Source of the DNA: Chlamydiota bacterium
Lineage (GTDB): Bacteria; Chlamydiota; Chlamydiia; Chlamydiales; JABHNK01
NCBI GenBank assembly: GCA_051744985.1
Contig: JBNJDP010000002.1
Location: 597 to 64,596 of the forward strand
DNA: 64,000 nt
Direction of reading: 5' to 3'
The position numbers and the translations under genes were made by a program. Shown piece by piece: positions 1 through 64,000 of this stretch. How positions within the stretch are numbered: position 1 is the stretch's first letter; every line of letters starts with the position of its first letter. The notes below the pieces were generated by a model. That model was not told the origin of the DNA, ran no database searches, and worked only from the letters and a program-made list of their open reading frames with translations.

Positions 1-605
1 ATAATTTGTTCTGCAATGTTTTTTTGACAACTCATAGCATCAGCCGTTACCACCGCACCTTCGATGGCAATCATGTCTAATAAGGGTGGAATAGCGGTGA
101 TTTCGTTTGATTTTTCGTCCACTTTCACCTGGGCCAACGTAATATTATGGGCAGCTGCCCAAGCACTGACAATATGTAATGCTTTGCCATCAGAGTTGAC
201 GTCTCTTGAACCCTTTATGGTTTTTCCATCTATCGCGATAATGTCACCATCAACATGATCAAAGGCCGCTTGAATCCAGCAAGAAAAACACTTTTGAAAC
301 TCAGTGGGGTCGATCTGGCGGAATACACGCCAAAACGTGACATGACTTGGAACTCCATTAGGTAGTTCTAAAATCGTCTTGAGCCACTCTTTTTTTGCTT
401 TAGCAAACACCTCTATAGCTTTCCAGTTGTCAGCTCCACAAATAACAGCAGAAATAGCAATGAATATGATATCCAACAACTTATGTCTCTTGCTTCTATC
501 AACTCGTGGGTCAGTTAGCACATTGAAATGATCCACTACTGTTCCGTGTAAGCGTCTTGTGTTTTCTGCATTCAAGGGCTGAATATCTTTTTTAATCTCA
601 GTCAT
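1..605 (-). mobile_element. ISAs1-family (H-repeat-associated) transposase, N-terminal ~201 codons; ORF runs off the left edge
   Basis: Hand translation of the minus strand from the ATG at 603-605 gives MTEIKKDIQPLNAENTRRLHGTVVDHFNVLTDPRVDRSKRHKLLDIIFIAISAVICGADNWKAIEVF...IAIDGKTIKGS...VDEKSNEITAIPPLLDMIAIEGAVVTADAMSCQKNIAEQI. It matches the DPR/GA..W N-domain and the IAIDGKT, EKSNEI.AIP and DAM.CQ motifs of YhhI/ISAs1 transposases. It is absent from the ORF track because no stop lies in the window. Confidence 0.85.
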
Positions 606-708
606 TTCCACCTCAGATTGAATTTTAATCTGAAGATGTTGTCGCGATATTAGACGATATTGTCAACAAAATTTAGATGAAATCGCCCTGAATAAATAGG
701 AGCTTGTC

Positions 709-2737
709 ATGAATCCTGTGGGACCTCTTGAAAGTAAAACTTGGGATGTAATTCTGCCTGAAACACCAGTAGGTGATCTTCTAGACCATACTGTTACTGA
801 TATTACCGAAGGTTTTAAGGAGGCCTTACAGGCTATAGAAACGGCAGTTTCTTCCATTGATGTATGGAACGAAGATGTTTGCAAAAAGATTCAGAATCTT
901 AAAGGTTCCTTAAAATATCATTATGCTATTGCTAAAAAAAATAGGCTTGGGGCCCCTCGCTAAGCAAAAAAAGCAGTTAAACGAAGTTTTTAATAATGCT
1001 CAGTTTTTAATGCAAAAGCAGCAGGCTTTGTCGAAATATACAGGCTCTCCTGAAAACAACCTTCAAAATTTGCTAGGACTTTACCGGTCTCTTCAGGTCA
1101 GAGAAAAAAAAGCCCCTATGGTGAAAAGCTCTATCGATGCCTTGAAAGAGCAAGCCTTAGAGACTATTACCATAGGTATGGGAAAAGCCTTGCAAGCGCC
1201 TTTTCAAACAGGAAACAAGCAATACATCCATTTAAAAAAGGGTGGATTGTTCTTAGGAGGTAGGAAGGGTAAAGCTTCTTATAAGCAAGTCTTACAACAT
1301 GTAGGCAGTTTGATGAATCAACTAGAAGGGCTAAATGTTGAGCAAAAAAAGCGGTTAGCACAGCCTCTTCAGCAACTCAAAGACCGAAATTTCACCAAAA
1401 AAGTCGGCCCCCGCTGGAACTTTATAGGTAAGATTATTCAGCGATATAATCAGCATATCACTAATAGATTTCTTCGCCGCCAAGGCTTATATAACTTTGT
1501 AAGCGCGATCGAGACAATTAAAGATATCCAGCCTCAGAAAATTTTGCCGACAATTATAGCGGCTCAAAAGAACCTTAGTCAATCTCCCCCCAATCGAGAG
1601 TTTTTAGAGATAATACAATCTTTACTAAGCGATAAGTTTAAGGAGCTCAATATAGATCAAGTGGCAATTGAAAATCTTTATCATTCAACTCAAATTTTAA
1701 TTCAGTTACCGGAGATTTCCTCAGAAGAGCTTCCAGAAAATCTAAAGGTTTTAAAAAAAGATGCCACAGAGAAAATAAATACGGCTTTGCAAAGCGGAAA
1801 TATTAAAGATATAAGTCAAATTTTAGTTCAATTGTCGCAAGTTCCTCAACAAGAGCTTCCAGAAAATCTTAGAAAGTTAGAAGAATCTACCAGACAGGCA
1901 TTGTTGAATAATTTGAGAGCCAAACTTGAATCTTATAAGAAGCCCCTCAATGGCGATTCGCAGGAAAAATTTAATGCGGTTCTTGGAAGACAGAAGGATA
2001 TAGCAGAAACCTTCTCTGCCCTCTCAGAACTTATGCCTTTATTAAAACATGATAAAGAGTTCAAGACGTTGTTAAAAGGACTTTCTGATTCATTAAAACA
2101 AGTTTCTTCTGAAGTTTTGCAGTATGAGGTAGTCATCGATTTTGATGATTCTAGTTATGGGTTTAACATAGATGGTAATGAATTTGGAGAGAATATAACG
2201 AAGGATTTTACACGTGCTGATTATGAAATCGAATCTTCTGGCGGAGAAGGAACAATAAGTATTTTAGCGAAGGATCAAACAAGGGGGCAGGCTTCAGATA
2301 GAATACAAACAATATATTCATTAATAAGTAAAAGATTACCTCAAGATTTACCTGAAGAGCAACGTTCAAAGGCTTTGCATGCCGCAATAATACTTCTCAC
2401 CCAAATGAGCGGCAATTGGACTATAGGGGTGGCAGAAAGTAATTTTTTGGGCTATAACCCTCATTTCGCACCCTTAGGAGCATCAACGGTAACCAGCCCT
2501 ATAAAAGTGAGTATTTCTGATGAAGGGGTTATCCATATAGAACGGGAGGGGAGAAGGTCTTATATTGATACTAATAATGAAAAACCGGTAGGAACGCTTA
2601 ATTTAAGAGCGAAGATAAGCTTAGACCCTAAAAAGATAAACACTGGTCGAGGCGACTATGATATACAAGAAGCTGTGGTCGTTGAAATGCCAGAATTTGC
2701 TACTGAAGCTTCTTCCAATGCTCTTCCGGCAACATAA
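709..2737 (+). pseudogene. Large hypothetical coiled-coil/repeat protein split by a 1-nt frame change in an A8 tract (track ORFs 709-963 and 923-2737)
   Basis: A strong RBS (aggag at 697-701) precedes the ATG at 709; none precedes the ATG at 923. The two ORFs overlap around the A8 run at 934-941, and removing one A fuses them (..YAIAKKIGLGPLAKQKK..). There is an internal duplicated segment (ELPENLKVLKK / ELPENLRKLEE). No recognisable family. Confidence 0.5.
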
Positions 2738-2749
2738 AAGGTGAATAAT

Positions 2750-3811
2750 ATGACAGGACCAGAACAAGTTTCGATAGGCTCTGGCTTTAATAAGTTAGAC
2801 CAATCTGTTAGGCAAAGGTTTAGATCAGAATATCAAGGGCGGCGATACCTTAAGATCAGTAAAGACAAGTCAGGATGGCATCTTGAATCAGTAGCAAAAG
2901 AAAAAAAGACTTCCTTTAGGAAATTGCTGAGGGATATTGATAAGCTGACAAAAAATAGTCCTATTATTGAAAAACAGAAACCAATAATAGGTGAATCGAT
3001 GGCCTTCCTTTATGATTGTAAGGTTAAGAAGCTGGATCAAAAAACAGGACTCTGTGGCATTATAGGGAGGTTTTTCCAGAAACTAATCTTAGATAGAAGT
3101 TTTAAAAAGGCATATAAAAACCTCACGGGTTCATCGATTTCTAAAGATCAAATATCGGGTATGGTCCAACAAGCTAAAAATCGTGAAGCACAAGTATTAG
3201 CGCAGGAATTGTTGGATGAGGAGTTGTCCGATAATAAGAAAAAGGTAATCCCATATTTTAGAAGTTTGGAGAATGTTTTGAAAGAGCTAGATACAGGCGA
3301 CATGAAGAGCAAGATAGAAGCTAAGATGTTAGCTGATATAGAAAAGTTTTTGGATGATAATACTGCTGACCTTGATGGGACACTAGAGCTGTTAGGCAGA
3401 ATACTGCGGGAGAACTTTGGCAGGGGAGATGCTACCTCAGAAAGAGTTCATAAACTTGAGGGTCAGATCCAAGAAAAAATAACGGGGCTGCGAACAACCT
3501 CACAAGAAAGACCAAGATCTGTAGAAAGGATGACTTTGGCGGCTCAATTTCAACGACATTTAGGGAAGACAATAGAAGATGTTGAATCAGCGCTAAAACC
3601 TCTTGATTCTCAAGCTGTAAATAAGGCTTTGGCAACCTTAAAAGGGAAAGCGGATTCTACTGAAGATCAGGGAAAGTATCTAGATTTAATGAGCTTGCAA
3701 AGGGCATTGCAAGCTTTATCAGGTGCTAAACGTTTAAGCAATGAGCAGGAAATCATTTTAAGAAATTTAGGTATCTTGATTAAAGAGGTAGGGGACAGTA
3801 AACCCGTCTAA
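2750..3811 (+). CDS. Hypothetical, predicted coiled-coil protein
   Basis: Long ORF. The track starts it at GTG 2741, but the in-frame ATG at 2750 has better spacing to aaagg. Charged, helix-rich sequence with no recognisable motif. Confidence 0.6.
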   Translation: MTGPEQVSIGSGFNKLDQSVRQRFRSEYQGRRYLKISKDKSGWHLESVAKEKKTSFRKLLRDIDKLTKNSPIIEKQKPIIGESMAFLYDCKVKKLDQKTGLCGIIGRFFQKLILDRSFKKAYKNLTGSSISKDQISGMVQQAKNREAQVLAQELLDEELSDNKKKVIPYFRSLENVLKELDTGDMKSKIEAKMLADIEKFLDDNTADLDGTLELLGRILRENFGRGDATSERVHKLEGQIQEKITGLRTTSQERPRSVERMTLAAQFQRHLGKTIEDVESALKPLDSQAVNKALATLKGKADSTEDQGKYLDLMSLQRALQALSGAKRLSNEQEIILRNLGILIKEVGDSKPV

Positions 3812-3825
3812 TGTAGGAGGTTCCT

Positions 3826-3853
3826 AGCCCCGACATATTAAGCAGCCGGGGCT
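3826..3853. terminator. GC-rich hairpin between convergent genes
   Basis: agccccg (3826-3832) pairs with cggggct (3847-3853). It lies between the 3' ends of 2750-3811 (+) and 3876-5270 (-). No clean T-run. Confidence 0.4.
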
Positions 3854-3875
3854 TGGAGGCACTATTTTTATATAA

Positions 3876-5270
3876 TTATTGGTCGTTATCTTCTTCGAAA
3901 TCTTGATAGCGGAAATCAGAGAGCTCTTCGCTAGTTTCTGCAGTGTCGAGATCACCTTGAAAATCATCTAAACCTTCTCTAGGTATTTCAGCAGCCTCGA
4001 AAGGAGTAGGCGTTGGGACAGGCAAGGCTTCTTGTAGGCGGCGATTCCAGTGGTTGTGGATCTTAATCACCCCTAGGAAGCATAGGATCATTCCTATCAC
4101 AAAGTAAGCAGAGTAAATTATCGTTAAGCTATTCAAGGTGTTGTTGGTGTGCCTAATATAGATGTCAATAAGTTGGCCTGCAGTCACGGGCGCTATAGAA
4201 TATATGATAAAATCTACCGCCAGTTTAACACTAAAGCGGCTTTTGCGACGGATGGCAAAGAAGGCCAGCTCTTTGATGGTAATTAGAAAGATTAAAGCAA
4301 AAGCTGAAGAGATTGCCCAGCTGATGGTCGAAAATCTTAAGCTTTGCACACCTTCAAGGTGCCAGCTATTAGCAAAAAGCGCAAGGCCGGGCAGTAAACT
4401 CAAGATTAGCAAGGTGATACCCGTTTTACCATAAGCTTTAGGCCCTAAGCAGTAAAGGACTCCGCCAGCGATGATACCTGCAATGCTGAGAATCCCTAAA
4501 GTGATAACCTGTACTAAGGCTATATGGCTTGCCTGATGTTGGTAATTAGGGATCGTGCTGATAAGGGACTTGACTTGAGTGAACAATAAGTTTTCCGAAA
4601 AAGTCTGCGCAAAAAAGTAGCCTATAACGATCATCACCAGCGCTACCCAATAGCCTACTGAAACTTTTAAGCCCGCCTCAGGGATGCCGAGGTCTTGCCT
4701 CTTCAATATCAGGAAAACACCATAAATTAACAAACTCATAAAAGCTATAGCTAAGTAGGATAGCCAAGGATAGGATCCTAGCTGGTTGATAATAACCTCT
4801 GGTGGGGTGAGCAGCGCCAGAAGCAGAGCCCAGCTAAATAAAGGGTATTGCAGTGATGCTGTTTTAAAGGTGTTGTGATGGTTGGCATAACCCCACGCTA
4901 TAATAATAGGTAGAGCTACAGCCATCCCTGACCAAAGATATAAGAAAGTTGTAAAACTTTGCGTCTCGATGAAAGAGGAATGAAAATAAACCATAAAGCT
5001 TATCACCCCGAAAGCCAGGAAATTAAGAGGAAAAAAAAAGTGGAAAGCCCGTTCTACATGACCTTTAAGGGTTATCAAGATTAATAAAAGGCCTACAACC
5101 AGCGTCGCTAGAGGTGTTAGCAACCTTAACTGCTCCATGCTCGGACTATGAGGAGCGTTGCGCAAGGCAGCCTCTCTTAGCCCGGTAAGGCAAATATAAT
5201 TGTAATAGGTTAAAAATAACATCAGCCCTATCCCTATGAATAGTGCTAGGCTTTGCTTGCCAGTTTTCAT
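3876..5270 (-). CDS. Polytopic membrane protein with acidic C-terminal tail; possible transporter
   Basis: 464 aa with about 12 hydrophobic segments. The N-terminal YYNYICLTGLREAAL is faintly reminiscent of the FNY..LR..KD motif of nucleotide transporters. That similarity is weak. Confidence 0.6.
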   Translation of the reverse strand: MKTGKQSLALFIGIGLMLFLTYYNYICLTGLREAALRNAPHSPSMEQLRLLTPLATLVVGLLLILITLKGHVERAFHFFFPLNFLAFGVISFMVYFHSSFIETQSFTTFLYLWSGMAVALPIIIAWGYANHHNTFKTASLQYPLFSWALLLALLTPPEVIINQLGSYPWLSYLAIAFMSLLIYGVFLILKRQDLGIPEAGLKVSVGYWVALVMIVIGYFFAQTFSENLLFTQVKSLISTIPNYQHQASHIALVQVITLGILSIAGIIAGGVLYCLGPKAYGKTGITLLILSLLPGLALFANSWHLEGVQSLRFSTISWAISSAFALIFLITIKELAFFAIRRKSRFSVKLAVDFIIYSIAPVTAGQLIDIYIRHTNNTLNSLTIIYSAYFVIGMILCFLGVIKIHNHWNRRLQEALPVPTPTPFEAAEIPREGLDDFQGDLDTAETSEELSDFRYQDFEEDNDQ

Positions 5271-5341
5271 GGTCTCTCTCCCCGTTATATTATTGATAAA
5301 AATGGTAACTTAAAGATAGGGAAAAAAAATATATATGACAA

Positions 5342-6154
5342 TCAATTATGAGAAGTAAGATCCTTAAGCCATGGTTGAACCTGTTGATCAAACGACTGGG
5401 TTGACCTTAGACGGGTGCTCCAATAATGGTAACACTCTTCAGGGGATTGATCCTTGACTTTACTGCTGAACAGCTTCCATAGGGGGCTATCGCTGCTGTT
5501 TTGCACTAATACATGATCATTGATGTGAGGGTTCTCGACCTTATAGTTACTGATAGCTTCCCAAAGAAGAGCCTGGTTGGAAGGTTGACCTAAATTCCTT
5601 GGGGGCCTAATTAATTGTTCACGAAGGCTCTTCTCAAAAATAGCTGTTCGGTGGTACCACTCATAAGATTCTTCATCTACCAAGTTAGGATCAAATGAAT
5701 CGGTAATATCGCCATTTATCTTTCTTGCTATCAACGGCCACGAAAAATTGTCTAATAAGAAGAAATCATCAGGATTATCTTGGCGGAAATCATAAACTGC
5801 TTTGATATAAGGGTATGGTGATAATATGGAGTTATAAGGAATACGCGGCAATGCTGTTTTGACAATACTGATTATTCGTTCCTGTAGGTCAACGATATCT
5901 AAATTGTCAGGGGACGGCATTGGACGGTCAAAATTTAAATGAGGTGTCGGCCGTGGGAGATTCAAAGGCGGTGCCGGCGCTCTCGGTTGTGGAGTGCCGT
6001 TTGATTCAAGAGGGGGATGTGGAGTGCCGTTTGGGGTACAAGGAGAGATCGAAGGTAAGGAGTATGTAGAACATAAAGAGGTATCCGAACTAGGACTACA
6101 GGATGAAAAATCTAAGGCCATATTAGGACTACAGGATGAAAAATCTAAGGCCAT
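5342..6154 (-). CDS. Hypothetical protein: duplicated N-terminus, Pro-rich linker, C-terminal Myb/SANT-like tryptophan spacing
   Basis: Long ORF. The 33-bp tandem duplication at 6091-6154 includes the start codon (MALDFSSCSPN MALDFSSCSPS). The C-terminal W..(18)..W pattern WKLFSSKVKDQSPEECYHYWSTRL resembles W..IA....RT..QC..RW...L. Confidence 0.6.
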   Translation of the reverse strand: MALDFSSCSPNMALDFSSCSPSSDTSLCSTYSLPSISPCTPNGTPHPPLESNGTPQPRAPAPPLNLPRPTPHLNFDRPMPSPDNLDIVDLQERIISIVKTALPRIPYNSILSPYPYIKAVYDFRQDNPDDFFLLDNFSWPLIARKINGDITDSFDPNLVDEESYEWYHRTAIFEKSLREQLIRPPRNLGQPSNQALLWEAISNYKVENPHINDHVLVQNSSDSPLWKLFSSKVKDQSPEECYHYWSTRLRSTQSFDQQVQPWLKDLTSHN

Positions 6155-6307
6155 TGCTAACTACGTTATTTGTTTTTATATTACTTTATTAACTTTTGAT
6201 GCAAAGAAAGAAAAAATATTAATTTAAGTTTATATCGCAAAATAGTTTACTGCAAAAGCTGGTTAGTGTAAAATATTTTATTTCAATACCTTAAATATTC
6301 GAGGAAA

Positions 6308-7198
6308 ATGAAAGCATTACCCCCTAAGCTTCAAGGCATCTTATGGATTGTCGGTTGGGTTTTTAGCTATAATACCGCTATGACTTTGACCAAATTCCTC
6401 TCCCCGGAAGTAGGTACGTGGATGATTGTCTTGATGCGCAGCTTTTTTGGGCTCTTATTTATCGCACCTTTGATTATGCAACCTGGTGCTGCGCCTTTGA
6501 AAAGCTCAGTGCCCGGTAAACATTTGATAAGAGTTATCGCAGCTGCCGGTTCTAGCTTTTGTGTCTATTATGCCTATAAAAGGCTGCCGCTTTCAACAGC
6601 TACTTCGTTGGGGTTAAGCTCATCCTTGATTGTACCAGTCTTTAGTATGCTGATCCTCAAAGAAAGAATTCCTTTCTATCGTTGGATTATGATCATCATC
6701 GGATATATAGGAGTTTTGTGTATTGTGAGGCCTACTGTTGACGGGATTCCTTTAGCGATGGGAGTGGCTTTATTAGCCAACATATGCGGAGCTATAGCTA
6801 TCGTCATGACACGCATGTTAACTCAAACTGAACAAAAACTGACCCTTCTCCTCTATACCAGCTCTGGCATCTTCGCTTTAGCTTTTATTATAAATATCTT
6901 TTCTTGGAAAACATTCTCTCTCCATGATGGTATGATACTGGCAGCCCTCGGGGGAGCTGGAATTATGTCACAGCTTTGCCAAATTTCTGCTCTTAAGCTT
7001 ATCCCTCCTACCATTACGGTGCAATTCGAATATTCTCGACTCCTGTTGGCGATAGCTACCGATTTTTTTGTCTTTAGACAACACCCTTCATCTTCAACTT
7101 TGTTTGGGGCAGCGGTTATCATAATTACAGGCTATATTGTCGTGCAGGGAGAGGCTTCTCCTGCGCCCTTGTCTAGAAAAAGCTCTTCCCTAGCTTAG
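6308..7198 (+). CDS. EamA/DMT-superfamily permease
   Basis: 296 aa with about 10 TM segments in two similar halves, typical of drug/metabolite transporter (EamA) proteins. Confidence 0.7.
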   Translation: MKALPPKLQGILWIVGWVFSYNTAMTLTKFLSPEVGTWMIVLMRSFFGLLFIAPLIMQPGAAPLKSSVPGKHLIRVIAAAGSSFCVYYAYKRLPLSTATSLGLSSSLIVPVFSMLILKERIPFYRWIMIIIGYIGVLCIVRPTVDGIPLAMGVALLANICGAIAIVMTRMLTQTEQKLTLLLYTSSGIFALAFIINIFSWKTFSLHDGMILAALGGAGIMSQLCQISALKLIPPTITVQFEYSRLLLAIATDFFVFRQHPSSSTLFGAAVIIITGYIVVQGEASPAPLSRKSSSLA

Positions 7199-7311
7199 GT
7201 TCTGCTGAATATCAAATTTCAAAAAAAACTTGCTTATATATTGTGGCAGCATTTATCTTGGCGGTAAGATTGTTTTTAATAAATTTTTGCTATAGCAGCA
7301 GGAGGTAATTG

Positions 7312-8121
7312 ATGAAAAAAATTGTGGCCCTTTCATTATCATGTTTAGCAGTTATAGGAGCTGGTAACCTGATGGGGGAAAGCAAAGCTAACCCTCACGA
7401 AGTCTATATCGGCGGAGGATATTTGCATTCCGATTACAAAATTAATTATAGAGAAGATGGGGAGAACCTTAAAGACACTGGAGGCCTACCAGAATTTACT
7501 GCTGGCTACGAATATATACGTCCCGATTTTTATTACGGCGGTGTCAGCTTTAACTATGCTTATGGTGATACCGATATGTCTTCTGATGGAACTTCGGGAG
7601 AAGTTAAATCCAAAAATCGCGTCATGGGGATGGAAGGCCGTCTAGGTTATAACTTTGCTGTTAATGAAAAAGCACAAGTCATTCCTTTTGCTGGCTTTGG
7701 GTATAATACGTGGACACGCTGGTTCGATGAGGATCAGGATAGCCGCGATAAATTAGAAACTAAGTGGACCTATATTGCCCTAGGCTTTAAGTCTTCTTAT
7801 ACTTTTAAACCTACCTGGGAAGTTGGTCTTAACGCTAAAGTTATGTTCACTGTTAACCAGTGGGCAGAAGCTTTGGGTTCTACAACTGTTGAAGAAACTA
7901 CAACTTCCGAGAGCGCACACTCTAAAGTTGCTAATAGGATCAACTACGAAGTTGCTATTCCTGTAACAAAGCATTTCGAATGGTTGTCGGCTCGCTTAGT
8001 GCCTTTCTATGAGCGCCATAATTATGGTCCAGCCGATGATGAAGGAGCAGCATTTTTTCCTATGCCTTCATCGCATAACGACTTGCTAGGAGCAAGAATT
8101 GAACTAGTAAAGAGCTTCTAA
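7312..8121 (+). CDS. Outer-membrane beta-barrel protein (signal peptide, C-terminal Phe)
   Basis: The ggagg at 7301-7305 precedes the ATG at 7312. The N-terminus is MKKIVALSLSCLAVIGAG. The sequence has alternating aromatic/Gly-rich strands and ends ..IELVKSF. Confidence 0.65.
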   Translation: MKKIVALSLSCLAVIGAGNLMGESKANPHEVYIGGGYLHSDYKINYREDGENLKDTGGLPEFTAGYEYIRPDFYYGGVSFNYAYGDTDMSSDGTSGEVKSKNRVMGMEGRLGYNFAVNEKAQVIPFAGFGYNTWTRWFDEDQDSRDKLETKWTYIALGFKSSYTFKPTWEVGLNAKVMFTVNQWAEALGSTTVEETTTSESAHSKVANRINYEVAIPVTKHFEWLSARLVPFYERHNYGPADDEGAAFFPMPSSHNDLLGARIELVKSF

Positions 8122-8259
8122 AATAAGCTCTCTCATTTTTTGGTGTAAGAGGCTTCTCAAAAGAGAAGCCTCTTTTTTTTTGTTAGAGACAGCTAATATA
8201 AAACATAGATCTGTGGTACAATATCTTCTTAAAATTAAATTTCTTCGGGAAAAATTTAT

Positions 8260-9555
8260 ATGCCTAAATGCCTTTTCTTGCTATTAGCTTTCATAGGATT
8301 ATACCTTCCAGGGGAAAGCGCTAACAATGACAGCAATATCAATTGCTGGGCTGTAGTGGTCGTGCCAGTAGCGGATGTGTTAGATGAACCACCTCCTTAT
8401 GGGGGAGCTCCTGAACGTTATCTCGATTTACCATATAACTGGGTTTACTCTCCTAGCTATGATCGCCCGCGCTTCCATCAGCTTCTTTTTAATCAGTTGG
8501 TGAAAATTGTCGCCGAAGAAAACCACGAGTATAAGGTAGAGATAACCAATCTATATTATCAGACCTTAGAGAGCAGGGAAGCTCATACCTTCGAAGGCTG
8601 GATTTTATCAGAAGGGGTAGTGAAACTAAACCACCTTATCAAAAAGAAGCTAGACCTGAAACGTTTACCCTGTAATCTACCAGGGCAAGGTGAGCAAGAT
8701 ATAATATCTCTCACCAGCCCTTATTATAGTGCCGCTCAAGAAAAACTTTATTCTGCCGGAACACGTTTTGTTTTGGCGAAAGAAAAAGCTGATAGTTTCA
8801 TTGTCTATGGTTTACAACCAGAATCTTTAGATTATCAGACCCTGAAGGTGCCGAAATCCCTAGCTCTACGCAATAAAACAGCCTCTATTGACCAAAAGAT
8901 TCAAACCTATATTTCCTTAATACAAGAATGGTCTACACTAGAAGAGGGGATTATCCCTTATTTACAAGGAGGGGCTAGCTGGACGAAGAGCCATTATAAC
9001 CGAGAGGCGGTCAAACGCCCTCTTTTTGATACTAATGGTCAACCAGTATATGAGAATGGAAATAAGCGCTATGGTTATTACCGTTTAGAAGATTTTGGCG
9101 ATCCACGAACAGGGTTAGATTGTTCTTCAATTATATGGCTTGCCGCTCAAACGGTTAATATTCCATATTATTGTAAAAATTCTTCTACGCTTTATCATCA
9201 GCTTAAACCTCTTCAGGTCGGCGACAGCCTCGCCGCCGGAGATATTTTATGGTTTCCTGGTCATGTTATGATCATTAGCCAGCTAAATCCTTTGATGCTT
9301 ATCCAGTCTGAAGGCTATGGGGCTCGCTTGCAGACGGGGTATGTTGCAGAACATGCTGCAGAAAGTCTTTTTCAAGGAATCAATACTCTTTCCGAATTAC
9401 AAAATGCTTATCATTCCCAAGCCTCTTTAAAATTAAAAGGTAGTAGGGGTGAAGTTGCCAAAGAAGTCACTGATTGGCGTTTAATAAAATTTAGAAGCTG
9501 TTGGGATATAGCCGATCAAGCCATGGGAATTTTGCCTGCTTTGAGTTGCGGATAA
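8260..9555 (+). CDS. Secreted NlpC/P60-family peptidase
   Basis: Signal peptide. The C-terminal domain has GLDCSSIIWLAAQ (catalytic Cys) followed by GDILWFPGHVMIIS (His), the canonical NlpC/P60 order. Confidence 0.7.
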   Translation: MPKCLFLLLAFIGLYLPGESANNDSNINCWAVVVVPVADVLDEPPPYGGAPERYLDLPYNWVYSPSYDRPRFHQLLFNQLVKIVAEENHEYKVEITNLYYQTLESREAHTFEGWILSEGVVKLNHLIKKKLDLKRLPCNLPGQGEQDIISLTSPYYSAAQEKLYSAGTRFVLAKEKADSFIVYGLQPESLDYQTLKVPKSLALRNKTASIDQKIQTYISLIQEWSTLEEGIIPYLQGGASWTKSHYNREAVKRPLFDTNGQPVYENGNKRYGYYRLEDFGDPRTGLDCSSIIWLAAQTVNIPYYCKNSSTLYHQLKPLQVGDSLAAGDILWFPGHVMIISQLNPLMLIQSEGYGARLQTGYVAEHAAESLFQGINTLSELQNAYHSQASLKLKGSRGEVAKEVTDWRLIKFRSCWDIADQAMGILPALSCG

Positions 9556-9601
9556 TCAAAATTTCCATTAACGTAAAGTTAAATTTTATATTGGAGGTAA
9601 A

Positions 9602-18986: not shown

Positions 18987-19149
18987 AATAAACTCTCATC
19001 TTTATAAAAAGTTGCCGTATTATATAAAATAATAGGAAAAAAAGACAATCCCACTGCAAGGTCTGATAATCTAGAAAAAGCTTTTCTTGCATAATAATTA
19101 TCATTTCTCTTTAAATAAAAAGTAGCATCTATTTTGGAGGTAAAGCTAT

Positions 19150-19446
19150 ATGTGGAGAGCATTTCTAGCTATATGTGCTTTAAGCGCAGCAGGCGGTTAT
19201 TCAGAGGTTATAGACCTAAAATATTCACCCAAATTAAAAGTGAAGACAATTTTACTAGATCACGGAACCCGTGATCCTACGAGGCCTATCGAAGACATCG
19301 AAGTTAAGGGATATACTATCCATGATGTAAAGATTATTGCTGGCGATGACAAGGGGTTACCTGAGACATTGGTTATCACCTACCATGAAAGGGCTAATTA
19401 TCCACAGGTCAACCAAGGGCAATCTAATCCTGACAGTTACCGTTAA
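19150..19446 (+). CDS. Small secreted hypothetical protein
   Basis: ggagg lies 9 nt upstream. The N-terminus MWRAFLAICALSAAGG is signal-peptide like. Confidence 0.5.
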   Translation: MWRAFLAICALSAAGGYSEVIDLKYSPKLKVKTILLDHGTRDPTRPIEDIEVKGYTIHDVKIIAGDDKGLPETLVITYHERANYPQVNQGQSNPDSYR

Positions 19447-19460
19447 TAAGGATACTAGAC

Positions 19461-20399
19461 GTGACAACTCCTGAGGTTTCCAACACAGATCCCTTATCAG
19501 CCCATAATGTTCATATGCTAGGGCGTCAAGATAAGTTAGAGGATTTAGAGGACTTCCCCCCTATCCCGACAGCGATGGTTTTACCCCATGGTACGACATA
19601 TCATGTGACGGTACGCCATTTAAAGCGTAAGAAGCTCAAGAAATTGATAGTACGTCGCAGGAAAGAAGGAAGAAAGCGAAAAAGATATTATGATGATCTC
19701 GTTTCTATGGAGGAGACTGCCGACAAGACTGATGATGTCTTTTTCTTTTTCATTTATAATGTTTTTGCTGGAAGTCAGGACACCTCACAAAAATTCAAAC
19801 GTTTAGCAAAGTGGCTCCGCTTGAGGGCTGTCGACGAACAAAAAGCACTAGAATATGAAGCTAGGTGTAAGAGGGAAGATTCTTTAAAAGACATCCGCAA
19901 ATTTTGGCAAGCTATTTTTGCCCGCGAAATGTTGACAATTAAAGATCATGCCCAAGCAGGTTCTATCGCTGTTAACCTGTCGCAATTGCGCCAAAATATC
20001 TATGATGACCTAGAAGATTTTTTCAAAACTTCTACGTGGGATAAAATTTGCGAAAAATATAGCATTGACCCTTTGTCAACGGCTTGGTTCGGTGAAGACA
20101 ACCATTATTTGATGGAAGAATTCAAAAGCTTTATGCTAAAAAAGTATAAAACCGCGCTCTTGGATCGCTATAAAACCCTACTCTCGACCTCTGTTAAAAA
20201 CCCTAAAGACCCCCTATACTCCCCTGTTATTGAAAAATTCAAGGTCAGCGTCGAGCGAGCCCTCAAAGCATACCTCAATGAGATTTTGAAGGTCGAAAAC
20301 GCCTACTACCAAGACATACAAAAAATTGCCGAACGCCAAACTTCCCCCAGCTTGTTACCAAAAGTCCTCTCTCTCTCCCAAAAGCTTGGACTTTTTTAA
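19461..20399 (+). CDS. Hypothetical protein with strongly basic NLS-like cluster
   Basis: GTG start 14 nt after the upstream stop. Contains RHLKRKKLKKLIVRRRKEGRKRKRYY (about 19614-19695); the rest is helical. Confidence 0.55.
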   Translation: MTTPEVSNTDPLSAHNVHMLGRQDKLEDLEDFPPIPTAMVLPHGTTYHVTVRHLKRKKLKKLIVRRRKEGRKRKRYYDDLVSMEETADKTDDVFFFFIYNVFAGSQDTSQKFKRLAKWLRLRAVDEQKALEYEARCKREDSLKDIRKFWQAIFAREMLTIKDHAQAGSIAVNLSQLRQNIYDDLEDFFKTSTWDKICEKYSIDPLSTAWFGEDNHYLMEEFKSFMLKKYKTALLDRYKTLLSTSVKNPKDPLYSPVIEKFKVSVERALKAYLNEILKVENAYYQDIQKIAERQTSPSLLPKVLSLSQKLGLF

Positions 20400-20557
20400 C
20401 CTGCGGTTTGTGATACAACCTTTGAACTGACATGGTTGAAAACCATTTTAACCTTCTTTTTAGTCATAACGATTAAAAAATGCTGGCTAATAAATTACCT
20501 CTTCTCCTACATTGTTCGACTTGATTTTTGTTATAAATATATGGAGTATAGCTTATT

Positions 20558-21313
20558 ATGATGAAGAAATTTCTTATAACTTGCTTAGCGGCTCTGCCTC
20601 TAATGACCGGCACAGCAGCTCAGGCCGAAGTCCACGGAAAATTCGATCTAGGCCCCGTCTTAATGAAAGCAGGGTTAAAGAGTAAAAGGCCAACCGATGG
20701 ATCACCAGAATCCGGTGAAGTCAAGTATTGGGACACTAACAAGCATATGCTTGGAGTACAAGGTAATGGCACTTTGGTATGGTCCAACGGCTTCTGCCTT
20801 AAGCCTAGAATGTTGTGGGCCCAAAAACATGATGACCTTTACAGTGGCGGCTTAGGAGCAGGCTGGTATCTTCCTGTGATGAAAGACGTAAGCTTAACAC
20901 CATATGCTGGGATGAACTTCAGCCATTACACACGTCAAGTCAACTACGGCGAAGCTTATCATGGTCAAGGAAACCCACAAAGTGTTGATCTATATCCACA
21001 ACATAAATTCATTTCAAAATCACCTTTTGTTGCTGTAGACTTCAACTGGAACTTTATCGAAAAATGGGCCCTTTCCGGCGGAGTAAGCTACGCATGGGTT
21101 CAAACTCGTACTAAGACTAGCAATGAAAAAGAAGGTATATTAGTTTACTCTAAAGGCGAATCGCGAGGGTTTAACTACAATGTTCAAGTCGATTACTTTA
21201 TCAACGATCACTGGGGCGTTAATGCAGCTTATGCTATTAACCGCGCCGCCAACGATGATGATGAAGGTATGAGAGGCAGCGGCTACCGCATCGGTGCTAG
21301 CTACCGCTTCTAA
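20558..21313 (+). CDS. Outer-membrane beta-barrel protein (signal peptide, C-terminal Phe)
   Basis: N-terminus MMKKFLITCLAALPLMTGTAAQA. Aromatic/Gly-rich alternating strands; ends GASYRF. Confidence 0.65.
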   Translation: MMKKFLITCLAALPLMTGTAAQAEVHGKFDLGPVLMKAGLKSKRPTDGSPESGEVKYWDTNKHMLGVQGNGTLVWSNGFCLKPRMLWAQKHDDLYSGGLGAGWYLPVMKDVSLTPYAGMNFSHYTRQVNYGEAYHGQGNPQSVDLYPQHKFISKSPFVAVDFNWNFIEKWALSGGVSYAWVQTRTKTSNEKEGILVYSKGESRGFNYNVQVDYFINDHWGVNAAYAINRAANDDDEGMRGSGYRIGASYRF

Positions 21314-21345
21314 GCGATTTGCAATAATTGTCAAAAAGCAATATT

Positions 21346-21375
21346 ATGCGTCTCTTGATGAGGCGCATTTTTTTT
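21346..21375 (+). terminator. Rho-independent terminator after the OMP gene
   Basis: atgcgtctc (21346-21354) pairs with gaggcgcat (21360-21368), followed by a T8 run. Confidence 0.7.
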
Positions 21376-21386
21376 GGAGGAATTTT

Positions 21387-22229
21387 ATGCCGGAATTACC
21401 TGAAGTTACTACCGTTGTTGAGGGGTTAAAAACTCATGGGGTGATAGGTTGCACCATCGAAGAAACACACCTATATTGGGAAGGCAGTCTAGCCTCCCCC
21501 TCCCCTGCTGAATTCATAAAAAACGCTCCCCAAAAAACTATCCTTGACCTACGCCGCCGAGGTAAATATATTGTCTTAGAGTTATCCGAAGGCTATTCTA
21601 TGCTCATTCACTTAAGGATGACAGGGCAGCTAAATATCGTACCTTCGGATATACCTCATGATATCCATGACAGGGTAATATTATTGCTAAACGATGGGCG
21701 AGAGTTGCGCTTTAGTGATGCCCGCAAGTTCGGCAAACTTTGGCTTACTAAAAACCCTGAAGAAATTTTAGACTCTTTAGGTATAGAACCGTTGGAAGAT
21801 ACATTAACCCCGGAAGCTTTACACCATATCCTTCATGGTCGACGGCGTCTAATAAAGCCTTTATTGTTAGATCAACACTTAATAGCAGGGCTAGGCAACA
21901 TCTATGTCGATGAAGCCCTTTGGCGAGCTAAGATCCACCCCCAACGCCTTTCTAATACTTTAAGCGAAAGCGAGAGCAAAAAATTATGTTATGCTATCAA
22001 AGAAGTCTTGAGGTTAGGCATTAAATACCAAGGGACTACTTTGGGAAAGTCTTCAACGAATTTCCATAGCGTCGGAAAGCAAAAAGGATCTCACCAAAAT
22101 GTTCTCCAAGTCTTTCGCCGCCAAGGCCTTCCCTGCCCCGAGTGCCAGACGGAGATCATAAAAATAGTCGTAGGACAGAGAAGCACCTACCTTTGCCCTC
22201 AATGTCAAAATATAAAGGAAGATTTATGA
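21387..22229 (+). CDS. mutM: Formamidopyrimidine-DNA glycosylase
   Basis: The canonical N-terminus MPELPEV starts at 21387, after ggagg; the track ORF from 21294 is an upstream extension. The C-terminal zinc finger is CPECQTEI..YLCPQCQ. Confidence 0.9.
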   Translation: MPELPEVTTVVEGLKTHGVIGCTIEETHLYWEGSLASPSPAEFIKNAPQKTILDLRRRGKYIVLELSEGYSMLIHLRMTGQLNIVPSDIPHDIHDRVILLLNDGRELRFSDARKFGKLWLTKNPEEILDSLGIEPLEDTLTPEALHHILHGRRRLIKPLLLDQHLIAGLGNIYVDEALWRAKIHPQRLSNTLSESESKKLCYAIKEVLRLGIKYQGTTLGKSSTNFHSVGKQKGSHQNVLQVFRRQGLPCPECQTEIIKIVVGQRSTYLCPQCQNIKEDL

Positions 22230-22936
22230 AAAAACATTGGATAGCACTATTATTATTATTGTCAGCACCCTTTATAGGGTTCTCTCAGCAAAAGATTTCT
22301 TCCGTAAGGCATATCCAAGTAGCTTTATTTACACCGGTGCAATTACAACGAGAGAATACTGACATTCACGGTTTTCGCTGGAATATCATCTATGGCCGTA
22401 ACCGCTCTTTGATAGGGCTAGACGTAGGTTTGGTTAATACTATCAAAAAAAACACTACAGGAGTGCAGCTAGCAGGCTTTTTTAATAGTGTAGATGGTAA
22501 TTTTTACGGTTATCAAGCAGGCCTTGGCAACCTTGTCGATGAAAGTTTCTGGGGATGGCAATACGGGATACTCAACCTTTCGGGAAAACATTATGGTGTT
22601 CAACAAGGGATTGTTAATATTAACAATCACACTTTTACAGGGTGGCAGTGGGGAATCGTTAACCTAGGAGGTGATTTTGTTGGATTACAAAATAGCTTCG
22701 TCAATATTAATAGCGGCCATCATTTTGAAGGCTGGCAGCTAGCTTTTGGCAATGTCACTCGCAGCTTTTTGGGTCTTCAAACGGGAGCTGTCAATGTCTC
22801 CAATAATGTTAAAGGTATCCAATTAGGTTTTTTTAATATCACCCGCAGCCTTCAAGGTGTCCAGCTAGGTTTTGCCAATATCCAAACCGATTGCGAATTC
22901 TTTAAGTTGCTGCCCTTTATCAACATTTCCTGGTAA
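22226..22936 (+). CDS. Secreted repeat protein (about ten 14-16-aa G-[VWLIY]-Q-x-[GA]-x-x-N repeats)
   Basis: The ATG at 22226 overlaps the mutM stop (ATGA). Signal peptide MKKHWIALLLLLSAPFIGFS, then regular GVQLAGFFN / GWQYGILN / GIQLGFFN units. Confidence 0.65.
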   Translation: MKKHWIALLLLLSAPFIGFSQQKISSVRHIQVALFTPVQLQRENTDIHGFRWNIIYGRNRSLIGLDVGLVNTIKKNTTGVQLAGFFNSVDGNFYGYQAGLGNLVDESFWGWQYGILNLSGKHYGVQQGIVNINNHTFTGWQWGIVNLGGDFVGLQNSFVNINSGHHFEGWQLAFGNVTRSFLGLQTGAVNVSNNVKGIQLGFFNITRSLQGVQLGFANIQTDCEFFKLLPFINISW

Positions 22937-23034
22937 TCCTTCATTATTTTACCCACCTGTGATAGTAAAAACCTCTGCTGGCCCTAAAGCTAGCAGAGGT
23001 TTTCTTTAACCTCACAGAAGAATAGACTTTTTAT

Positions 23035-23316
23035 CTATTCAGAGTGATGGCAGCATCCGCAAAAAGCGTTATAAAGCCAAGCAAACAGCGCTAAGCCTAT
23101 AAAAACATCGATAAATCCGTAAATCAAACCTATGATACTTCCGCCAACGCTGATAGTAAACCCTGGATATATAGACGCCAGCACATCCAAGAACATTTTA
23201 CCATAACCTGCCGTTTCCATAGAACTAGTAACTACTGAAATCAGTGTTACTACAAAAACAGCCAGCCCCCACAGTACTCCACCTGCCAGACCTAATTTTA
23301 CTGGATGTAATTTCAT
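23035..23316 (-). CDS. Small membrane protein with C-terminal CGCCHH motif
   Basis: 93 aa with three hydrophobic segments; ends FCGCCHHSE. Confidence 0.5.
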   Translation of the reverse strand: MKLHPVKLGLAGGVLWGLAVFVVTLISVVTSSMETAGYGKMFLDVLASIYPGFTISVGGSIIGLIYGFIDVFIGLALFAWLYNAFCGCCHHSE

Positions 23317-23418
23317 AATATCCTCCCATAAAATGATTAAAATATAATGCCAAACCTTTTAGATTAGATTTATGGCAAACCGTAATTTCAACTTAACAGA
23401 TAAAGAATTTAATACAAA

Positions 23419-24924
23419 TTATTTTTTAGCCACCGTCATCCAAGGAGGAATAGTAGTAGCTGCTTGGGAGCGCAAAGTTTCCGGTACTGCCCCGACTTGC
23501 TGCTGACGATAGTGTTCAATTTCACGCTGTCTTTCCCTCAGTGCTGTAGGGCTGTCGACCTTTTTATCTTCCTTATCGCTATTAAAGATATCAGAAAATT
23601 TAGTGTAAATAGAACGAACCTTACAACCTTCGATAGGCGAGTTATCAGTAGTTATCCAGCGCACCTTTTTTTTCTCTAAAAGCCGGGGTTCTACGGCTTT
23701 TAGATTAGTAATCTTATAGGTCACCGCGGCAATAATAGTAGAAACAATATTAGCCAATAAAGGGGGAAGCTTTTTATTTAAGATAAACTCCGAAAAAGGG
23801 ACCTTGGTATCCAGGTTTACGTCTATCATCCTCATCATTCTAGTAACATAAGCAGTACAATTGCCTCTGACATGGCAATAAGGAGCTCCCGAGACTTTGT
23901 CGGTACTATCGTAATCTCTATCTTCATCTCTAACGATATCGTAAGGCTCTCCAGAATCACGGGTGTCGATCAACAGCTGCTGTAAAACCTTTCCCCATTT
24001 TTCTTGGCTAACAACAAAAGGGGTCTCAACTTTAGGGCCGCAGCCCTTATAGGATTCATAATCATCGACCATATGCATATAAGCTCTTTGAACCATGAAT
24101 TCAAACTTTTGCCGATATAGGCCCATAGATATCATCCGCCCATCAGGAGTTCGTAAACGTAACCAGCTGTGAAGGCCTTTGAAAGTATGATGACCATCCT
24201 GACACTGAGTCATGACCGAAACAACCCACTCCCCCTTAAGGTGATCGGGAACCTCTTGCCTATCATAAACAATAGCTCTGCTTATCAGCTTTTCGATATC
24301 CTCTTTTTTAGCAGGGTCAAGCTCTTCTAGCGTCGGCTCTGTTGGATCAGCTTCTATCTCTCTTAAATTAGGTCTTGGCACCCACCCCTCACAAGTGTAG
24401 TAAGCGTTAAGGGTTGTTTGCTTGATAGGATCGTAGCCAAAACTGTAAGTATCAGGTATTTCGACCCACGGCTTAACCTCACCTTGACATAGTAAGCCAG
24501 CATGACCTTCCTCGTCTAGATGCATACGATGCTTAGCAGCATCATCAAGAGCCTGGAACTTATTATGCAAATAGTTATACTTTGCAAAATGGTATAACCC
24601 GGGGTTACTATCTTCTTGGAACACTTGAGGATCAATGCCGTGTTTCACCGCTAGTATCGTACGCTGTAACCTATCGATATCAGGAGCAAGGTCTTTGCTC
24701 TTTATAGCTGCAAAGCGATTTTTATCAAAATTATCAGCAATCTTCAAAAAAGATGGTGCGTCTTCCTCAAGCTTTTGGCACAAAGCTTTTGCCAAAGCTA
24801 CTTCTTGTTGCGTACGGTAAGAACGCCCCCTTAAAAAACCTTTAGCTTTTTCAGAAAATGTAGGTGCGAGATTATTGCCGACAGTTCTATAACCTAAAGC
24901 TTCCAACCCTGATATAACAGCCAT
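23419..24924 (-). CDS. Hypothetical protein; possible permuted NlpC/P60 (LRAT/H-REV107-like) His...Asn-Cys arrangement
   Basis: GLH252SWLRLRTPDGRMISMG resembles HWAIYVGDGYVVH, and GNC356TAYV resembles NCEHFV. The spacing is about 104 aa. The similarity is weak. Confidence 0.55.
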   Translation of the reverse strand: MAVISGLEALGYRTVGNNLAPTFSEKAKGFLRGRSYRTQQEVALAKALCQKLEEDAPSFLKIADNFDKNRFAAIKSKDLAPDIDRLQRTILAVKHGIDPQVFQEDSNPGLYHFAKYNYLHNKFQALDDAAKHRMHLDEEGHAGLLCQGEVKPWVEIPDTYSFGYDPIKQTTLNAYYTCEGWVPRPNLREIEADPTEPTLEELDPAKKEDIEKLISRAIVYDRQEVPDHLKGEWVVSVMTQCQDGHHTFKGLHSWLRLRTPDGRMISMGLYRQKFEFMVQRAYMHMVDDYESYKGCGPKVETPFVVSQEKWGKVLQQLLIDTRDSGEPYDIVRDEDRDYDSTDKVSGAPYCHVRGNCTAYVTRMMRMIDVNLDTKVPFSEFILNKKLPPLLANIVSTIIAAVTYKITNLKAVEPRLLEKKKVRWITTDNSPIEGCKVRSIYTKFSDIFNSDKEDKKVDSPTALRERQREIEHYRQQQVGAVPETLRSQAATTIPPWMTVAKK

Positions 24925-25024
24925 TGAGATTATCCTCTTTTAAATTTCAAAGATGAGGCAATATAAAAATTTATTGCTTATCAAGCAAGAAAATCCTCAG
25001 CAATAAGGCTGAGGGTCAGCGGTA

Positions 25025-25071
25025 AACCCGTGATGTCTCCTTAATCTTCGAGCAGGAGGACATCACGGGTT
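25025..25071 (-). terminator. Strong hairpin downstream of leuS
   Basis: aacccgtgatgtc..tcc pairs with gga..gacatcacgggtt (13-bp perfect core). It lies 26 nt past the leuS stop. The T-run is weak. Confidence 0.4.
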
Positions 25072-25096
25072 AAAACGATGATTTATCAGATAGCTA

Positions 25097-27670
25097 TTAA
25101 ACTACGATATTAAGCAGCTTGTTAGGGATAAAGATAATCTTGCGCGGTTCACGACCAGCAAGGTGTTGATGAACTCTAGAATCCTTAACAGCAGCATCAT
25201 AGATCTGTTGCTGGCTTTGATCTTTAGGTAGCTCTAGTCTACCGCGCAATTTACCATTGACCTGAACGATATAAACCACTGTATCTTCACGAAGATATTT
25301 CTCTTCCACCCTAGGTATAGGAGCAAGGGCAAGGTCAGAGGTATTACCCAAAAGGCACCAAGCTTCTTCGGCAATATGAGGCGCTATAGGCGCCAAGCAA
25401 TGGCATGCTATCTCCAAGACCTCTCGAGGGTAAGAAGGAAGTTTAGTAAGCTGATTGATGAATTCCATCAACTTTGCTATAGCAGTATTGAAGAGAAGGC
25501 CTTCAATGTCTCTAGAAACGCCATCGAGAAGCTTATGAGCTAATTTAAGAGCTTCCTCAGAATTTGTATCGGAAACCTTGTCGGAATTGATAGCATCATA
25601 AAATTTATCCAAAAATCTACGGCAACCTTGGATAGGATCGCTATTCCAGATTTTAGCCTTTTCCAAAGGTCCCATGAACATTACCAGCATCCTTAAAGCA
25701 TCGACACCCCAGTCTTTAATAACTTCTTCGGGGTCTACGCCGTTAAGCTTTGATTTTGACATCTTCTCAACTTGACGGCGGACCTTTTCACCGGTTTCCT
25801 TATGGTAAAAATAGCCGTCCCTTTCTTCAACATCTTTAGGAGCAACGTAAGCGCCAGTATTTTTCTGATAAGAATAAGCAGAAATAATCCCCTGGTTACG
25901 TAAGCGTTTAAAAGGTTCAGGAGTAGAAACCAACCCACAATCATATAGGACCTTATGCCAAAAGCGGGCGTACAAGAGGTGTAATACAGCATGTTCTGCC
26001 CCTCCGACATATTGATCGACGGGCATCCAGTAATTTTCAGCTTCTGGGCTCCAAGCTTCATCGTCATTATGGGGATCGATATAGCGCAAATAGTACCAGC
26101 AAGATCCGGCCCATTGAGGCATGGTATTGGTCTCACGGAGAGCTTTTTTGCCGGTTTTAGGATCGACAATTTCCAACCACTCCTTAGCTTTCGCCAGAGG
26201 GCTGCTGCCATCGCCGCAAGGCTTAAAATCAGTAAGGTCGGGAGGCATCAAAGGCAGCTCATCGGCATCCAAAACTCGGCGAGAGCCATCTTCTAAGTGT
26301 AGCACCGGAAACGGTTCCCCCCAATAACGTTGTCGAGAAAACAGCCAATCCCGCAACTTATAGCTGACATTTTTTTCTCCGAAACCTTTCTTTTCTAGCC
26401 ATTCAATAATGGTACGTTTAGCTTCTGCAACAGGCAAGCCATTAAGGGAAATTTCATCATTGGCGCTATTGATGCAAACCCCTTCGCCAGTCCAACAGAT
26501 TTTTCCTTGCAAAACTTTCTGCCGCAAAAGCTGAGGGTCAACATCTTCAGGAACCAGCTCGGGGTAACCTTCAGTATCGGGATCGAAGACCGGCAAAATG
26601 GGAAGGTTGAACTTTAAGGCAAACTGAAAATCCCGCTCATCATGGCAAGGTACAGCCATAATAGCTCCTGTACCGTACCCTATCAAAACATAATCAGAAA
26701 TCCAGATGGGTATTCTCTTGCCATTGACGGGGTTGACGGCATAAGCGCCAGTAAAGACACCCGTCTTGTGCTGTGAAAGTTCTGTACGCTGCAAATCACT
26801 TTTAGATGCTGCTTCTTGGCGGTAGTCTTCAACAGCATGCATACAATCTTCGGTAATGATCTTATCGACCAAAGGATGTTCCGGAGACAGCACCATATAA
26901 GTAGCGCCGAAGAGCGTGTCAGGGCGGGTAGTAAAAACGGTGATGATTTCACCAGTACTATCTTCAGCAAAGTCAACTTTAGCTCCCTCGCTGCGCCCTA
27001 TCCAGTTAGCTTGAGCTTTTTTGAGACCTTCGGGCCAATCGATAAACTCTAGATCATCGATCAACCTTTGGGCGTATTCAGTAATTTTAAGGACCCACTG
27101 CTTTAGAGGACGCCTTTCGATAGGATCGCCGGTATCGATATAAACCCCATCCTGGACTTCTTCATTGGCTACTACCGTCCCCAGAGCGGGACAATAGTTT
27201 ACCATCATTTCCGCCTCATAAGCCAAACCTCTTTCATAAAGCTTAGTAAAGATCCACTGGGTCCATTTATAATATTTGGGATCACTAGTAGCGATTTCCC
27301 GGTCCCAGTCATAGGCAAATCCTAAAGATTGCAGCTGATGGCGGAAGTTATCGATATTATTTTTGGTGGTAATAGCAGGGTGAGTGCCGGTACGCATAGC
27401 ATAGCGCTCAGCAGGCAAGCCAAAACTATCCCATCCCATAGGGTGAAGGACATTGTAGCCTTTCTTGAGCATATAGCGCCCTAAGATATCGGTAGCTGTA
27501 TATTGAAGAACGTGCCCCATGTGTAGCCCACTTCCTGAAGGGTAAGGAAACATATCCAAGAGGTAGTACTTGGGCTTAGAATCGTCGATGTCCGCTTTGA
27601 AGGTTTTCTTTTGCAGCCAATACTGCTGCCACTTTGGTTCTATTGCGCTGGGGTCGTATTTTTGGGTCAT
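25097..27670 (-). CDS. leuS: Leucyl-tRNA synthetase
   Basis: PYPSGSGLHMGH (HIGH motif), KMSKSK (KMSKS motif), 857 aa, full-length class I LeuS pattern. Confidence 0.97.
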   Translation of the reverse strand: MTQKYDPSAIEPKWQQYWLQKKTFKADIDDSKPKYYLLDMFPYPSGSGLHMGHVLQYTATDILGRYMLKKGYNVLHPMGWDSFGLPAERYAMRTGTHPAITTKNNIDNFRHQLQSLGFAYDWDREIATSDPKYYKWTQWIFTKLYERGLAYEAEMMVNYCPALGTVVANEEVQDGVYIDTGDPIERRPLKQWVLKITEYAQRLIDDLEFIDWPEGLKKAQANWIGRSEGAKVDFAEDSTGEIITVFTTRPDTLFGATYMVLSPEHPLVDKIITEDCMHAVEDYRQEAASKSDLQRTELSQHKTGVFTGAYAVNPVNGKRIPIWISDYVLIGYGTGAIMAVPCHDERDFQFALKFNLPILPVFDPDTEGYPELVPEDVDPQLLRQKVLQGKICWTGEGVCINSANDEISLNGLPVAEAKRTIIEWLEKKGFGEKNVSYKLRDWLFSRQRYWGEPFPVLHLEDGSRRVLDADELPLMPPDLTDFKPCGDGSSPLAKAKEWLEIVDPKTGKKALRETNTMPQWAGSCWYYLRYIDPHNDDEAWSPEAENYWMPVDQYVGGAEHAVLHLLYARFWHKVLYDCGLVSTPEPFKRLRNQGIISAYSYQKNTGAYVAPKDVEERDGYFYHKETGEKVRRQVEKMSKSKLNGVDPEEVIKDWGVDALRMLVMFMGPLEKAKIWNSDPIQGCRRFLDKFYDAINSDKVSDTNSEEALKLAHKLLDGVSRDIEGLLFNTAIAKLMEFINQLTKLPSYPREVLEIACHCLAPIAPHIAEEAWCLLGNTSDLALAPIPRVEEKYLREDTVVYIVQVNGKLRGRLELPKDQSQQQIYDAAVKDSRVHQHLAGREPRKIIFIPNKLLNIVV

Positions 27671-27749
27671 AATTTTCCGCCATGTATGTATTAGGTTAAA
27701 AATGAAGCTTTATGTTATCATCGGGTTTTAATTTAAGCAAGACTTAGGT

Positions 27750-29693
27750 ATGGCTGAAAAAGCAACTATTATTACAGGAACTATTAGCGTTCACCCTAGA
27801 GGTTTTGGATTTGTAGAGCCCGCTTCTACTGACATTTACTCCCAAGATATTTTTATTCCCAAAACCAGAATTAACACCGCTGTTGAAGGCGATACCGTCA
27901 AGGTTGCCGTCAACCCCAAAATCCCTGAAAAAGGTCCTGAAGGAAAGGTGTTGACCGTTCTTAATAGGGCTCGAAAAACTATTGCAGGTCCTATCAGCGA
28001 AACTAATAGCGATGGAAGTGCCTGGCTATACTCTCCACTTTTAGGCTCCGACCGCTTAGTATACATTAAACCTTCCGAACATCGCTTTCACCATGGAGAC
28101 CGCATTGTTGCGGAAGTTCAAGACTGGGGTGATAGAGACACTTCCCCTACAGCTGAATTCAGTAAAGACCTAGGTAACATAGACGACCCTTCCTGTGACG
28201 TTAACGCAAGTATTGCTGCATACGACTTACGCGCTGAATTCCCCGAAGAAGTCCTTAAGGAAGTGGAAAAATTAGCTACTAGAGTGGCAAAAACCGCTAA
28301 ACGCGAAGATTTTCGGAATACTACCTGTATAACTATCGACCCCACAACTGCCAAAGATTTCGACGATGCTCTTTCTTTAACCAGAGATGATAAAGGAAAT
28401 TATCATCTAGGGGTGCATATCGCTGATGTTGCTCATTATGTTAAGGAGGGCTCTGCTTTAGACCAGGAAGCTTCTAGACGATGTAATTCGACATATTTTC
28501 CGGGCTTTTGCCTTCCGATGCTTCCCGGTAAACTATCCGAAGGGCTATGCAGCTTAAAGCCCAAAGTTAACCGGTATACGGCTTCGGTTTTAATGACTTT
28601 TAATACTCAAGGCGACCTTGTCGATTACCGTATTTGCCGCTCCATTATCAAAAGCGCCAAACGCTTCACCTACCGCGATGCCAAGCGAGTCCTAGATGGA
28701 AAAGCTTCTAGCCCTCACAGCCATCTCCTCCAACAGTTAGTGGAACTCTGCCACCTACTCAAGCACAAGCGCAGCGAACGAGGCTGTTTAGAGTTTTGCC
28801 TACCTGAAGCTAGGATAATCGTCGACGACGAAGGTGTACCACAGAAGATGGAACAGATCCAGTATGATATTACACACCAGTTGGTAGAAGAGTTTATGCT
28901 TAAAGCCAATGAAGTTATCGCCACTCACCTCAGTAAACAGGGTAAAGATCTAGCATACCGCATCCACGAACGCCCCCAAGAGCAACATACGTCTGACTTC
29001 TGTCAATTAGCGCGTAATTATGGCTATAACCTACCCCCTTCACCTACCCCCCAGGATCTACAAAACTTTTTTGATGAAATCGGTGACACCACTAATGGCC
29101 GTCAGCTATCCCTTTTCTTTATCAAAGGATTGCCTATGGCATACTACGCTGCTGACAACATCGGCCACTATGGTTTAGAGCTAGAATATTATTGTCATTT
29201 CACCAGCCCTATCCGACGCTATGTTGATCTTACCATCCAAAGAATTCTATTTTCTGAAAGCGCATTAAACAAAGAAGAACTCGATAAGATTGCTCAAAAA
29301 TCTTCTACTCAAGAAAGGTTAAGCGCCAAAGCTGAATATAGTACAATATTGCTAAAAAAATTACGCTATATTAAACAACTTCCCCATAAGCAGCAATACC
29401 AAGCCATCATCACTAAGGCGGGGAATATGGGTATTGTTTTCGAGATCCAAGAAATAATGTTAGAAGGCTTCATACCAATCTTCAAGCTGAGCGATGACTA
29501 TTATGTTTACAATGAATCCTCCCAGAAACTTCAGGGCACCTATAGCCAGCAATCCTATTCTTTGGGCGATCGCATTACCGTTATGTTAGGTTATGTTGAC
29601 TTAATAGCTTTAGAAGCTCGCTGGCATCTCATAGGCGAAGATTCTAAACCTAAAAAACGCCGTCGAAAAGGTCGCAAAAAACGAAAAAAATGA
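27750..29693 (+). CDS. rnr: Ribonuclease R (RNB-family 3'-5' exoribonuclease) with Lys/Arg-rich tail
   Basis: Cold-shock-like N-terminus (GFGFV), RNB core motifs (IDP..AKDFDDALS, YFPGFCLPMLP, HYGL..YCHFTSPIRRY), and an S1-like C-terminus ending KKRRRKGRKKRKK. Confidence 0.9.
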   Translation: MAEKATIITGTISVHPRGFGFVEPASTDIYSQDIFIPKTRINTAVEGDTVKVAVNPKIPEKGPEGKVLTVLNRARKTIAGPISETNSDGSAWLYSPLLGSDRLVYIKPSEHRFHHGDRIVAEVQDWGDRDTSPTAEFSKDLGNIDDPSCDVNASIAAYDLRAEFPEEVLKEVEKLATRVAKTAKREDFRNTTCITIDPTTAKDFDDALSLTRDDKGNYHLGVHIADVAHYVKEGSALDQEASRRCNSTYFPGFCLPMLPGKLSEGLCSLKPKVNRYTASVLMTFNTQGDLVDYRICRSIIKSAKRFTYRDAKRVLDGKASSPHSHLLQQLVELCHLLKHKRSERGCLEFCLPEARIIVDDEGVPQKMEQIQYDITHQLVEEFMLKANEVIATHLSKQGKDLAYRIHERPQEQHTSDFCQLARNYGYNLPPSPTPQDLQNFFDEIGDTTNGRQLSLFFIKGLPMAYYAADNIGHYGLELEYYCHFTSPIRRYVDLTIQRILFSESALNKEELDKIAQKSSTQERLSAKAEYSTILLKKLRYIKQLPHKQQYQAIITKAGNMGIVFEIQEIMLEGFIPIFKLSDDYYVYNESSQKLQGTYSQQSYSLGDRITVMLGYVDLIALEARWHLIGEDSKPKKRRRKGRKKRKK

Positions 29694-30295
29694 CCCCTAC
29701 TATCCTCCCCCTTAGCTTTTATCAACGCAGCGATGTCGTCGCTATCAGTAAAGAGCTGCTAGGCAAGACTTTACTGACAGAAATCAATGGCCAGCTTACA
29801 GGAGGAACTATCGTAGAAACCGAAGCTTATGCAGGTCCTGAGGATAAAGCTTGCCATGCCTACGGCAATCGTCGCACCAAACGTACGGAACCTATGTTTC
29901 AGGCTGGCGGCACCTGTTATATTTATACCTGTTATGGTATCCACCTTCTTCTCAATATAGTTACCTATATCGAAGGCATCCCTCATGCCGTTCTTATTAG
30001 AGCGCTAGAACCTACTTTCGGGGTTGAAATGATGCTAAAAAGAAGAAATAAACCCAAATTAGATAGAACATTAACGGGAGGTCCCGGAGCACTTTCCCAA
30101 GCTCTTGGTATTACTAAAGATCTTTCTGGTCAACCTCTGGGCACTACGATCCGAATTAAAGACCACGGCACAGCCATTGCGTCTGATAATGTTATGTCCT
30201 CGCCTCGAGTGGGCATTGCTTATGCCGAAGAAGACGCCTTGCTTCCCTGGCGTTTTCGTATCAAAGACAACCCTTGGACTAGTCCAGCAAAATAG
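29690..30295 (+). CDS. DNA-3-methyladenine glycosylase (Mpg/AAG family)
   Basis: FY.R....VA..LLGK.L, IVETEAY, D.A.H and RT.R...MF..G..YIY..YG are characteristic of the Mpg family. Confidence 0.85.
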   Translation: MTPTILPLSFYQRSDVVAISKELLGKTLLTEINGQLTGGTIVETEAYAGPEDKACHAYGNRRTKRTEPMFQAGGTCYIYTCYGIHLLLNIVTYIEGIPHAVLIRALEPTFGVEMMLKRRNKPKLDRTLTGGPGALSQALGITKDLSGQPLGTTIRIKDHGTAIASDNVMSSPRVGIAYAEEDALLPWRFRIKDNPWTSPAK

Positions 30296-30307
30296 AGAGC
30301 ATTCATT

Positions 30308-31009
30308 ATGAAAAGACATTTTATTACCGGCTTAGCCATTATCACACCTCTCTTTGTCACAATTGCGGTGGTTGTATTTATAGTAAACTTATTGACTGAC
30401 CCCTTTGCAGGAGCAGTCCAGGGATTTCTGCAAGGCAAAGGGCTTCAAAATGCTCGTTTTCTTTTTTTTAGTGGGAATCAATTGGTTAAGTATGGCAGCC
30501 AAGCTATTATCCTCATCATGTTATTTCTCTGCACAGCTCTTCTAGGGCTAGTAGCGCGATGGTTTTTCTTTAAGTCGATCATCAGTTTGGGGGATAAAAT
30601 TATTCACCGCATCCCTGTCATCAACAAGCTCTATAAAACCTCTCAGGATATTGTAACCACTGTCTTTGACTCGCGCGAGAAATCTTTTAACACAGTAGTA
30701 ATGGTACCCTTTCCCAACACTAAAACATATTGTTTAGGTTTTGTTGCGCGCAATGCTCCGGAAAGCTTCAACGCTTCGGTAAACCACACCTTAGTTTCGG
30801 TTTTTGTTCCAACCACTCCCAACCCTACCTCGGGGTATCTCCTAATGTATAAGGAAGAAGAGCTAGTTTATCTAGATATGAAACCCGAAGAGGCTATCAA
30901 ATTCATCATATCCTGCGGAGTCATCCATCCGGAAACAGTACACCATTTAGAAAAGACGCCCAAATCACGCCTCAAAGCACGGTTTAATTTCTCTAAAAAC
31001 AGAGATTAG
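30308..31009 (+). CDS. DUF502-family membrane protein
   Basis: N-terminal TM pair plus the conserved VFVPTTPNPTSGYLLMY segment typical of DUF502. Confidence 0.65.
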   Translation: MKRHFITGLAIITPLFVTIAVVVFIVNLLTDPFAGAVQGFLQGKGLQNARFLFFSGNQLVKYGSQAIILIMLFLCTALLGLVARWFFFKSIISLGDKIIHRIPVINKLYKTSQDIVTTVFDSREKSFNTVVMVPFPNTKTYCLGFVARNAPESFNASVNHTLVSVFVPTTPNPTSGYLLMYKEEELVYLDMKPEEAIKFIISCGVIHPETVHHLEKTPKSRLKARFNFSKNRD

Positions 31010-31158
31010 TTTTTTCAGATTCTTAAGGGTTTGCTTTTTATTAGTATTTCCTATATATTAGCAACTCAGTTTGATAACCACTGGTGGTTGAAGGATAAGA
31101 TCTTCAATCATCGAGCAGAAAAACTGTCTCAACCCTAGGGATAAAGAAGGATAAGATT

Positions 31159-31332
31159 ATGACCAGAGTAGGAAAACAAGAAGAACGACGTCACCGTTCT
31201 CCCCGCAAAAGGAAGGCCCCTTCGATGAAGACCGGCCCTAAAAAAGACAACCTTCCTAAAGGCTTTAAGGAAAGGGAAAATTCATTAGAAGGCGATATCG
31301 CCAAGAATATTTTTATTTCAAAATTTAAATAA
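31159..31332 (+). CDS. Small basic hypothetical protein (57 aa), not in ORF track
   Basis: Hand translation gives MTRVGKQEERRHRSPRKRKAPSMKTGPKKDNLPKGFKERENSLEGDIAKNIFISKFK. An aagga RBS-like element lies upstream. Coding status is uncertain. Confidence 0.35.
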   Translation: MTRVGKQEERRHRSPRKRKAPSMKTGPKKDNLPKGFKERENSLEGDIAKNIFISKFK

Positions 31333-31343
31333 GGTGCTCAAAA

Positions 31344-31502
31344 ATGTCCAGACATCCAAGTTATGGTAGCGGCGACAAAGGCGGAAAAAAGCGCAATGTT
31401 CTTAAGCGTTATGAAAGAGTCGACGTCCTTAAGAAGCTAGGCCGCTGGCAAGAAGGTGAAAACAAGCAGGTTACTGGCCTGCCGAAAACGCCTGTAAAAT
31501 AA
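31344..31502 (+). CDS. PVC-type 'small basic protein' (52 aa), not in ORF track
   Basis: Hand translation gives MSRHPSYGSGDKGGKKRNVLKRYERVDVLKKLGRWQEGENKQVTGLPKTPVK. The pattern S.H.S...KRNVLKR.ER...LKK.G.W..G....GLPKT matches the small basic protein family of Chlamydiae/Verrucomicrobia/Planctomycetes as I recall it. Confidence 0.6.
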   Translation: MSRHPSYGSGDKGGKKRNVLKRYERVDVLKKLGRWQEGENKQVTGLPKTPVK

Positions 31503-31508
31503 TTCTTT

Positions 31509-31528
31509 CCCCGAGTTCTAGCTCGGGG
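31509..31528 (+). terminator. Hairpin after the small basic protein gene
   Basis: ccccgag (31509-31515) pairs with ctcgggg (31522-31528). Only a weak T-tract follows. Confidence 0.4.
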
Positions 31529-31589
31529 CTTGTATCAATATAATTTTGACGCTATAATGGCCTTGTAGCAAACACACCACAAGGTTCTT

Positions 31590-32039
31590 ATGGATATCTA
31601 CGTCGAAAACATCCAAAATAATTATTCCCTCAACACTCACGAAGTAGCTCCTTTAGTTAACAATGTTATCGAATTAGAAGGGCAAAAGTGCGATGAAGTG
31701 GGTATATATTTTGTCGATAGTGCTGAAATAAGCCGCTTACATGATCAATATTTTGACGATCCTTCAACTACTGATTGTATTTCTTTCCCTATAGACCCTC
31801 CTGGCGAGGACCCTAGGTTTTTAGGAGAAGTTTTTGTATGCCCTCAAACTGCCCAAGACTATATTGACGTCCATGGCGGGAATCTCTATGAAGAAATTTC
31901 ACTTTACTTGGTTCATGGTCTTTTGCATCTTTTAGGTTACGATGACTTAACTCCCGAAGACCTTCAAGAGATGCGAGAAGCTGAAAGAAAACATATTGAT
32001 AACCTTAAAGCCAAGAACTTATTGCTTACAGGGAGATGA
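31590..32039 (+). CDS. ybeY: rRNA maturation endoribonuclease YbeY
   Basis: LVHGLLHLLGYDD zinc-binding motif; 149 aa. Confidence 0.9.
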   Translation: MDIYVENIQNNYSLNTHEVAPLVNNVIELEGQKCDEVGIYFVDSAEISRLHDQYFDDPSTTDCISFPIDPPGEDPRFLGEVFVCPQTAQDYIDVHGGNLYEEISLYLVHGLLHLLGYDDLTPEDLQEMREAERKHIDNLKAKNLLLTGR

Positions 32040-33415
32040 TCGATATCATGCTTACTGTTTTTATTTTAACTTTTTTCTTTTTCCTTGGCGCTATTTCAAT
32101 GACTGCTCTTAGCACTGCTTTTCGCAGCTTGCGACGCCATCGTTCGCGCTCAGCTCTCACCAAAATCTGCGGCAAAATTTTTTATCTCCATTTGCAGAAG
32201 CTTCTTTTTGCTAAGAATGATTTCGAGGCTTTATTTTTTGCTGCAATATGGACAAAAAATATTATGCGTTTCTGCTATGCCGGGAGTCTGATAATATTGT
32301 GTTCTCAGCTAGGGATGCTAGAGCTCCCCTCATGGCCTACAGGGTTAGTGGTTTTATTGGGAGAGCAACAGTGGCTTTGGATAGCCATAGTGGTTATTAT
32401 TCTGATCACTTTTTCATTGTTATTGGTAGATTTTTTGCCGAGGGTATGGGCTACTCGCCATCCAATGACGACCCTCCATTATAATTCTCGTTTTGCTTCG
32501 ATATATTTAATTCTATGCTTTCCTATCACCTGTATTTTTTTAATGCTTTTCAAAAAATTCCCTATTTTTGTTTTTGCTGAAAAACTTAAAGCGCCTGCTT
32601 CACGGATCAAAGATAAAATCATCGAGCTCATTCAAGAGGCTGAGCAAACAGAGGCTTTAGCTCCCGAGGAGAAAAAGCTTATCCAATCCGTCATCACATT
32701 CCGCGACAGGATCGTACGTGATATTATGATTCCCAGAGTAAGGATTTTCAGCTTACCAGCTGATACTGCTATCAAAGAAGCTGCTAGGCTTATCGATGCA
32801 GAAGGGTTTAGTAGAATCCCTGTTTACCGCGGCAATATCGACAATATCGTGGGGGTCTTGATGTACAAAGATATCCTAGAGGCTTACACGGAGTGCGAAT
32901 CCCACAACCAAGACTTCGCAAAGCTTGATATGCCTATAGAGAGCCTTGTAAAGAAGGTCCTCTATACCCCTGAGACGAAGAAAGTTTCCCGCCTGTTAAC
33001 GGAATTCCGTAACAAGCAAGTACATTTTGCCGTAGTAGTTGACGAATACGGAGGGACAGAAGGCATCGTCACTATTGAGGATATTTTAGAAGAGATTGTA
33101 GGAGAAATTGCTGATGAATATGATGAGCTCGAGGAAACTTTATTCGTCAAGCAAAGTGATAAAGGGTGGCTCGTCGATGCCAATATGAGCATCATCGATA
33201 TTGAAGAAAAGCTGGGCATTACTATCCCTCAAGACGGTGATTACGATACTCTGGGGGGGTATATATTCTATCGGGCAGGAGCGATACCTCCCAAAGATTT
33301 TATCATCTACCATGACGATTTTGATTTAGAAATCACAGACTCCAACGAGCGCTGTGTTAAAAAGGTGCGCATCACCCCCTCCAAGCGCCTCAAAGAATAT
33401 TCTGGCCACTTATGA
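32036..33415 (+). CDS. CNNM/TlyC-family protein (DUF21 membrane domain, CBS pair, CorC_HlyC)
   Basis: N-terminal TM domain, CBS-pair region (RDIMIPRV....IPVY) and the C-terminal transporter-associated domain. Confidence 0.8.
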   Translation: MIDIMLTVFILTFFFFLGAISMTALSTAFRSLRRHRSRSALTKICGKIFYLHLQKLLFAKNDFEALFFAAIWTKNIMRFCYAGSLIILCSQLGMLELPSWPTGLVVLLGEQQWLWIAIVVIILITFSLLLVDFLPRVWATRHPMTTLHYNSRFASIYLILCFPITCIFLMLFKKFPIFVFAEKLKAPASRIKDKIIELIQEAEQTEALAPEEKKLIQSVITFRDRIVRDIMIPRVRIFSLPADTAIKEAARLIDAEGFSRIPVYRGNIDNIVGVLMYKDILEAYTECESHNQDFAKLDMPIESLVKKVLYTPETKKVSRLLTEFRNKQVHFAVVVDEYGGTEGIVTIEDILEEIVGEIADEYDELEETLFVKQSDKGWLVDANMSIIDIEEKLGITIPQDGDYDTLGGYIFYRAGAIPPKDFIIYHDDFDLEITDSNERCVKKVRITPSKRLKEYSGHL

Positions 33416-34266
33416 GAATACTTGCATTAGGATTATTATTGTTGGGATGGATTGTTATTGGAGATGACGTTGCCCAATGTTCGTCTCTCGATGATATCGA
33501 CAATTGGTTTATTGTCTTAAATGACCAAGGTTCTTCCCCTCTCTCCCCAGAAAAATTCAACAACTATGATATGTGTATCTTAGACCCCGATAGCCATCCT
33601 TCCTATCCTCTCGAAAACTATGAAGGAATAGCAATAGCATATCTTAGTATTGGCAAAGCTGAAGCTAATCGAAGTTACTGGACCAACATTAAAAATGCTT
33701 CCTGGGTTAAAGTTGAGAAAGGCTCGGCTTTCCTTATCGATCTCGACCACCCTCAATGGCAACAAATTTTACTCGAGGATGTTATTCCCGATATCCTTTC
33801 TCAAAATTTTCAAGGCCTTCTCTTGAGTAACCTCGATGCTCCAGAGCAACTTATAGAAAGTTTTCCTGGGCAGTACCCTGAAGGTCACCAAGAAATTCGA
33901 TCATTAATAACTAAAATCCGATCTCATTATCCCCAGCTGCTGCTTATCAGCCATAATGGCTATGACCTCCTTGATGAGCTAGCTCCCAGCCTCGACGGGG
34001 TTTTGGCGGAAGAGGTCCACTCTATGCCCTACTTCGACGACTATTCCTATATAGCTACCCCTCAGGATGTACGTAACTATCGCGTCAACGTCCTTAAAAA
34101 TATCCACGAGCAATACAACCTGCCGATTTTCATTCTGGACTATGCTTCCCACGCTGCACCTCAGGTTATCAGAGAAATTCGAGCTATCTCTTTAGAGGAA
34201 GGCTTCAAACCTTATGTTGCCGAAAAGGGGTTAGCCAAAATTTATGACAACCACCCTAAAAACTAG
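33412..34266 (+). CDS. Secreted TIM-barrel protein, GH114/TM1410-like (putative glycoside hydrolase)
   Basis: Signal peptide. IAYLSIGKAEANRSYW and the following W..L..D pattern resemble the GH114 / endo-alpha-1,4-polygalactosaminidase-like family. Similarity is moderate. Confidence 0.45.
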   Translation: MRILALGLLLLGWIVIGDDVAQCSSLDDIDNWFIVLNDQGSSPLSPEKFNNYDMCILDPDSHPSYPLENYEGIAIAYLSIGKAEANRSYWTNIKNASWVKVEKGSAFLIDLDHPQWQQILLEDVIPDILSQNFQGLLLSNLDAPEQLIESFPGQYPEGHQEIRSLITKIRSHYPQLLLISHNGYDLLDELAPSLDGVLAEEVHSMPYFDDYSYIATPQDVRNYRVNVLKNIHEQYNLPIFILDYASHAAPQVIREIRAISLEEGFKPYVAEKGLAKIYDNHPKN

Positions 34267-34383
34267 TAGGATCCATCCATTAGGCTGTCATGAATTTTAC
34301 TAAATTTAGCTGTTGAAGTTTAGTATATCCAATGATATTCTTAGTACCTTTAGAACTAATAATTATTAGAAGGGCTAAATTAT

Positions 34384-36270
34384 ATGCGTCGTACTATTTG
34401 CTATTGTGAACCTAATGTAGCCGTTGCCGGTGAAATTGCTACCAGAAAATTTATTTACTCTGCCGGAACCGCCCTTCCTAAAGGCACTAAGCTTAAGTTT
34501 GATATTTTAAGCTCGGGCCGCGAAGCAGATTGGGAAGTACCTAGCGCCAACCTCAAAAAAAAGCGCAATGTTATCTATGCTTTACATCAGGATAAAGTAT
34601 TATCAGCCAAAGAGGTAGAAGTCCCCGACAGCATCGTTCCTCAATTTGAGTTTACTCTTCCCAGCGAGCTTAAGGCTGGCCAAGATTTTACAATTATTAT
34701 AGGCAGTCCAGAACAAGATCAACAACCTGACGCCTCTCAAGAAATAGGCAATGGGGCTCAAAACCACAGCCAGCGCCGACGCCCTTTCCATCTTTATATC
34801 GACCCTACAGGTAAAGGACATTACGGAGAACCTGAAATCATCACTATCGACGTAAAAGGCAGCGAGCTATCCTCTATAAGAATTCTAGCTCCTTCTTTTG
34901 TCTCTAAAAACAAACGTTTCGATGTAGTCGTGCGCTTTGAAGACGAGTACGGCAACCTTACCCACAACACCCCTGAAGACACTTTGATAGAACTTACCTA
35001 TGAGCATCTCAGAGAAAACCTCAACTGGAAGCTTTTCGTCCCAGAAACAGGCTTTATCAACCTGCCAAACTTATATTTCAATGAAGAAGGTATCTATCGA
35101 ATCCAGCTTCGCAACGTCAATACCGGTGATGTTTTCTATTCTTGGCCTATCAAGTGTTTTCTCGATAACGATCACCACCTATTTTGGGGCACGCTCCATG
35201 GCGAATCTGAACGCTATGACTCCGATGAAAATGTAGAATCCTGCTTACGATATTTTCGTGATGATCAGTCGTTAAACTTCTATGCCACTTCAAACTTCGA
35301 ATCGGCTGAAGAGACCCCCAATGATATTTGGAAGTCAATATCTCAAAATGTTGTAGACTTCAATGAAGATGAGCGCTTCACCTCCCTGTTGGGAATGCAA
35401 TGGTCTGGAGAAGCCGGCAAAGAAGGTGTACGACAAATCATTTACTCCGGAGACAACAAGCCCCTTTTACGCAAGAAAGAAACTAAATTCAATTCCTTGC
35501 GCAAAATTTATAAGCAGTTTGCCCCTAACGAAATTCTTTCTATACCTTCTTTTACGATGGCTCAAGGTTACCACTATGACTTCGAGCATTATAACCCTGA
35601 TTTCGAGCGCGTAGCAGAAATTTACAACAGCTGGGGATCCTCAGAATGCCCTGTCGAGGAAGAAAATACTGTGCCCATCACATCAGAAAATGGTCAAGGT
35701 ATCTCAGAAACCTCTGAAGGTGCTATCCAAACAGCTCTTCAAAATAACTGCAGGCTAGGCTTTGTAGCTGGCGGCCTCGATGATCGAGGCATTTACTCCG
35801 ATTGCTATGACAATGGCCAAGAACAGTACCCTGCAGGTTTAACAGCTGTTATGGCTCCTGAGCAGTCGCGAGCTGCCATTTTTAAAGCCCTCCAAGACCG
35901 GTCATGCTATGCTACTACTGGGGAGAGGATCTTAATCGGTTTCAATATCGTAGGACAAGAAATGGGCAGCGAAATCAGCACTAAAGATAAGCCTGGCCTA
36001 AAAATCAACCGCCACATTTCAGGCTTTGCCGCCTGCACCGATAAGCTTCTACTGGTAGAAATCATCCGCAACGGTAAAGTTATCAAAATTTTTGAGCCCG
36101 AAAACACTAGCTCTTTTGACTTCACCTTCGATGATATGACTGAACTATCAACAGTTACCCTCGACGGTGGTAAAGGACGCTCACCTTTTGCTTACTATTA
36201 TATCCGTATTATGCAAGAAGATGGTCATATGGCCTGGAGCTCTCCAATTTGGATCGATTTAGAAAGCTAA
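34384..36270 (+). CDS. DUF3604-like protein
   Basis: LFWGTLHGESERYDSDEN resembles WGDLH.H...S.D, and the C-terminal AWSSPIWI resembles the conserved AW.SPIW ending of DUF3604. The HxH metal motif appears degenerate (HGE). Confidence 0.45.
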   Translation: MRRTICYCEPNVAVAGEIATRKFIYSAGTALPKGTKLKFDILSSGREADWEVPSANLKKKRNVIYALHQDKVLSAKEVEVPDSIVPQFEFTLPSELKAGQDFTIIIGSPEQDQQPDASQEIGNGAQNHSQRRRPFHLYIDPTGKGHYGEPEIITIDVKGSELSSIRILAPSFVSKNKRFDVVVRFEDEYGNLTHNTPEDTLIELTYEHLRENLNWKLFVPETGFINLPNLYFNEEGIYRIQLRNVNTGDVFYSWPIKCFLDNDHHLFWGTLHGESERYDSDENVESCLRYFRDDQSLNFYATSNFESAEETPNDIWKSISQNVVDFNEDERFTSLLGMQWSGEAGKEGVRQIIYSGDNKPLLRKKETKFNSLRKIYKQFAPNEILSIPSFTMAQGYHYDFEHYNPDFERVAEIYNSWGSSECPVEEENTVPITSENGQGISETSEGAIQTALQNNCRLGFVAGGLDDRGIYSDCYDNGQEQYPAGLTAVMAPEQSRAAIFKALQDRSCYATTGERILIGFNIVGQEMGSEISTKDKPGLKINRHISGFAACTDKLLLVEIIRNGKVIKIFEPENTSSFDFTFDDMTELSTVTLDGGKGRSPFAYYYIRIMQEDGHMAWSSPIWIDLES

Positions 36271-36350
36271 GCTGCTTCTCACCTTCTTTTTAGCACCGCT
36301 CATTGAGCTTATATTGCTAGCGGCCAGGCGCTAAAAAGCACCTTTTATTA

Positions 36351-36380
36351 CCCCGAGTTTTTAACATAACTCGGGGTTTT
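36351..36380 (+). terminator. Rho-independent terminator
   Basis: ccccgagt (36351-36358) pairs with actcgggg (36369-36376), followed by tttt. Confidence 0.7.
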
Positions 36381-36420
36381 AGTTTGAAAATAAAGATCAA
36401 ATAAAATATAATAGAGACCC

Positions 36421-37170
36421 ATGGATACTTCGAATAGCAAAATAGTAGGTATTATCCCAGCGCGTTATGGGAGCACCCGTTTTCCGGGTAAAATGCTAGC
36501 CGACCTCAAAGGTCAGCCACTAATTCAAAGAACTTATTGTAACGCTCTAAAATGCTCCATACTCGACAAGTTATACGTTGCTACTGACGATAAAAGAATC
36601 TACGACCATGTGCAAAGCTTTGGAGGGTCAGCGATAATGACATCTTCAGAGTGCCCCAGCGGCAGCGATAGGATCCTAGAGGCGCTGCAAAGCACCGCTG
36701 AATTAAGTGATGCTGATATTGTTCTTAACATTCAAGGTGACGAACCTTGTGTTGCCCCTGAAGTTATCACATCTATTGCAGAGCTGTTGATATCAGATTC
36801 CCAAGCTATGATGACCACCCCTGTTACCCCGATACTTAGTGACGAAGAATTCTATAATCCTTCGGTAGTGAAATGCGTGATGGATAACGACTATAATGCA
36901 CTTTTATTTAGCCGAGCCCCCATCCCTTATTTGCGCGACCCTAATACAGCCTTACCTACTGCTTACCGCCATTTAGGACTTTACGCTTTCCGCCATAAAT
37001 TTTTGGTAAAATATAGCAAGCTGTCGCATACCCCTCTCCAGGTTGCAGAAAACTTGGAACAGTTAAAAGTTTTGGAACACGGCTACCGTATAAAGGTAGC
37101 TATAGTTAATGACCGAGGCATCGGTGTCGATGTCCCTGAAGATATAAAAAAGGTTGAGAAATTATTATGA
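36421..37170 (+). CDS. kdsB: 3-deoxy-manno-octulosonate cytidylyltransferase (CMP-KDO synthetase)
   Basis: IIPARYGSTRFPGK.L..L.G.PLIQ, QGDEP, 249 aa. Confidence 0.9.
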   Translation: MDTSNSKIVGIIPARYGSTRFPGKMLADLKGQPLIQRTYCNALKCSILDKLYVATDDKRIYDHVQSFGGSAIMTSSECPSGSDRILEALQSTAELSDADIVLNIQGDEPCVAPEVITSIAELLISDSQAMMTTPVTPILSDEEFYNPSVVKCVMDNDYNALLFSRAPIPYLRDPNTALPTAYRHLGLYAFRHKFLVKYSKLSHTPLQVAENLEQLKVLEHGYRIKVAIVNDRGIGVDVPEDIKKVEKLL

Positions 37171-38783
37171 CTACAAAATACATCTTTTTTACAGGTGGGG
37201 TTTCCTCCTCCTTAGGCAAAGGGCTGACTGCAGCATCGATAGCTACGCTATTGGAACAAAAAGGGCTTAAAATTGCTATGCTCAAGCTCGATCCTTACCT
37301 CAATGTTGACCCCGGCACGATGAGTCCTTACCAGCATGGAGAAGTTTATGTTACTGATGACGGCGCAGAAACTGACCTCGACCTTGGCCATTATTATCGT
37401 TATACTTCGTCCCCTCTTTCAAGAGCTTCTAACGCAACCTCTGGTCAAGTTTACGATACTGTCATCAAAAATGAGCGCCGCGGCGATTACTTGGGGAAAA
37501 CTGTTCAGGTTATCCCTCATATTACCAATGAAATTAAAAGGCGCATTCTAGCTTGCGGCAAACAGAAAAAAGATATCGATATAGTCTTTGTCGAGATAGG
37601 CGGCACTGTTGGAGATATTGAGTCACTACCTTTTATGGAAGCTATCAGGCAATTCCGTTGTGAAAGGCCCCAGGATTGCATCAATATCCACCTTACCTAT
37701 GTTCCTTACTTAAAAGCTGCAGGCGAGCTAAAAACCAAGCCCACCCAGCATTCCATCCAGACTTTACGAGGCATAGGGATTTTCCCTGATATTGTAGTAT
37801 GCCGCAGTGAAAGGACGATTTCCAAAGATGTGAAAGATAAGATTGCCCTTTTCTGCAGCGTTGCTAAAGAAGCTGTCTTCGATGCACAAGATGTTAAACA
37901 CACCATCTACGAGTTGCCTATTGAACTTCATAATCAAAATTTAGATAGTTTTATCTGCCAACAACTTAAAGTTGACGACAGAGATATCGATGTCAAAAAA
38001 TGGGAAAATATCTTGGAAGTCTACAAAAAACCTAAAGGAACGGTAACAGTAGGCATTATAGGAAAGTATGTTTCCCATAGCGATGCATATAAGTCTATCT
38101 ACGAAGCTCTGCGCCACGGAGCCCTTGCCGCCGGATACAAGCTTGAGATTAAGTGTTTCGAATCCCATAAACTTGAACACGGTGAAGATATTGGCGAAGT
38201 TATTAAAGGCTGTGATGGTTACTTGGTGCCCGGAGGCTTTGATGGACGTGGATGGCAAGGCAAAGTGTTAACATCAAAATACTGCCGAGAGAATAAAATC
38301 CCTTACTTTGGTATTTGCCTAGGGATGCAAGCGCTGGTCGTCGACTATGCCCGTTACGCTGCCGGCATTACCAACGCAAACTCCACCGAAATGGATGTCG
38401 ACACAGAAGAGCCCGTTATATCCTTGCTAAGCGAGCAAGAAGACGTTACCGATTTGGGAGGCACTATGCGCTTGGGAGCCTATCCTTGTGTTTTAAAAAA
38501 AGGCAGCAAAAGCGCTAAAGCTTATGGGGCACAAAAAGTTTCTGAACGCCACCGCCATCGTTATGAGTTCAATAACAAATATAAAGAAACTCTCGAAAAG
38601 CAAGGGCTTGATTTTACCGGCATATGGGAAGATGGTAGCTTGTGCGAGATTGCTGAAGTCAAAGAACACCCTTGGATGGTAGGCGTGCAGTACCACCCTG
38701 AATTCAAATCTAAACCTCACGATCCCCATCCGCTTTTCCGAGATTTTGTTAAGGCGATGATCGACCATCAACAAGGAAGATAG
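37167..38783 (+). CDS. pyrG: CTP synthase
   Basis: N-terminus KYIFFTGGVSSSLGKG, the glutamine amidotransferase domain GICLGMQ, and HRHRYEFN. Confidence 0.97.
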   Translation: MTTKYIFFTGGVSSSLGKGLTAASIATLLEQKGLKIAMLKLDPYLNVDPGTMSPYQHGEVYVTDDGAETDLDLGHYYRYTSSPLSRASNATSGQVYDTVIKNERRGDYLGKTVQVIPHITNEIKRRILACGKQKKDIDIVFVEIGGTVGDIESLPFMEAIRQFRCERPQDCINIHLTYVPYLKAAGELKTKPTQHSIQTLRGIGIFPDIVVCRSERTISKDVKDKIALFCSVAKEAVFDAQDVKHTIYELPIELHNQNLDSFICQQLKVDDRDIDVKKWENILEVYKKPKGTVTVGIIGKYVSHSDAYKSIYEALRHGALAAGYKLEIKCFESHKLEHGEDIGEVIKGCDGYLVPGGFDGRGWQGKVLTSKYCRENKIPYFGICLGMQALVVDYARYAAGITNANSTEMDVDTEEPVISLLSEQEDVTDLGGTMRLGAYPCVLKKGSKSAKAYGAQKVSERHRHRYEFNNKYKETLEKQGLDFTGIWEDGSLCEIAEVKEHPWMVGVQYHPEFKSKPHDPHPLFRDFVKAMIDHQQGR

Positions 38784-38787
38784 CTTT

Positions 38788-39222
38788 ATGCCCCAAAGAA
38801 TTGTCGGCGTCGATTATGGAAAAGCACGGATAGGGATAGCACTTTCTGACGAAAGCCAGATGCTAGCCAGCGCTTTTAAAACTATTACTGCGGAAAAAGA
38901 TCTTGGGCTGACAGCGAGCAAGTTCCTGACCGCCCTTCAAGATATTCCCTGTGAGATAGGTAAGATTGTCGTAGGCCTTCCTCTGCAGATGAATGGCCAG
39001 CAAGGCACGATGGCCGACGAAGTTCAGAAATTCATCGACCTTCTTCGAGAAAAGAGCGCTATCCCCATTATTGCCTGGGACGAACGTCTTACTACCCTTC
39101 AGGCTACAAGGTCCATGAAAGAAGGTAAGATGTCCCGCAAAAAACGTTCCAAGGTCATCGACGTTATGAGCGCTGTAATAATCCTGCAAAGCTTCTTGGA
39201 CAGCTCAATATCTATGGCATAG
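38788..39222 (+). CDS. ruvX: Holliday-junction resolvase-like nuclease RuvX/YqgF
   Basis: IVGVDYGKARIGIALSD N-terminal motif; 144 aa. Confidence 0.85.
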   Translation: MPQRIVGVDYGKARIGIALSDESQMLASAFKTITAEKDLGLTASKFLTALQDIPCEIGKIVVGLPLQMNGQQGTMADEVQKFIDLLREKSAIPIIAWDERLTTLQATRSMKEGKMSRKKRSKVIDVMSAVIILQSFLDSSISMA

Positions 39223-39300
39223 GATATTGAGCTGTGTTTGACTCTTAATCGCCATTGAGCTAGAAGAGGTAGTAAAGATACAAAAGGTTAAATATTTTAT

Positions 39301-40848
39301 ATGAAAGCTCCCTCTTTTGAAAACCCTTTGGCAGAAGGTATTTTAACTTCTAAGAAGCTCACCCCGTGCATTATGGTAATCTTTGGTGCTACTGGTGATT
39401 TAGCCCACCGCAAGTTAATGCCAGCACTTTATAATCTTGCCATCGAAGACCGACTGCCTTCACAATTTATCTGTGTAGCCTTTGCTCGCCGCCCTAAAGA
39501 TTCAGAAACCTATCGCCAAGAAGTTCGTAATTCTCTCCAAGAGCATTCACGTTCTCAACCTATCGATGAGAAGGTTTGGGAGGAATTTAGCCAGCGCATT
39601 ATCTACCACCAAGCCGAGCTTGACAATCCCGCGGATTATAGCACTTTAAAATCTCTCTTACAGGATATCGACACCCAATATGGAACCCTGGGTAACCGCA
39701 TATATTACTATTCCATCCCTCCTCAATATTTTACGACTGTTACAGAAAATCTTTTCCACCAGAAGCTTATAGTTGATGAGAAGAGGTTTCAAGAGCCATG
39801 GTCACGAGTTATCATCGAAAAGCCTTTTGGTCACGACCTTAACTCAGCATTAGAACTTCAAAATAATTTATCGCGTTTTTTAACGGAGCAGCAGATCTAT
39901 CGTATTGACCATTATCTTGGCAAAGAGACCATTCAAAATCTTTTGGCCTTCCGCTTTGCTAATTCCTTCTTCGAATCACTTTGGAATAATCGTCATGTTG
40001 ACCATGTGCAGATTACAGTTGCTGAAAACCAGGGTGTTGGCAGTCGCGGACCTTTTTGGGAAAAGACAGGGATGTTACGTGATATTGTTCAAAACCATAT
40101 GATGCAGTTGCTATCGCTTATAGCTATGGAGCCACCGGCAAGCTTGACAGGAGACCCTATCCGCGATGAAAAAGTCAAAGTTTTGTATGCTATCCGCCAA
40201 TTTAACGAAGACGCTCTCAAGCATCACGTCGTTAGAGGACAATACTCGTCGGGCTATATCGAAGGAGAAGAAGTCACCAGCTATCGTGAAGAAGATAAAG
40301 TCCTGCCGGAATCCTCTGCCGAGACATATGTAGCCTTAAAACTTTATATCGACAACCTCCGCTGGGCGGGTGTACCTTTTTATCTAAGAAGTGGTAAAAG
40401 GATGGCTAAGAAGGCTACTGAAGTAGCCATAACCTTTAAAAGCATGCCAGCATTTTTATTTCAGCAATTCAATCAAAAACTCGACAACAACGTCTTAGCT
40501 ATCAGGATACAACCTGATGAAGGTATATCTTTAAAGATCAACACCAAAGTTCCTGGCCAAGCTATGGCAATACAACCTGTCAGGATGGATTTTCGCTACG
40601 GCTCATACTTTGGCGCTGCACCTCCTGAAGCTTACGAACGATTGATCTATGATTGTATGATAGGCGACAACACTCTCTTCATCCGCGATGATGAGACCTT
40701 AGCATCATGGAAATTACTTACCCCTATCCTAGAAGATTGGGATAGCCTCTATCCTCAGGAGTTCCCTAACTACTCATCGGGAAGCTGGGGGCCCGAAGCT
40801 GCCGATACGATGATCGCCCGTGATAGCCGTCAATGGAGGTTGATATAA
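39301..40848 (+). CDS. zwf: Glucose-6-phosphate 1-dehydrogenase
   Basis: IFGATGDLAHRKL, EKPFG, RIDHYLGKE. Confidence 0.97.
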   Translation: MKAPSFENPLAEGILTSKKLTPCIMVIFGATGDLAHRKLMPALYNLAIEDRLPSQFICVAFARRPKDSETYRQEVRNSLQEHSRSQPIDEKVWEEFSQRIIYHQAELDNPADYSTLKSLLQDIDTQYGTLGNRIYYYSIPPQYFTTVTENLFHQKLIVDEKRFQEPWSRVIIEKPFGHDLNSALELQNNLSRFLTEQQIYRIDHYLGKETIQNLLAFRFANSFFESLWNNRHVDHVQITVAENQGVGSRGPFWEKTGMLRDIVQNHMMQLLSLIAMEPPASLTGDPIRDEKVKVLYAIRQFNEDALKHHVVRGQYSSGYIEGEEVTSYREEDKVLPESSAETYVALKLYIDNLRWAGVPFYLRSGKRMAKKATEVAITFKSMPAFLFQQFNQKLDNNVLAIRIQPDEGISLKINTKVPGQAMAIQPVRMDFRYGSYFGAAPPEAYERLIYDCMIGDNTLFIRDDETLASWKLLTPILEDWDSLYPQEFPNYSSGSWGPEAADTMIARDSRQWRLI

Positions 40849-40850
40849 TT

Positions 40851-41906
40851 ATGATATCGGAAAATATACGAGAACAGCTCGACACCTTACACTATCAGCA
40901 TGGCAATAGAACCTTCCTTAGTAACCTGATAGTTTATACAGAAAACCCTCAGCGTGAAGCTCACTTCAAAAGCGTTATTGATAAAGTTATCAAAAAATTC
41001 CCTTCACGGGTATTTTTGATCATCATGGATCTCGAAAGTTGCCATAAGAATTTCGATGTTACCGTAGAAGTTAAGACTATCTCTCAGACTAAAGCCTTGT
41101 GTGATGTAACGACGATCAAAGCTTCTGCACACTATCTCTCGCGCATCTCTTATTTACTTCTCCCCTTCTTAATTCCTGATATGCCTGTCAATATCTTTTG
41201 GTCCCAAGATATTCTCAAGCAATGCTGTCTTTTTACTACCTTAAAGAAAGTCGCTAATCGCATCATTTTCGACTCAGAATCTTGTAGTAATATAAGCCAA
41301 TACAGCAAGGCTTTGCTCAGCCACCTGGAAAAAGCTCCCTACGAGCTATGTGAGATTAACTGGATTCGATTAGGCAGCTGGCGCTATGCTTTTACAAGTG
41401 TTTTTTGCTCTGAAGAACGCATAAACGATCTAAAAAAAAGCAAAGATGTTGCCATAAAATACAACGACTCCTCCGGCGAAAATATCTGTAATGCGAAGAT
41501 TATGGCATTATATCTTCAAGCATGGCTAGCTTCTCAGCTGGGATGGGAATATCATTCTTTATCGGTAAAAGATTCGCATACAGTTTTTCATTATCTTAGA
41601 AATGATAAACGTCCGGTAATGATACATTTAATTACTACCCAAGATTCAGCTCTACCATCAGGAACCGTTACCACTTGCAGTATCACGAGCGATGATGATG
41701 TCTTATATGAAATTCATAGAACACCCCACCACCTTAATGTTAACATCTCTTCTCTCCAACAGTGTAAACTCCCCTACAACATGCCTATTACTCATACCAA
41801 CTGGGAACAAACCTTCTTGGTAGATATGCTATACTCTAAAACTAGCAGCCATTATCGCAACATGTTAAAAGTCCTATCGCAAATAGGTGAAAGCACCCAT
41901 GAATAA
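40851..41906 (+). CDS. OpcA-like putative G6PD assembly protein
   Basis: Sits between zwf and pgl. NLIVYTE....FPSRVFLI resembles the NL.V......HPSR motif of OpcA. The ATG at 40851 is preferred over 40833 because ggagg at 40835-40839 precedes it. Confidence 0.5.
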   Translation: MISENIREQLDTLHYQHGNRTFLSNLIVYTENPQREAHFKSVIDKVIKKFPSRVFLIIMDLESCHKNFDVTVEVKTISQTKALCDVTTIKASAHYLSRISYLLLPFLIPDMPVNIFWSQDILKQCCLFTTLKKVANRIIFDSESCSNISQYSKALLSHLEKAPYELCEINWIRLGSWRYAFTSVFCSEERINDLKKSKDVAIKYNDSSGENICNAKIMALYLQAWLASQLGWEYHSLSVKDSHTVFHYLRNDKRPVMIHLITTQDSALPSGTVTTCSITSDDDVLYEIHRTPHHLNVNISSLQQCKLPYNMPITHTNWEQTFLVDMLYSKTSSHYRNMLKVLSQIGESTHE

Positions 41907-42642
41907 AACGTGGAACAAAAAGATCAAACGTTGGGATTCGCGTCGCCAGATAGCTCTTCCTGGCAACTATGAAACGACGGTAGCTTTTTGTGTAGAGCAT
42001 ATATTGGGAATGGCTCAAGAAGCTATCGACGATCATGGCTATTTTGCGATAGCTCTGTCGGGAGGCAGCACCCCTGAGGCTATCTATAGAGCTATAAGCC
42101 ATCATCCCCATGATATTGATTGGTCAAAGACAAAGCTCTTCTGGAGCGATGAACGCGTTGTCCCTCATAATCACCCTGAAAGCAATTATCATATGGCGAT
42201 GAAATCAGGATTAGAACAGCTTCTCTTAAGGTCTGATAATATATTTAGAATGGACACTGAAAAACCTCCTCATCAAGCTGCTGAAGACTATGAGGTTATG
42301 ATTAAAAATCAGTTGATATCAGGGCGGTTTGACCTAGTAATGCTAGGGATGGGAGAAGATGGCCATACGGCCTCTCTTTTCCCGAAAACCAAGGCCCTTA
42401 ACAGCAATAAGTTAGTAGCAGCTAACTATATCCCTAAACTTAAAAGCTGGCGCTTAACACTTACGATGAAAGCTATCAACCAGTCTCATAAGGCAGCTAT
42501 CTATCTTATGGGAAAATCCAAAGCTGCTACTTTTAAAAAAGTCGTCGATGGCCAGGACCTTCCTATTCAAAAGGTAGGCACTCCCCATTCCCCTGCCCTC
42601 TGGATATTAGATGATGCTGCTAACTCCCTTGCCCAACTATAA
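41887..42642 (+). CDS. pgl: 6-phosphogluconolactonase
   Basis: IALSGGSTP, LFWSDERVVP, LGMGEDGHTASLFP. Confidence 0.9.
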   Translation: MKAPMNKTWNKKIKRWDSRRQIALPGNYETTVAFCVEHILGMAQEAIDDHGYFAIALSGGSTPEAIYRAISHHPHDIDWSKTKLFWSDERVVPHNHPESNYHMAMKSGLEQLLLRSDNIFRMDTEKPPHQAAEDYEVMIKNQLISGRFDLVMLGMGEDGHTASLFPKTKALNSNKLVAANYIPKLKSWRLTLTMKAINQSHKAAIYLMGKSKAATFKKVVDGQDLPIQKVGTPHSPALWILDDAANSLAQL

Positions 42643-42707
42643 CAATATTTATAGAAACACTCCACGCACGTAGAGTGTTTCTATACCATTTGTCAAAAAT
42701 AATGGTA

Positions 42708-43901
42708 TTATTTCTTTTTCACCGTCTCTTTTGCAAGATTTTTGCCGTACTCCCGACATTTCTCCAGATCTTCATTTGACGGTTGCCATTTACATGTTAT
42801 AGATTCCTCCAGCACATCGAACTTTGCTTTTTGCAAATTTTCTTTGATCTCACCGATAGCTTTGCCATTCCAGCCATAAGAACCAAATACCGCGCCGATT
42901 TTGTTCTGGAATTTAAGCCCCGTCAAGTCTCGTAAAAGCGGTGAAAGGGAGGGTAACACTCCATCATTGAAGGTAGGTGACCCCACTACAATTGTTTTAG
43001 CTTTAAAAACTTCAACCATCAGATCATTACGGTCACTATGGGAAGCATGAAAAACTTTGTTGGGCACCCCTTCAGCTGTACACCCTTCACTGATAGCATC
43101 TGCCATACGACGGGTTCCATTCCACATTGTATCATAGATTATAAGTACGCTTTCTTCAGGTTCCTGCTCAGCCCATTCCCGGTATTTTTCTACTATCTGC
43201 AAAGGGTTGTCACGCCAAAGCACGCCATGGCTAGGGGCAATCATATCAACAGGAAGGTTAAGGGAGAGCAATTCATCGATCTTACTGATCACTTGCTTGC
43301 TGAAGGGAGTCAGGATATTAACGTAATATTTTAGAGCATGCTCATATAATTCATGCTGGTCAACTTCATCGTTGAAGCGGAACTCTGTAGCATAATGTTG
43401 ACCAAAAGCATCGTTAGGCATGAGTATGTTATCCCCGGTAAGGTAAGTAAACATGCTATCTGGCCAGTGAAGCATAGGGGCTTCTATGAACATCAGATCG
43501 CGACTACCGATATTAATTTTGTCTCCTGTTCCTACTGTCGTCAAAGGCCAGTCTTCGTGGTAATGGCCAGGGATACTCTCTTTCCCACGTTTGGATACCA
43601 CAAGTTGACCATTAGTTGCGTATCGCATAACTTCGGGAAGCGCTCCAGAGTGATCGACTTCCGAATGATTCGCGACTACAATATCAATTTCTGCAGGATC
43701 GATGACTTCCCGTAATTTTTCCATAAACTCTTCCCTGAAGGGCGTCCATACAGTATCAATTAAAACATTCTTTTCATCTTTGATGACATAGGCGTTGTAT
43801 GTTGAACCACGATGTGTAGATAGTTCATCGCCGTGAAACTTCCGTAAACCCCAGTCTATCACACCTACCCAGTAAACGTTCTTAGCTATTTCTGTTATCA
43901 T
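42708..43901 (-). CDS. Flavodiiron protein (FprA-type O2/NO reductase: metallo-beta-lactamase plus flavodoxin domains)
   Basis: NHSEVDHSGALP (H.E.DH diiron motif) and a C-terminal flavodoxin-like domain (VVGSPTFN). The ATG at 43899-43901 follows aggagg; the track start at 43931 is an upstream extension. Confidence 0.85.
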   Translation of the reverse strand: MITEIAKNVYWVGVIDWGLRKFHGDELSTHRGSTYNAYVIKDEKNVLIDTVWTPFREEFMEKLREVIDPAEIDIVVANHSEVDHSGALPEVMRYATNGQLVVSKRGKESIPGHYHEDWPLTTVGTGDKINIGSRDLMFIEAPMLHWPDSMFTYLTGDNILMPNDAFGQHYATEFRFNDEVDQHELYEHALKYYVNILTPFSKQVISKIDELLSLNLPVDMIAPSHGVLWRDNPLQIVEKYREWAEQEPEESVLIIYDTMWNGTRRMADAISEGCTAEGVPNKVFHASHSDRNDLMVEVFKAKTIVVGSPTFNDGVLPSLSPLLRDLTGLKFQNKIGAVFGSYGWNGKAIGEIKENLQKAKFDVLEESITCKWQPSNEDLEKCREYGKNLAKETVKKK

Positions 43902-44105
43902 AATCTCTCCTCCTGATATATCGTTTAACAATTATATCGATATAAAAACCAGCTTCGATATCTATCTTTTGAAGATGGCATTTATCAACATTTTGTTCCA
44001 GCACGTTCTTGGAAAGACAGCTGATCTTATGACATACAGCCTTTTAGTTAGTAGGGCTCCCGACCTTAGCTATACTTTCAACTGGTGGTTTATGCAATAT
44101 TTTTT

Positions 44106-46598
44106 TTAAAGAAAAGGGCGATGAATTAAATTCCCCACCTGAAGCTTAAAAGTACCTTTATGGTATTCACGAGTTAAAGCTGCATCACTATGATGATAAA
44201 CGGTTAAGCCTGGCAAGGATTGAATATCCCCTTGGTATTTTTCTCCGGGAATAGCATTAGATATTAAAGGGATTTTCAAATCTTGAGAGCGCTGCCTAGC
44301 CATCTTTAATAGCTCCTCCCGCAAGCCTTGTTGAACATGTCCTACGTTATACTCTTTTTCTAAAAAAAGCAGGGGCTGCTTAGTTTTATTATCCCAAAGA
44401 AGGCGCAAAAAGTGCCTAGCGACAATCCTACCACTGGAGTCTTTAGCAGCGATCATTCTATTTTGCCCATTAAGCAAATAACCTAACAAAAATTGAGAAC
44501 TTCTAGGAGCATTGTGCACTGACTGGCAGCTATTACCAACTTCGGTGGTGCTCATCAAAAGATCCTGAGGATCATCGGTATCGACCACCTGCCACTTCTG
44601 ATAGTCATAGCAGGCTCCTTTACGCCATTCTGCCTCTAGTTGCGGGCGTCCTTCAAAAATGAGTGCCAAATGTGAACTCTTTGATTTATCATAACGTAAA
44701 TCATGGAAGTAGCCTCCAGCAACACTGTTAACGAAGAGGTTTAAATCGTTTAAAGCCTGACGATCACCATGCTTTAAATTAGCATGAAAAATCATTAAGG
44801 CTGTACGGTCACGAAAATTTCCAAAAGTATCGTTAAATTTATCCTTGAAATCAGGAATGGTAGGCTGGAATTTAGCATTTAGCATTTCTAAAACATAAGA
44901 CTCTAACCCTTTTTGAGGGTGGTTGAGCAGCCCCTTAACTTCCCCGCTATGCATCAAAGCTATTAAAGCTTTAAGTGTTTTCAAGATCTGCGACTTATCA
45001 TGAACCTGCCCTTCCCTCTCCTCTAAAACTAACTGTATCAAAGAAGACTTTTCATGGGAGCTTAATACCGTCGTAACCGCTAATGCTTTTAGCGCACTGA
45101 TAAGGATCAAGCTATTATTTTTATTCTTAAAATCATGTTTGGCAGGGATCACCACTTGTTCCCAGAAATCTTGACACCCTTCAACACCTTCTATCTCTAA
45201 GCTGCTTAAAAGCATCGCTGGCAATAAACGCTCTGGTCGCCGGCTATTCTTACAGTATCTGTCTACATTAAGGATGAATTCAGGTTTACAAGCTCCTCTA
45301 AGTAACAATTCTGTCAGATCCTCCCGTAAATCAGGTTGGCGACAGGAACGTAAAATATCAAAAAAACCTTTTTCTGAAAGTCGAGAGAGCGCCTTATCAT
45401 CGGACCGGTAGACAGACAATCTAAAAGCAAAATTATAAGACCACTTTTCTAAGCCAGCGCGCCTAAAATCATCCTTGATTTCGCCAATCGAGGCCCTTTG
45501 TTGATCTACGATAGACTTAGCCATAGGTGAAAGGTTCAAACAATCAAATTTAATGTTCTGCTCACTATAATTTGCGTAATAAAAGGTATTCAGGTCTTCT
45601 AAGAGCGTTGTTTTTTGATGATGTTGAGCAGATTTAAAAGCTTGCTGAAAGATGGAATGGACAACCTCTACACCAAGGTTTGTAAATTTATGAAGCTGAG
45701 AAGATACTCCCAAGGGATAAGCCTTAGAAGCCAACTTTAGAATTTCAAGTAAAAGACGGTATCCTTCATCTTGAGAAGGGTCAATCCTAAAATGCATAAG
45801 GTAAAATACGATCCCTTGGGGATCATTCTGAGCGGCCACCCATGCAATCTCTCGTAATGCTTGTTGCCCTTCATCACTGTGTAAACAAGGAACATACTTT
45901 ATAATATGTTCGGCGACGACCTCCCCTCCTCGAATAGCGGCAAGTTTAGCTATTTCCACTAGCTCTTTAGGCTGAGGATCGGCAATGAAATTATCAAGAA
46001 AAAAAGTAACGGCTTCTCCATCATACCAAGCAACTTTTTTAGTCACCTCCAAACAATCTTCACGAGAGAGCCGCTCAAATAACCTAAAGTTTTCTGCTAG
46101 CAATTGAGGCTCTTGCTCTGCAGCTATAAGAGCCAAATTTTTAAGACATTCTTGCCCTTTAGGAGTAGTATAGTCGATGCCGAAGCTATCAAGATGGTAA
46201 ATTAAAGTTTCACTATCCTCTTGAGCCACAATGACAGCTATTTCCATTAAAGCCTTTTGAGAGGTGATAGCATAATTATCAATATTTTCAACCAGCTCCT
46301 CAGGATAGTAATACGCTTGCTGTTTAGCCTCTATTACTAATCTGTGAATACTACTTTGGTGCGTTTGCAGCCCTGTAGCTTTGGGCATGATAGCATTCCA
46401 CAGCCTAAGGTTAGGGATCTTAGTGAAAAAAAGCTCTATAAGTTGACGAGGTTTTGTTCTGGGCGGCGAGGCCTGCTCTTGAACGACTCCCAAGGGATTT
46501 CCCTCAGCTTTACATGTAGCGCTAGAAGATGAAATTGGCATAAAATTAGCATTCCTTAACTTTTGGGGCATAATGATAACCCATTCCAAGATAAACAT
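44106..46598 (-). CDS. Large hypothetical repeat protein with a conserved-Cys C-terminal domain of unknown function
   Basis: 830 aa. The N-terminal half has about five ~37-aa repeats of type (L/I)A.(I/V)AAQ.(D/E)P..L......F.I. The C-terminal ~155 aa contain TTEVGNSCQS...GRIVARHFLRLLWD. No family recognised. Confidence 0.6.
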   Translation of the reverse strand: MFILEWVIIMPQKLRNANFMPISSSSATCKAEGNPLGVVQEQASPPRTKPRQLIELFFTKIPNLRLWNAIMPKATGLQTHQSSIHRLVIEAKQQAYYYPEELVENIDNYAITSQKALMEIAVIVAQEDSETLIYHLDSFGIDYTTPKGQECLKNLALIAAEQEPQLLAENFRLFERLSREDCLEVTKKVAWYDGEAVTFFLDNFIADPQPKELVEIAKLAAIRGGEVVAEHIIKYVPCLHSDEGQQALREIAWVAAQNDPQGIVFYLMHFRIDPSQDEGYRLLLEILKLASKAYPLGVSSQLHKFTNLGVEVVHSIFQQAFKSAQHHQKTTLLEDLNTFYYANYSEQNIKFDCLNLSPMAKSIVDQQRASIGEIKDDFRRAGLEKWSYNFAFRLSVYRSDDKALSRLSEKGFFDILRSCRQPDLREDLTELLLRGACKPEFILNVDRYCKNSRRPERLLPAMLLSSLEIEGVEGCQDFWEQVVIPAKHDFKNKNNSLILISALKALAVTTVLSSHEKSSLIQLVLEEREGQVHDKSQILKTLKALIALMHSGEVKGLLNHPQKGLESYVLEMLNAKFQPTIPDFKDKFNDTFGNFRDRTALMIFHANLKHGDRQALNDLNLFVNSVAGGYFHDLRYDKSKSSHLALIFEGRPQLEAEWRKGACYDYQKWQVVDTDDPQDLLMSTTEVGNSCQSVHNAPRSSQFLLGYLLNGQNRMIAAKDSSGRIVARHFLRLLWDNKTKQPLLFLEKEYNVGHVQQGLREELLKMARQRSQDLKIPLISNAIPGEKYQGDIQSLPGLTVYHHSDAALTREYHKGTFKLQVGNLIHRPFL

Positions 46599-46707
46599 AA
46601 AGCATTGACTACGAGATACCTAGAGCAACCTACTTAATAGAAGCTATTATTTAATAACTTCTTATGGTAGCCTTTTTATTCCGAAAAAATAACCCCCTCC
46701 CTTTAAA

Positions 46708-47733
46708 ATGACTTTGGTTTTAGGCATTGAGAGTACTTGTGATGAGACTGGCTGTGCGATCGTTAAAGACGGCCATCAAATTCTTTCTAATATCGTATCT
46801 TCCCAAATAGACCTTCATAGCGAGTTCGGCGGTGTAGTTCCTGAGCTGGCATGCCGTCAACATATTGAGGTCTTGATACCCGTTATTCGTCAAGCTTTGG
46901 ATCAAGCAGAGGTAAGCTTAAAAGATATAGATCTTATAAGTGCTGCCAGAGGTCCTGGGCTTATCGGAGCACTCTTAATAGGCCTCAATGCTGCCAAAGC
47001 TTTATCATATGCTTCAGAAAAGCCCTTTATAGGCGTTAACCATATTGAAGCCCACCTATATGCTGCGATGATGGGTGTTCTCGATGATCTGCGTTTTCCT
47101 GCTTTGGGGGTAGTAGTTTCCGGTGGACACACTTTCCTGGTTAAAATTAACGATATTGGCAGCTATCAAGCTCTCGGCACTACTATCGACGACGCTGTTG
47201 GAGAGGCTTTTGATAAAGTCGCTAAAATCATGGATATCCCCTACCCCGGAGGACCCAACATCGAAAAATTAGCTAAAGATGGCGACTCTCATTATTATGA
47301 TTTTAAACCGGGTAAAATCAAGGGGCGGCCTTTAGACTTTTCTTTTAGCGGTCTCAAGACCAGCGTCCTCTATACTGTTAAAGGACAAAGTGCCAAGATG
47401 AAATCCCCTCTCATCATTAGTGAAGAAGAAAAGAAACATGTAGCTGCCAGCTTTCAACGAGCGGCTTTGAGCGATATAACTAAAAAAATCGAAAAAGCTC
47501 TTAAAGATGAAAAGTTTGAGTGCTTAATTCTTGGCGGAGGGGTAACAAACAATAATCGCCTACGAGAAATGGTTGCTGAGCTAGAGCTCGACATTCCGGT
47601 ATATTGGCCCCCCCGTGCTCTAACACAAGATAATGCAGCCATGATTGCGGGGCTAGGATACCAGCAATATCAGCGCCAAGGTCATCCCGATCCCTGGGAT
47701 CTGGAACCTCAAACTGCGATGCCTCTTTTATAA
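46708..47733 (+). CDS. tsaD: tRNA N6-adenosine threonylcarbamoyltransferase
   Basis: LGIESTCDETGCAIV, HIEAHLYA, VSGGHT. Confidence 0.95.
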   Translation: MTLVLGIESTCDETGCAIVKDGHQILSNIVSSQIDLHSEFGGVVPELACRQHIEVLIPVIRQALDQAEVSLKDIDLISAARGPGLIGALLIGLNAAKALSYASEKPFIGVNHIEAHLYAAMMGVLDDLRFPALGVVVSGGHTFLVKINDIGSYQALGTTIDDAVGEAFDKVAKIMDIPYPGGPNIEKLAKDGDSHYYDFKPGKIKGRPLDFSFSGLKTSVLYTVKGQSAKMKSPLIISEEEKKHVAASFQRAALSDITKKIEKALKDEKFECLILGGGVTNNNRLREMVAELELDIPVYWPPRALTQDNAAMIAGLGYQQYQRQGHPDPWDLEPQTAMPLL

Positions 47734-47820
47734 GGCTCGATTATGGGCTTTTAAAATAGTAGGAGCTGTAAGGTGCAGCTATAGTATGCTTAAGAAGTTC
47801 CTTGGCACCCTAATAACTGC

Positions 47821-47856
47821 GGAGAGGTTTATCGCCTTAAGACGCTAAACCTCCCC
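47821..47856. terminator. Hairpin between convergent tsaD and the small secreted protein gene
   Basis: ggagaggttta (47821-47831) pairs with taaacctcccc (47846-47856), 10 of 11 bp. Confidence 0.4.
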
Positions 47857-47919
47857 GGTTATAGTGGTGAGCCGATCTATTGATATATCTGCTCAGCCAG
47901 CTAATATTGAGTGAAAAAT

Positions 47920-48210
47920 CTACATACGATGAAATTCCAAATCAAACTGGGATGGCCCTGCCATCTCACCCATATCTTTGTATATCACTTCGACAAAAAT
48001 ATTGGAGTGAGAGGTTACTATCAAGTACCCCCCTTTGGTATTGATAATATTTTCAAGAACTTCATGAGAACCTATATAATTCTCTATCTGGGAGCTATCC
48101 AAAATAGCTTTTACCTCATCAATACCTTGGTAAAGAGGTGGCAAGACAGCAAACAAGCTCTGCCCGCCTATCAAGGCCGTAGCTGCTATAGCTAAAAACA
48201 TTTTCTTCAT
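47920..48210 (-). CDS. Small secreted hypothetical protein (96 aa)
   Basis: The internal start MKKMFLAIAATALIGGQSLFA (signal peptide) is preceded by gagg. The track ORF extends upstream to 48279. Confidence 0.55.
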   Translation of the reverse strand: MKKMFLAIAATALIGGQSLFAVLPPLYQGIDEVKAILDSSQIENYIGSHEVLENIINTKGGYLIVTSHSNIFVEVIYKDMGEMAGPSQFDLEFHRM

Positions 48211-48357
48211 AATAACAACCTCATTTTCTTGTAAATGGTGGAGTACTTCAATTTTAGAGTAAGCTAATTTTATTAGCAAGCTGATTACTTTCTTGAAAAT
48301 ATTAGTGTCATTGATATAAAATGCTCTTTTTCAACAAACAAATTTCGGAGAATAATC

Positions 48358-48516
48358 ATGGCATCAACCAAACGCGAAAAGGTCAAACTAAAGAGCACAG
48401 AAAGCTCAGAATTTTACTACACTGAAAAAAACAAAACCCAAACTCCTGGACGCTTAGAGCTTAAGAAGTTCGATAAGAGCTTGCGCAAGCACGTCACTTT
48501 TAGAGAAACCAAATAA
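48358..48516 (+). CDS. rpmG: 50S ribosomal protein L33, not in ORF track
   Basis: Hand translation gives MASTKREKVKLKSTESSEFYYTEKNKTQTPGRLELKKFDKSLRKHVTFRETK. This is the classic L33 pattern (KNK....RLEL.K.D...RKHV...E.K). Confidence 0.9.
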   Translation: MASTKREKVKLKSTESSEFYYTEKNKTQTPGRLELKKFDKSLRKHVTFRETK

Positions 48517-48549
48517 TTTTGTTTTTGCTTTTAACAGGTATCAACCTTA

Positions 48550-50001
48550 ATGTTTGAACTATCTGTCGCTTGGAAGTATCTCGCCCCTCGTCGGCGACAG
48601 CTTTCAGTTTCAATCATTTCCATCTTATCGGTAGCAGTCATTTCTATGGTAGTTTGGCTGATCCTGGTTTTTTTTTCGGTGACTCGAGGGCTCGAAAAGT
48701 CTTGGATCGACAAGCTGGTAACGATGACTGCGCCCATTCGGTTATCACCCACTCCCACTTATTACGATTCATATTATTATAACATCGACAGCTATAGCAT
48801 AGCTTCAGACTATAATACTAAGTCTATTGGCGAAAAGCTCGCTGCCCCGCAAAGCGATCCCTATGACCCCTACTTTGATATGGAGATCCCTCCCCGCTTA
48901 CGCTCTAAATATAACAGCAAAGATATCGTTAAAGATACCTTTGCTATCATCAATGATATTGAAGGCTTAAAAGCTTCGGAATATCAATACGCTATTGGCC
49001 ATCTACGCTTAGAGCTCTTACGAGGCAATATTAAAACCATCTTAAACCAAGCTTGCTATCTTTCTGCATTTGACAATGCTAATGACAACTTATCGACTAT
49101 TATTACCGAGCCGGCTAGTGGTAATCCTGCGGAGCTAGTCACCTCCGATCGTGTTTTAGGCGATGGGATATTAGTAGCTAAATTCTTCCAAGATAGCGGC
49201 GTACAGCTTGGCGACCAAGGTTTTATTTCTTACTATAACAACAGTGCTAGCGGGTGGCAGGAACAACGCTTGCCCATCCATGTTGCCGGGTTTTACGATC
49301 CTGGCATTTTACCGTTAGGTGGAAAGATTATTATAACTAATCCTCAAGTTGTAAATTTAGTGGGAGGACAAACCGAATTAATCGACAACACCCTAGGAAA
49401 CGGCATTAACGTATGGTTTGATAAATACCCCAATGCCCCTCACCTGAAGAGCAAAATTCTTACCAAACTTTCAGAACATAATCTAGATAGTTATTGGTCA
49501 GTAAAAACCTATCAAGAATATGATTTCACTAAAGATATTGTGCAGCAACTGCAGAGTGAAAAAAACCTTTTCATGCTGATAGCTGTAATTATCATGATCG
49601 TAGCCTGCTCAAATATAGTCTCTATGTTGATTATCCTCGTCAATGACAAGAAAAAGGAAATCGGCATCCTCCAATCGATGGGAGCCACCTCTTGGAGTAT
49701 TGCTTCGATCTTCGGATTTTGCGGGATAATCATGGGCATTTTAGCATCTTTGATAGGCACAGGAGCAGCATTATTAACTCTACACTATCTGCCGCAACTA
49801 TTAAACTTTCTTAGCTCACTACAGGGCTACGAGCTTCTCAACTCTACGTTTTATGGCGATCATATCCCTAACGCCCTAGATCTAGGCGTGCTCCGCTTTG
49901 TTATCAGCGCTACAGCTATCATCTCCCTTTTATCTGGGATAATTCCAGCAATCAAAGCATGCTTGGTCCGCCCAGCAAATATTTTAAGGTCTTCAGAATG
50001 A
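48550..50001 (+). CDS. LolC/LolE-type lipoprotein-release ABC permease (FtsX-like)
   Basis: N-terminal MFELSVAWKYL..RR, a large periplasmic loop, a C-terminal FtsX-type 3-TM domain, and adjacency to lolD. Confidence 0.8.
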   Translation: MFELSVAWKYLAPRRRQLSVSIISILSVAVISMVVWLILVFFSVTRGLEKSWIDKLVTMTAPIRLSPTPTYYDSYYYNIDSYSIASDYNTKSIGEKLAAPQSDPYDPYFDMEIPPRLRSKYNSKDIVKDTFAIINDIEGLKASEYQYAIGHLRLELLRGNIKTILNQACYLSAFDNANDNLSTIITEPASGNPAELVTSDRVLGDGILVAKFFQDSGVQLGDQGFISYYNNSASGWQEQRLPIHVAGFYDPGILPLGGKIIITNPQVVNLVGGQTELIDNTLGNGINVWFDKYPNAPHLKSKILTKLSEHNLDSYWSVKTYQEYDFTKDIVQQLQSEKNLFMLIAVIIMIVACSNIVSMLIILVNDKKKEIGILQSMGATSWSIASIFGFCGIIMGILASLIGTGAALLTLHYLPQLLNFLSSLQGYELLNSTFYGDHIPNALDLGVLRFVISATAIISLLSGIIPAIKACLVRPANILRSSE

Positions 50002-50660
50002 GTGTTGTTCTCCAAGCCAAAGACATTTACCAAACCTTTTACAGTCCTATTAAAATAGATCTTTTGAAGGGGATAAACTTGACGATCTCCAGCAATGAGA
50101 CCATCGCTATTATGGGGGCTTCGGGAGAAGGCAAAAGCTCTTTGTTACACATTTTGGGAACTCTAGCCAAACCAAGTAGCGGATCTTTAAAGATCTGCGG
50201 GCAAAAAGCGACATCGACTATCAGGAACCAACATGTGGGGTTTATTTTTCAGGCTTTTCACCTTTTAGAAGACTACAGTGCTTTAGATAACATTCTTATG
50301 CCTGCTAAAATCGCCCGCCAAGCTACGGGCAGGGAATCCAAGGCCTATCAGAGAGCTCTATCACTACTAGGGATGGTAGGATTGGAGCATAGAGCTGACC
50401 ACCATACTAAATTGCTTTCGGGAGGAGAACGTCAAAGGGTCGCCATCGCTCGCGCTTTATGTAACGACCCTGATATAATTATGGCTGATGAACCTACCGG
50501 CAACCTTGACCACCAGACCTCCCAAGCAATTCATGATCTGCTAATCAATTGCGCAAAGCAAGCAGGCAAGGCTTTACTCATCGTCACCCACGATGAGAGC
50601 TTAGCAGCTCTCTGTGACAAGACCTTTCTTCTTGAAGGCGGTAAATTGCGCCTCCTCTAA
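49998..50660 (+). CDS. lolD: Lipoprotein-release ABC transporter ATP-binding protein
   Basis: The ATG at 49998 overlaps the upstream stop (ATGA). Walker [10 protein letters not shown], signature [15 protein letters not shown], Walker B IIMADEP. Confidence 0.85.
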
Positions 50661-51668
50661 GTCAGCATCCATCATCATTTTCACCAACTCTTCTAAAGAA
50701 GTTGAAGGCTCCCACCCCAATTTTTCTTTAGCTTTAACAGGGTCACCTAGAAGAATATCGACCTCGGCAGGGCGGAAATATTTAGGAGAGACTTCGACCA
50801 AGACCTTGCCCGTCTGGCTACAAAGCCCTTTTTCTGTCACACCTTCGCCTACCCAATCAAGCTCCATTCCTGCTTCCTTGAATGCCAATTCAGCAAATTC
50901 TCTTACAGAAGTTGTTTTACCTGTCGCTAGCAGATAATCGTCAGGGGTTTCCTGTTGCATCATCAACCACATTCCTTCAACATAGTCTTTGGCATACCCC
51001 CAGTCACGCTTAGCATCGAGGTTACCCAAAACGAGCTTATCTTGCAGACCATATTTGATAGCGGAGGCAGCGCGGGTAATCTTGCGAGTCACAAAAGTTT
51101 CACCTCTACGAGGGCTTTCATGGTTGAATAAAATGCCGTTGCAAGCAAAAAGGTTATAAGCTTCGCGATAGTTAACCACCGTCCAGTAAGCAAACTGCTT
51201 AGCAACCCCATAAGGAGAGCGAGGATAAAAAGGTGTGTCTTCCGTTTGAGGAACTTCACGCACTTTCCCATAAAGCTCCGATGTTGAAGCTTGATAAAAT
51301 TTTGTGCGCAAGCCATGCTCTTTGATAGCATCAAGAAAACGCAAAGTTCCTAGTCCGTCAACCTGTGCAGTAAATTCAGGCATTTGAAAAGAGACATGGA
51401 CATGACTCATGGCACCGAGATTATAAATCTCATCAGGCTGCGTTTTATCGAGTATGCGGTTGAGGTTCGATGAGTCCGCCAAATCCCCATAATGAAGAAA
51501 AAAACGATCCCTCAACTCCGGATCTTCATGCAAATGGTCAACTCTTTGAGTATTAAATTGTGAAGCTTTTCTAATAATACCGTGGACGGTATAACCTTTT
51601 TTTAATAAAAATTCTGCCAAATATGAGCCGTCTTGGCCGGTAATTCCTGATATCAGTGCAACTTTCAT
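50601..51668 (-). CDS. gmd: GDP-mannose 4,6-dehydratase
   Basis: [47 protein letters not shown]. Confidence 0.95.
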
Positions 51669-51826
51669 CTATGCTCTCCAAAAATTTATCATCTTTATAT
51701 GCTACACAAGAGCTGCTTAAAACGCTATTTTTTTAACATATCTTCATAACACCAAACTTACGGTTGGAGATAAATAGTATTATGATTATATTTTTCTAGC
51801 TTAGAACAACCTACACAGAAGAGCTG

Positions 51827-53980
51827 ATGTCAAAAAAAATCTTTCTACTATTACTAATCTCAGCACTAACATGCTCCTTGAACCATGTTTACGCTAACAA
51901 TGATACCAAAGAAAAGCTCGAGGAGCTTTTTGCTAAAGGAATTATCGTAGACCTCCGCGACCCCTCTTATAAAGATGGGGTTTTATCGACAAAGCATGGC
52001 GGTGTAATCACTGGCGATAAAATCCGCATTCAAGCACAACGTATAAAATATATTCGTAAGATCGATGAAGACGAACAGGTCATCAAAGTTACGGCTTCAG
52101 GTGATGTGATGGTTGAATACGGCGATCGAATTTTTATCGGAGAAAAGCTGGAATATGACTTTGTTGAAGAACGCGGAACGGTCTATGATGCAAAGACTAA
52201 CATAGAAAATTGGTATATTGGTGGCGAATTTATCGAGCTACGTCCTGACCAAAGTTTTTTCATCAAGCGAGCTTATGTTTCTTCATGTGAGAGTGCTGAG
52301 AGCGATTGGCAGTTAGCAGCACAAAACATTATAATAAAACAAAGTCGCATCCTCTCTGCACACAGTATACAAATGCGTTTTATTAAGGTTCCGGTCTTTT
52401 GGATTCCTTCTTTCAGCGCTAATATCGACACTCTTATGGATGCCCCCTTTACTTTTAAGATGCGCTGGGGCGGCGGCCACGGAGCTCGTTTTAACTTAGG
52501 GTACCGTTTTTGGGCTAACGAATATTTCAAAGGCGTTGCCAACCTAGATTATAGCTGGCGCAGAGGCTGGGGAGGCGGCATCGACACTCATTATGAATAC
52601 GAACCCAACAATGAAAAATTTTATACTCACAACTTTATAGCTTATGATCGCACCCGCCATGAGCGTCGCTTCCGCTTTGACGGCATCTATCAAAGAACTT
52701 TAGGTGATGAAAGGACTTTTCTCGACCTAAAATATGATAGACTAAGCGACAGGAGCATGGCTTCTGATTACCATGACAAAGATTTTGATCTAAAAACAGC
52801 AGGAATGACAGCCCTAACCCTTCAACGTCAACGCGACAATTGGACAGGCAGTTTTCTAAGCCGACTACGCATCAATTCTTTTCAAACTATCACTCAAGAG
52901 CTTCCGACCTTCCACTTGTCCAACCGCCCTTTCAATCTTGGCGACAGTGGATTCATCACTAATAACCAAGCTACAGTATCTTATTTAGATCTCAAATATG
53001 CTGATGGTCTACCCACAAGCTATCAAGACTATAACTCCACTCGCTTGATGACCCATGACAATATTTACCGCCCTTTCAAGCTACACAAATTCACTTTAAC
53101 GCCCGATGTAGGTGTTGTAGGTATTTTTTATGGCAACAGCCCTAATGATGAAGCTAAGTGGTTAGGGATGCTCACTGCCAACTTTAAGGTACAGACGATC
53201 TTCTCCCGCTATAATACCACGACCCTTCAAACCTCAGAGCCTTATGTAGAATATCAGTATCATAGCAACCCTACCACCGATGTCCCTGAACATTATGTTT
53301 TTGATATTAATGATGGGCTAGCAGAAATCAACATAGTAACCGCAGGCATAAAAAATTCTTGGTATAGCAAAGACCAGAACACCACATCTCGCCAGCTAAT
53401 GATAGACCTTTACACTAAAGCCATCTTAAACACTAAAGCCGCTAATGATAACATTGCGCGTCTCTACTCTGATATTACATGGACAGCTCTTGACAACCTC
53501 AACATGTTTTGTAATGTCGCGTGGAACTGCAACCATAATGTCTTTGACCAATTAGGCTTACGTAGTGAATGGACTTATAATGAAAACCTCGCTCTTTCTG
53601 CTGAATATAGAAAGCGCGGTCAATATAATTGGCGTCGGGCTGATCACACCAATTACATTTTAGATGCTTTCCGCCAACAAAACTCACTAAGAGATTCGAG
53701 GCTTTCCGATAAAAATGATATTATCCTCGCCAAAGCTTTTTATCGATTTTCTCCCCGCTGGAGTTCAACGTTCCACTCTCGCCATGGCTGGAACCGTCAG
53801 AATGAAAAGCCTTTTAATGAGTATAATATAGAGCTTGCTACCATTTTAAATTGCACTTGGGAAGTAAAGTTATCATACCAACGAAAAATTAATGATCAAC
53901 GTTTTGCTATTAGAATCAACCTCGTTGACCCTAGACCGCAAACAGTATCATCTAAACTACCATCGTTGAAATGGAGTTAA
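51827..53980 (+). CDS. lptD: LPS-assembly outer membrane protein LptD (OstA family)
   Basis: Signal peptide, an N-terminal OstA-like beta-jellyroll segment (IRIQAQRIKY...ASGDVMVEYGDRIFIGEKLEYD), and a large Tyr/Trp-rich C-terminal barrel. Confidence 0.7.
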   Translation: MSKKIFLLLLISALTCSLNHVYANNDTKEKLEELFAKGIIVDLRDPSYKDGVLSTKHGGVITGDKIRIQAQRIKYIRKIDEDEQVIKVTASGDVMVEYGDRIFIGEKLEYDFVEERGTVYDAKTNIENWYIGGEFIELRPDQSFFIKRAYVSSCESAESDWQLAAQNIIIKQSRILSAHSIQMRFIKVPVFWIPSFSANIDTLMDAPFTFKMRWGGGHGARFNLGYRFWANEYFKGVANLDYSWRRGWGGGIDTHYEYEPNNEKFYTHNFIAYDRTRHERRFRFDGIYQRTLGDERTFLDLKYDRLSDRSMASDYHDKDFDLKTAGMTALTLQRQRDNWTGSFLSRLRINSFQTITQELPTFHLSNRPFNLGDSGFITNNQATVSYLDLKYADGLPTSYQDYNSTRLMTHDNIYRPFKLHKFTLTPDVGVVGIFYGNSPNDEAKWLGMLTANFKVQTIFSRYNTTTLQTSEPYVEYQYHSNPTTDVPEHYVFDINDGLAEINIVTAGIKNSWYSKDQNTTSRQLMIDLYTKAILNTKAANDNIARLYSDITWTALDNLNMFCNVAWNCNHNVFDQLGLRSEWTYNENLALSAEYRKRGQYNWRRADHTNYILDAFRQQNSLRDSRLSDKNDIILAKAFYRFSPRWSSTFHSRHGWNRQNEKPFNEYNIELATILNCTWEVKLSYQRKINDQRFAIRINLVDPRPQTVSSKLPSLKWS

Positions 53981-54196
53981 ACCCAGGATTGCAACATAAT
54001 CTTTAGCTAAGCGCTATAGAAGGACTTAATATAGAAGAGGAAGCAAAAGGGCTCTTAAATGAAAGATGAGATGAGGTTGCAACCCTGGGGTAAAAAAAAC
54101 TTCCTCCAAAACATGTAATCTAGTAGTTTATGATGATTCAAAACCGGAATCATTATTTAGTATAGTTGATCTTCAATATGAAAGAGAGGTTCTGTT

Positions 54197-54871
54197 ATGA
54201 GACTAAGTTTTACTACTAAAGTTTACTCCAAAACTTTTCCTCATATTAGCAAAATCCATCACATTCCGATAAAACGTATTTTTGATATTTTTTTTAGCTT
54301 GACCGCTCTAATTTGTGTAGCTCCTGTTTTTCTTATTATAGCAGCTTTAATAGCTTTTACATCGCCGGGGCCTATTATTTTTTCTCATCAACGCGTCGGA
54401 CGTGGCGGCCGTCTTTTTTCATGCTTCAAATTTCGTACCATGTATGTCGATGCTAATGAAAAGTTAGAAGAAATTTTAGCTAATGATCCTCAAGCGCAGA
54501 AAGAATGGGAAGCTAATCATAAACTTAAAGATGATCCGCGCGTAACCCCTTTAGGCTGTTTTTTACGTAAAACTTCACTCGATGAACTACCACAATTTCT
54601 CAATATCCTTAAAGGCGACATGAGCACGGTGGGCCCAAGAGCTTTGGTTTCCGATGAAGTTCACCAAAAACTAGGATATAAGGCCAACAAAATTTTATCT
54701 ATAAGACCCGGCTTAACTGGAGTATGGCAAACTTCGGGCCGCAGCAATACCTCTTATCAACAACGCTTAACAATGGACGAAGAGTATATCGACAAACATA
54801 ACCTATGGTACGACATATATTTAATACTAAAGACCATTCCGGTAATGCTTTTTCGACATGGAGCTTATTGA
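54197..54871 (+). CDS. Undecaprenyl-phosphate sugar phosphotransferase (bacterial sugar transferase family)
   Basis: KRIFD, FKFRTM, DPRVTP.G.FLRKTSLDELPQ, RPGLTGVWQ.SGR. Confidence 0.9.
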   Translation: MRLSFTTKVYSKTFPHISKIHHIPIKRIFDIFFSLTALICVAPVFLIIAALIAFTSPGPIIFSHQRVGRGGRLFSCFKFRTMYVDANEKLEEILANDPQAQKEWEANHKLKDDPRVTPLGCFLRKTSLDELPQFLNILKGDMSTVGPRALVSDEVHQKLGYKANKILSIRPGLTGVWQTSGRSNTSYQQRLTMDEEYIDKHNLWYDIYLILKTIPVMLFRHGAY

Positions 54872-54874
54872 TCG

Positions 54875-55402
54875 ATGTCCTTTTCTAAGAATCGAGGGGT
54901 ATGGCCCCCCTTCATTCTATGCCTATCTTTTCTATTGAGCTTTCCCATAGTCTTCCCCACTCTTAAGCTCACCTTTTTTGCTCCTTTTATTGTGATGCTA
55001 TACTACCAGCAACCTAAGCAAGCGTGCTTATGGGTATCATTTTGGTGTGGGCTTATTATCGACATTCTATCTTCTTCTAGCATCATGGGAATGCATGTTT
55101 TAAACTATTGCTTGACGACAGCCATTTTATATGAGAAGCGGCGAGCTTTTTTTGAAGATAGCATAATATCCCTGCCGATAATGACAATGATCTTTTCGAT
55201 GTTGTCTTCGATCTTACAAGCCTCATTATTGAAATTTTTCGGAGCCTCATTACCACTGTCTTGGCATTGGGTCTTCACCGATTTAGTTGTGATGAGTGGA
55301 GTCGATGGTTTATACGCCTTCATACTCTTCACTATTCCCACACTCTTTCGTATTCATCGCGGATACCGCAAAAAACCAAACTTGCTAAAACGTCCCAAGT
55401 AA
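54875..55402 (+). CDS. Polytopic membrane protein (MreD-like size and topology, unverified)
   Basis: 175 aa with about 5 TM segments. No diagnostic motif. Confidence 0.5.
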   Translation: MSFSKNRGVWPPFILCLSFLLSFPIVFPTLKLTFFAPFIVMLYYQQPKQACLWVSFWCGLIIDILSSSSIMGMHVLNYCLTTAILYEKRRAFFEDSIISLPIMTMIFSMLSSILQASLLKFFGASLPLSWHWVFTDLVVMSGVDGLYAFILFTIPTLFRIHRGYRKKPNLLKRPK

Positions 55403-55436
55403 GTTATACCTTTGGGGTAAATAATAACGTTATGCT

Positions 55437-56333
55437 GTGGAAACTACTATGATTATCGATGGAAAACAAGTTGCCGACAAGATTATAAACGACCTTTCTA
55501 TACAAATCCGTCAACTTCCTAAACGCCCCCCTGGGCTGGCTATTATTGGTGTAGGAGAAGATCCTGCTTCTCAAGTTTATATTCGAATGAAAATTCGACG
55601 CTGTGAGGAAGTTGGAATATATGCGCAACATATCTCGCTACCTCCTGACATTTCTCAATTGCAGCTGCAAAGGGAAATTGATAAGGCTAACAAGGACCCT
55701 AGGATCGATGGTCTTATAGTCCAGCTCCCCTTGCCCGACCATCTAGATCCTTTTTTAGCGGCTCAAGCTGTTGCCCCCCATAAAGATGTCGACGGTTTGC
55801 ATCCCATAAATATTGGCAAGCTTGTTACAGGGCAGCCATGTTTTGTTCCTTGTACCCCACTAGGCATCCAAACACTTTTAAAACATTACAGCATACCAGT
55901 AGCTGGCAAGCATGTTGTTATCGCAGGGCGTAGCAATATTGTAGGTAAACCTATGGCAGCACTGCTTTTGCAGCGTGGTAAATATGCAGATGCTACCGTG
56001 ACGGTGGCCCATAGCCGAACCCCCGATTTAAAGGGGATGTGCCGGCAAGCTGATATCCTTATTAGTGCTATAGGAGCCCCACATATTATCACAGCAGATA
56101 TGGTTGCTGAAGGGGCTACTGTTATTGATGTTGGGATGAACAGAATTCCAGACTCTACTAAAAAATCTGGTTACCGCTTAACGGGAGATGTTGATTTCGC
56201 TAACGTACAACAGAAATGTGATTATATCACACCTGTTCCCAAGGGGGTAGGCCCTATGACGGTAGCTATGCTCTTGTCTAATACTTTCAATAGTTACCTG
56301 TCCAGCAACTCTGATGAAGATGACAGAAGGTAA
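55437..56333 (+). CDS. folD: Bifunctional methylenetetrahydrofolate dehydrogenase/cyclohydrolase
   Basis: IIDGK.VA, GEDPASQVY...K, VQLPLP, GRSNIVGKP, PVPKGVGPMTVAML. Confidence 0.95.
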   Translation: METTMIIDGKQVADKIINDLSIQIRQLPKRPPGLAIIGVGEDPASQVYIRMKIRRCEEVGIYAQHISLPPDISQLQLQREIDKANKDPRIDGLIVQLPLPDHLDPFLAAQAVAPHKDVDGLHPINIGKLVTGQPCFVPCTPLGIQTLLKHYSIPVAGKHVVIAGRSNIVGKPMAALLLQRGKYADATVTVAHSRTPDLKGMCRQADILISAIGAPHIITADMVAEGATVIDVGMNRIPDSTKKSGYRLTGDVDFANVQQKCDYITPVPKGVGPMTVAMLLSNTFNSYLSSNSDEDDRR

Positions 56334-56541
56334 AAGATGTTTCATGCTAAAGTAGGTATATCGAAGCTACAAAAGTATCATCGCATCAGAAAGATGGTCA
56401 TAAATAAACTTGAATGAAAGCTTCGTAACTACTATACCAATAATGTTTCAAAACTATATTTATCTCAGATAGAAGATGATCTTTTAATCATTAATGGCAT
56501 AAAATGTTTTTCCCAACTTATTATTATCAGCGCGAGGTTTT

Positions 56542-57852
56542 GTGTACAAATTACTGCTAAGTACTGTATTTCTTTTACAGCTATCGACAATATGGGGAGA
56601 GGAGATTTCTCTTAAGGATGCTGAGCACAAAGCTTTACAGCATAATGAATCTCTTTCAGCTTTGCGTGACCTCTCCGACGAAGCACGCTTTAACTATCAG
56701 CAACAGCAATCGCGCTGGTTCCCTGAACTTTCCTTGACAGGCCAAATATCACGCACCGAATATCCTAACATTTATAATAAAAAGCGCCACCATCAGTATG
56801 CTCTCCTTTTGAAACAGCCTCTTTTCAATAGCGGTCTATACTATAATACAAAGCTAAAAAAGCTTCAGTGGGAAGCTCGACAGCATCATACTGCGACTTC
56901 ATCACAAAATGTTATCTACCAAGTACGGAAGGCCTACTATCGAATCGTTTTACTACATGAAGAACTATTGGTTCGCCAGGAAAATCTTGCCTTATTACGG
57001 AAAGCTTTAAATGATCAACGGCAAAAACTACAAGCAGGTGTTACGACAGAGTTTCATGTTTTGGAGAGTGATGTTGCTGTTGCCAATGCCCTCTCTCCTT
57101 ATTACAAGACATTACAGGAATTGAAAACTGCTCGTGATATTTTAGGGCGCCTGCTAGGCCATTCTGCTTCTCAAGCTGCCGACCTCCAAATTAGCGAGAA
57201 GCGTCTTGCTGTAAGCTCTATACCCTTAATCTACGAAAAGCTTGAAGTATTACCTAATATCGAAGACTCCATTTTCACAACAGAAGAAATCGAAGCTTGG
57301 GAGGATAAAGCTCTCCACCAGCGCCCTGAACTGCATTTATACCGTACGCAGCTGAAAAGCACCCAGCAATCAGTCAAACTAAAGAAAGGTAACTATCTGC
57401 CCGACTTACATTTCTTTGGAGATTATCACGACACATCGACAGCTTTTCCTTATAGCCATAATAAATACTGGGAAGCAGGTCTACGTTTAGAGTGGAAGCT
57501 TTTTGACAGCTTTGGACGCCTTCAAGAACTGCGAGGAGCTCGTAAAAGCAGATCCGCAGCTAACAAAGACCTCAACAGCCTCAAAGAAGATATTAGGCAG
57601 GAAGTTAAAAGCTGCTTTTACCACTTAGAATCAGCATTGCTGAGCTATTATTCTGCCGAGCGCAGCGTTACCCTAGCAGATAAAGCTCTAGAGCTAGCCT
57701 TACAAAAGCTTCAAGGTGGAGCAATAACTCCTCTAGAATTCAGAGAATCCGTCTACTCTCTTTCCGATGCTAAAGACCATCGTAATCAAGCTGCTTACCA
57801 GCTTATCGATGCCTACTATCAACTACAACGAGAGGCGGGTCAACAGCCATGA
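56542..57852 (+). CDS. TolC-family outer membrane efflux protein
   Basis: Signal peptide, two OEP-type repeats with the characteristic helical heptads and L..A...A......P. GTG start. Confidence 0.7.
   Translation: MYKLLLSTVFLLQLSTIWGEEISLKDAEHKALQHNESLSALRDLSDEARFNYQQQQSRWFPELSLTGQISRTEYPNIYNKKRHHQYALLLKQPLFNSGLYYNTKLKKLQWEARQHHTATSSQNVIYQVRKAYYRIVLLHEELLVRQENLALLRKALNDQRQKLQAGVTTEFHVLESDVAVANALSPYYKTLQELKTARDILGRLLGHSASQAADLQISEKRLAVSSIPLIYEKLEVLPNIEDSIFTTEEIEAWEDKALHQRPELHLYRTQLKSTQQSVKLKKGNYLPDLHFFGDYHDTSTAFPYSHNKYWEAGLRLEWKLFDSFGRLQELRGARKSRSAANKDLNSLKEDIRQEVKSCFYHLESALLSYYSAERSVTLADKALELALQKLQGGAITPLEFRESVYSLSDAKDHRNQAAYQLIDAYYQLQREAGQQP

Positions 57853-64000: not shown

Follow-up and report, generated by a model that had tools for sequence, protein, structure and literature searches.

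Genes and features of the locus

The DNA analysed here, hereafter the window, is a 64-kb stretch from the metagenome-assembled genome (MAG) of an uncultured, deep-branching member of the Chlamydiota. Its Fpg and KdsB proteins are at most 54% and 62% identical to their homologues, respectively. Two features mark its left third, and they are surrounded by orphan ORFs, among them one of 1110 aa with no homologue but itself. The dehydrogenase gene that adjoins them has its best matches, all distant, outside the Chlamydiota in a scan of genome contigs.

13500-14500, no strand: zone in which the GC skew turns from positive (left side) to negative (right side)
14270-14297, minus strand: predicted dif site, complete, 28 bp, ACGTCTGATAA / TAACCG / TTATGTTGCGC

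No gene for XerC, XerD, FtsK or SMC was recognised in a scan of the window ORFs of at least 100 aa other than four nested overlapping ones and the 119-aa ORF at 47920-48279. The window holds no tRNA genes, Rfam gave no matches near dif, and a megablast search of a plasmid collection gave no match to the window.

A replication terminus with a predicted dif site

The cumulative G-C curve reaches its maximum at 13669 and forms a plateau from 13.5 to 14.5 kb on which dif lies, and the turning zone falls mostly inside a stretch of about 900 bp (13592-14487) without any ORF of at least 100 aa. The change of sign together with the cumulative maximum marks a terminus and not an origin, so that the place where replication of a Chlamydiota chromosome ends lies within the window. 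The first-pass annotation of this DNA had placed an origin or a terminus/dif-type switch in the gap at 13.6-14.5 kb and had proposed a GC-skew overlay; the overlay puts the inflection at this locus, and the terminus option is borne out by the complete site at 14270-14297.

This site has the 11-6-11 layout of dif, in which a 6-bp centre separates two 11-bp arms that are imperfect inverted repeats of each other. Its right arm is of the conserved XerD type (TTATGTT...), and its left arm, the XerC side by convention, contains one copy (14288-14297) of the over-represented decamer GTCTGATAAT. The decamer is thus the non-XerD (XerC-side) arm of the predicted dif plus the first base of the central region. 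Copy 14288-14297 is the only one with a second arm at 6-bp spacing, and 14270-14297 is the single ATAA-N5-7-TTATG site with this arm in the 64-kb window. Moreover, the region 14262-14300 aligns with nine predicted chlamydial dif sites, which have (A/G)(C/G)GTCTGATAAT...TTATGTTG and GTCTGATAA(T/C)-N5-TTATGTT in common and of which those of C. abortus and C. caviae are ACGTCTGATAATATGTATTATGTTGAAT and TGGTCTGATAATATGTATTATGTTGCAT, respectively (Kono 2011 supplement). As a member of this class, the site is presumed to undergo XerC/XerD recombination under the control of FtsK. With it, the terminus and dif of this Chlamydiota MAG have now been located.

Ten further copies of one dif arm

The XerC-side arm is not confined to dif. 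In all, 11 exact copies of GTCTGATAAT lie in the 64-kb window against about 0.15 expected, and the ten outside dif are candidate accessory half-sites:

8555-8564, minus strand: accessory half-site, 5.7 kb from dif, antisense in the orphan ORF 8260-9555
8831-8840, minus strand: accessory half-site GGGTCTGATAATCT, 5.5 kb from dif, antisense in ORF 8260-9555
12438-12447, minus strand: accessory half-site GGGTCTGATAATCT, 1.85 kb from dif, intergenic
14471-14480, plus strand: innermost accessory half-site AGGTCTGATAATCA, intergenic, just 3' of the stop codon of the 1110-aa ORF
15961-15970, plus strand: accessory half-site, 1.7 kb from dif, antisense in the 1110-aa orphan ORF
17046-17055, plus strand: accessory half-site, 2.8 kb from dif, antisense in the 1110-aa orphan ORF
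19061-19070, plus strand: accessory half-site AGGTCTGATAATCT, 4.8 kb from dif, in a divergent intergenic region
30181-30190, plus strand: accessory half-site, 15.9 kb from dif, sense in a DNA-3-methyladenine glycosylase gene, encoding S-D-N
32286-32295, plus strand: accessory half-site, 18 kb from dif, sense in a CorC/CNNM-family gene
42231-42240, plus strand: outermost accessory half-site, 27.9 kb from dif, sense in pgl, encoding R-S-D-N

The first-pass annotation had counted nine copies; the over-representation stands, and the number rises with the two copies it had missed, 8555-8564 (minus) and 17046-17055 (plus). Its coordinate 12439-12448 was off by one and becomes 12438-12447, while its four coordinates for the 12-mer GGTCTGATAATC, to which four copies extend, are correct (8830-8841 and 12437-12448 on the minus strand, 14470-14481 and 19060-19071 on the plus strand). 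Its estimate that well under one copy should occur agrees with the computed 0.15, and the Markov-model check it had called for gives 0.15-0.33 expected copies with models of order 1 to 5. In 100 dinucleotide shuffles of the window the mean was 0.14 and the maximum 1. The annotation had also considered the flanks unrelated and the word not part of a longer element. The former is true overall, the one exception being 8538-8570 and 12421-12453, which are 79% identical over 33 nt, and the latter does not apply to copy 14288, a part of the 28-bp dif.

All four minus-strand copies (starts 8555, 8831, 12438 and 14288) lie at or left of 14297 and all seven plus-strand copies (starts 14471, 15961, 17046, 19061, 30181, 32286 and 42231) lie right of dif, so that the polarity noticed earlier extends to both of the added copies. 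The reservation that it might be due to chance can be dropped, as with the switch fixed at dif the orientation is correct in 10/10 accessory copies (p ~1e-3). The outer end of every accessory copy points at dif and its inner, central-region end at the origin side. Innermost copy 14471-14480 is inverted with respect to the XerC-side arm of dif, and 173 bp separate the two decamers. Copies are also clustered, with seven of the ten within 6 kb of the switch (p ~6e-4) and the farthest 27.9 kb from dif; beyond 28 kb there are none in the window, and an exact search found GTCTGATAAT neither in 1-8554 nor in 42241-64000. An excess of about 70-fold together with 10/10 polarity excludes chance as the origin of the copies.

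Non-random selection at the DNA level

Selection appears to act on the DNA and not on its products. Three accessory copies are intergenic (12438, 14471 and 19061), the first of these between an ankyrin-repeat gene and a gene of the Glu/Leu/Phe/Val-dehydrogenase family, and seven are in ORFs, where they use three frames in both sense and antisense; the frame of the copy in the CorC/CNNM-family gene, for example, differs from that of the glycosylase copy. Copy-by-copy placement therefore confirms the mixed coding and intergenic context described before and, with it, the rejection of a protein motif. Three of the seven ORF copies sit in conserved housekeeping genes (3-methyladenine glycosylase, CorC/CNNM-family and pgl). 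In chlamydial pgl homologues KDH, QEN or PEN stands where the window pgl has the half-site residues, and comparison with these homologues reveals no insertion at the site. A promoter, suggested by the -10-like GATAAT within the word, is rejected as well: transcription from it would often run antisense, and promoters are conserved far less strictly than the 10/10 exact identity seen here.

The conserved footprint is slightly longer than the decamer. Across the ten accessory copies the consensus is rGTCTGATAATmT, that is, the arm plus about three central-region bases, with G at position -1 in 7/10, T as the first central base in 10/10 and T again two bases further in 9/10. This pattern follows the phylum-wide dif consensus GTCTGATAA-TAT. 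No second dif arm was found beside any of the ten, and the copies are therefore not recombinable. Five one-mismatch variants of GTCTGATAAT occur in the window, which is the number expected by chance, and they have no polarity. Words of the XerD arm are not enriched in the window either (TTATGTTG six times, in mixed orientation). The isolated half-site GGTCTGATAATAT can be regarded as a candidate Xer-binding sequence.

The polarity invites a comparison with the KOPS of E. coli, and the word had indeed been described at first as Chi- or KOPS-like and oriented along the replichores. On such a reading the word, here ATTATCAGAC on the leading strand, would be read by the FtsK gamma domain and not by Xer and would steer FtsK toward dif, its identity with the dif arm being coincidental or co-evolved. 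The replichore polarity is perfect and runs 5'->3' toward dif on the leading strand as in E. coli, and the density of KOPS is known to rise toward dif. The KOPS and SRS words of E. coli, B. subtilis and L. lactis are 7-8 bp long, however, less than the 10-13 bp of exact information found here. The word is also identical to a recombinase arm, central-region bases included, and the clustering leaves the outer 22 kb on the right and the outer 8.5 kb on the left empty. Thus, the description as polar was right, whereas that of a generic replichore-wide word does not fit a dif arm clustered near dif. Furthermore, the niche is filled by another word. GTCGATA is dispersed over the window at about one per 2.5 kb, reads toward dif 25 times and away from it twice, and behaves more like KOPS than the dif-arm word does, from which it can now be told apart. 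A role of the dif-arm word as a KOPS-like guide is consequently regarded as unlikely.

Recurrence in other DNA

A literature search for the decamer gave only unrelated matches, mostly SARS-CoV-2 N gene sequences. Recurrence was examined in 120 metagenome contigs with the same dif core, none of whose dif loci has a gene in common with the window. Extra exact 9-mers were in the window polarity in 12 cases and opposite in one, and extra exact 10-mers were 6:0, where about 4.5 extra half-sites were expected in total. XerD-arm words showed neither excess nor polarity in these contigs, and no skew of GTCGATA was present around other dif loci (34:41). Most of the other dif-like loci have no extra half-site in their short flanks, and the dense array may therefore be peculiar to this lineage.

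The chlamydial sample consisted of seven kdsB-pyrG-ruvX loci that are syntenic with the right flank of the window. The dif of C. trachomatis at 194,922 is by our estimate about 10 kb from kdsB. The seven loci, in which dif was not found, carry seven half-site copies against 1.1 expected, six of them on the same strand as in the window (6:1). Neither dif nor a half-site was found at the Parachlamydia fpg-leuS-rnr locus or at another fpg locus. Half-site positions are not conserved between chlamydial lineages, which fits statistical polar words better than it fits fixed binding sites. Copies of the same polarity at shifting positions in other terminus-proximal chlamydial loci are what the KOPS-like reading would predict of a statistical word.

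A further possibility concerns mainly the innermost copy, which could be an accessory site that controls recombination at dif through a looped or interwrapped synapse, conferring selectivity for resolution. Plasmid cer and psi have accessory sequences of about 180 bp beside the XerC side. An unrelated metagenome locus (L011) has an inverted half-site at offset -185, as compared with -182 in the window, on the XerC-arm side, and the DNA between the arm and the inverted half-site is not alignable between the two. In three high-GC loci an inverted GTCCGATAAT lies 42-63 bp away from this dif arm, and near-matches within 1.5 kb on the XerC-arm side are 7:1 in the inverted orientation. Nevertheless, the spacing of about 180 bp is found in two loci only, and L011 is presumably part of a mobile element, having primase- and excisionase-like ORFs on our own reading of the translations. 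Copies 1.7-28 kb away or on the XerD-arm side would be left without explanation, and control of dif recombination is quite unlikely to account for the array.

Viral contigs served as a control. In 120 of these with the same dif core, 7 copies were in the window polarity and 12 opposite, so that there is no such polarity, and direct upstream copies were present. Mobile elements that use this core therefore exist, and the half-sites could be non-functional relics of IMEX integration or excision or of dif duplications, or else products of chance. The terminus region is plastic enough, with its orphan ORFs, 1110-aa ORF and non-Chlamydiota-like dehydrogenase near dif. IMEX relics, however, are expected on one side only, as directly oriented sites that are full or hybrid, whereas the copies here are half-sites of which the seven right of dif are inverted relative to it. 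In-frame copies inside conserved genes without insertion at the site also argue against relics, as do the viral contigs themselves, and chance is ruled out by the numbers given above. A non-functional by-product is therefore extremely improbable and close to refuted.

Proposed mechanism

On balance, and by analogy with Bacillus XerD, we consider it moderately probable that the ten copies are oriented accessory sites that hold one Xer monomer each and stop or unload FtsK, SMC-ScpAB or both near dif. The likely occupant of each half-site would be a single monomer of whichever Xer recombinase recognises this arm. As the outer ends face dif and the inner ends the origin side, such monomers would mark the DNA with two opposed series of oriented protein-DNA landmarks, most closely spaced beside dif. 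A machine moving toward the terminus on either chromosome arm would always meet the inner face first, and one leaving the dif zone would always meet the outer face first. The array would then work like XerD/XDS in Bacillus, and translocases would be kept at, or barred from crossing, the few kb around dif where dimers are resolved.

There are experimental precedents for such a role. In vitro, one tyrosine recombinase bound to a half-site blocks FtsK in an orientation-dependent manner: the outer face of XerD stops FtsK about 5-fold better than its inner face, and for Cre the values are 42% for the outer and 13% for the inner face (PMC2800217). Later papers report that SMC is unloaded at the terminus of Bacillus by XerD bound to dif-like XDS, more than one of which is thought necessary for this (Karaboja 2021, via PMC11840125, PMC10945525). 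Against the proposal counts the fact that the repeated arm is the XerC-side arm and not the XerD arm used by Bacillus XDS. Moreover, E. coli XerC alone binds its arm weakly and does not stop FtsK (PMC2800217).

A bolder version of the proposal, which is conceivable but rather doubtful, is that the array with its Xer monomers is a polar trap on both sides of dif, which FtsK, SMC or even replication forks could enter but not leave, as with Tus-Ter, the trapping protein here being the recombinase. The array could also be a dedicated replication fork trap like Tus-Ter and RTP-Ter, in which the opposed sites, occupied by a Xer monomer or by some unknown terminator, would admit forks to the terminus and hold them there. 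Two opposed polar groups centred on the skew switch with density falling outward, and an innermost inverted pair 173 bp apart, have the geometry of such a trap. On the other hand, no Tus- or RTP-like gene was seen among the scanned window ORFs of at least 100 aa, and the sites equal a dif arm, which points to Xer. Half-site-bound tyrosine recombinases are not known to arrest replisomes. A dedicated fork trap is thus very unlikely.

Implications

Chlamydiae divide without FtsZ, and the organisation and segregation of their terminus are little known. To judge from the array, the terminus of this uncultured chlamydia-like bacterium may carry its own directional marks, and the exact, oriented dif half-sites make a concrete hypothesis of Xer proteins acting beyond dimer resolution in a manner where orientation matters. 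If true, accessory Xer sites of this kind would mean that the XerD/XDS idea applies outside Firmicutes as well, with the opposite dif arm and in a polar layout. Should the polar trap hold, terminus organisation and dimer resolution in Chlamydiota would be coupled by a single protein-DNA code, possibly in other phyla with the GTCTGATAA arm as well. The weaker signal of the same kind at dif-like sites of many uncultured lineages suggests that the principle may be widespread.

Comparison with known systems

Only copy 14288 belongs to a canonical site of the chromosomal dif/XerCD type, the other ten having no second arm. IMEX insertions and duplicated dif sites are full or hybrid and direct, whereas the window has half-sites, seven of them inverted. 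Plasmid cer and psi resemble the innermost copy only, since there too an extra element stands on the XerC side at a distance of about 180 bp from the core; their accessory DNA binds PepA with ArgR or ArcA, whereas the window element is a candidate recombinase half-site, and the array, unlike cer and psi, is chromosomal and reaches over tens of kb.

Chi is 5-8 nt long and chromosome-wide, in contrast to a word of 10-13 nt clustered at dif. KOPS, SRS and AIMS share with the window word over-representation, a strand switch at dif and orientation toward dif on the leading strand. They are chromosome-wide, whereas in the 64 kb covered all copies of the window word lie no more than about 28 kb from dif, and on this local test the word lacks the frequency along the replichores that is typical of KOPS. 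Its 10-13 bp are identical to a recombinase-binding arm, in contrast to the 7-8 bp of KOPS-type words. Tus-Ter and RTP-Ter have opposed oriented groups, an inner inverted pair and wider outer spacing in common with the window, but the word is unrelated to the Ter consensus and equals the dif arm, so that the likely binder here would be a tyrosine recombinase.

There is a close likeness to the XDS of B. subtilis and S. aureus, at which SMC-ScpAB is unloaded in the terminus (Karaboja 2021, via PMC11840125, PMC10945525). These are also dif-like partial sites outside dif, present in several copies and confined to the terminus, and at them, as in the window, a recombinase is presumed to be bound without recombination. 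The use of many sites with density rising toward dif is a logic common to XDS-type arrays and matS/MatP. XDS correspond to the XerD arm, whereas the copies in the window correspond to the opposite, XerC-side arm. The window copies are exact over 10 bp, have a strict two-sided polarity and belong to the phylum Chlamydiota.

An over-represented and polar decamer

The decamer GTCTGATAAT occurs 11 times within the 64-kb window, compared with 0.15-0.33 copies expected from Markov models of order 1 to 5, and dinucleotide shuffles gave a mean of 0.14 copies with a maximum of 1. The first-pass annotation had recognised this over-representation, which is upheld by the Markov models, but its count of nine was too low because the copies starting at 8555 and 17046 were overlooked. 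The strand switch it described extends to all 11 copies, the two additional ones included.

Start positions of the decamer copies in the window
8555, 8831, 12438 and 14288, minus strand
14471, 15961, 17046, 19061, 30181, 32286 and 42231, plus strand

One-mismatch variants are present in a chance number (n = 5) and without polarity, and therefore the signal is the exact word. The copies fall in different frames, on both coding strands and between genes, as had been reported: three are intergenic and the rest lie inside ORFs in various frames, sense and antisense. Three of those within ORFs are in well-conserved genes, namely a 3-methyladenine glycosylase, a CorC/CNNM-family gene and a 6-phosphogluconolactonase. 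Apart from the copy at 14288, seven of ten lie less than 6 kb from the switch point (p ~6e-4), and the leftmost 8.5 kb and the rightmost 22 kb of the 64-kb window are free of copies. A chance origin of the array is excluded.

A complete dif site at the strand switch

Read on the minus strand, positions 14297 to 14270 are ACGTCTGATAA-TAACCG-TTATGTTGCGC, and judged by its sequence 14270-14297 is a canonical 11-6-11 dif site. The 64-kb window holds no other full dif-like site, and among the 11 decamer copies the second arm is present at 14288 only. For Chlamydiae, predicted dif sites have been listed by Kono et al. 2011 in their supplement (PMC3025954). Published dif coordinates include 194,922 in C. 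trachomatis D/UW-3/CX, 536,430 in C. muridarum, 208,353 in C. pneumoniae CWL029 and 1,091,346 in P. amoebophila.

Predicted chlamydial dif sites (PMC3025954)
C. abortus: ACGTCTGATAATATGTATTATGTTGAAT
C. caviae: TGGTCTGATAATATGTATTATGTTGCAT
C. felis: AGGTCTGATAATATTCATTATGTTGCAT
C. trachomatis and C. muridarum: AGGTCTGATAATATTTATTATGTTGAAT
C. pneumoniae: AAGTCTGATAATTGTTATTATGTTGCAT
Protochlamydia amoebophila: ACGTCTGATAACATATGTTATGTTTCTT

From the window site and this list it follows that the decamer is the left dif arm plus the first base of the central region. By convention it is called the XerC-side arm, since TTATGTT... on the right is the conserved arm of XerD. Verrucomicrobia and further phyla have the GTCTGATAA arm as well. 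The terminus/dif-type switch that the first-pass annotation had envisaged in the 13.6-14.5 kb gap is thus accounted for by a complete dif. From left to right, GC skew changes from positive to negative at ~14 kb, and cumulative G-C peaks at 13669 with a plateau reaching 14.5 kb; this skew signature marks the locus as a terminus and not as an origin. Among the proteins encoded in the window are a YidC of chlamydial type (NCBIfam PRK01001, 944 bits) and an outer membrane protein of the CT351 family. The nearest relatives are distant, with the best other match on record at no more than 54% identity for Fpg and 62% for KdsB.

Oriented half-sites around dif

The ten other decamer copies are isolated half-sites without a partner arm, with GGTCTGATAATAT as a representative sequence. 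Ten bases are invariant, preceded by G at -1 in 7/10 and followed two bases on by T in 9/10, and in terms of the phylum-wide consensus GTCTGATAA-TAT this conserved stretch comprises the arm and the three bases of the central region next to it. The pattern would be the kind of footprint expected of a tyrosine recombinase monomer.

The 5' G end of GTCTGATAAT is the outer end of the arm, and the 3' TAAT end is the inner one, next to the central region. By strand and coordinates, all accessory copies on both sides have their outer end toward dif and their inner end away from it, and on the leading strand of both replichores ATTATCAGAC runs 5' to 3' toward dif. The analysis shows the ten extra copies to be oriented half-sites, concentrated near dif and strongly selected at the DNA level. 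Mobile-element relics are ruled out for copies inside intact conserved genes, and also by the inverted orientation of the right-hand half-site set.

Two accessory half-sites (8538-8570 and 12421-12453) have 79% identity over 33 nt and share TGGTTAnCTCT six bases past the decamer. This statistically marginal likeness may stem from a shared ancestor, or the element that is recognised may be longer.

Recurrence in other loci

A metagenome scan with GTCTGATAAY-N5-TTATGTT yielded 120 contigs (669 kb in total) with GC from 0.26 to 0.68, so this type of dif is common far outside Chlamydiota. Beyond the core, these contigs carry 13 copies of the exact 9-mer GTCTGATAA, compared with ~4.5 expected in total, at 12:1 for the window polarity (outer end facing dif) versus the opposite. 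About 11 of the twelve are independent cases, since those in L024 and L087 look homologous. The exact 10-mer outside the core is distributed 6:0 for the window polarity, and XerD-arm words show neither excess nor polarity in the 120 contigs. In a control set of 120 viral contigs that carry this core, 1.05 Mb in total, extra copies are split 7:12, several being direct repeats upstream of the core, and the polarity is therefore not inherent in the sequence pattern.

At least 120 IMG/VR viral contigs (L141-L260) carry this core, some with a direct extra arm copy 240-570 bp upstream, which suggests that Xer sites of the GTCTGATAAY-N5-TTATGTT type serve many phages or integrative elements.

On the XerC-arm side lies the window's innermost accessory site, in inverted orientation and with 173 bp between decamers. 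Its counterpart in an unrelated contig (L011), which looks like a mobile element, is at offset -185 versus -182 in the window, and the intervening DNA is unalignable. Furthermore, in three contigs of GC 0.63-0.68 (L018, L086 and L037) an inverted near-copy (GTCCGATAAT; AACGTCCGATAAT) is located 42-63 bp from the XerC-side arm of a dif-like site. An accessory role of the half-sites like that at the plasmid sites cer and psi could account for the innermost site only and is considered decidedly improbable.

The kdsB-pyrG-ruvX(-zwf-opcA-pgl-tsaD) cluster (window 36421-47733) is conserved across distant chlamydial genomes (L134-L140). Seven chlamydial kdsB loci (145 kb, oriented like the window) hold 7 copies of GTCTGATAA versus 1.1 expected, 6/7 on the window's strand and the last forming half of a palindrome in L134; for the exact 10-mer the ratio is 3:0 in favour of the window's strand. 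Half-site positions are not conserved between the window and these loci, and the window's pgl copy encodes RSDN where the homologues have KDH, QEN or PEN, without a gap. The gene order is presumably that of C. trachomatis CT182-CT186, ~10 kb from dif (194,922), and the position of the cluster near the terminus may be ancient.

Head-to-head double half-sites with abutting outer ends were seen in two loci. In L134, a 1.34-Mb chlamydial contig, the perfect palindrome TTATCAGACGTCTGATAA lies within a peptidase gene (7482-7499), with a third half-site copy 80 bp away, and L040 has an overlapping double half-site, TTATCAGTCTGATAAT, ~216-232 bp beyond its dif.

Other polar words and gene content near the terminus

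The heptamer GTCGATA is present at 27 sites between 9925 and 62396 of the window, 25 directed toward dif and 2 away (binomial p = 2.8e-6; ~0.008 after correction for 2857 words). Its copies are in ~3-fold excess and scattered at about one per 2.5 kb, with no copy between 12 and 26.8 kb of the window, and its orientation tracks the replichore, not the gene strand. Skew is absent from its single-substitution neighbours and from GTCGATA itself in other dif loci (34:41). The word is a candidate KOPS/AIMS-like word of this lineage.

That GTCTGATAAT itself could be a KOPS word read directly by FtsK, as the first-pass annotation had suggested, is in keeping with the polarity, which stands, and with the absence of positional conservation. 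However, its clustering near dif, its length and its identity with a recombinase arm do not fit, and GTCGATA is the better KOPS-like candidate in the window; direct reading by FtsK is regarded as unlikely.

Two G-rich heptamers, AGGGGAG (12:0) and AGAGGGG (11:0), are wholly skewed toward dif over the whole window and resemble classical purine-rich polar words. To the right of dif, in 19461-42642, the plus strand carries nearly all genes, and given the replication direction implied by GC skew and polar words they would meet the fork head-on; such a block of 20-45 kb beside a terminus is unusual. Foreign- or orphan-looking genes flank dif: the closest genome matches of a Glu/Leu/Phe/Val-dehydrogenase-family gene (12482-13591) are Bdellovibrionales MAGs (61%), and in a set of 5.8 billion proteins a 1110-aa ORF (14488-17820) matched only itself. 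PP2C phosphatase and ankyrin-repeat genes also lie near dif, a content that is plasticity-zone-like.

A CRISPR array is situated at the window end (63456-64000, minus strand). Its 28-nt repeats (GTTCACTGCCGYACAGGCAGCTTAGAAA) match Rfam CRISPR-DR4; three are scored by Rfam, a fourth, cut by the window end, was seen by eye, and the first (63456) is isolated, 374 bp from the rest. The repeats presumably resemble those of type I-F, and CRISPR is uncommon in Chlamydiota.

Possible function and comparison with known systems

In the most probable reading, each half-site would bind one monomer of the Xer recombinase recognising the XerC-side arm, and could not recombine because it has no partner arm. 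Published work on FtsK roadblocks and on XDS sites and SMC makes an oriented array of Xer monomers meaningful. It has been demonstrated in vitro that XerCD-dif stops FtsK and that one XerD or Cre monomer bound to a half-site acts as a roadblock whose strength depends on its orientation: the outer face surpasses the inner ~5-fold for XerD and 3-fold for Cre (PMC2800217). In B. subtilis, SMC-ScpAB is unloaded in the terminus by XerD bound to dif-like XDS sites, several of which are thought necessary because SMC moves in large steps (PMC11840125; PMC10945525). Similarly, matS density increases toward dif in E. coli (PMC11840125; PMC10945525).

A translocase heading to dif would meet the permissive inner faces of the bound monomers, and one overshooting dif would meet non-permissive outer faces. 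Since the outer faces all point at dif, the proposed result is a two-sided trap with dif at its centre. Alternatively, SMC coming from the origin, whichever arm it follows, would run into one and the same face of the bound protein every time; the target translocase could be FtsK or SMC. The geometry would also suit a replication fork trap, but no terminator protein is in sight among the scanned ORFs of at least 100 aa, and such a role is highly improbable.

The chlamydial dif predictions date from 2011, and the XDS sites were reportedly described in 2021. Within limited literature access, no account was found in which exact XerC-side half-sites form an oriented array around dif in Chlamydiota.
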